Origin: Planctomycetota bacterium
GTDB lineage: Bacteria; Planctomycetota; SZUA-567; H5-PLA8
Assembly: GCA_038227875.1 (NCBI GenBank)
Contig: JBBRPR010000086.1
Location: 1 to 31,118 of the forward strand
Length of the DNA stretch: 31,118 nucleotides
Reading direction: 5' to 3'
In this document: positions 1 to 31,118 of the stretch, piece after piece
Position numbering within the stretch: the first letter of the stretch is position 1
Layout of the letters: each line of letters begins with the position of its first letter
Program-made: the position numbers and the translations under genes
Notes under the pieces: generated by a model
Told to the model about the DNA's origin: nothing
Databases searched by the model: none
Seen by the model: the letters and a program-made list of their open reading frames with translations, nothing else

Positions 1-138
1 CCCTGCAAAGTTCGAGCTTTGCGGGGACCTGCTGTTTTTATAACCGTCCGAAATCTTCTGCGGCCTACTGACCGCATCGGCGCAGATTAGCGCGAGAATT
101 ACTGCTGTCTACGATGCAATACTGTGAGAGCCCTGACA
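1..138 (-). mobile_element. Left copy of a 138-bp terminal inverted repeat; probable transposon or transposable-phage end facing outward
   Basis: Exact reverse complement of 30979..31116. Ends ...GAGAGCCCTGACA at 138 (5'-TGTCAGGG on the minus strand) and abuts CCGGG. It interrupts a PAS-domain ORF. The repeat is certain; the identity as a mobile-element end is inferred. Confidence 0.8.
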
Positions 139-2205
139 CCGGGTGCGCCGTAGCGATGGCTTGTGGCGTTGGCTTATGATCCGTGGCGTGCCGATTCTGG
201 ATTCGACAGGGAGAGCCAAAGAATGGACCGGTTCCACTCTCGATATCACGGATCTCAAAAACGCTGAATTAGCGTTTAAGGCAAGCGAAAGCGACTTTCG
301 CTTGCTTGCCGAGGCAATGCCACAAATTGTCTGGGCAACGCGGGCTGATGGCTGGAATACCTACTTCAACAAACAGTGGGTTGACTATACGGGAATGTCC
401 CTGGAAGCCACGGGCACGGCTGGAATATCCCCTTTCACCCGGATGATCGCAAACGAGCCTGGGACGCGTGGCAGGGCGCAGTACAGGGAAATTCTGAATA
501 CTCGCTCGAATGCAGACTGAAACGGCACGACGGCGCATATCGCTGGTGGTTGATTCGCGGTGTTCCGGTACGCGACTCCAACGGAAATATACAACGATGG
601 TTTGGAACGTGCACTGATATTGAAGACCTTAAACAGAGTCAGCAAAAAGCGTTGACGACGCAAGCATTATTAGCTGAAGCGCAACGTATTGCGCACATCG
701 GAAATTGGACGTGGGACTCAGTAAACAACGTGGTCTGGTGGTCCGAGGAGTTATTCAATTTGTATGGAAAGACTCCTGGATCGGCACCACCGACGTACGA
801 AGAGGATCAACGAAATTACACGACAGAAAGCGCCGCGCTTCTGAGCCGCAAGGTGATTGAAGCGTTGCGGGAGGGCAAGTCCTACGAAGTCGAGTTGGAA
901 TTGAATCAAAAACTATCTGGCCCCGCACGGTGGGTGTCCGCAAGAGGCGAGGCTGTTCGGGATGCAAGCGGGAAAATCATTGGGCTCCGCGGAACCGCGC
1001 AGGACATTACCGATCGCAAACTGGCGGAGATCAAACGCAATGTCCTGGAAACGCAGCTGCTCCAAGCGCAAAAAATGAAGGCGATTGGAACGCTGGCCGG
1101 CGGCATTGCGCACGATTTTAACAATATACTTTGCATCATCATGGCCAATACGGCAATGCTGGATGCGGCCCTGGACGAGGGGCAGAAAGCAAAACAATAT
1201 TTGCATCCGATTATAAAGGCTGGCGAGCGGGCCAGCGATCTGATTAAGCATCTACTGGCCTTCGGCAGTCCCAAGGATCTCAAAAAGACTGTCGTGAACT
1301 TTGACAGCTCGATTGACAACTCGCTTAAGCTATTGCGCGCAACAATTCCCTCTTCCGTGGCGATTAACGTACGACTGGGCACGGGCAAGGCCGGAATACT
1401 CGCTGATGAAACGCAAATTCACCAGGTTGTAATGAATCTCGTCACCAATGCATGGCAGGCAATCCCCAAAGGAACGGGCACGATCGACATTTTCACGGAC
1501 GTAATTGAAACGGGTTCCGAAACCACGCCTACCGGCGAGACGCTTCCGCCGGAGCGCTATGCCCGTTTACAGATTCATGACAACGGGCACGGCATACCAA
1601 AGGAGATGATCGGGCGTGTATTCGAACCTTTTTTCACCACAAAAGGCGTTGGCGAAGGAACAGGGCTGGGATTGGCAGTGGTTCATGGCGTTACTCTAAA
1701 CCATGGTGGATCAATTGCGGTTGAGAGTGAAGTGGGCGTTGGCACAACTTTTAAATTGCTTTTTCCAATCCTATCAGAGGCGACTTCCAGCTCCGAGCCC
1801 CATCAAAAATCCGCGTCTCCGACGCCTGCAATAAAAACGGGCGCTCGGTTGTTTGTAGTTGATGACGAGGTCGACTTGCTCGCCCTCATTCAAGAATGTC
1901 TGTCGAATCTCGGATACACCATCGTCGTGTTTAACTCCCCGGAAAGCGCACTGTCGGTGCTTCGAAATATGGATGAGAGATGCGATCTGCTGATAACGGA
2001 CCTGTCGATGCCAGAGATGACGGGGCTTCAGTTGATCGAGGAAGTGCGCAAGTTGCGGCCGTCGTTACCCGCGATCATGGTCACGGGTAATGCTACTCCC
2101 CAAACGCGGTTATCCACTGAGCGACTGGGCGTCCAACTACTGCCAAAACCATGGAGGATTTCTTCGCTTAATGGCGCAGTTCAAAATGGATTGAAGTTAA
2201 GTTAG
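139..2205 (+). pseudogene. 5'-truncated, frameshifted multi-PAS hybrid histidine kinase (PAS/PAC-HisKA-HATPase-REC)
   Basis: Begins mid-PAC motif (RVRRSDGLWRW) at the repeat junction. A frame change at about 404-408 joins TGMSLE to SHGHGWNIPFHPDD. H-box GGIAHDFNNIL, N-box QVVMNLVTNA, G boxes DNGHG and GTGLGL, F-box FEPFFTTK, receiver motifs VVDDE, DLSMP and LPKP. Confidence 0.88.
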
Positions 2206-2220
2206 CGAGTCAAATTGAGA

Positions 2221-2257
2221 GCCCCATCTCCATTATCCTTAAAAATGGAGATGGGGC
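2221..2257. terminator. 14-bp perfect inverted repeat between convergent genes; probable bidirectional terminator
   Basis: GCCCCATCTCCATT-N9-AATGGAGATGGGGC. No clear U-tract. Confidence 0.55.
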
Positions 2258-2292
2258 ACCTTCCAACGCTTCGTTGAGCTGACAGGCGTTGC

Positions 2293-2805
2293 TCAGTGCG
2301 CCGCCTTCGCGCTCTCCGCCGTGTCCTTCAGTTCGCCCTGCGAGAGGATGCAGTCGGCGTCCAGGAGGATGATCACGTTCTTGCCGACCTTGGCCATGCC
2401 GAGGATGAACTCGGTCGAGATGTTGACTCCGAATTCCGGGGTCGCTTCGATCTGGTCGGCGTTCACGTTCAGCACTTCCGAGACCGTGTCGACGATGATG
2501 CCCATCGTGATGATCGAATCCCCGCGCTGCACCTGGACGACGACGATGCAGGTCCGTTCGTTGTCGTCTTTGGCGTCGAAGTTCAGTTTGCGGCGCAGGT
2601 CCAGCACCGCGATGACCTTGCCCCGCAGGTTGATCACGCCGCGGATGTAATCCGGCGCGCGCGGGACGCGGGTGACGTTCATGATGCCGATGATCTCCTG
2701 CACCTTCAGGATCTCCAGGCCGTAAAGCTCCCCGGCGAGGTTGAAGGTCAGGTAGCGTCCGGCGCGCGCGGTCACTGCACTCTTTTCACTGGCTTTGGTG
2801 CTCAT
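2293..2805 (-). CDS. cheW: Chemotaxis coupling protein CheW
   Basis: YLTFNLAGELYGLEILKVQEII...ITRVP-like VTRVPRAPDYIRGVINLRGKVIAVLDLR...GIIVDTVSEV. AAGGA RBS favours ATG 2805 over 2814. Confidence 0.95.
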   Translation of the reverse strand: MSTKASEKSAVTARAGRYLTFNLAGELYGLEILKVQEIIGIMNVTRVPRAPDYIRGVINLRGKVIAVLDLRRKLNFDAKDDNERTCIVVVQVQRGDSIITMGIIVDTVSEVLNVNADQIEATPEFGVNISTEFILGMAKVGKNVIILLDADCILSQGELKDTAESAKAAH

Positions 2806-2842
2806 GCGATTCATTCCTTTCGGGAAGACTCCGCCTTGGCTT

Positions 2843-4588
2843 CTAGAAGCCGCTCAGTTCCTCGTCCGTCAGCGGAATCGCCACGGATGCCTTGCGCTTG
2901 CCGTTGCCATTGCTCGTGCCATTGACGTGCCCCTTCGCGTGTCCGTTTAGCGTTGCGACGCGGTTGGTCGGTACGTGGACCGCGCTGGCCTTGCGGGCGG
3001 CCTTGGGCGCGGGCGCGTAGTGAGACTTCGCCGGCGCGACGGTCTGCAGCTTCTCCGCGCGCTGCGGAGGAGGCGGCGCGCTTCCGGCTTCGCTGGAGCC
3101 GCGGATCAGCTTGATCAGCGCGTTGACCATGTCCTGGAGCTCGCGGGACTGCGCGGAGAGTTCCTCGCTGGCGGAAGCCGACTCTTCGGCGTTGGCGGCG
3201 TTGGACTGGGTCACCTTGTCCATCTCACTGACGGCCGTGTTGATCTGCTCGACGCCCTTCGACTGCTCGCCGCTGGCGGCGGCGACTTCGCCGATCAGCT
3301 GCTTGACCTTGTTGGCTGCATCAACGGTGTTGGAGAAGCTCTTGGCGATCTCCACTTCGACGGCGCGCTTGAGGATCTCGGAGACCTCCGACGAAGCCTT
3401 CACGCCGTTTTCGGCATTGCGCTGGGATTCTTCGATCAGCGCCGCGGTGTTCTTCGCCGCTTCGGCTGAACGCTGGGCGAGATTGCGGACCTCTTCGGCG
3501 ACGACGGCGAAACCCTTGCCCGCTTCACCGGCTCGAGCGGCTTCGACGGCGGCGTTCAAGGCCAGCAGATTGGTCTGGAAGGCGATCTCGTCGATGGTCT
3601 TGACGATCTTGGCTGTCTGGTCCGCGGAGCTCTTGATCTTCTGAATCGCATCGTTCATGCCGCCGATGCGCGCGGTCAGTTCGCCACCCATTTTACGCGT
3701 GGTGTTCTGGCCGGCTTCCGCGGCGGAACTGGCTTCATCGGAGACCGCGCGTGCAGCGCGGGCGTTGTCGGCGTTCTGGCGGGTCATCGAGGCCATTTCT
3801 TCCAGCGACGCCGAGGTCTCTTCGAGACTCGACGCCTGTTGGCTGGCACCGGACGCCATGCTCTGGCTGGACTGCGCCACCTGCGTGGCGGCCGCGGCAA
3901 CCTGTTCGGCGCTCGAGCGCAGGGTCATGGCGATGGCGTTGAGCGATCCGTTGACGTTGCGGGTGATCCCGAATGCGGCGACGCCGCCCAGGGCCAGGGC
4001 CACAAGCAGCGCGATCAGGATGCCCCATTCGGATTCAGAGAGCAAATTCGCGATGCTCACTGAACTGGCGTTGCCAACGTCCTTGTTGTATTCGGAGAGC
4101 GCGTCGATGGCGGACATGTATCCGGAAAATGCAGGCATCACTTTGGATTTCCAGACCAACAGACCTTCGGTGTTCTTCTCCGCGTGGATCAAGGCGATCA
4201 CTTCGTTGTAGGCAAGCAGGTACGCAGCTCGTTTGGATTTAAGCGTCTCGTAAAGTTCCTTGTCGCGCGCTTCAAATATCGTCTGGGCGTATTTATCCAG
4301 GATGGCTGTCGTTTTGGTGCGGCCTTCATCGTAGCGGCGTTCGCAATCCGCCAGTTCCGCTTTGTCCACTGCAGTGAACATGGAATGAAGCGCCATGAGG
4401 TTATCTTTCACCTGTGCGCGAGCCTCGGACATCAAGTAGACGCCGGGCAGACTGTCTTCCGTGATGCTGTGGGCAATCTTGCTGATCGAGATCAACCGCG
4501 AGCGCGCAAAAATTCCCAAGGCAACTGTGATGGCCAGCGTCAACGCGAAGCCGCACATTATTTTCTTGCCCACCGTAAAATTACTCAT
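2843..4588 (-). CDS. Methyl-accepting chemotaxis protein (TM, four-helix sensor, TM, signalling domain, C-terminal tether)
   Basis: Hairpin tip [44 protein letters not shown]. Two hydrophobic segments. Low-complexity linker ending [18 protein letters not shown] before ATG 4588. Confidence 0.95.
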
Positions 4589-4644
4589 GACGACGATCTC
4601 CAATTCTGTTGGCGCTCACACTGAGCAAGCCTGCATCAAGAGTG

Positions 4645-4660
4645 GCATTCGCCGTGCCAA
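4645..4660 (-). promoter_or_regulatory. Putative sigma54 (-24/-12) promoter of mcp-cheW
   Basis: Minus strand TTGGCACGGCGAATGC has GG-N10-GC and a full TGGCACG, about 57 nt upstream of the MCP start. Confidence 0.65.
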
Positions 4661-4904
4661 GACTGAGAAGCATGAAACAGGAAATAGATGCTGGAATCGG
4701 AAGACTTTCAGGCCGAAAGTTCCGGAAATGTCATTACGATGTCCGATTTTTACCACTTTTGGGAATGCAGTATTCCGTACGGTCGACTGCTCAATTTGCC
4801 AGAATACGTGAGACGATTCACCCCCAACCTTTCGTAGTGCTGATTTATTCGAGTCTTTAAGTTGAGGACGCATGTGCTTCGTTCCGCTCGTCGCCAAGTC
4901 TCGT

Positions 4905-5018
4905 TTAGAAGCCGCTCAGTTCATCGTCGGTCAGGGGGATTGCCACGGAGGCCTTGCGTTGCTCGTGCCGTAGGCCGTGCGCGCACGCGCGGTTTCTGCC
5001 GAGGCCAGCGCGGCTCAT
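4905..5018 (-). pseudogene. Remnant or mini-copy of an MCP 3' end; 37-codon [40 protein letters not shown]
   Basis: The last 17 codons plus stop match the MCP tail at 2843..2896 with 7 differences, all at third codon positions. Confidence 0.75.
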
Positions 5019-5033
5019 CCGAACTTCCAATTA

Positions 5034-5049
5034 GCTCAGGACGTGCCAA
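5034..5049 (-). promoter_or_regulatory. Second putative sigma54 promoter, directly upstream of the MCP-tail remnant
   Basis: Minus strand TTGGCACGTCCTGAGC (GG-N10-GC). The -12 element is degenerate. Confidence 0.5.
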
Positions 5050-5220
5050 TTTTGTTTTTCCCGAAAACTCAGAACGGTTTGCCGAAATTGTCCATCGGAC
5101 GGCAGAAATTAATGAGGATTGAATAAATGTAGAAGCTCGAATTGAGACAATCATCTATTCCGGCGTCGATCTCAGAATTAAATAGCGTACTTCCACGAAT
5201 GAGAAATGGTGGCGCGCAAT

Positions 5221-6657
5221 TCACTGCGCATTCCCAAGTCGGATGGGCGGGTTGGTCTGGTAGAGCACCGGGCCTCGAACCATCGACTTGAGCAGGCGCG
5301 GCATATCGTTCGTTTCGGGAGGAAGATCGGCGGGTTCGATCGATTTGATTTCGACGCCTTCGATTTCCTCGTTGAACCAGATGAGCGCGAGGTCCCGGGC
5401 TGGGATCTGCGCGGGGTACTCGTCGACGATCGTGATCTGGCCGTTGAGGGTTTGAACGACGTAGCGGCCGAAGACGTAGTTGACGATTGTCGGGATGTTC
5501 TTCCCGACGTCGTCGATTTTGACGACTTTGTAACCCGAGCGGCGAAACTGCGTGTTGGAGTTCTTGTCGAACCACTGCACGCAGGTGCCACCGTTGCCTT
5601 TGGCGTCTTTCAAAAGGAGTTGCGACGAGACCGTGACGGCCACCGGGAGTTGATCGATCGCGACGGGCAGACGAAGGCCGGTGTTGGTGTTGAATTCCGG
5701 CGTCAAGCGCGCAGGGCGTTCGCCATCGGCGGCGTGCCAGGTCCACGTGGAGAGAACCATGTCCTGGAGATCGGCGGGCGGTCCCTTTTCGAACGTCCAC
5801 TTGCGGTAGAGCTTTGACGGCGCAGCCGGTGCGGTAGTCAAAACCGCTGCAGGCTGTTTCAGGAGATACCAACCGCCGGCTGCTACACAGAGCAACGCGA
5901 CAGCCCAAAGGGATTTTGCGGCGGCGGAAGAACCGCGCGCAGGCGCTTTCGCGCGGAGGCTCGAGCGCTGAAGCTGTTTGAGCAGCCGCGGTGCCAGGTG
6001 CGGTGGCGCGCGGTGACCGGAGTGAAACAGATCGCCGAGACCCTGTTCATTGAGCAGGGGGAGCGCGGCGCCGAATCCGGCTGCGCCCAGGCCGACACGC
6101 AGATGGCCGAGGATCTTCTTGATGCGCGCCGAGACGGCCTGCTGCGTGATCGAGAACGTCTTGGCCAGCTCGCCCTGGCTCAGGCCGCCACCAAAGTGGA
6201 GCGCCAGGAGCTGGCGGTCGGTTTCGGGGAGCGCGTCGACCAGATGGCGCAGGCCTTCGCGCGTGTCCTGATCTTCAGCGCCGACGACGGCCGAGCGGTC
6301 GGCGCTGGCGGCCTCGCCGGGGTCGGATTCATCGATGGACTGCATGGCGTGCCTCTTTCGTTTGCGGATATGGCGGAGACTTTCGCGCGCGACGATACGC
6401 AGGAACCACGAGCGCGGCGTACCGTCACCCCGGTAGTCGGCGACTTTGGCCCAGACGCGGATGAGTGCTTCCTGCACCGCCTCCGAGGCATCGTCGGCGT
6501 TTCCGGTGATGTGAAAGGCGAGACTCGACGCGCTGTGTTCGTGCCGTTTGACAAATTCGACAAAAGCATCCGTGTCGCGCGTGGAGGCCGCGCGATTGAG
6601 CAGTTCTTCGTCCGCCAGGTTGGCGTGCACGGCCACGGATTCGTTCACGGGTGTCAT
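5221..6657 (-). CDS. ECF sigma factor with a long C-terminal extension (TM helix plus extracytoplasmic domain)
   Basis: Region 2 (DASEAVQEALIRVW...PRSWFLRIVARE) and region 4 (LPETDRQLLALHFGGGLSQGELAKTFSITQQAVSARI), then TM LWAVALLCVAAGGWYLL and about 200 aa of beta-rich sequence. Start uncertain (6657 or 6675). Confidence 0.85.
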   Translation of the reverse strand: MTPVNESVAVHANLADEELLNRAASTRDTDAFVEFVKRHEHSASSLAFHITGNADDASEAVQEALIRVWAKVADYRGDGTPRSWFLRIVARESLRHIRKRKRHAMQSIDESDPGEAASADRSAVVGAEDQDTREGLRHLVDALPETDRQLLALHFGGGLSQGELAKTFSITQQAVSARIKKILGHLRVGLGAAGFGAALPLLNEQGLGDLFHSGHRAPPHLAPRLLKQLQRSSLRAKAPARGSSAAAKSLWAVALLCVAAGGWYLLKQPAAVLTTAPAAPSKLYRKWTFEKGPPADLQDMVLSTWTWHAADGERPARLTPEFNTNTGLRLPVAIDQLPVAVTVSSQLLLKDAKGNGGTCVQWFDKNSNTQFRRSGYKVVKIDDVGKNIPTIVNYVFGRYVVQTLNGQITIVDEYPAQIPARDLALIWFNEEIEGVEIKSIEPADLPPETNDMPRLLKSMVRGPVLYQTNPPIRLGNAQ

Positions 6658-6665
6658 CTCTGGAG

Positions 6666-7529
6666 TTACAAACACACTTTCAACGCGTCGTGCGTGGATT
6701 CAAATTCGTTCGCGTGAAGTTCAGGCGCAGCGGCCACTGAACCGGCCGTGAGCGGATCGAGCAGCACCAACTCCGGCGCCAGCGGCACGGTCTCGCCGGC
6801 TACGATGCGCACGGCCAGCGTCACGGACAATCCCGCGGCGGTGTACGAGCCCGGACAGAGCTGCGAGATCGGACAGACGTTGCCTGCGTCGAGAATCTGG
6901 CTCAACACGCCCAGCGCATACGGCGGGAAAACGGCCGCGTAGCGGCGCATCAGCCGCGCGAAGGCGGAAACGAAGTCCGGAACCGAGGCGTAGGCGTCGT
7001 GACCGAGCAGTTCGGCCAGCGAGGGTCCGCGCGGATGAAAAACCAGCGCCGCCCCACCCCAGCCCACGGACATCGGTGCGACGACCGGAATCCCCTGCTC
7101 GCGCGCGGTGGCGTGGAGCGCCCGAATCGCCAGCGGCGAGCGAAAGTCGATGGTGTCGACGATCACGCCGGCTCCGTGGAGCAGACGCGCAGCGTTGTCT
7201 TCATCGAGGAACTTAGGGACCGATTCGATCTGCGCGTGAGGATGGATGGCGCGGAGGCGTTCGGCGACGGCGTCGGTCTTCGAGCAGTCGACGTCAGAGT
7301 TGCGGAAATTCTGGCGGTTGAGATTGTGGGCTTCGACCCGGTCGCCATCGATCAGGCGGATGTGAGTAAAGCCCGTGCGCAGCGCGGCTTCGGCGATGAC
7401 TCCGCCGAGCCCGCAACCGGTGATCACCAGCGTCGTATGCCGCAAGCGCTTCTGCAAAGCGCCGGGGATGAAGGCCTGATTGCGGGCCGTCAGTGTGTTG
7501 TAGGCGTTGTCCTCAATCATGGTGCGCAT
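6666..7529 (-). CDS. ThiF/MoeB/HesA family (E1-like) adenylyltransferase
   Basis: VITGCGLGG, LIDGDRVEAHNLNRQ, K-x-D and IVDTID motifs. No CxxC zinc pairs seen. Confidence 0.88.
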   Translation of the reverse strand: MRTMIEDNAYNTLTARNQAFIPGALQKRLRHTTLVITGCGLGGVIAEAALRTGFTHIRLIDGDRVEAHNLNRQNFRNSDVDCSKTDAVAERLRAIHPHAQIESVPKFLDEDNAARLLHGAGVIVDTIDFRSPLAIRALHATAREQGIPVVAPMSVGWGGAALVFHPRGPSLAELLGHDAYASVPDFVSAFARLMRRYAAVFPPYALGVLSQILDAGNVCPISQLCPGSYTAAGLSVTLAVRIVAGETVPLAPELVLLDPLTAGSVAAAPELHANEFESTHDALKVCL

Positions 7530-7620
7530 CTCCCTTTAGGGGTGTGGGCCGTTCTACACTGCTGACCGTTGCGATAAGCGGGCTACAAACGGAAAGTCGA
7601 AATATTTTGGAACTTCTTCT

Positions 7621-8397
7621 TTAATGGGCGGTCCAGCCGCCATCGACCAGGATCGTGGTGCCGGTAATCAAGGATGCGGCGGGCGAGGCCAGGAAGACGA
7701 CGGCACCGGCCACGTCCATGGGCTCGCCGATGCGGCCGAGTTTGATCATCGAGAGGATGTGCGCGCGCGACGCGGGGTTGGAAAGCTCCTCGGCCGTGCC
7801 GGGCGTGCGGATAAACGTCGGCGCGACGTTGTTGACGGTGATGTTGTGCTGGCCCCATTCGACGGCCATGCATTTGGTCAGGTGGGCGATGCCGGCCTTG
7901 GTCATGCAGTAGACCGACTCCATCGGCAGCGCGACGGCGCCGGCCTGTGAGCCAAGGTTGACGATGCGGCCGTACTTCTGCGCGATCATGACGCGGGCGG
8001 CTGCCTGGCTGACAAAGTAGGTGCCTTTCAGATTCACAGCGACGATGCGGTCAAAGTCCTCTTCCTTGACGTCTTCTGCCGGATCGCTTTTGCCGATGCC
8101 GGCGTTGTTGATCAGGATGTCCAGCCGTCCGAAGTGCTGCGCGGTCTTCTCAACGCCGGCGCTGACTTCGTCGAGCGACGTGACATTCATCTGCAAGGGC
8201 AGCGCGCGGCGGCCGAGGGCTTCGATCTGCTTCACGAGTTCGCCGCCGGATTTGACGTCGCGCAAACCCAACGCAATGTCGGCTCCGGCGTGCGCGCAGG
8301 CCAGCGCAATGGCGTTGCCGAGGCCTCGGGCGGCGCCGGTGATCAGCGCGATCTGGCCGGTTAGATTGAAGCGTGGGTATTCGTTGGCGGTGGTCAT
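7621..8397 (-). CDS. Classical SDR oxidoreductase (gluconate 5-dehydrogenase/KduD/FabG-like)
   Basis: TGAARGLG, INNAG, YCMTK catalytic motif, VDGG. AAGGA RBS before ATG 8397. Confidence 0.92.
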   Translation of the reverse strand: MTTANEYPRFNLTGQIALITGAARGLGNAIALACAHAGADIALGLRDVKSGGELVKQIEALGRRALPLQMNVTSLDEVSAGVEKTAQHFGRLDILINNAGIGKSDPAEDVKEEDFDRIVAVNLKGTYFVSQAAARVMIAQKYGRIVNLGSQAGAVALPMESVYCMTKAGIAHLTKCMAVEWGQHNITVNNVAPTFIRTPGTAEELSNPASRAHILSMIKLGRIGEPMDVAGAVVFLASPAASLITGTTILVDGGWTAH

Positions 8398-8416
8398 CGT
8401 GATTCCTTTGAGATGT

Positions 8417-10237
8417 TCACGCGAGCAGTGTGTCATGCCAGCCGTGCTGGTCCAGCAGTTTCATGACGCGATGAACGGCGTCGTACTTCCGGGCGTTGTG
8501 TCCGTCGAGCAGTGATTCGCGCAAGGCATCAACAGGTACGCCGGCGGTCGCGAGCTTCTCCATGACCTGCAGGAAGACCTTGCGGTGGCGGCCGAAGCTC
8601 TGGTCGCCTTCGAAACGCAGATGTTCTTCGTGCGCGGGCCAGATGCCGGTGACGGCGAGCAGCTGGCTGGCGGCGAAGGCGGGATGATCGAAGGGCATGT
8701 CTTCGAACCAGAACAGGGGCATGCCGGTGGCGACGAGGCGCTTCTGGAAATTCAAGAGCGCCTGTCCGCTGAGCGGCGCGGTGTTGGGCAGATTATTGGC
8801 GAGGCAGAACGCGGCGAGTTCGCCGGCCGCTTCGCCGATCGTCCATTCCGACGGATGCATGCGGTACGCGCCGTTGGCGACCTGGCTGACGCCGATCCCC
8901 TTCCCCGCCGCGGCGAAGTTGCTCAGCGCCGGAGCGACCATGGCGCTCAGCGGCACCTGGTACGGCCGCGCGCCCTGCCAGAGACTCGGTCCCGGCATGC
9001 CCGAACGCGCGTGGATGTCGATGGCGTAGCCGCCGAGTCCGACCGAGTCGCGGAAATGCCTGGCGCGGCTGCCGAGGTTGAATTCGACGGCGAGATCCTG
9101 TTCGATCACCGTGCGCTGCGCGACCAGGCGACGGCCTTCGCGGACGTAGGGCGCCTGCGCGATGCCGTCGTCGGTGCCGGTGGCTTCGGGCATGAGGCGC
9201 AGTTCGGGGTAGCCGCGGCCGCCCTCATCGCGGGGCGCTTCGGTCTGGAGCCAGTAGATGTACGCGCGGGTCAGCTCGCGGGCGTCGCTCAGGATTTGTT
9301 CGCGCTGGGGGCTCTCGAGATACGCGGCGTCGTTGAAGTCGTTGCACTTCACGTTGATCACGGCGCGGCCGGTGACGTTCTCGAAATTCGCCGCGTCGAC
9401 GACGCAGCGGTAAAACCAGAACGGGCAGATACGGCTGCCGCTTTTCAAGATGCGCGGCTTGAAGAAGTACGAGGGCTCCTCGGGCGTCGCACCGGGACCG
9501 GAGAGATAGAAATTGTGGCGGTCGCGGATCGCTTCGTAGTTGGCGGGCTTCGGAGAGACGTGCGAGGACTTCGGCACGAATTCCACAACGGCACAGTACG
9601 TGAAGCACTGCACGGCACTGCGGTCGGCGCGCTCCGCGGCGTGGGGTTCATTGAAGTCGGCCGGAGTTTCGGAACCGATGCGGTAAGGCAAATTGAGCAG
9701 CGGGTACGTGTCGCCCGTTTCGGAACCATCGAGGAAGAAGTCGGCGGTGAGTTCCAGCTGTCGCGCGGAATTGCCGAGGTCCTGGACGGTGATGGTTTGG
9801 ACCTTGCCGCCGGAGCTCGAGGCTTTGACGGGCACGACGCCGGTGAGGACTGTCAGTTTTCCTGACGCGATGCCGGGCCGCAGCCAATCGAGCAGTACGT
9901 TGTGAGCGACGTCGGGTTCGGCGGTGAGGTGCGAGCAGCGGGCGTTGCCGGGACAGAGATGGAGTTGGGCTTCGCCGAGCGGCGAGAGTTTGTAGCGCGA
10001 GGTATAGGCGGCGCGGATGCGCGAGCGGAATTCGGCGTAGCGGCGCGTGACGCCGCAGCGCTCACCGGACGGATCGTTGAGATCGTCGAGCACGCAGAGC
10101 GCCTGGCTGGAGACCTGTCCGCCGATCCATGGAAACTCTTCGGTCAGCGTGACGGAGTATCCGCGATCGAGCAGCGCCAGCGCTGCCGCAACTCCACCAA
10201 AACCAGCGCCAATTATGGCCACATCGCTACGGATCAT
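8417..10237 (-). CDS. FAD-dependent oxidoreductase (FAD_oxidored-type)
   Basis: DVAIIGAGFGGVAAA, WIGGQ, FFLDGSETGD, PYVREGRR, YAIDIH, PYQVPL and AYRMHPSEWTIGEAAG motifs. Confidence 0.88.
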   Translation of the reverse strand: MIRSDVAIIGAGFGGVAAALALLDRGYSVTLTEEFPWIGGQVSSQALCVLDDLNDPSGERCGVTRRYAEFRSRIRAAYTSRYKLSPLGEAQLHLCPGNARCSHLTAEPDVAHNVLLDWLRPGIASGKLTVLTGVVPVKASSSGGKVQTITVQDLGNSARQLELTADFFLDGSETGDTYPLLNLPYRIGSETPADFNEPHAAERADRSAVQCFTYCAVVEFVPKSSHVSPKPANYEAIRDRHNFYLSGPGATPEEPSYFFKPRILKSGSRICPFWFYRCVVDAANFENVTGRAVINVKCNDFNDAAYLESPQREQILSDARELTRAYIYWLQTEAPRDEGGRGYPELRLMPEATGTDDGIAQAPYVREGRRLVAQRTVIEQDLAVEFNLGSRARHFRDSVGLGGYAIDIHARSGMPGPSLWQGARPYQVPLSAMVAPALSNFAAAGKGIGVSQVANGAYRMHPSEWTIGEAAGELAAFCLANNLPNTAPLSGQALLNFQKRLVATGMPLFWFEDMPFDHPAFAASQLLAVTGIWPAHEEHLRFEGDQSFGRHRKVFLQVMEKLATAGVPVDALRESLLDGHNARKYDAVHRVMKLLDQHGWHDTLLA

Positions 10238-10356
10238 GGGGTTTCAAGCTCCGGGTGAACGGTGATGACTCGCCGCGAGCTTAGCGCAGGAATCGGGCTG
10301 GCGGTGGACAATTCTATCGAACAGGAAATACGGTGTATCCTGGTTGTATCCTTTTT

Positions 10357-10530
10357 GTAGTCCGGGCGTCTCGCCCGGTCACCTTCCCCACCCCGGCGAA
10401 AGTTTACACTCGGATTGGCACACTCTCCCGCGAGAGCACAGTTTGTTTCGCTTCGCAATCGAGTTGCCCTCCGATCAGAGTACGGGTACTGCTTTCGCCA
10501 AGGTTAGACCGGGCGGGACGCCCGGACTAC
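10357..10530. repeat. GTAG-type REP doublet (REPIN-like long hairpin)
   Basis: GTAGTCCGGGCGTCTCGCCCGGTC (10357..10380) and its inverted copy (10507..10530) match at 23/24 positions. Each has a 7-bp stem, and the inner arms also pair (GGCGAAAG/CTTTCGCC). Confidence 0.8.
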
Positions 10531-11285
10531 GACGGCCGAATGTTGGCGGCGAGCGCGGCCATCTCGGCGTCGTTCAGCGCGCGGTTGAAGATGGCCAGAC
10601 CGCCGAGCACGCCGGCGTACCAGTTGCCCATCACACCACTGCGATGGACGGCACCGACAGTGAAATCGGAGCCGCTGGGTCCGGCGTCGAACAGACCGCC
10701 GGGGTACGGATACGGATTGCGTTCGGGACGGACGTCGAGCTGGCCACCGAGGTACGAGCGCGCGAAAGCTCCATCGTAGGTGAAGCCGACGCACTGCCAG
10801 GCGTGAAACGGCACGGGCGTCGCACCAACACTGGTGTCCATGCAATACTTGAAGCCGGGCGTCGGCCCGCCAATCGACGAGACGTGGCCGCAGACCTGAT
10901 CGCTGCTCTCCCAAATGTGGAGATTGAGGAAGAGGCAGTATTGGCGCAGCCGCTCGGTTTCGTTCCACATGCCGGCGATGGCTTCACAATGGACGGGAGT
11001 CTGCGGAGCGCGGCGGATCCACGCGACGACGCTGACCTGCGCGGCCGGACCGTGGAGATTCAACGCCGGGCAATCGGCGCGCGGGGCGCGCAGCCAGTCT
11101 CCGGTTTCCAGGTTTGCGGCGTGTGGAGCGAAGATGCCGCCGTCGACGCGAGCGATCGGTCGGCCCATTTCGTGGAGACGGTAAGGATGTGGACCGCGCG
11201 CGACGCGGTCGCTGCCCGGCGCTTCGGCGAAGTCCCAGAAGCTGATCAGGCCAGGAAGTTCAAGCGGATGGGCGGCGGCGGTCAT
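10527..11285 (-). CDS. LamG-like (concanavalin A-like jelly-roll) domain protein
   Basis: GLISFWDF, VSVVAWI, WQCVGFTYDG...YLGGQL, YAGVLGGLAIFNRALNDAEM. Overlaps the upstream gene by ATGA. Confidence 0.8.
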   Translation of the reverse strand: MTAAAHPLELPGLISFWDFAEAPGSDRVARGPHPYRLHEMGRPIARVDGGIFAPHAANLETGDWLRAPRADCPALNLHGPAAQVSVVAWIRRAPQTPVHCEAIAGMWNETERLRQYCLFLNLHIWESSDQVCGHVSSIGGPTPGFKYCMDTSVGATPVPFHAWQCVGFTYDGAFARSYLGGQLDVRPERNPYPYPGGLFDAGPSGSDFTVGAVHRSGVMGNWYAGVLGGLAIFNRALNDAEMAALAANIRPS

Positions 11286-12343
11286 TTTGATGACTCCAGA
11301 CTATCGATGATGGCATCGGCGATGCGGGCTCGGAATTGGTGCGAGCCGTCGTCGTCGCCACGGTGGACCGGGTGCGTGCGGTTGGTGAGCACAACTGTGA
11401 AGAGCTCGCGTTCGGGATCGATCCAGATGGACTGACCGGTCCAGCCGCTGTGGCCGTAGGCGGATTTCGAGAAGCGCTGGCCGCGAGAGTGGGCTTGTTC
11501 CGGCGGCCGGAGATCCCAGCCCAAGGCGCGCGCAAGCAGCGGAGGCTCATTCAAGTTGGTCGTGCAGAGCGCATGCGCGCGCGGCGAGAGGATGCGCGTG
11601 CCGGCAAGCGTTCCTCCACAGAGCATCATTTGCGCGAAACGGGCGAGGTCGGCGGCGGTGGTGAACAGTCCGGCATTGCCGATGGCGCGGCCGGCGCGGC
11701 GAGCGAGACCATCGCTGACTTCGTGGGGCTCAAGGCGTTCGGTGGCGACGAGACGTGCACGATCGGATGCGGAATCCGCCGGACCGAAACGCGTGTCGCG
11801 CATGCCCAGCGGTTCGAAAATACGCGTGTGGCAGAAGCTATCGAAAGTTCCATGCGTGACGGCTTCGACAATCAGCCCGAGGATCACGAAGCCGGGGCAG
11901 CAGTACTCCCAATGCGTACCGGGCGGGCCAAGAACCGTTCGCGTGCAAAGCGCATGCAGCAGAGCCTCGCCATTGAGTTCGTTGAACTTCTCGTTGGAGA
12001 GTCCGGCGGTATGCGTGACAAGGTGGCGGAGCGTGATGCTCTGCAGCGTCGGGAGATTCATGGCGGAAAGGTAATGGTGCGCGGGGGCGTCGAGATCGAG
12101 CAAGCCAGCGTCGATGCAGATCGCGACAGCCGTGGCGGTGGCGACGACTTTGGTGATGCTCGCGACGTCGAAGATGGCATCGGGGCGCATTGCTACCGCG
12201 TGCGGCGTGATGCGTGCATGACCCAGGACGCGTGTCAACTGCACACCTGCGCGACGACCGGCGACGATCACGACTCCGGGAAAAATGCCGGCATCGATGC
12301 CCGCTTGGGCGGCGGCGAGGACGGGATCGGCCTGGTCAGGCAT
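11282..12343 (-). CDS. Serine hydrolase, beta-lactamase class C / family VIII esterase-like
   Basis: FDVASITK (SxxK), ITLRHLVTHTAGL, IFEPLGM, GNAGLF and YGHSGWTG motifs. Confidence 0.9.
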   Translation of the reverse strand: MPDQADPVLAAAQAGIDAGIFPGVVIVAGRRAGVQLTRVLGHARITPHAVAMRPDAIFDVASITKVVATATAVAICIDAGLLDLDAPAHHYLSAMNLPTLQSITLRHLVTHTAGLSNEKFNELNGEALLHALCTRTVLGPPGTHWEYCCPGFVILGLIVEAVTHGTFDSFCHTRIFEPLGMRDTRFGPADSASDRARLVATERLEPHEVSDGLARRAGRAIGNAGLFTTAADLARFAQMMLCGGTLAGTRILSPRAHALCTTNLNEPPLLARALGWDLRPPEQAHSRGQRFSKSAYGHSGWTGQSIWIDPERELFTVVLTNRTHPVHRGDDDGSHQFRARIADAIIDSLESSK

Positions 12344-12446
12344 GGGTCAAATGTTCCGTTCAACGGAGTCGCGCGGGCCCATTTGGCCCAGGTCAACTGT
12401 GGCATACGTTCCTTGGCGCCGGCGGTCAATGCGATCGCCTTGAAAG

Positions 12447-12530
12447 TGTAACATTTGGGCTGTTTGCACGGGCTGAAGTACACCAACTTTTTCATAGGCA
12501 AATGTGACAGAATGTTACAAAATGTTACGT
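12447..12530. promoter_or_regulatory. Phased AATGTTAC-box repeats in a divergent promoter region
   Basis: AATGTGACAG, AATGTTACAA and AATGTTACGT in tandem at 12501..12530, plus an inverted copy TGTAACATTT at 12447..12456. Confidence 0.55.
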
Positions 12531-12554
12531 GTTATCGGTCCTTGATTGTTTCCC

Positions 12555-12574
12555 GTACAACAGCGTTGTTGTAC
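12555..12574. promoter_or_regulatory. Palindromic operator-like site
   Basis: GTACAACA-GCGT-TGTTGTAC, perfect 8-bp arms with a central CG. Confidence 0.45.
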
Positions 12575-12803
12575 TCCGGACCGTCCTGCGCCACCGTCTT
12601 TTCCAATTTCTGAAATCACCGTCCGCGTGAGATTGAATACTTCACCTATTTACTATACACCGTTGAATCGGATAGTCAATGTCTTCGATTAAATATTTAT
12701 TACTCGGTGGAGCGAAAGTGAGTCCTGAATTGGACCCAACTGGTCGTCGCAAGCTATTTATATCGCAAGATGTTATGGATTGGACTTTTCTCACAGAATC
12801 GTG

Positions 12804-12818
12804 TGGCCTTTGTCTTGC
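12804..12818 (+). promoter_or_regulatory. Possible sigma54 promoter of the CHASE3 kinase operon
   Basis: TGGCCTTTGTCTTGC (GG-N10-GC with TTGC), about 66 nt upstream of ATG 12885. Confidence 0.35.
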
Positions 12819-12884
12819 CTTTGATTGCTTGAACGCATTTAGCTGCTAAACATGAGCTCGCATTGAGGAGCAGTTCTTCCGCCT

Positions 12885-15158
12885 ATGAGTCGCGCTCACA
12901 TCACGTTTCTAATTGTCGTCATCGTCATTCTCGGCGGCTTTGCGTGGGTTTCCTTTCGGAGCCTCCGGCAGGTCACGGCATCGGCGAAATGGGTGACACA
13001 TACCCGCGAAGTACTGGAAACGCAGGAGGCACTGATCTCGACGCTGAAAGATGCGGAGACGGGACAGCGCGGTTACGTAATCACGGGCAACGCAGACTAT
13101 CTGGAGCCCTATCAGAAGGCGCTAACCAATGTGCAGCAGCGCTTTGACAAAGTTGTGGAACTGACACGGGACAATGTGGATCAACAGAAGAGCGCCGGGG
13201 AACTCAAGGAGCTGATCGACCTCAAGCTCGCGGAGATGAAGCGCATTATTGAACTGCGCGATGCCCAGGGTTTTGAAGCGGCGCAGAAGGGCATCCGGGA
13301 TAACGCCGGAAAACGACAAATGGATGCGATCCGGGCGAAAGCTTCAGAGATGGAACAGGAGGAACGCAGTCTCCTGGCGGAGCGCGAACGGGACTCAGAA
13401 CAGAGCATCGCCAACGCGCACTTGGGTTCGATTGTGGCGACGGCGGCGGGCCTGGTGCTGGTGGCCTTCGCCTTTGTGGGACTGAAACGCGATGTGGAAA
13501 TGCGCCAGGCGCGTGAGAAGGAAGGCCACGAACACCGCGAGTGGCTGCGCGTCACGCTGTCGAGCATCGGCGACGCGGTGGTCACGACGGACAACGCGGG
13601 GCGGATCAATTTCATTAATCCCGTGGCGATGAAAATGATGGGCGTGAAGAGCGAGGACGTGGTCAATCAGCCGCTGGAAGCAACTTTCAACATCGTCAAT
13701 GAAATGACGCGCACGAAGGCGGAGAACCCGATCACGCGTGTGCTGCGCGAAGGCGCGATCGTGGGGCTGGCCAACCATACCTGCCTGATCGCGACGGACG
13801 GAACGGAGACGCCGATCGAGGACAGTGCGGCGCCGATCAAGGATGCAGAGGGAAAGATTCTCGGCGTGGTCATGGTCTTTCACGATGTTTCCGAGCGCCG
13901 GGCGGCGGAAATTGCGCTGCAGAAATCGCGCGACGAACTGGAACAGCGGGTGATTGACCGGACCGAACAGCTGAAGGAGCGCGAAGAGCATTTCCGCGTG
14001 CTGGTGCAGGGCGTCACCGATTACGCGATTTCGCGTCTGGATACCGAAGGCCGCGTGGTGGGCTGGAACGTGGGTGCCGAGCGGATCACGGGGTATTCGA
14101 CCGAAGAGATCCTGGGGAAGCCTTTTGAAGTCTTCTACACGGAAGAAGAGAAGAAGGAAGGCATCGCCGCGGCGGTTTTGAAAGAAGCGCAGGAGCACGG
14201 GCGGAGCGAGCGTGAGGGGCCGCGGATGCGCAAGGATGGCTCGCGCTTCTGGGCCAATGCGGTGGTTTCCGCGTTGCGAGATGAAAAGCAGACGCTACGT
14301 GGGTTCGCGGCGGTGACGCGCGACATCACCCAGTTGAAGCACTCGGAAGTGGAACGCCAGCATCTGCTCGACGACCTGGGCCGGAAGAACAAGGAGCTGG
14401 AATCGGTCATCTACGTCACATCGCACGACCTGCGTTCGCCGCTGGTGAACATCCAGGGCTACAGCAAGGAACTGGCGCGCGCGGTCCAGGAGATCACGGC
14501 GGCGATCGCGGCGCCTTCGCGGACGGAAGCGGAAGCGGCGCAGTTACAGACGACGCTGAATACGGACGTGCCCAAGTTCGTGCGCTACATCCTGACCAGC
14601 ACGGAGAAGATGAACGCGCTGCTCAAGGGGCTGCTCAAGCTCTCGCGCCTGGACCGTCAGGAACTCACTCTCGAAGAGCTGAACATGGATGAGATGCTGG
14701 GCAAGATTTCCGACTCGATGCGCTACCAGCTCAACGCCGCCAATGCGCGGCTGACCATCGATCCGCTATCGAAGTGCTTTGGCGACGAGATGCAGGTGAA
14801 CCAGATTTTCTCGAATTTGATCGACAACGCGCTGAAGTACGCCGACCCGGCGCGGACGCCGGAGATCCGCGTCTCGAGCATCGCGCCCGACGACGGCGAG
14901 GTGGTGTACTGCGTGTCGGACAACGGGATAGGGATTCATGCGGAGCATCAGAAAAAGGTCTTCGAGATTTTTCAGCGTCTGGATCCCAAGGGCAACGTTT
15001 CCGGCGACGGTCTGGGGCTGACTCTGGTGCAGCGCATCGTCGAACGCCACGGCGGGCGGATCTGGGTGGAATCGGCGCCGGGGACGGGATCGAAATTTTT
15101 TGTCAGTTTGCCGCGCAAGAATCAAGACAATCAACTCACCACCGTGGGCAGGAGGTAA
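12885..15158 (+). CDS. Membrane sensor histidine kinase (CHASE3-PAS-PAS-HisKA-HATPase)
   Basis: CHASE3 motif WVTHTREVL...DAETGQRGYVITG...YLEPY between two TMs, two PAS/PAC domains, H-box SHDLRSPL, NLIDNALKY, DNGIG, GLGL. GAGGAG RBS. Confidence 0.95.
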   Translation: MSRAHITFLIVVIVILGGFAWVSFRSLRQVTASAKWVTHTREVLETQEALISTLKDAETGQRGYVITGNADYLEPYQKALTNVQQRFDKVVELTRDNVDQQKSAGELKELIDLKLAEMKRIIELRDAQGFEAAQKGIRDNAGKRQMDAIRAKASEMEQEERSLLAERERDSEQSIANAHLGSIVATAAGLVLVAFAFVGLKRDVEMRQAREKEGHEHREWLRVTLSSIGDAVVTTDNAGRINFINPVAMKMMGVKSEDVVNQPLEATFNIVNEMTRTKAENPITRVLREGAIVGLANHTCLIATDGTETPIEDSAAPIKDAEGKILGVVMVFHDVSERRAAEIALQKSRDELEQRVIDRTEQLKEREEHFRVLVQGVTDYAISRLDTEGRVVGWNVGAERITGYSTEEILGKPFEVFYTEEEKKEGIAAAVLKEAQEHGRSEREGPRMRKDGSRFWANAVVSALRDEKQTLRGFAAVTRDITQLKHSEVERQHLLDDLGRKNKELESVIYVTSHDLRSPLVNIQGYSKELARAVQEITAAIAAPSRTEAEAAQLQTTLNTDVPKFVRYILTSTEKMNALLKGLLKLSRLDRQELTLEELNMDEMLGKISDSMRYQLNAANARLTIDPLSKCFGDEMQVNQIFSNLIDNALKYADPARTPEIRVSSIAPDDGEVVYCVSDNGIGIHAEHQKKVFEIFQRLDPKGNVSGDGLGLTLVQRIVERHGGRIWVESAPGTGSKFFVSLPRKNQDNQLTTVGRR

Positions 15159-15161
15159 CAC

Positions 15162-15593
15162 ATGGAACGCGAAGTGGAAATCCTTATTGTCGAAGACGAC
15201 GACGGACACGCCGAATTGATCAGGACCAACCTGTCTCGTGCCGGCTTCAAAAACGACATGCAGCGCTTCAAGGACGGGCAGGAGGTTATCGACTTCCTCT
15301 TCACCGGCGAGCCGAAGACCAAGGCCAGTTACCTGATCCTGCTGGACATCAACATGCCGAAGATCGACGGCATCGAGGTGCTGCGGCGAGTCAAGAGCAG
15401 CGAGTTGTACAAGGCGCTGCCGGTGATCATGCTGACGACCACCGACGACCCACGTGAAGTGAAGCGTTGCCACGACCTGGGCTGCAACAGCTATGTGGCC
15501 AAGCCGGTGGATTACGAGGAATTCATTGGCGCGGTGCAGCAGCTGGGATTGTTCTTGAAGATCGTGGAGATACCGAAGAACGGTAGAATCTAG
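15162..15593 (+). CDS. Single-domain response regulator (Rcp1-like)
   Basis: ILIVEDD, LILLDINMPKIDG, VIMLTT and YVAKPV motifs. AGGAGG RBS. Confidence 0.95.
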   Translation: MEREVEILIVEDDDGHAELIRTNLSRAGFKNDMQRFKDGQEVIDFLFTGEPKTKASYLILLDINMPKIDGIEVLRRVKSSELYKALPVIMLTTTDDPREVKRCHDLGCNSYVAKPVDYEEFIGAVQQLGLFLKIVEIPKNGRI

Positions 15594-15627
15594 TGTAGTG
15601 ATGACGTGCGCCCGAAGAGGTACGAAC

Positions 15628-17631
15628 ATGTCGGAAAAAGAACCCCTGCTGATCGTCGAAGACGACGACGCGTTTGCCGAGTTGCTCAAGACGGTGCTGG
15701 AGCGTCATCACTACCAGGTGTCGGTTGTGAACACGGGGCGCGACGCGCTGACGTGGATCAAGACGAATCCTGTTTCGCTGCTGATCCTGGACAGCGGTCT
15801 GCCGGACATGAAGGGCATCGACGTCGTCGAGCAGATCCGGCGGGAACGGAAGCCGATTCCGTTTGTGTCGATCACCGGCAACGGCGACGAACGCATGGCC
15901 GTGCAGTTGATGAAGCAGGGCGCGCGCGATTACATTGTGAAGGACGGCGCATTCCTGGAGGCATTTCCGCTCTCGGTGGCGAAAGTGCTGGAGCAGTTGT
16001 CGCTGGAGAAGCGTCTGGCGTCGGCCGAGGCGGATTTACGGCACAGCGAAGAGCACTTTCGTATGCTGGTGCAGAGCATCTCTGACCACGCCATTTTCAG
16101 GCTCAACCCCGACGGCACGATCGCCAGCTGGAACACCGGCGCCGAGCGGATCACCGGCTACACGTCAGCGGAGATCATCTCGCGCAAGCTCAACGAACTG
16201 ACGCCGCCGGAAGACCGCAGCAGCAGTTCGGCGTTTCTCTCGGCAATCACCACGCATGACAAATTGGATTTCGAAGGCTGGCGGCTGCGCAAGGACGGGT
16301 CGCGATTCTGGGCGTATTCAGTGATCACGCCGGTGTATGCCGGCAACGGCGAAGTGCAGGGATTCGCGTGCGTGATCCGCGATCTGACCGACCGCAAGAT
16401 AGCAGAAGACGCGATCCGCAATGCCAATCTGGCGCTGGAACAGCGCGTCCGCGAACGCACCACGGAATTGGAAGAGGCCAACGAACAGCTGCGCGAAACC
16501 ACGCGCATCGCCGAGGAGGCGAACAAGGCCAAGGACATTTTCCTGGCCACGATTTCGCACGAGTTGCGCACGCCGCTGACGCCGATCATTGGCTGGTCGC
16601 GGCTGCTGCGGACGGCAGCCTTCAGCGATGCGGAACGCACCCGGGGTCTGGAAGTGATCGAACGCAACGCCAAGGTTCAGGCGCAGCTGGTCGAGGACCT
16701 GCTGGACGTCAGCCGCATCATCACCGGCAAACTCGCGCTGACCTTCGATGCGGTGGATTTGGATTCCATCATAGAGCAATCGATCGACGTGGTGCGCGCG
16801 ACGGCTGCGGGTAAGGACATCGCCATCGAAACCGCGTTCACCTGTCGCGTCAGCGTCTCGTGCGACGCCAACAGGTTGAAGCAGGTGTTCTGGAATCTGT
16901 TGAACAATGCGATCAAGTTTACGCCCCGCGGCGGACGCATTGTCCTGAAAACAAGCCGCGTCGATGAGCAGGTGCTGGTGGAGTTCAGTGACAACGGCGA
17001 AGGCATTCCGCCCGAAGCGATACCGCATCTGTTCGAGCGTTTCTGGCAAGCTGACGGCTCGTGCGTCCGCCTGCACGGCGGATTGGGCCTGGGCCTGGCG
17101 ATCGTGCAACATCTCGTGCGCCTGCATAACGGCACCGTGTCCGCACGAAGCGATGGCCAAGGCAAGGGCGCAACGTTTGTGGTTTCACTTCCCATTGTCG
17201 ACAATCCGGTCGCGGCGCCGCCGGTTCCTGGAACGCTTCTCCCAGAAAGTGCGCCCTCGTTGAGCGGGCTGCGCGTGTTGCTGGTCGAAGACGAAGTGGA
17301 TACGCGCGAGTTGCTCAGCTTTACGCTTCGCCGTACGGGCGCCGCTGTGGAAGTAGTCGCATCGGTGAAAGAGGCCGAGGCCTCCATCCAGCGCGAGATG
17401 CCGGATATTGTGATTTCGGATTTGGCGATGCCGGAAGAGGATGGGTTTTCGCTGATCCAAAAGCTGCGTGCGGCGGAGGCGACCCGCGAGCTTCCGGTCA
17501 TTGCGCTCACGGCGTACGCCGGCGAAGAGAGCCGCATGCGCGTGCTGGCGGCAGGCTTTCAAGCCCACCTGGCAAAACCAGCGGATCCCGTGGAACTGAG
17601 CACGCAGATCAAGTACTGGGTTCGCAAGTAG
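15628..17631 (+). CDS. Hybrid histidine kinase (REC-PAS-HisKA-HATPase-REC)
   Basis: N-terminal receiver (IVEDD, LDSGLPD), PAS, H-box SHELRTPL, NLLNNAIKF, GGLGLGL, C-terminal receiver (SDLAMP, HLAKP). GAGG RBS before ATG 15628. Confidence 0.95.
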   Translation: MSEKEPLLIVEDDDAFAELLKTVLERHHYQVSVVNTGRDALTWIKTNPVSLLILDSGLPDMKGIDVVEQIRRERKPIPFVSITGNGDERMAVQLMKQGARDYIVKDGAFLEAFPLSVAKVLEQLSLEKRLASAEADLRHSEEHFRMLVQSISDHAIFRLNPDGTIASWNTGAERITGYTSAEIISRKLNELTPPEDRSSSSAFLSAITTHDKLDFEGWRLRKDGSRFWAYSVITPVYAGNGEVQGFACVIRDLTDRKIAEDAIRNANLALEQRVRERTTELEEANEQLRETTRIAEEANKAKDIFLATISHELRTPLTPIIGWSRLLRTAAFSDAERTRGLEVIERNAKVQAQLVEDLLDVSRIITGKLALTFDAVDLDSIIEQSIDVVRATAAGKDIAIETAFTCRVSVSCDANRLKQVFWNLLNNAIKFTPRGGRIVLKTSRVDEQVLVEFSDNGEGIPPEAIPHLFERFWQADGSCVRLHGGLGLGLAIVQHLVRLHNGTVSARSDGQGKGATFVVSLPIVDNPVAAPPVPGTLLPESAPSLSGLRVLLVEDEVDTRELLSFTLRRTGAAVEVVASVKEAEASIQREMPDIVISDLAMPEEDGFSLIQKLRAAEATRELPVIALTAYAGEESRMRVLAAGFQAHLAKPADPVELSTQIKYWVRK

Positions 17632-17664
17632 GCACGACTGTTACGACTACCACGGCTGGGGCGG

Positions 17665-20600
17665 CTACTTTTTGAATTTGCCGCCGGCCTTGGCTTTCGA
17701 GGCGTACTTCACCGAGACGGACGTGGCATAGACGGAGCCGTCGAGCGTCAGCGTCGAGGTCATGTTCAACGTTGTGGCGCTGGTGGCGTTGGGGTTCATT
17801 CCCCAATCGCTGCTCCACGTACCGTTCTTCAGCGAGATCGTGAAGGCGACGTTGCCGCCCTTGAAGGTGACTTTCTTGGTCGCCTTGTTGCGCACGGTGG
17901 GCTTGAATTTCAGCGCGGCGACAGCCTTTACGCCCGTGGCCGTGCCGTGGCCGGATTTGTTGAGCGTGAACGTCACCGTCGCACCGTTGAGGTTGACCAG
18001 CAGAGTTTTGCCGGTGGGGTTGAAGCCGGCGACGACGTTGGGGAGGAATCCGGTGATCGTGATGGTGTCGTGACCGGTGGAGGGCTTAACAATGCCCTGC
18101 ATCTTCTTCACGGTGAACGGCAGCGGACTGCCCGGTGTTCCGGCCCCACCAGTACCGGTGCCCCCCGCCCCGCCCGTACCGCCGCCTGTTCCGCCAGTTC
18201 CGCCAGTGCCGCCGGTTCCGCCACCGGCATTCGGATCGGTGACGGTCAGCGTGACGCTGGCAGTGGAGGACATGCCATCGGTGTTGGTGATCGTGACGGT
18301 CGCAGTGAAGGTTCCGGCCGCGCCGTAAATGTGGCTGGCGCTCGCGCCATTGCCGGTGATGCCGTCGCCAAAATCCCATGTGTAGGTGAGAGTCTGGCCG
18401 CCGTTGTCGGTGCCGGCGGCGGTGAATGTCACGGTGTCGGTGGTCGTGGGATTGCTTGGCGTGAACACCGGCGAAGACGTGATGACCGGCGGGACGTCGG
18501 TGATGGTCAACGTGTAGGCGCCCGTCGCGGTGGCAGCGACAGCGTCGGTGACTTTTACTTTGAACGAAAAGACGCCCGTGACCGTCGGCGTGCCACTCAG
18601 CACACCAGCAGCGCTGAGGGTGATGCCCGCAGGAAGTGTACCGGACGTCAACGTCCACGTGTAGGGTGTGGAGCCGCCCGTGGCGACGAGCGCCTGTGAG
18701 TAGGCCGTGCCCGCGGCGCCATTCGGAAGCGCCGAGCCGGTGGAGATCGCCAATGGCGTGTTGATGAAGAGTGTCAGGTTCTTGGTGGTGGAGTTGCCCA
18801 GCGCGTCGGTGATTTTCGCGGTGAAATTGAACGTGCCGTTCACGGTGGGCGTGCCGGCCACGACTCCGGTGGAACTGAGCGTGACGCCGGTGGGCAGCGC
18901 TCCGGCCGAAATCGACCACACCAGAGGCGCCGCACCGCCGCTGGCGGTGAGAGTCTGCGAATATGCCACGTTGATCATGCCGTTGGGAAGCGACGCGGAG
19001 ATGGTGATGGTGAGCGCAGGGTTGATCGTCACCGTGAACGCTTGCGTGGCGGTATTGCTGGCGCTGTCCGTGACTTTGAGCGTGAAGCTGAACGAACCGC
19101 TCGTGGTGGGCGTGCCGCTCAGCAGACCGCCGGAGAGTGTCAGGCCGGCCGGCAGAGTACCGGCGTTGAGCGAGAAGCTATAGGGTCCGGTGCCGCCGCT
19201 GGCGGTCATGGATTGCGAGTAGGCCGCTCCAACGTCGCCATTGGGCAACGCATTGGTGATTGCCAGTGTGCCCACGGTGAGTGCGAACGCCTTGGTCGTT
19301 GAGGCGCCGACGCTGTCGACGACCTTGACGGTGAAGTTGTAGGTGCCGGGCACCGTGGGTGTGCCGGCGAGCACGCCGGCGGAGCTGAGCGTGATTCCGG
19401 TGGGCAAGGTGCCGGTGGAAAGGGACCAGCTTTGAGCGCCGGTGCCACCGGATGCGGCCAGGGATTTTGAATAGGCGTTGTTCGCCACGGCGCCCGGCAG
19501 CGGCGAAGGCGTGGTGACGGCCAGCGCGGGATTAATGACGAGCGTGAGTGCTTTCGTCGCGATAGCTCCGGCGGCGTCGGTGGCTGTAAACGTGACGTTG
19601 AACGTGCCGGACGCGGTGGACGTGCCGCTGATGGCACCCGTCGAGGCGGTCAACGTGATTCCGCCGGGAAGAGCGCCGGTGCTCAGCGACCACGTGACCG
19701 GCGCAGTGCCCCCGGTTGTGGCCAGCGTCTGCGAATAGGCAACGCCAAGCGTGCTGGCGGGAAGCGACGCGGTGGAGATCGCCAGCACCGGGTTGATGAC
19801 GATGGAGAAAGCCTTGGACGTGGTGAACGACGAGGCGTCGGTGACTTTCAGCGTGAAATTGAACGTTCCGGTGGCGCTGGGCGTTCCGGTGATCGCGCCG
19901 GTGGATGCGTTGAGTGAAAGTCCTGTCGGCAACGCGCCGGCACTGACTGACCAGGTGTACGAGGGGAAGCCGCCGGTCGCGGCGGCGGTCTGGCTATACG
20001 CGGCGCCGGAAGTTCCGGCAGGAAGCGCGGCGGTGGTGATCGTCAGCGTTGCGGCGATATTGATCGACAATGCTTTGGTGGCGCTGGCGCCGACGGAGTC
20101 GGTAACCTTTACCGTAAAGCTGAGAACCCCGGTGGCGGTGGGCGTGCCGCTGAGCAGACCCGTGGCAGGGTTGAGGGTGATGCCGGAGGGAAGAGCGCCA
20201 CTGGAGATCGACCAGGTGAAGGCTGAGGTGCCGCCGGATTCTGCCAGCGACTGTGAGTAGGCGGTGCCCACAATGCCGTTGGGCAGCGCTGCGGTGGTTA
20301 CGGCAATCGCGGGGTTGACGACGAGCGTCAGCGCTTTCGTCGCGACGGCACCGACGGAATCTGTGGCCTTGACGGTGAAGCTGAATGTTCCAGACGCCGT
20401 AGGCGTGCCGGCAATCGCGCCGGTGGACGCGTTGAGCGTGACGCCGGTCGGAAGTGCGCCGGAACTCAGGGTCCAAGTGAACGAGCCTGTGCCGCCGGTG
20501 ATCGCCAGTGCCTGCGAATAGGCGATAGAGATCGTGTCAGCGGGGAGCGAGGCGGTGGTGATCGAGGGCGCCGCGTTGATGACGATCGAGAGCGCTTTGG

Positions 20601-22239
20601 TATCGAAGGCACTGACGGCGTCGGTGGCTTTCACAGTAAAGCTGAATGTGCCCGCAACGGTGGGCGTGCCGGTGAGTGCTCCGGTGGCGGCGTTCAGGCT
20701 GATGCCGGTCGGCAGCGCGCCGGACGAGATCGACCACGTGTAGGGCGTCGCGCCGCCGCTGGCAGCAACGGACGACGCGTAAGCGATGTTGACGGTGTCC
20801 GCGGGAAGTGATGTTGTCGAGATCGACGGTCCGCCGACGGAGACGGTCGTGGCGTTCGAGGCGATGCCATTGGCGACAACGTAGGCGGAGTACGATCCGT
20901 TGGGAATGCCCACCGGTACGGTGAAATTGGCAGAGACCACCGTCGAGCCCGTGGCCACGGCCATGGTGCTGAAATTCGACGTCTTCGCGTAATAGACCGT
21001 GCCCCCGCCGCTCACCAACCGGACGATGGGGTAATTGGTGGACATCTGCGCGTCGTCGCCGTAATAGGCGCCTTCGGTGAGGCCATTGAACTGCGTGCCG
21101 GTGATCTGGTAGTTGCCGCCGCCCAAGGGCGTCACGGTAGAGATGGTGGGTTTCCACGACGCGCTGGGCGCATTGCCGGGGGTGTAAGCGTAGACAAGAG
21201 ACGAACCGGTAGAAAACAGTACCTGCCCGCTAGGAACGACCAGCATCCGGCAGACATAGGCGACGCCAAAAAAGTTGCCTGCGTTGGAGACCGTGGTCAT
21301 GGTATTGAGCACAGGGTCGTACTCAAACGTGAGGCCCGGTCCGGCAAAGCCGCCAGCATCGGCGACGAAGAGTACATGGCCGTCGGGCATCACGGCGGCG
21401 GGTGCGTCATCGCACATTTTGGCGCTGGGGATCAGCGGACCGGCCACCCACGTTCCGGGATCGGTGGGCAGCGTGCCGGGCGTATAGATGGCGGTGTTGG
21501 AATTGCCGCCGAGTCCCAGGACGCGGCCATCGTAGAGCAGACAGGCAGGTCCGATTTCCAAGCCGGATCCGACCAGATCCACGGGCACCCCGGCGGTTCC
21601 CACCCATTGGTTGGTGCTGGGGAGGTATTTCTGTGCTTTGAAGCTGCTGCTGGTGCTGATGTAGGAGCCGTCGGGCATCTGAGTGACGCTCTCTTCGTCA
21701 TTGACTTCGTTGTAGGTCTTCGTGGGGATGGCAGTCCACGTGTCGTTGGTCGGATCGTAAATCCAGCCACTGGAGGAGAGTCGAGGTAGGAGCAGCACGC
21801 GGCCGTCGGCCAGGAGCTTTCCCGTCGAGTCGCCAATGTCGCCGTGCGTCCAACTGGCCAGCGTGGTCCACGTGTTGAGCTTGGGGTCGTAGATTTCGCA
21901 ATTGCTGGTGCCGGTGCCGTATTCGCCGCCGCCGACAAAGACGCGGCCGTCCTTCAGAACGACGGAGGCATAATAGAGACGCGAGTAGGTCATCGGTGCG
22001 CGCGTCGACCAGGTGCCGTTGACGTAGCTGCCGCTGGCATCCGGGACCAAGCTATACCAATTAACACCACCACTGTCTTGGGCCATGACCGAGCCATCCG
22101 TCAACAGAAGCATGGTCGTGATGGAATTGGGTGCGCCGTGGGCAAGCGATTGCCACGAACCCGTGGCGGCGGAGAGTTTCATACAGAACAAGGCTAATAG
22201 AAGGAGGACCGATGCTCGAAAGGTTGCGAAATTAGGCAT
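17665..22239 (-). CDS. Large secreted/surface protein: signal peptide, Kelch/galactose-oxidase-like propeller, 9 putative Ig (He_PIG-like) repeats, PKD domain, Gly/Thr linker, basic C-terminal domain
   Basis: Repeating LLxDGRVL...YDP...W blades, nine 'LP...AYSQ...GG..PYTW....G.LP.G.TL...G.LSGTP' units, PKD motif YTWDFGDG. GAGGA RBS before ATG 22239. Confidence 0.9.
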   Translation of the reverse strand: MPNFATFRASVLLLLALFCMKLSAATGSWQSLAHGAPNSITTMLLLTDGSVMAQDSGGVNWYSLVPDASGSYVNGTWSTRAPMTYSRLYYASVVLKDGRVFVGGGEYGTGTSNCEIYDPKLNTWTTLASWTHGDIGDSTGKLLADGRVLLLPRLSSSGWIYDPTNDTWTAIPTKTYNEVNDEESVTQMPDGSYISTSSSFKAQKYLPSTNQWVGTAGVPVDLVGSGLEIGPACLLYDGRVLGLGGNSNTAIYTPGTLPTDPGTWVAGPLIPSAKMCDDAPAAVMPDGHVLFVADAGGFAGPGLTFEYDPVLNTMTTVSNAGNFFGVAYVCRMLVVPSGQVLFSTGSSLVYAYTPGNAPSASWKPTISTVTPLGGGNYQITGTQFNGLTEGAYYGDDAQMSTNYPIVRLVSGGGTVYYAKTSNFSTMAVATGSTVVSANFTVPVGIPNGSYSAYVVANGIASNATTVSVGGPSISTTSLPADTVNIAYASSVAASGGATPYTWSISSGALPTGISLNAATGALTGTPTVAGTFSFTVKATDAVSAFDTKALSIVINAAPSITTASLPADTISIAYSQALAITGGTGSFTWTLSSGALPTGVTLNASTGAIAGTPTASGTFSFTVKATDSVGAVATKALTLVVNPAIAVTTAALPNGIVGTAYSQSLAESGGTSAFTWSISSGALPSGITLNPATGLLSGTPTATGVLSFTVKVTDSVGASATKALSINIAATLTITTAALPAGTSGAAYSQTAAATGGFPSYTWSVSAGALPTGLSLNASTGAITGTPSATGTFNFTLKVTDASSFTTSKAFSIVINPVLAISTASLPASTLGVAYSQTLATTGGTAPVTWSLSTGALPGGITLTASTGAISGTSTASGTFNVTFTATDAAGAIATKALTLVINPALAVTTPSPLPGAVANNAYSKSLAASGGTGAQSWSLSTGTLPTGITLSSAGVLAGTPTVPGTYNFTVKVVDSVGASTTKAFALTVGTLAITNALPNGDVGAAYSQSMTASGGTGPYSFSLNAGTLPAGLTLSGGLLSGTPTTSGSFSFTLKVTDSASNTATQAFTVTINPALTITISASLPNGMINVAYSQTLTASGGAAPLVWSISAGALPTGVTLSSTGVVAGTPTVNGTFNFTAKITDALGNSTTKNLTLFINTPLAISTGSALPNGAAGTAYSQALVATGGSTPYTWTLTSGTLPAGITLSAAGVLSGTPTVTGVFSFKVKVTDAVAATATGAYTLTITDVPPVITSSPVFTPSNPTTTDTVTFTAAGTDNGGQTLTYTWDFGDGITGNGASASHIYGAAGTFTATVTITNTDGMSSTASVTLTVTDPNAGGGTGGTGGTGGTGGGTGGAGGTGTGGAGTPGSPLPFTVKKMQGIVKPSTGHDTITITGFLPNVVAGFNPTGKTLLVNLNGATVTFTLNKSGHGTATGVKAVAALKFKPTVRNKATKKVTFKGGNVAFTISLKNGTWSSDWGMNPNATSATTLNMTSTLTLDGSVYATSVSVKYASKAKAGGKFKK
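18500..20830 (-). repeat. Nine diverged in-frame Ig-like repeats of about 85-87 aa each
   Basis: Counted in the translation. Boundaries are approximate. Confidence 0.85.
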
Positions 22240-22453
22240 AAGCGGTGTCCTCAGTTGAAAGCACATGCGCTGCACGTACGCGGTATGTTGTCAGAAAAGG
22301 GAAGACACAGACTGAGTAAATGTGAACATTTAAAAGAATTTTTATGCGTTAAATTAATGAACATGTGCAATTTTGATCTTTAAGCACCGCAAAGAAATAA
22401 GTGCCATTTTACACATTGAGCAATTTGACACAGGTGGGTCCGGCAAGGTAACC

Positions 22454-22462
22454 TGTCAGACA
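22454..22462. promoter_or_regulatory. Candidate FadR/GntR-type autoregulatory operator
   Basis: Palindrome TGTCAGACA just upstream of the GntR gene RBS. Confidence 0.35.
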
Positions 22463-22482
22463 TCATACATGGAGTGATTTTA

Positions 22483-23202
22483 GTGATCCAAATTAACCCC
22501 GTTTCACAGCCTTCTTTGGTCGACGAAGTCGCCGGACGACTCCGCCAGTTGGTGGAAAGCGGAGCGCTGACGACCGGCGATCGGCTGCCCAGTGAACCAC
22601 AACTGGTCAAGCGCCTGAAGGTCAGCCGCACAGTTTTGCGCGAAGCGATTGGGCGGCTGGAGGCCATCGGCCTGCTGACGGTTCGCCGCGGTTCGGGAAC
22701 ATTTGTCGCCAACGGCGAATCGCTGACCACCGCGACGCAGTTGATCCGCAGCGCGCTGGCGATTTCGACGCATGATCTGCTGAAAGTCGCGGAACTGCGG
22801 CGCTGCATCGAGACGCATTGCGCGCGCCGCGCAGCGCAATTCGCCACGGACGCGGAGATCGCGGACCTCCAGGCGCACTACCAGCGCATGACCACCAGCG
22901 CTGGATTGCCGATCGAATCGGTGATGAAGTACGACTTCGATTTTCACAAGAAGATCGCGCAACTTTCCGGCAACGATGTGCTGAGCGGCGTGCTGCAGGT
23001 GATCCAGGATTTCATTTACGCGTCGATCGCGCAGACGATGGAGCAGCCAGGTCTGCCGCAGGCGCCGCACGATCTGCATTTGGAAATGATGGAAGCGATC
23101 CGCGCGCGGGATCCCGAACGCGCAGAACGCGCGGCGGCGGCGCACATGGATACAGTCGATGCGCGCCTGAAATTCGTAGCGAAGAAAAGTGCACAGGATT
23201 AG
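22483..23202 (+). CDS. GntR family regulator, FadR subfamily (wHTH plus FCD)
   Basis: GDRLPSEPQLVKRLKVSRTVLREAIGRL...RRGSGTFV, then DFDFHKKIAQLSGN and AAAAHM. GGAG RBS favours GTG 22483. Confidence 0.93.
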   Translation: MIQINPVSQPSLVDEVAGRLRQLVESGALTTGDRLPSEPQLVKRLKVSRTVLREAIGRLEAIGLLTVRRGSGTFVANGESLTTATQLIRSALAISTHDLLKVAELRRCIETHCARRAAQFATDAEIADLQAHYQRMTTSAGLPIESVMKYDFDFHKKIAQLSGNDVLSGVLQVIQDFIYASIAQTMEQPGLPQAPHDLHLEMMEAIRARDPERAERAAAAHMDTVDARLKFVAKKSAQD

Positions 23203-23269
23203 TGGATTTTGCCGGAGGCCATGGTGGCCGGCCGGCGCTTAAACAGACTGATTCAGGAGCGGCGACGCA

Positions 23270-24091
23270 ATGGTTTTCACGGAGCAGCATAAGCAATTTT
23301 ACAAGCAGTTTGGGTACCTGCATTTTCCGGGTCTGCTCAACGACTGCATCGGCACGATCATCGATGAATTCGAAGCGGTCTGGGCGGCACGCAAGGACGT
23401 GCAGCACACCGGCGAGAAGCGGACGATGTTCCCGGGCAACTTCATCTGCCAGACCGAGCGGCTGTGCGCGCTGATGGACGATCCGCGCATCCAGGAGATC
23501 TGCACGGGCGTGATGGGCGCCGACTACCAGTACGCCGGCGGCGACGGCAACTTCTACAGCGGCGATACGCAGTGGCATTCGGACCTGATGCCCGAAACGG
23601 GCTTCTATAAGGAATGCGAGCACGTCAAAGTCGCGTTCTATCTTGATCCGGTCACGCGCGACACCGGCGCGTTGCGGGTGATCCCGGGCAGCCATATTCC
23701 CGGCGATAAATTCACCGATACGATGCAGGAATTTCTCGGCAAGTCCGGACTGGCCGGGAAGGATGTGCCCGCGTCGGCGCTGGAGACGAAGCCCGGCGAC
23801 GTGGTGCTCTTCACGCACAATTTAAAGCACGCGTCCTTCGGCGGCAGCAAGCGTCGGCGCATGTTCGTGATGAACATGCAGGCCATGCCGCATACTCCGA
23901 TCGGTCATAAGGAAGTCCGCGCGGAGTGGACGTATTACGCCAGCGTCGGCGTGAAGAAAATGCATTCGGGATTGATTATGGATTCGGCCTCGCCGGAACG
24001 GCTAAAGCACCTGCAGCCGCTGTGCGATCTGATTCAGCCGATGCTGGATGAGTACCATGCGAGCAAGGCGAAGGAGATGCAGCCGGCGTAG
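23270..24091 (+). CDS. Phytanoyl-CoA dioxygenase (PhyH) family Fe(II)/2OG enzyme
   Basis: WHSD, GALRVIPGSH, PGDVVLF...LKHAS...RR motifs. CAGGAG RBS. Confidence 0.9.
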   Translation: MVFTEQHKQFYKQFGYLHFPGLLNDCIGTIIDEFEAVWAARKDVQHTGEKRTMFPGNFICQTERLCALMDDPRIQEICTGVMGADYQYAGGDGNFYSGDTQWHSDLMPETGFYKECEHVKVAFYLDPVTRDTGALRVIPGSHIPGDKFTDTMQEFLGKSGLAGKDVPASALETKPGDVVLFTHNLKHASFGGSKRRRMFVMNMQAMPHTPIGHKEVRAEWTYYASVGVKKMHSGLIMDSASPERLKHLQPLCDLIQPMLDEYHASKAKEMQPA

Positions 24092-24141
24092 GTTGTATAT
24101 TTTTGAATCTTGAATTCTTAATTTGAATTGCAGTCTTTCGT

Positions 24142-24177
24142 AAAGCAACTCGCCGCTGAAATGCGGCGAGTTGTTTT
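24142..24177. terminator. Bidirectional intrinsic terminator between convergent genes
   Basis: AAAG-CAACTCGCCGC-TGAAAT-GCGGCGAGTTG-TTTT, 11-bp stem. Confidence 0.8.
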
Positions 24178-24220
24178 CTGTTCATTCCTTTTTCGACATT
24201 CGAAATTCGAACATTCACTT

Positions 24221-27200
24221 TCAGTACTTCACCTCCCCTACCATGCGAATGTTGGCGCCGCCGACGGCTCCGGGAACCAGGCAAAACGGCACGACGGTGG
24301 GATGCTTCACGATGCCGTCTTGCGGCTTCATGATTACCACCACGCCGCGCGAGACGCCCATCGGGCCGGCGTTGAAATAGGTCACGCCGACGGAGTACGT
24401 GCCGGTCATCGCGCGTTCGCAGCGGATTACTTCCGGTCCGAGACCTTGTGTCTGGTCAGAGTACAGTTCCAAGCCCGATGCGTTGCGCATGTGGCTGTAG
24501 AAGCATTCTTCGCCGTTGGGGTCGACGACGTGAAGGTCGACGTCGTTGGCGTCGGTTTCCCACGCCAGGCTGACGCGGAAGGCATCTGTGCGGCGCATGT
24601 CCTGTTCGGCGTGATGGAACTGCGCGAAGTTGAACGCCGCGTCCTTATCCTTCTGCGCCCACGCGCGCAAAATGTAGCCGAGTTCTTCGTGAAGTACGCG
24701 ATGAACGTCGCCGTAACGCGCGTTGTAGTCGATCTGGATCGCGCCATCCAATTCCTTCGCGGCGAGATCGTATTTTTCCTGCATCCACAGAGCGAGCGCG
24801 AGGCTGCGGTAGAGGTTCGCGTCGTCTTTGCGGTTCTTCAGGGCTTCGCGGAACATCTGTTCGGCCATTTCATTCTTTTCGGCGGTGAGCAGCAACCAAC
24901 CGGCTCGGGCCAGCAACGCAGCGCGGTTGGGAGCGACTTCGGCGATGGAGGTCATTGCGCGCAGCGCCAGTTCCTTGTCGCCGAGCCCCGTAGCGCTCTT
25001 GCCGAGGTATTCGAAGACCTGCGGATTTTCCGGATCGAACGGCAGCCATTCGAACGCCTGGCCCTGAAGTTCGTCCCACTTCTTTGCGGCGAAGAGCGCG
25101 TCGGCGTAGGCGTTGCGCAGATTGCGGTCGCGCGGACTGCCGGCGACCTGTGCGTGCAGGGCGTCGAGCTGCGCAGCCGTCGGCGGCGTGCTGAACTGGC
25201 GGGTCCATTCGGGGGCGTTGGATTTAGCTGCGACGGCATTTTGCACCTCGGACTGAAGTTGCCGTGCGCGGGGCAAGTCCGACGCGGGTTGTGGATCGTT
25301 GACGACGGGCGCAACTGGGCTGGGGCCGCGCTGTACGGCATCTGCACGGTTGGTGGTCACCGTGCTGGTCTCTGCCAATTGTTCCCTGATGCCTCCACCT
25401 GCGCCATTTCCTGGTCCGCCATCGCCGGCAATGTCGGGCATCGATTGTGCGGCAAATGCATTACCCGGGTCACGAGTCCCGGCCGAACGATCGTCGGCCT
25501 TGTCCATGGCTTCATCTGAATCGCCTGGCTTTCCGTCTTTGCCTTCGCCATCTAACCTCTGGGCTTGTTGTGCCGTGGCGCTGCGGAGAGCCGTAGGTGT
25601 TGGGGCTTCTGGAGCAGGAGCACCACCGTCCTGTCTCCTGCTCGAATCTTCCTTCTTACCCTTCATTGGCGCACCACGATGCACCGCCTGAACCGCAGGC
25701 GGCAGTGCGGGTGCGGTGCGGTGGAGCATCGCGATGCCGGTTTCGTTGATGCTCATGATGTCCGCCAGTGAAGTTCGGTTGATTCCGAAGCGGACGTAGT
25801 CGTTTTCCGATTCGAGCACGAGCAGCGAGGTCAGCGGGCAGAGCACGCGGTTTTTCTCGGAGAGTTCGATGCGCTGCTTGCGCAGTTCGGCGAGCTTCGC
25901 GGGCGCGGCGGTCTGTTCGGCCTGTTCGAGCTGATTCAAGTACGCGGCGATCGCTTCGCGCTGCAGCAGCGGCGCGAATTCAGGGACGGTGGTCGGCGTG
26001 GCGGTGAGCGCAGTTTCGACCGGTTTCTCGCCGACCTTCTTGGTGAAGACGCCGGCTTTGCTCGTCTTTCCGTCCTGAAGTTGCGAGAAGACGACGAGTT
26101 CCGTTGCGCCACGAATGTCGCGGAAGGTCTTGGGGTAGATCCACGCAGCGGATTCGTCGTAAAATTCGTAGGTCTTGCCGAGCGGTTCGGTCAGTTCAGT
26201 GATCACGCGCGGGATGTCGGCGTCGACGTTGTTGGTGAGCGGCAAGGTCACGACGCGGCCGTGACCTTTGTCGACCAGCGCGCTGAGCGTTTTTTCGTCC
26301 TGCTTGCTGCCGATCACCAGCGCGTGGAGCGTGTGGCGGTCCGGCCAGTCACCGAGCGCCGCGAGCAGATCGCGAACTTCGCGCGCGCCCAGTGTGGCGA
26401 TGCCGTCGGAGACAAGGATGAAATTCTGGGGCCGCTGCTCAGCACGAGCGGATTCGCCGATGTGTTTGAGCGCAGCTTCCAGATTCGTTGCGCCGAGGAC
26501 GTGGCGTTGTTGAAGGAACATCGCTCCGGCACCATAGGTCGGCGCAGCATCTTTCATGCTGCGATTCATTTTTATCTTTAGGTTCGAAACATCGACATCA
26601 AAAACCGATATTGAAAGGAATTCGTCTCCCTTTTCGTTGTGCTGATTGATGTAGTCAAAAAGCGATTGAGTCGAATTGTATCTCGCCTTCGCAATATCCG
26701 CATTCGACGCCGATGTATCAAAGTAGAAGTTCCAATCCTTCGGCGCTTCCGAGCGCTTCGTGTACTCCTTCGGCGTGGTGAAGCTGATCATCTGATAGTT
26801 GCCGGCCGTGATCGCGCGGATGTTGGCCGCGTCGCCGGAATCCGCGCGGAAGGTCAGCACCAGGTCGCTCTGCGGCGCGTAGTCCTTCAACGGCGTCGAA
26901 GCGAACGAGCGGCGGCCTGCGTTGGCGCTGTCTTTGCCGTCGAAGCCGGCGATCGGGTCGAGTTTCTGACCGGCGACGTCGTTGACGATCGCCGAATACG
27001 TGAAGAGCCCGATCTTCGGGATGCCGGCCAGCGGGATCGAGATTTTGCGTTCGCCGTTCTTCACCGGCACGACTTGGGAGTACGAAAGAAGCAGGCGGAC
27101 AGTGCCTTCCGCAGCGATCGGGAAAACACGCGCGGAGAAGCGGTTGCCCTGATCCATCTCCAGCAGTGCCGGGTCGCGCATGGTGTGTAGGACCTGCGTG

Positions 27201-27547
27201 TAAACTGACTGTGCGCGGAGCCTCTCGACGACTTCACCTTCCATCAGAACGCCGTTGACCTCTTTGGCGAAGCGGCTGATCGTCGCGCCGGGCGGGAGGA
27301 CATAGAGGAAGCGGCCTTCCATCTGGCGTTTTTCAGGATTGCGAAAGACCATCTCCATTTCGGTGAGGTTCAGCGGGCCGTCGATGGCAACGCGGAGGTC
27401 GTATTTCTCAAGTGTCAGCGCCTGTCCGTCGGGGTTGGTCAGCGAGATGGGACAGGGTATGGCGTTCTCGACTGCATGCGGCCGGGAACCCAACAGTCCA
27501 GCAATAATGACGGCGGCGAGAGCAATTCCAAAAATTTTGAACTTCAT
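24221..27547 (-). CDS. Secreted VIT-vWA-TPR-DUF2135(YfaP-like) protein
   Basis: Signal peptide. VIT domain (FRNPEKRQMEGRFLYVLPPGA...GEVVE...DPALLE). MIDAS residues DTSAS, GAT and SDG. LTSLLVLE. TPR-like helices. C-terminal RVSLAWETDANDVDLHVVDPNGEECFY...GLGPE. Confidence 0.87.
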   Translation of the reverse strand: MKFKIFGIALAAVIIAGLLGSRPHAVENAIPCPISLTNPDGQALTLEKYDLRVAIDGPLNLTEMEMVFRNPEKRQMEGRFLYVLPPGATISRFAKEVNGVLMEGEVVERLRAQSVYTQVLHTMRDPALLEMDQGNRFSARVFPIAAEGTVRLLLSYSQVVPVKNGERKISIPLAGIPKIGLFTYSAIVNDVAGQKLDPIAGFDGKDSANAGRRSFASTPLKDYAPQSDLVLTFRADSGDAANIRAITAGNYQMISFTTPKEYTKRSEAPKDWNFYFDTSASNADIAKARYNSTQSLFDYINQHNEKGDEFLSISVFDVDVSNLKIKMNRSMKDAAPTYGAGAMFLQQRHVLGATNLEAALKHIGESARAEQRPQNFILVSDGIATLGAREVRDLLAALGDWPDRHTLHALVIGSKQDEKTLSALVDKGHGRVVTLPLTNNVDADIPRVITELTEPLGKTYEFYDESAAWIYPKTFRDIRGATELVVFSQLQDGKTSKAGVFTKKVGEKPVETALTATPTTVPEFAPLLQREAIAAYLNQLEQAEQTAAPAKLAELRKQRIELSEKNRVLCPLTSLLVLESENDYVRFGINRTSLADIMSINETGIAMLHRTAPALPPAVQAVHRGAPMKGKKEDSSRRQDGGAPAPEAPTPTALRSATAQQAQRLDGEGKDGKPGDSDEAMDKADDRSAGTRDPGNAFAAQSMPDIAGDGGPGNGAGGGIREQLAETSTVTTNRADAVQRGPSPVAPVVNDPQPASDLPRARQLQSEVQNAVAAKSNAPEWTRQFSTPPTAAQLDALHAQVAGSPRDRNLRNAYADALFAAKKWDELQGQAFEWLPFDPENPQVFEYLGKSATGLGDKELALRAMTSIAEVAPNRAALLARAGWLLLTAEKNEMAEQMFREALKNRKDDANLYRSLALALWMQEKYDLAAKELDGAIQIDYNARYGDVHRVLHEELGYILRAWAQKDKDAAFNFAQFHHAEQDMRRTDAFRVSLAWETDANDVDLHVVDPNGEECFYSHMRNASGLELYSDQTQGLGPEVIRCERAMTGTYSVGVTYFNAGPMGVSRGVVVIMKPQDGIVKHPTVVPFCLVPGAVGGANIRMVGEVKY

Positions 27548-27920
27548 AGGCGCGTCTCCAATGTGAGCCGCGAACTTAGACGCAGAGTCTTAACATTGGT
27601 TTCGAAGTATTTATTGTGCACTTGGTTACAGAAATCAGTTCAGTCCATGGGGATGGCGTTACGATAAAAATTAAGCGGAGAATTTCCACCTTCTTAGAAG
27701 AAATTTCCGAAGTAGGTCTTGAAAAAAAAGAGAAACCGGGCAACTTAGATGTCAGTCAACAAAAGCACGAGTGAATCAGGGGGATGACCGGGGTTAGGAT
27801 TTTCCTAATATTCGGTCCGCGCGGACTTCTGTTGCCTTTGTAAAGTGTTGCACTCTTTCATATTGTCGAGAGTGCAAGTTGTGGGGTAAAATGGGTGTGG
27901 GGGGCGGGGAAAACCAATTC

Positions 27921-28532
27921 ATGCGACACCTCACCTTATGTTTAGCCGGAACATTCCTCCTGATCGGTACCGCTGCGGCGCACGAGCCGGATACGATGCC
28001 CGATCCTGTGCTTCTCAAAAACGCTTCGGGCGATCGCGAAGCTGAGATTTCCAAGTCCGAACACGTGGCGATTTCCGTCAGCAGCGAAGTAACGCAGAAC
28101 GTGGCCGTCGATCCGGCGGCTCAGCCTGTCGCGCTGACGCTCGATGACCCGCTGGATCCTTCCGGCGTGGCGTACGACCTGACCATGTCGTGGATGAAGT
28201 CCGACGAGTGGCAGCAGAAGGTGGCGGCACTCAAAGCTAAATTTCAAGACTGGGAAAGCACCAACGGCGGCGACATCGGGCAGTACCTCAACGACCGGCT
28301 GGTCCTGGTCGCGATGGGCTGTGCCAATGGCCGAATCGATTCGATCAAGAATGGATTCGTGTGGCTGGCGTACTACAAGGAATTCAACCAGCAGGTACCA
28401 ACCGTTGTGGCCACAGTCATGCGCGATCACCACGCTTCACTGATGCGGCTGTTCAAAGACTTCACGTGGGAGAAAGCGTCGCAGTACGTGAAGAACAAGG
28501 AATGGCGCAAGGATATTGCAAAGAAGCAGTGA
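27921..28532 (+). CDS. Hypothetical exported protein
   Basis: Signal peptide MRHLTLCLAGTFLLIGTAAA, host-like codon usage, followed by a strong terminator. Confidence 0.75.
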   Translation: MRHLTLCLAGTFLLIGTAAAHEPDTMPDPVLLKNASGDREAEISKSEHVAISVSSEVTQNVAVDPAAQPVALTLDDPLDPSGVAYDLTMSWMKSDEWQQKVAALKAKFQDWESTNGGDIGQYLNDRLVLVAMGCANGRIDSIKNGFVWLAYYKEFNQQVPTVVATVMRDHHASLMRLFKDFTWEKASQYVKNKEWRKDIAKKQ

Positions 28533-28559
28533 CGACGAGATCCAAGATTGGGAACGACG

Positions 28560-28583
28560 AGCAGCCTTCGGGCTGCTTTTTTT
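28560..28583 (+). terminator. Intrinsic terminator
   Basis: AGCAGCC-TTCG-GGCTGCT followed by a T run; C(UUCG)G tetraloop. Confidence 0.9.
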
Positions 28584-28712
28584 ATCGCACGCAAAGCCGC
28601 TAAGACGCCAAGAACGGCAAAGAACAAACGGATCCAGAATCAGTTCTCATAAGCCAATGCCAGATTCCAAATCCGTTGCCGTACTTTGCGGCTTCGCGGC
28701 TTCCCGTGCGAT
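28584..28712. repeat. Imperfect 29-bp inverted repeat built from 8-9-nt (C)GC-N-AAG units
   Basis: ATCGCACGCAAAGCCGCTAAGACGCCAAG (28584..28612) versus the reverse complement of 28684..28712: 24/29 identical. Confidence 0.7.
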
Positions 28713-28841
28713 TCGAAACTCAGCACGCGACAAAAAATGATCACTCATCGTGGCGGCATGAGCAGAAGGAATAGCGCGTAACGGTTTTAATGCATGGCGT
28801 TCGGGGAACACCAGGGTCATCCCCGAAAAAAAGGAGCCAGC

Positions 28842-29582
28842 ATGAACGTAGCGACGGGCATTACGATTACCGAAGAACAGAAAAAACAGTACCGCGACGA
28901 AGGATTCTTTATTCTTGAACGGGTTGTTCCTGAGGACCAACTGGCGCTGGTGCGCGCCGAATGCGACGGTTTTGTCGAACGCCAGATACAGCAAACCCCT
29001 CCCGATCAATTCGATCGCAAGAACGAGCGTTACTTCATCGCCGAATGCTACAAGCAGCGCAATCAACTCGGCGAATTTGTCTTCGGCGACGTGATGGCCG
29101 AGATCTGCAAGGCGACGATCGGGCCGGACGCGTACCTCTTTTACGATCAGTTCGTGGTGAAAGGCGCGGAAGTCGGGATGAAATTCGGCTGGCATCAGGA
29201 TTCCGGCTACGTCGGCCACCCTCACCGCCCCTACCTGACCTGCTGGTGCCCGCTGGACGACGTCTGCGTTGCCAATGGCACGGTGTACGTGTTGCCCTAC
29301 TCCCGCGCCGGCACTCGCGAGGTCCAGCCGCATGTCTACAACGAAGAGACGAAGGATAAGATCGGCTACCACGGCGCGGATCCGGGCGATCCAGTGATTG
29401 TACCAGCCGGCAGCATCGCCGTTTTCTCGAGCACCACGTTTCACCGCAGCGGAGCCAACACGACCAGCAAGCGCCGCCGCGTCTACGTGGTTCAGTATTC
29501 GCCGGAAGTGATTCTCAACAAGGAAGGTACCGCGCCCTCGTCGCAAGCCGTGCCGTTCTTGAAAGACGGCAAGAAACAGTAG
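28842..29582 (+). CDS. Phytanoyl-CoA dioxygenase (PhyH) family Fe(II)/2OG enzyme
   Basis: QYRDEGFFIL, WHQDSGY, TCWCPLDD...NG and FHRSGAN...RR motifs. AAGGAG RBS. Confidence 0.92.
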   Translation: MNVATGITITEEQKKQYRDEGFFILERVVPEDQLALVRAECDGFVERQIQQTPPDQFDRKNERYFIAECYKQRNQLGEFVFGDVMAEICKATIGPDAYLFYDQFVVKGAEVGMKFGWHQDSGYVGHPHRPYLTCWCPLDDVCVANGTVYVLPYSRAGTREVQPHVYNEETKDKIGYHGADPGDPVIVPAGSIAVFSSTTFHRSGANTTSKRRRVYVVQYSPEVILNKEGTAPSSQAVPFLKDGKKQ

Positions 29583-29596
29583 TCAGCAGGCACTTA

Positions 29597-29643
29597 GCGG
29601 AAGGCGGCAATGAAAGGCGAGCCCTTTTGTTGCTGCCTTCCGC
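29597..29643 (+). terminator. Long stem-loop downstream of the second PhyH gene
   Basis: 21-bp stem (GCGGAAGGCGGCAATGAAAGG / CCTTTTGTTGCTGCCTTCCGC) whose three non-Watson-Crick pairs are G-U on the plus strand. No U-tract. Confidence 0.5.
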
Positions 29644-29756
29644 CGTCCACGAACCAGACATCGCGTTATCCATTTGCAATCCACAGCCGAGCAGAGTAAT
29701 TTGTCCCCGCCTTTGAACACGCTTCGTTGCTATTCGACGAAGTCCGCCATTCCCAT

Positions 29757-29832
29757 CGGGGCGTAGCTCAGCTTGGATTAGAGCGCTGCGTTCGGGACGC
29801 AGAGGTCGCAGGTTCAAATCCTGTCGCCCCGA
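29757..29832 (+). tRNA. tRNA-Pro (anticodon CGG), CCA not encoded
   Basis: Acceptor CGGGGCG/CGCCCCG-A, D arm GCTC/GAGC, anticodon arm CTGCG-TTCGGGA-CGCAG, T loop GGTTCAAATCC. Confidence 0.97.
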
Positions 29833-29924
29833 TATCCTATAGTTAACTACTTCATGCCGTTGCTCCCAGTTCGATCCAGCACCTATCAAGTACATGTGAA
29901 CCAACACTGATTTACGTACGGCAA

Positions 29925-30314
29925 CTACCGCGAATGAGTCTTGGTTCTTTCCGCTTCACGTATCACATCGGTGTTATCGATTACGTCGTCTCGTTCAGAG
30001 ATTAGAGCCGGCTTTTCGGAATGACGGCGGGTTGAACGACGAATTAGGAATTCACAAAGGAGCGCTGTTCCGCCGAGCGGCAATAAGTGCATCATCAGCA
30101 GGATCGCAGTTTGCAGGGGATTCCTGTAAAAAAGACCTATGACGCTAAAGTTCTTGGCTGCTCCCGGATTTTCTGCCAGAACTCTTTCAATATGCTTAAT
30201 GATTAAGGCATCCGCCAAGGCCAGGCCGGCGCCCACAAGCATCAGCACCACCGCCGTGCTCAAATGGATCCTGAACCACGGTGTCTTCTTCCCGGCCCCG
30301 TCCACATTCATCAT
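29925..30314 (-). CDS. Small two-TM membrane protein with N-terminal WFRIHLSTAVVLM motif
   Basis: Two hydrophobic helices followed by an Arg-rich stop-transfer segment. GAGG-like RBS upstream. Confidence 0.7.
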   Translation of the reverse strand: MMNVDGAGKKTPWFRIHLSTAVVLMLVGAGLALADALIIKHIERVLAENPGAAKNFSVIGLFYRNPLQTAILLMMHLLPLGGTALLCEFLIRRSTRRHSEKPALISERDDVIDNTDVIREAERTKTHSR

Positions 30315-30494
30315 GGTCTAAACGTACTTCATCCGTGGCCTTCTGAAAACTGAATACGACGGAGCGTGGCTCGGCAATGATTAAGGCGCGTGGATTCGCC
30401 AGGTTCAGCCATTGAATCAGTAGCACACCTCTCACATCCCTGTAAAGTCATACCTACACAACAAAAAATTGAGGCCCGTCGCGAAGGAATCTCC

Positions 30495-30978
30495 ATGTCT
30501 CATTCCAAACTCAATCCTCATCCCCGCCTTTACATTACCGCAGAACATCTTCATCGGCTTCACATGCCGGCCGCGAATTCGGCGCTGGAGGCGGCGGAAA
30601 AAATTGTGCGCGCGGATGCGCAGCGGTTGCTCGGAGAATTGAGCATTACGGTCAGTGAGGGCCAGCACAACTGGCACTTGCTCCGCGCTCGCGCCATGCA
30701 GCGCAACGTGCTGGCGCTGCTGACGGAATTCATACGCACGGGCGACGCGCGCTTTCGCGACGCGGTCCTGGCGTGCGTCAAACAGATGGCGGAATGGGAA
30801 TACTGGTCGTGGATTACCTGGCGCAAAGGGGACGCGCGGCCGGAAGCGATCTTCGATCTGTCGTATGGCGAGAATTCAACCACGTTGGCGGTCGCGTTTG
30901 ATCTTCTCGTTGAGACACTGAATGAGGCCGAACGCGATCTGTTCGTTCAGACGGCGCAACGCCGCGCATTCAAGCCGT
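30495..30978 (+). pseudogene. N-terminal part of a heparinase II/III-like (DUF4962 / alpha-toroid lyase-like) protein, cut by the terminal repeat
   Basis: AAGGA RBS plus ATG 30495, HPRLY motif, DLSYGE...LAVAFDLL...L...ER helix pattern. The reading frame runs into the repeat after RAFKP. Confidence 0.7.
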
Positions 30979-31118
30979 TGTCAGGGCTCTCACAGTATTG
31001 CATCGTAGACAGCAGTAATTCTCGCGCTAATCTGCGCCGATGCGGTCAGTAGGCCGCAGAAGATTTCGGACGGTTATAAAAACAGCAGGTCCCCGCAAAG
31101 CTCGAACTTTGCAGGGAC
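30979..31118 (+). mobile_element. Right copy of the terminal inverted repeat; probable transposon or transposable-phage end facing outward
   Basis: Starts TGTCAGGGCTCTCACAG after GCCGT. 30979..31116 is the exact reverse complement of 1..138. Ends in a 30-nt near-palindrome. Confidence 0.8.

Follow-up and report, generated by a model that had tools for sequence, protein, structure and literature searches.

The window, by which we mean the whole stretch of DNA analysed (31,118 nt; G000:C86:1-31118), is one entire contig of a metagenome bin of 9.34 Mb, which comprises 176 contigs and is 88% complete. Its features, together with the two gene parts that lie on other contigs of the bin, are listed here in order of position, with the two copies of the IS at its ends called A and B.

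1..138, + strand: right end (RE) of IS copy A, last 138 nt; body beyond the contig start, terminus ...GAGCCCTGACA at base 138
1..40, + strand: terminator-like hairpin CCCTGCAAAG-TTCGAG-CTTTGCGGGG followed by a T-run, part of the RE and oriented towards its terminus
139..143: target-site duplication CCGGG, 5 bp, of IS copy A; partner adjoins the left end (LE) at C34 bases 140-144
143..520, + strand: PAS-domain ORF interrupted by IS copy A, 3' part of 125 codons; weak PAS/PAS_3 matches
144..30973: chromosomal DNA between the IS copies; no mobile-element family by Pfam on 23 ORFs
30390..30978, + strand: heparinase II/III-like gene interrupted by IS copy B, 5' part of 196 codons
30974..30978: target-site duplication GCCGT, 5 bp, of IS copy B; partner adjoins the LE at C7 bases 140-144
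30979..31118, - strand: RE of IS copy B, last 140 nt, in the opposite orientation to copy A; body beyond the contig end
C34:141-407, - strand: 5' part of the PAS-domain ORF (89 codons from ATG), across IS copy A
C7:141-1526: remaining 461 codons of the heparinase II/III-like gene, across IS copy B (Hepar_II_III_C, 4.3e-08)

The interior is ordinary bacterial chromosome with housekeeping and signalling genes. Products recognized by Pfam include two-component kinases, CheW, MCP, a sigma-70 factor, ThiF, SDR and FAD oxidoreductase, as well as a beta-lactamase-fold protein, a 1536-aa He_PIG/PKD/Kelch protein, GntR, PhyH and a VIT/VWA/TPR protein; a PAS/HisKA/HATPase/receiver kinase occupies 550-2205, just downstream of the PAS-domain ORF at the left junction. 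A preliminary description made from the letters alone had seen no mobile-element gene between the two caps, and the Pfam scan agrees: none of the 23 large ORFs in the window matches a transposase, integrase, capsid or replication protein, and five of the 23 match no family.

The same description had drawn attention to identical inverted caps, and bases 1-138 and 30979-31116 are indeed exact reverse complements, with the TG...CA terminus facing the host DNA on both sides as claimed. In a repeat search on the window the arms extended to 1-142 and 30975-31116 at 99% identity, the added 4 nt being host flank that matches at three of four positions. The right cap carries two further element bases (31117-31118), and the depth into the element is 138 nt on the left and 140 nt on the right.

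Two ends of a multicopy element

The RE, defined by ...GAGCCCTGACA abutting host DNA, has 10 copies in the bin (98-100% identity), nine of them at contig ends that retain 116-252 nt of the element and one at an internal site (C135:3584-3700). Because the same 138-mer is found 10 times and the host flank that follows ...CCCTGACA is different at every one of these copies, the match between the two caps is not a chance event. The terminator-like hairpin of the RE is found also in the copy on C54 (11 pairs, six of them G-C). The longest RE, of 252 nt, had no match in phage and plasmid collections, and the RE had none in Rfam.

A second and different end, which the preliminary description had proposed looking for, is also present in the bin. 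This LE (...GATTCCCGACA abutting host DNA) caps 11 contig ends, with 139-141 nt of the element retained, and it pairs with the RE through target duplications: comparison of the flanks of 10 RE and 11 LE copies gave six pairs with an exact reverse-complement 5-mer and one more with a 6-mer, against a chance expectation of about 0.1, and three controls (same strand, offsets 5-10 and offsets 10-15) gave no pairs at all. Both junctions of the window are among the pairs, the left with C34 and the right with C7. The bin thereby holds at least 14 distinct sites of the IS, of which seven are paired, three are known from the RE only and four from the LE only. That three RE and four LE junctions lack a partner in the bin is expected at 88% completeness, though this is not proven.

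The terminal inverted repeats are imperfect (TGTCAGGGCTCTCAC... and TGTCGGGAATCAC..., with the pattern TGTC(A)GGG..TCAC..GTA) and weak, with an ungapped match at eight of the first 12 positions. Differing ends at one site, a short duplication of fixed length, and multicopy sites that interrupt genes are the properties of a two-ended DDE IS.

Interrupted genes and the arrangement of the two copies

Both junctions cut protein-coding genes, as had been noted from the letters alone, and the missing halves are found on C34 and C7, with the reading frames restored across the junctions. When one copy of the duplication is removed, the left junction yields an open frame of 237 codons (112 + 125) and the right junction one of 659 codons. 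In a relative's multi-PAS gene the two PAS parts abut in one shared frame (1731-1501 and 1500-1219), and the two heparinase-like parts abut in the same frame in four of four uninterrupted orthologues from relatives. On this sequence evidence we read the chromosome as continuous from the window to C34 across IS copy A and to C7 across IS copy B.

Two inverted IS copies that bracket a segment, as in Tn5 and Tn10, can also be the ends of a composite transposon, in which the copies and the intervening 30.8 kb have moved as one unit, and the opposite orientation seen here is what such a unit has. A composite, however, predicts one duplication, at its outer ends, whereas each copy here has its own (CCGGG and GCCGT); each copy also interrupts a gene, with one half directly on its inner side and the other directly on its outer side, the interior consists of ordinary housekeeping and signalling genes, and an RE-to-RE arrangement of two neighbouring copies has a one-in-four chance of arising anyway. 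We regard the composite as very improbable.

Intramolecular replicative transposition, or recombination between IS copies, could alternatively have inverted the segment, and such events do leave inverted copies around an inverted segment. Here they would have parted the halves of each duplication, but the 5-bp duplication is perfect at copy A as well as at copy B, and across each copy the split gene reads on in frame, with its two parts in the same orientation. Inversion is accordingly scarcely credible: since each copy has a 5-bp duplication of its own, the two are independent simple insertions.

Contig ends, read depth and the k-mer length

Capping by repeats is widespread in the bin. Of 352 contig ends, 193 start in a repeat that is present elsewhere in the bin (at least 95% identity), and at 103 of these 193 the repeat is 135-143 nt long, with a mode of 141 nt and exactly that length at 62 ends. 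More than 13 unrelated repeat families are involved, and two further contigs, C1 (346 kb) and C24 (121 kb), likewise carry one repeat inverted at both ends. The contig C54, which reaches 252 nt into the IS, does so exactly 140 nt past its innermost private SNP, a run that is predicted by a k of 141. In another bin, a contig with 'k141_' in its title begins 139 nt inside this RE; we take 'k141' to be MEGAHIT default naming.

Contigs from two public runs show what lies beyond the caps, extending about 3.0-3.6 kb past base 1 of the window. Record 1 of run X1 (3068 nt, depth 363) overlaps bases 1-51 and runs on beyond base 1, and record 17 of run X3 (3729 nt, depth 35.6) covers 1-138 and begins exactly at the terminus. 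The 138-mer end is matched at 100% identity in contigs of both runs, of which X1 is possibly the sample behind the bin and so not fully independent. The preliminary description had suggested comparing the coverage of the repeat with that of the host: in run X1 the pieces with IS ends have a depth of 314-388 against 10.5 for the host, about 30 times the host value, these record depths being sums over all organisms in the sample and not copy numbers. The element is about 3.1-3.7 kb long, a figure taken from record lengths and not from a second end seen in them. Its body is absent from the bin and from the collections searched. A Mu-like prophage would measure about 35-40 kb and carry capsid and tail genes between its ends; it was rejected, the record that starts at the terminus being only 3729 nt long and the RE having no phage match.

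The preferred reading, in which we have high confidence, is that a multicopy two-ended IS flanks this piece of chromosome with two copies in opposite orientation, and that the contig breaks off inside each. A DDE-type IS of about 3.1-3.7 kb would have inserted twice, once in the PAS-domain gene and once in the heparinase II/III-like gene, in opposite orientations that would leave both right ends facing the 30.8-kb segment. A de Bruijn assembler with a final k of 141 would then have failed to resolve a repeat longer than k, and each unique contig would stop about 138-141 nt into it, which accounts for the two matching caps. Contig breaks at multicopy IS are standard behaviour of short-read de Bruijn assembly, and the present caps differ in nothing from such breaks: they share the clustering at 141 nt, the SNP-limited extension, and a body that is missing from the bin yet present at high depth in a run. 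Of the option that the preliminary description had favoured, the two inverted insertions of an active multicopy element hold, as does a contig break at a repeat depth of roughly one k-mer (k near 141), whereas its Mu-like phage falls with the 3729-nt record and its replicative inversion with the duplications at each copy.

The other options in that description took the caps for physical ends of DNA, formed either by a single-ended, telomere-forming transposon or by a tagmentation-like capping system. The bare appearance of the contig, with the same outward-facing end on both sides, is all that speaks for them. They are refuted as far as assemblies show, with a probability that is practically nil: the LE pairs with the RE by target duplications, the neighbouring chromosome and the missing gene halves lie on C34 and C7, contigs from the public runs pass base 1 by 3.0-3.6 kb, and over half of the bin's contig ends lie about 141 nt inside repeats of many unrelated families. 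Nor do the capped contigs share the uniform length that was to be looked for, since they range from 4 kb to 346 kb. An artefact (vector, adapter or chimeric assembly) as the source of the 138-mer is of negligible probability, with nothing found in its support and, against it, ten distinct junctions with target duplications, the presence of the 138-mer in a second bin and at 100% identity in the contigs of two runs, and a 252-nt RE that matches nothing in the phage and plasmid collections or Rfam.

Predicted gene content, relatives and meaning of the element

Some indication of what the body encodes comes from the internal RE copy on C135. There an IS21-family element with TGTCAGCGCC termini, different from the present IS, is inserted at RE position 21/22, and on its far side the contig includes exactly 139 nt of an AAA_22 ATPase fragment (C135:1-139, E 9.6e-05), which the insertion separates from RE position 22. 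The exact 139-nt extension identifies this fragment as repeated DNA. It is 100% identical to P0001, a 274-aa AAA_22 protein found only on contigs of at most 4 kb. No target duplication flanks the IS21-like insertion, which shows the locus to be rearranged, and the fragment may come from a different repeat.

In genomes G152 and G169, relatives of P0001 come directly after a transposase of about 455 aa with rve and Mu-transpos_C domains, and on plasmid pGS18 one comes after a gene with the annotation 'IS481 family transposase'. Genome G169 has eight P0001 matches, and the four copies compared share a 3.79-kb unit that is about 99.9% identical and has TG...CA ends. The IS body probably encodes an rve/Mu-C-type DDE transposase and then a 274-aa ExeA-like AAA_22 ATPase, whose gene would lie in this IS and may be transcribed towards the RE. 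By analogy with MuB, IstB and TniB, the ATPase would help to choose or capture target DNA.

Transposons with an rve/Mu-C transposase and an ExeA-like AAA_22 ATPase have two or three genes, often with a DUF6431 gene first, and the Geobacillus plasmid pGS18 provides an example ('IS481 family transposase' plus 'AAA family ATPase') whose ATPase is 36% identical to P0001. In G152, G169 and pGS18 the ATPase relatives come directly behind the gene for a DDE transposase of about 416-455 aa or overlap it by a few bases, and the multicopy G169 element, at 3.79 kb and with TG...CA ends, resembles the present IS, for which we estimate 3.1-3.7 kb. P0001 differs from these relatives in sequence, with at most 36% identity to plasmid records and at most 50% to genomes of the same phylum.

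The IS21 family has an IstA transposase with an IstB AAA+ helper, TGT termini and a target duplication of about 5 bp. The present element is similar in its TGT termini, its duplication of about 5 bp and, as far as its predicted genes go, its DDE transposase with an ATPase helper, but the predicted ATPase is AAA_22/ExeA-like and not IstB_IS21. Mu, Tn7 and Tn5053/Tn402 combine TG...CA termini and a 5-bp target duplication with an rve-fold transposase and an AAA+ partner. The likeness to MuA/MuB, TnsB/TnsC and TniA/TniB lies in the termini, the duplication and the Mu-transpos_C domain of the relatives' transposases; at about 3.1-3.7 kb, however, the present element is far smaller than Mu or Tn7, and it has no known capsid, TnsA/D/E, TniQ or resolvase gene.

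The IS appears to be uncatalogued and of a known type, so the biological novelty is small. At least 14 sites in the bin and a depth about 30 times that of the host fit an expanding element. A bolder reading, which we consider unlikely, combines an uncatalogued, recently expanding DUF6431/rve-Mu-C/ExeA-like AAA+ transposon with an RE that carries a putative promoter-plus-terminator small-RNA unit, and with an inverted pair that might act as a composite and move the 30.8 kb.

The caution to draw is that a metagenome contig with identical inverted caps bears the mark of a de Bruijn assembler with a k of 141 at a multicopy IS, and that such caps should not be taken for biological ends of DNA. The target duplications allow seven pairs of contigs to be ordered and oriented, and C34-IS-C86-IS-C7 joins about 333 kb into a scaffold. 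The genome itself is heavily loaded with several active IS families.

The window's caps and the depth of contig breaks

A search against genomes showed the window to be the entire contig C86 (positions 1-31118) of bin G000 (9.34 Mb, 176 contigs, completeness 88%), so features placed exactly at both window ends are features at two contig ends. As the preliminary description had observed, window 1-138 and 30979-31116 are exact reverse complements of each other, and the TG...CA terminus faces the interior, with unrelated host sequence directly after ...GAGCCCTGACA on either side. Two extra element bases are present at the right end, and the contig thus stops 138 nt (left) and 140 nt (right) inside the repeat. 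The interior is the ordinary chromosome that had been proposed: when the 23 large ORFs were compared with Pfam, five had no family, and the others were ordinary chromosomal genes with no mobile-element family among them. The genes named by Pfam include the following.

PAS/HisKA/HATPase/receiver kinases, CheW, MCP, sigma-70 factor, ThiF, SDR
FAD oxidoreductase, beta-lactamase-fold protein, GntR, PhyH, VIT/VWA/TPR protein
17665-22275, minus strand: 1536-aa He_PIG/PKD/Kelch protein

The last of these carries nine He_PIG Ig-like repeats, from 261-nt DNA repeats at 18.6-20.8 kb, along with PKD and Kelch; it is probably a large protein of the surface or adhesin type.

The 138-mer, here called RE for the right end of a multicopy insertion sequence (IS), occurs 10 times in the whole assembly at 98-100% identity, and the flank beyond the terminus is different in each copy, which answers the first check that had been suggested. 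Contig ends account for nine of them (C86 twice, C109, C72, C11, C54, C153, C42, and C60), and the sole internal one is at C135:3584-3700. Such capping is widespread in this bin. Sequence present elsewhere in G000 (at least 95% identity) begins 193 of the 352 contig ends; the repeated stretch measures 135-143 nt in 103 of these and exactly 141 nt in 62, and the capped ends fall into more than 13 unrelated families. When all 352 ends were clustered against one another, the repeat families had 30, 20, 17, 11, 9, 9, 8, 7, 6, 6, 5... members. Contigs C1 (346 kb) and C24 (121 kb) likewise have one repeat, inverted, at both ends, so C86 is not special, and capped contigs range from 4 to 346 kb rather than sharing the uniform length that was looked for. 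Contig C54 retains 252 nt of the IS, and its innermost private SNP is RE position 27; position 27 minus 140 gives the 114 extra bases observed, as a de Bruijn graph built at k = 141 would produce. In another bin, too, a contig begins 139 nt inside RE; its title bears the prefix 'k141_', which we take to be MEGAHIT default naming. Contig breaks inside multicopy IS copies are a known phenomenon.

Target duplications, restored genes, and the order of contigs

Contigs of four public sequencing runs (X1-X4) were placed on window 1-3000, for which 99% of sampled words are present in X1, possibly the source sample. The comparison of repeat and host coverage that had been proposed gave, in X1, depths of 314-388 for pieces on RE versus 10.5 for the host contig (record 6, window 111-3000), these depths being sums over all organisms and not copy numbers. 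Window 1-51 is covered by record 1 of X1 (3068 nt, depth 363), which extends ~3017 nt past base 1, and an X3 record (3729 nt, depth 35.6) covers window 1-138 and begins exactly at the terminus; there is therefore neither a DNA end nor a phage-sized element at this place. The lengths of these records put the IS, a high-copy repeat, at about 3.1-3.7 kb. Contigs of X2 and X4 covered only parts of window 1-3000 and did not bridge the insertion site. One X2 contig has a loose end, GATGTGTATAAGAGACAGA, at window place 775, which resembles the Tn5 mosaic-end (Nextera) adapter; it would be adapter carry-over in X2 contigs, unrelated to the window caps.

A second, different end, whose existence had been raised as a check, was found as an 11-member contig-end family (LE) with the terminus ...GATTCCCGACA abutting host sequence. 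From the outside inwards, the two ends read TGTCAGGGCTCTCAC... and TGTCGGGAATCAC...; as an inverted repeat they are weak, with ungapped identity at 8 of the first 12 positions. Among the 10 x 11 combinations of RE and LE junctions, six pairs have an exact reverse-complement 5-mer directly outside the termini and one additional pair has a common 6-mer, where chance alone would yield about 0.1 pair. No pair appeared in any of three controls (same strand, offset 5-10, and offset 10-15). Within G000, three RE junctions and four LE junctions stayed unpaired.

Paired RE/LE junctions with target duplications
C86-left with C34
C86-right with C7
C109 with C57
C153 with C67
C54 with C50
C60 with C74
C42 with C174

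The target of the C54/C50 copy is the 5-nt loop of a host hairpin, AAAAACCGGGCG-CAGAT-GCGCCCGGTTTTTTTT (C54 right flank, C50 left flank), which resembles a bidirectional terminator. No obvious consensus is seen in the six remaining target duplications.

The gene halves missing from the window were found on C34 and C7. With one of the two 5-bp duplication copies taken out, the flanks were joined by script, and open frames resulted across both junctions: 237 codons (112 + 125) at the left (C34/C86) and 659 codons (199 + 460) at the right (C86/C7). The C7 continuation contains Hepar_II_III_C (E 4.3e-08), and in all four relatives with an uninterrupted orthologue of this heparinase-like gene (46-47% identity), the window and C7 parts are in-frame and meet at the same codon. 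The evidence from the PAS ORF is weaker because of PAS repeats: only one of 20 relatives gave a match, in which the two parts abut in one frame. Since the gene halves rejoin in frame over the junctions, the real chromosomal order is C34 - IS - C86 - IS - C7. The stop of the cut PAS ORF (window 143-520) lies 29 nt before the start of a kinase ORF (550-2205; PAS/HisKA/HATPase/receiver). They may originally have formed one multi-PAS kinase gene; alternatively, the first may encode a small PAS protein distinct from the kinase.

Each IS copy retains its own duplication, CCGGG and GCCGT, and the two copies are therefore independent simple insertions. Of the readings offered in the preliminary description, two inverted insertions of a multicopy element, with the contig broken about one k-mer deep, is thus supported in its IS form; its Mu-like phage form does not fit records of 3068 and 3729 nt. 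The replicative inversion suggested as the source of the same-end geometry is not borne out by the separate duplications, and these also led us to reject a composite insertion of the IS pair and, both being intact, an inversion through the IS copies. A telomere-forming transposon and a tagmentation-like capping system are refuted, as far as the assemblies show, by the second end, the paired duplications, and the sequence beyond base 1.

Probable gene content and sequence features of the IS

The IS body is absent from G000: nothing else there matches the innermost 114 nt of the C54 copy, and tblastn of the bin with an ATPase fragment, relatives' transposases, and a DUF6431 protein found only C135 and weak C138 fragments. 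C135 contains a copy of this IS that is interrupted at RE position 21/22 by a different element.

G000:C135:140-3583 (locus L011): complete IS21-family element with IstA, IstB, and inverted repeats

Its proteins are IstA (502 aa; NF033546, E 3.7e-83) and IstB (254 aa), with two unassigned ORFs (239 and 140 aa) upstream of istA, and its inverted repeats (52 nt, 81% complementarity) start TGTCAGCGCC. Ends related to it (80% identity) cap C116, C104, and C58. The contig runs on past its other side by exactly 139 nt, as expected of repeated DNA cut at k-mer depth. These bases encode an AAA_22 fragment (E 9.6e-05), read towards RE, whose sequence agrees at 100% identity with P0001; this 274-aa protein of the ExeA family occurs, as far as known, only on contigs of at most 4 kb. 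No target duplication was found at the IS21 element, so the C135 locus is rearranged and the link between RE and the ATPase is indirect.

In two other genomes, G152 and G169, the gene immediately upstream of the P0001 relatives encodes an rve + Mu-transpos_C transposase of ~455 aa. On plasmid pGS18, a relative (36% identical) overlaps an 'IS481 family transposase' gene, and a DUF6431 gene precedes. G169 has eight P0001 matches, and the four copies compared have a common 3.79-kb unit with ~99.9% identity and TG...CA ends. From these neighborhoods we infer that the IS would encode an rve-type transposase followed by the P0001 ATPase. MuB, IstB, and TniB provide an analogy for the role of the latter, which would assist target capture.

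A stretch of RE (G000:C54:59787-59895, L012:4787-4895, minus strand) contains a sigma-70-like promoter, TTGACA-17-AATAAT (11/12), and, ~55 nt downstream, an 11-bp hairpin with a T-run; promoter and hairpin are both oriented towards the terminus. The hairpin is also present in the window, at 1-26 and 31091-31116. Together promoter and hairpin they could be a small RNA of ~70-80 nt, or simply an operon terminator. Comparison of the 252-nt RE with Rfam, at E up to 1, gave no family, and the RE fold is not unusual (z = -1.9).

Distribution of the IS and richness of the genome in IS copies

The phage-database comparison that had been suggested was negative, the 252-nt RE having no match in phage or plasmid collections. 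RE and LE had no match in 40 relatives except one of 31 nt at chance level (E 7.5e-4). An exact 32-nt RE pattern had 0 matches in metagenome contigs, 0 in viral contigs, and one in genome contigs, again at a contig end, in a MAG that holds no further RE copy. This identical RE (L025, bases 1-139) caps a contig of another species-representative MAG, whose title names Terriglobales; the host part has 55% G+C versus 60% for G000 and does not match G000. This would mean either an IS common to organisms of such communities or a mis-binned contig. P0001 homologues occur in 112 of 301 genomes (300 of the window's phylum and G000 itself), none above 50% identity; no relatives were found in metagenome or viral contigs, and 401 genomes of the L025 MAG's phylum gave 0 at E 1e-50, a result that carries little weight. 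Given the lack of a match to the IS ends in the phage and plasmid collections and 40 relatives, and ATPase identity of at most 50% in the 300 genomes, the IS is probably a member, not yet catalogued, of a type already known.

Several of the end families in G000 can be matched, by their termini, as opposite ends of one IS: ...GGGGGCAGGTCA with ...GGGGAGCAGGTCA, and also the two ...GGATACCCCCC families. IS copies are unusually abundant in this genome, many of whose contigs could be scaffolded by way of target duplications.

Follow-up and report, generated by a model that had tools for sequence, protein, structure and literature searches.

A contig of a Planctomycetota draft genome bounded by two inverted copies of a multicopy, probably Tn6049-like transposon

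RESULTS

The contig and its junctions

The window, meaning the whole stretch of DNA analysed (31,118 nucleotides), is an entire contig of a draft genome. At each end lie about 138 nt of a shared repeat end, here called end A, and positions 1-138 recur in inverted orientation at 30979-31116; the match extends to 142 nt at 99% identity because CGG continues on both sides. The features at the two ends are as follows.

1..138, minus strand: terminal 138 nt of end A, copy 1; the DUF6431-proximal left end, with its tip (...CCCTGACA) at 138 and the body beyond the contig start
139..143, unstranded: target-site duplication copy CCGGG of insertion 1; partner copy beside end B on contig C34
144..520, plus strand: 3' part of a PAS-domain sensor gene, split by insertion 1 (partial PAS_3 match and joined frame)
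30390..30978, plus strand: 5' part of a heparinase II/III-like gene, split by insertion 2; 196 codons plus 1 nt, the rest being C7:145-1526
30974..30978, unstranded: target-site duplication copy GCCGT (plus strand; ACGGC outward) of insertion 2; partner copy beside end B on contig C7
30979..31118, plus strand: terminal 140 nt of end A, copy 2; tip (TGTCAGGG...) at 30979, body beyond the contig end, inverted relative to copy 1

At the left junction, CCCTGACA at positions 131-138 is followed by CCGGG at 139-143. At the right junction, GCCGT at 30974-30978 precedes TGTCAGGG at 30979-30986, and the reverse complement of 30974-30986 reads CCCTGACA followed by ACGGC. These are the letters given by an earlier, sequence-only reading of the stretch, which had also proposed two independent insertions. 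That proposal was borne out: the two junction pentamers are different, and their partners lie on separate contigs (C34 and C7), indicating two insertions. The sequence of positions 1-138 is identical to five other contig ends and 96-98% identical to four further copies. Across the assembly, contig ends retain about 140 nt of repeat.

Copies, pairing and duplication length

The genome holds 10 copies of end A and 11 copies of a second class, end B (...TTCCCGACA). The tips are TGTCAGGG for end A and TGTCGGGA for end B, and end B reads TGTCGGGAAT. The two ends share about 7 of their first 8 nt, with no 25-bp inverted repeat or longer terminal repeat, and internal repeated binding sites common to both were not found at the thresholds used. 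A shared 5-mer was present in 5 of the 88 pairs of end A with end B, against about 0.09 expected, and in none of the 692 pairs of end A with 11 other repeat-end classes. Two further pairs were C54-C50 (CAGAT) and C42-C174 (6 bp, GTCGCT). A direct repeat thus abuts TGT/ACA in seven A/B pairs, with a length of 5 bp in six and 6 bp in one, and the sequence variants of the two ends agree in all seven.

Removal of one repeat from each of the six 5-bp pairs gave frames of 179 to 823 aa, longer than those obtained when none or one base extra was removed. The shortest rejoined frame (179 aa) was that of C54-C50, within a hairpin loop. For the 6-bp pair, C42-C174, removal of 0 and of 6 bases is equivalent in the frame test. 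The duplication of 5 bp suggested by the sequence-only reading therefore holds at six of the seven paired sites, where frame restoration and, at the right junction, colinear homologues agree with it. Two end-A and four end-B junctions of the assembly are without a partner, and one more end A was found in another draft genome, with the flank CCTGC. The transposon has recently expanded, with at least 11 copies, two sequence variants and near-identical ends.

Split genes

Residues 1-29 of the translation of window positions 146-520 match PAS_3 profile positions 59-87 of 89 at 18.7 bits, below the Pfam cut-off of 25.6. The match begins at profile position 59, indicating that the PAS_3-like stretch begins midway, at the junction. 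When one CCGGG copy was removed, a 237-aa open frame ran across the left junction and the PAS motif was rebuilt. At the right junction, heparinase II/III-like homologues in the genomes G002, G010 and G006 are uninterrupted and colinear, and exactly one codon separates the two halves. Over all sites, the insertion targets are scattered among ordinary genes, plus a terminator loop, and are not res or att sites.

Target sequences

Both window junctions had been read as lying on N-CGG-N, the target signature of phage Mu. Of all pentamers in the genome, taken as background, 6.0% are centred on CGG/CCG and 17.7% conform to N-Y-S-R-N. The 15 independent insertion sites include two with a central CGG/CCG (P = 0.23), both in the window, three that fit N-Y-S-R-N (P = 0.51) and one that fits CYSRG; the first base was C at eight. 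Without the two discovery sites, the counts fell to 0/13, 1/13 and 0/13, respectively. The Mu signature thus fails to recur at the further sites, and the caution attached to it, that chance might account for the pattern, was justified once all 15 sites had been counted. The central CGG common to both window sites is a coincidence, and the pentamers at the 15 sites show no detectable sequence preference. Related elements in the genomes G374 and G169 duplicate 6 bp, and their eight intact duplications were TCCAGC, CCGACC, GTTTTG, CCTACC, CTTTCG, GTTTGG, TCATGT and TGTAGG.

Identity of the element

The longest end A copy, 252 nt, is retained on contig C54. Nucleotides 187-252 from its tip encode 22 aa, of which 15 are identical to residues 1-22 of a homologue recovered with a DUF6431 query (E = 9e-10) and 11 to residues 3-24 of the DUF6431 protein of genome G007 (E = 2e-5); the start of a DUF6431 gene therefore lies by end A. 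Among the 120 of 171 DUF6431 matches listed, none matched the peptide exactly. The same 252 nt are identical to G007 contig C351 at 169 of 245 positions, a score reached by none of 500 shuffles, and the two sequences share the TGTC tip and CGTAGACAG at positions 26-34. A hairpin and T-run 100-140 nt from the tip might suggest that an outward-reading gene, preceded by a promoter-like stretch, terminates there; this reading was dropped because the stretch is antisense to the DUF6431 start.

The gene set on G007 contig C351 consists of DUF6431, a transposase with HTH_32, rve (49 bits) and Mu-transpos_C (34 bits) domains, an AAA_22 ATPase and, after the ATPase, a cysteine-rich fourth ORF. The first three of these genes recur as a module on plasmids of Cupriavidus and Geobacillus and, in two complete genomes, within multicopy elements; related elements are 3.5-4.1 kb long with 3-4 genes. 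Judging from these relatives, the element would be about 4 kb long, of the Tn6049-like type, and would encode a transposase and an ATPase, making it an IS-sized transposon and not a Mu-like phage. The transposase is likely of the rve plus Mu-transpos_C class with an AAA+ helper, as in the homologous G007 element. The MuA-like transposase proposed earlier thus keeps its broadly Mu-like class, by homology, and loses the CGG target signature.

On contig C135, a 46-aa ATPase fragment lies beside an end A remnant and is 100% identical to a 274-aa ExeA-type ATPase, P0001, encoded on a 4014-nt contig. P0001 matches AAA_22 at 85 bits and was found on contigs of at most 4014 nt. In public run X1, word depth was about 360-800 over the ATPase fragment and end A, versus 10-16 for the unique DNA between them. 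Logan contigs of four runs, compared with C135, showed both the ATPase gene and end A extending into other molecules, and none of the records listed bridges the two. The locus is present in runs X1 and X3-X6. The C135 ATPase fragment reads toward the end A tip, whereas the G007 genes read away from that end. An IS21-family element without flanking duplication lies between the two pieces, and no intact transposon copy was seen. The opposite orientation and the IS21-family element without a duplication indicate that this locus is rearranged and that its two pieces are only loosely linked.

For the inner 130 nt of the longest end A copy, this genome offers no overlapping contig. With the four G007 proteins as tblastn queries, the genome yielded the ATPase fragment on C135, unrelated weak transposase matches and an ORF-4-like remnant on contig C122, and nothing else; the DDE transposase of the element was not found in the assembly, which lacks the element body. 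DNA searches with end A gave no match in 40 relatives and only chance-level matches, of 27-36 nt, in 400 genomes of the phylum. An exact 25-mer had no match in JGI metagenome contigs and one match in species-representative genomes, likewise at a contig end. Scanning metagenome contigs at the protein level with P0001 brought no confirmation.

DISCUSSION

Most probably, the window is a 30.8-kb segment cut at two inverted copies of a Tn6049-like transposon that duplicates 5 bp, and the shared CGG is due to chance. The assembler would have broken this chromosomal segment where two inverted copies of a single multicopy transposon lie, each window end keeping the last 138 nt or so of the transposon left end (TGTCAGGGCTC...), with the right end (...TTCCCGACA) on other contigs. 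Insertion would involve a cut with a 5-bp stagger (6 bp in one case), and a staggered cut leaves a short direct repeat of target DNA flanking each copy. Copy 1 split the PAS sensor gene and copy 2 the heparinase II/III-like gene. The gene content predicted from its relatives comprises a zinc-finger-like DUF6431 protein, an IS481/Mu-kind DDE transposase (with HTH, rve core and a C-terminal Mu-transposase barrel), an AAA+ ATPase of the ExeA/GspA type and perhaps a small fourth gene. By analogy with MuB, TnsC and IstB, the ATPase probably acts by delivering target DNA and activating the transposase.

A Mu target signature, if true, would have been a neat mechanistic fingerprint; it dissolves when all junctions are counted, which makes the finding an ordinary one. 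Seven contig joins across the transposon are now possible, and the window joins C34 on the left and C7 on the right. Plasmids and genomes from several phyla commonly carry the module of DUF6431, transposase and ExeA-type ATPase. The literature found on it comprises Tn6049 descriptions only, and nothing was found there on mechanism. The variable duplication length (4, 5 or 6 bp) bears on how the transpososome sets the stagger, which is a small question. A bolder and rather doubtful idea is that these elements represent an uncharacterised, widespread family of IS-sized, ATPase-assisted transposons, in which the stagger would be set by lineage and the ATPase and small proteins would choose targets, in effect a miniature Mu/Tn7-like machine.

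The boundary and the target preference each admit another reading. The sequence-only reading had allowed for CAGGG, as in ISAs1, as the true tip, with TGT/ACA derived from the target. Its sole point is a resemblance to the ends of the ISAs1 family, whose members have CAGGG tips and longer duplications. TGT/ACA, however, is present at all 21 junctions of this genome and at one in another genome, the direct repeats begin immediately outside it, and end B (TGTCGGGAAT) lacks CAGGG. TGT and ACA, at opposite ends, are moreover in inverted and not in direct orientation, and therefore not a duplication. The paired junctions have refuted the CAGGG boundary, whose probability is negligible. The element boundary is TGT...ACA because the direct repeats abut it, and the end of the G007 relative also opens with TGTC. 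A transposase with a modest MuA-like pentamer preference, favouring CYSRG and a central CGG, would make the two window sites true examples. Both fit N-Y-S-R-N, one is a full CYSRG, the a priori chance of two random sites both having a central CGG/CCG is 0.0036, C comes first at more than half of the sites, and the related G007 transposase carries a Mu-transpos_C domain. The in vivo preference of Mu itself for CYSRG is given as only about 7-fold in PMC7350765, and a bias as weak as that is beyond the power of 15 sites to exclude; it predicts about 0.8 CYSRG sites in 15, and the one seen is a discovery site. The pattern was, however, picked post hoc from the same two sites, the further sites lie at or below background for both central CGG/CCG and N-Y-S-R-N, and the eight intact duplications of the related elements lack such a core. 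Such a preference is unlikely, and 15 sites have little power against a weak MuA-like pentamer bias in this lineage.

Assignment to other families of ATPase-assisted elements is less probable still. An IS21-family insertion sequence, with an IstA transposase and an IstB helper, would be in keeping with the tips (TGTCAGCGCC...) of the IS21-family element in the same genome; IS21-family duplications are 4-8 bp long. The gene adjoining end A, however, is DUF6431 and not istA, the G007 proteins stay below the IS21 cut-offs, at 20 bits against 200 for the ATPase on the helper model and 65 bits against 160 for the transposase on the transposase model, and IstB_IS21 is not among the Pfam matches of P0001, which leaves this assignment highly improbable. 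Only slightly more credible, and still very improbable, is a transposon of the Tn5053/Tn402 or Tn7 type, composed of TniA/TnsB, TniB/TnsC and a target selector. Such an element would share the TGTC tips, the 5-bp duplication, which is strict in those types, an ATPase of the AAA_22 type and perhaps the cysteine-rich ORF that follows the ATPase in G007, and the Tn402 inverted repeat is given as TGTCgTTTTCAG..., with 5-bp repeats, in PMC4739549. Yet the G007 ATPase reaches 17.5 bits on TniB, below the cut-off of 22.4, the best NCBIfam model of the G007 transposase is IS481, and a search of the G007 ORFs gave no TniQ, TnsA or resolvase domain. The ends agree only over about 7 of the first 8 nt, without a 25-bp inverted repeat, and the sites are scattered in ordinary genes and not in res or att.

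Comparison with known systems

The reading as a Tn6049-like transposon draws on published descriptions of that element. Tn6049 of Cupriavidus metallidurans CH34 is described in PMC2864759 as 3.5 kb long and present in 12 copies, each with a GspA/ExeA-like ATPase gene. It is also described on the Pseudomonas aeruginosa plasmid pHS87a, with short imperfect inverted repeats starting from TGT and 4-bp direct repeats (PMC4739549). The present element resembles Tn6049, as known from these descriptions, in being small and multicopy, with imperfect TGT-starting repeats and short flanking direct repeats. A Cupriavidus necator plasmid element of the size of Tn6049 has the same order of DUF6431, DDE transposase and ATPase as the G007 relative. 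A search of this C. necator element for the inverted repeat published for Tn6049 gave no match, indicating that the element is a relative and not Tn6049; by analogy with it, Tn6049 proper presumably carries DUF6431 as well. The present element differs from Tn6049 in its direct repeat (5 bp versus the 4 bp reported for one copy in PMC4739549) and in its tips (TGTCAGGG/TGTCGGGA versus TGTGCATAAGCA), and G007 has a fourth ORF after the ATPase. The ATPase shares only about 33% identity with its Cupriavidus plasmid homologues. A duplication of 5 bp is not a hallmark of the family, because related elements make duplications of 6 bp (G374 and G169) or 4 bp (Tn6049, in PMC4739549); its length seems to vary by lineage.

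IS481 (NF033577) is the best NCBIfam model for the transposases of both G007 (171.5 bits) and G374 (103.7 bits), although both scores lie below its cut-off of 224, and the Geobacillus homologue is annotated by NCBI as an IS481 family transposase. IS481-family elements have TGT tips and short, variable duplications. G007-type elements have, in addition, a Mu-transpos_C domain and genes for DUF6431 and an AAA+ ATPase, features that, to our knowledge, ordinary one-gene IS481 elements lack. IS21 is presented in PMC11208146 as a two-component system of a DDE transposase and an AAA+ helper. It is similar in its TGTCAG tips, as seen in the IS21-family copy on C135, and differs in having IstB where the present element would have an ExeA/AAA_22 helper and the extra DUF6431 gene.

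With MuA and MuB of phage Mu, the relatives of the element share an rve-core DDE transposase with a Mu C-terminal barrel and an AAA+ helper, and the tips are likewise TG...CA. A duplication of 5 bp is also reported for Mu (PMC7350765). Unlike the 37-kb phage, the present element would be about 4 kb long, with an ATPase of the ExeA/AAA_22 type; it has no detectable CYSRG or CGG preference, and the duplications of its relatives are 6 or 4 bp long.

Contig ends and the flanking repeat

The G000 draft comprises 176 contigs (9.34 Mb, 88% complete), and the window is all of contig C86. It opens with 138 nt and closes with 140 nt of one sequence, in opposite orientations, and both repeats, read outward, finish ...GAGAGCCCTGACA, followed by CCGGG on the left (139-143) and ACGGC on the right (reverse complement of 30974-30978). 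Repeat families of the G000 assembly lie mostly at contig ends, where 136-141 nt are retained, and the second draft genome in which the repeat occurs has contigs named "k141". These lengths and names indicate that the window contig stops where a repeat exceeds the assembler word size. The transposon bodies are located beyond the window, not within it.

Pairing of the two ends and the duplication

The repeat is end A, the DUF6431-proximal end of a multicopy transposon of probably ~4 kb. G000 holds 10 copies, nine at contig ends and one internal to contig C135, and one further copy is in the other draft genome. The pentamers after the ACA of these 11 copies were as follows:

CCGGG, ACGGC, CCATG, CGTGG, GGCGT, CAGAT, CGGCA, GTCGC, CCAAG, GCACA, CCTGC

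The opposite end, end B, was found by clustering all 352 contig ends of G000 and then listing their boundaries; it is a class of 11 ends terminating ...GTGATTCCCGACA. The outward flanks of end A and end B were reverse-complementary over exactly 5 nt in 5 of 88 pairs, with ~0.09 expected, and a 5-nt flank match was found in none of the 692 pairs of end A with 11 other repeat-end classes. Two additional A/B pairs, C54-C50 (CAGAT) and C42-C174 (GTCGCT), escaped the pairing script, being beyond its 200-nt range or having a 6-nt repeat. Each end has two sequence variants, which agreed in all seven A/B pairs. When frames with one repeat copy removed, none removed or one base too many removed were compared for the six 5-bp pairs, removal of exactly one copy gave the longest open frame across the join (179 to 823 aa, the shortest being that of C54-C50, situated in a hairpin loop). 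For the 6-bp pair, C42-C174, the frame test gave no distinction between 0 and 6 bases removed. The shared pentamers, the variants and the restored frames show that end A and end B are the two ends of one element.

The C54/C50 copy (L013, ~2660-2675) lies in a perfect hairpin (aaaaaaaccgggcgc/ATCTG/cgcccggttttt), having gone into its loop, ATCTG; the hairpin, bordered by A and T runs, resembles a bidirectional terminator. Two other end classes of G000, ...GGGACGCTTCC (19 ends) and ...GGGACATCCGC (17 ends), were paired by 8-bp duplications in 12 cases and mark the opposite ends of a different, more abundant insertion sequence; their pairing yields 12 additional contig joins in the draft.

The sequence-only reading had offered an alternative boundary, an ISAs1-like CAGGG end with the ACA coming from the target. 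This boundary was refuted, as the direct repeats start directly outside TGT and ACA and CAGGG is absent from end B. TGT and ACA at opposite ends are inverted, not direct, and therefore cannot derive from the target.

Genes split at the window junctions

The partner of the left junction is contig C34, and the rebuilt frame runs through a PAS motif. The window part of this gene matches the PAS_3 profile (89 positions) from position 59 onward, with 18.7 bits, under the Pfam cut-off of 25.6 bits. At the right junction, whose partner is contig C7, a heparinase II/III-like gene is divided into 196 codons plus one base in the window and the other 459 codons on C7. Three related genomes have the homologue intact; aligned to it, both halves fall in the same frame and are separated by exactly one codon, as expected from a 5-bp duplication. 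At the protein level, the three intact homologues stand in for an empty site. The proposal of two independent insertions is supported by the differing pentamers, each with its own partner contig, and the proposed 5-bp duplication is borne out by the six 5-bp pairs with restored frames and the colinear right-junction homologues.

The transposon-split PAS sensor gene also shifts frame near 410-425 (window 331-640). One frame reads ...WVDYTGMSLEATGTAG and then a stop; another goes onward with GWNIPFHPDDRKRAWDAW...RWWLIRGVPV and a second PAS domain. The gene is either a decaying pseudogene or affected by an assembly error.

Target preference

The counts rest on 15 independent sites: both ends are known at seven, end A alone at four (including the one in the other genome) and end B alone at four. 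Background frequencies are those of G000, which has 59.6% G+C.

Pentamer patterns at the 15 independent sites
Central CGG or CCG: background 6.0%; 2/15 sites; binomial P 0.23; 0/13 without the two window sites
N-Y-S-R-N: background 17.7%; 3/15 sites; binomial P 0.51; 1/13 without the two window sites
CYSRG: background 0.79%; 1/15 sites; 0/13 without the two window sites

The N-CGG-N letters reported from the sequence are present at both window junctions. Their common CGG lacks statistical significance, however, and the phage Mu target signature that it had been read as did not recur: of the other 13 sites, none has a central CGG/CCG and one fits N-Y-S-R-N. By eye, no wider consensus was evident at the seven rebuilt sites. 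Phage Mu itself prefers CYSRG only ~7-fold in vivo, and an earlier Mu "CGG" result has been ascribed to genome composition (PMC7350765). A 7-fold Mu-like bias predicts ~0.8 CYSRG sites among 15. A strong pentamer rule is excluded with 15 sites, while a weak bias is compatible with these data, whose power is limited. The two window junctions are ordinary transposon junctions.

Identity of the element

The element body was absent from the G000 assembly, and DNA searches elsewhere did not recover it either. Contig C54 carries a slightly diverged copy with 252 nt of end A kept, which, read inward, codes from 187 nt inside the tip for MQIICKSPGGVNAYLSKPGMLV. This peptide was identical at 15 of 22 positions to residues 1-22 of a DUF6431-family homologue (E 9e-10) and at 11 of 22 to the N terminus of the DUF6431 protein from G007, a genome of the same family (E 2e-5). 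The 252 nt aligned with G007:C351, starting at its position 56, and were identical at 169 of 245 positions; none of 500 shuffles came close to the alignment score, and the same was true for the non-coding 186 nt alone. Both have a TGTC tip and two hairpins, and CGTAGACAG occupies positions 26-34 in each. The genes on G007:C351 are:

Gene 1: DUF6431
Gene 2: transposase with HTH_32, rve and Mu-transpos_C domains
Gene 3: AAA_22/ExeA-type ATPase
Gene 4: cysteine-rich ORF, runs off the contig

The best NCBIfam model for the transposase was IS481, at 171.5 bits, under the cut-off of 224. It is solely through homology with this G007 relative that the suggested MuA-like, broadly Mu-related enzyme class finds support.

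The transposase region lies in two overlapping frames in two relatives, L048 (G007:C351, 700-2434) and L043 (genome G169, 6208-7768). One G169 frame has the HTH_32 part and one the rve/Mu-C part; the G007 upstream ORF (700-1545, no Pfam match) overlaps the ORF carrying HTH_32, rve and Mu-C. The transposase of the element in genome G374 is a single 634-aa ORF. The two-frame arrangement in G169 and G007 may reflect decay or an IS3-like programmed frameshift.

On C135, end A is present as its terminal 117 nt, next to an IS21-family element (IstA, IstB, tips TGTCAGCGCC), and on the far side of this element is a 46-aa fragment 100% identical to P0001, a 274-aa ExeA-type ATPase. P0001 and the G007 ATPase share 73% identity, and the contigs on which P0001 was found do not exceed 4014 nt. 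Contigs of a public run extend the ATPase gene beyond the C135 break, and the summed word depth in that run was ~360 for the ATPase piece, ~800 for end A and 10-16 for the intervening unique DNA. The orientation of the fragment is wrong and no duplication flanks the IS21-family element, indicating that the locus is rearranged. It favours a link between the ATPase and end A, short of proof.

The IS21-family element (L012, 140-3583; 3444 bp) encodes IstB (232-996) and IstA (962-2470), with ~1.1 kb of extra DNA, including two ORFs without Pfam matches, between istA and the end; it resides inside a copy of the studied transposon. At the end of contig C122 (L059, 3590-4324) is a 5'-truncated homologue of the fourth G007 gene (60% identical), directly after a fragment read by eye as a putative tyrosine recombinase C terminus. 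A 12-nt match to the end-A tip, GAGAGCCCTGAC, lies ~400 nt upstream, and this locus may be a decayed transposon copy.

Proposed mechanism

In Mu, Tn7 and IS21, a DDE transposase with a retroviral-integrase fold works with an AAA+ partner. By analogy, the transposase would bind the TGT...ACA tips and attach the 3' end of each to one target strand, at positions 5 bp apart; gap repair would then leave a 5-bp repeat on either side. Target capture and activation of the transposase are probably the work of the ExeA-type ATPase.

Related elements and Tn6049

In one complete genome belonging to the phylum, the DUF6431-transposase-ATPase module forms a 4065-bp element with six copies, each between 6-bp duplications. 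The same three genes form a 3790-bp element, also in six copies, in another complete genome (G169), where 6-bp duplications were found at two copies and none at four. The module is also on Cupriavidus necator and Geobacillus plasmids. The four G169 copies without matching flanking repeats (L043, L044, L055 and L056) suggest recombination between copies or nested insertions.

A CTCAGAT-like motif is located no more than about 60 nt from the tips of the L045, L043/L044 and L049 elements (GAGTCTCAGATTC, TCCCAGATTAAAT, TTCTCAGATTAAG, GTCTCAGAATATT, CCTCAGATTGCG) and of end B (GAGTCTCAGATAAAT), and may be a candidate transposase binding site. The end A in the other draft genome, which is labelled Terriglobales (L011, 1-139), had, on reading, no visible difference from the window's variant. 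Either the element has recently moved from one phylum to another, or a contig of the same community was placed in the wrong bin.

Among the matches listed in a literature search for DUF6431, no title concerns transposition, and a search on the three-gene module returned Tn6049 descriptions only, with nothing on mechanism. In these descriptions, Tn6049 of Cupriavidus metallidurans is a 3.5-kb element in 12 copies, all with a gspA-like ATPase gene (PMC2864759), and has 12-bp imperfect inverted repeats starting TGT and 4-bp direct repeats (PMC4739549). Given this description and the recurrence of the module, the window's element is, as judged from sequence, best filed as a new Tn6049-like transposon. 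The duplication length varies by lineage, from the 4 bp reported for Tn6049 to 5 bp in the window's element and 6 bp in the 4065- and 3790-bp elements.
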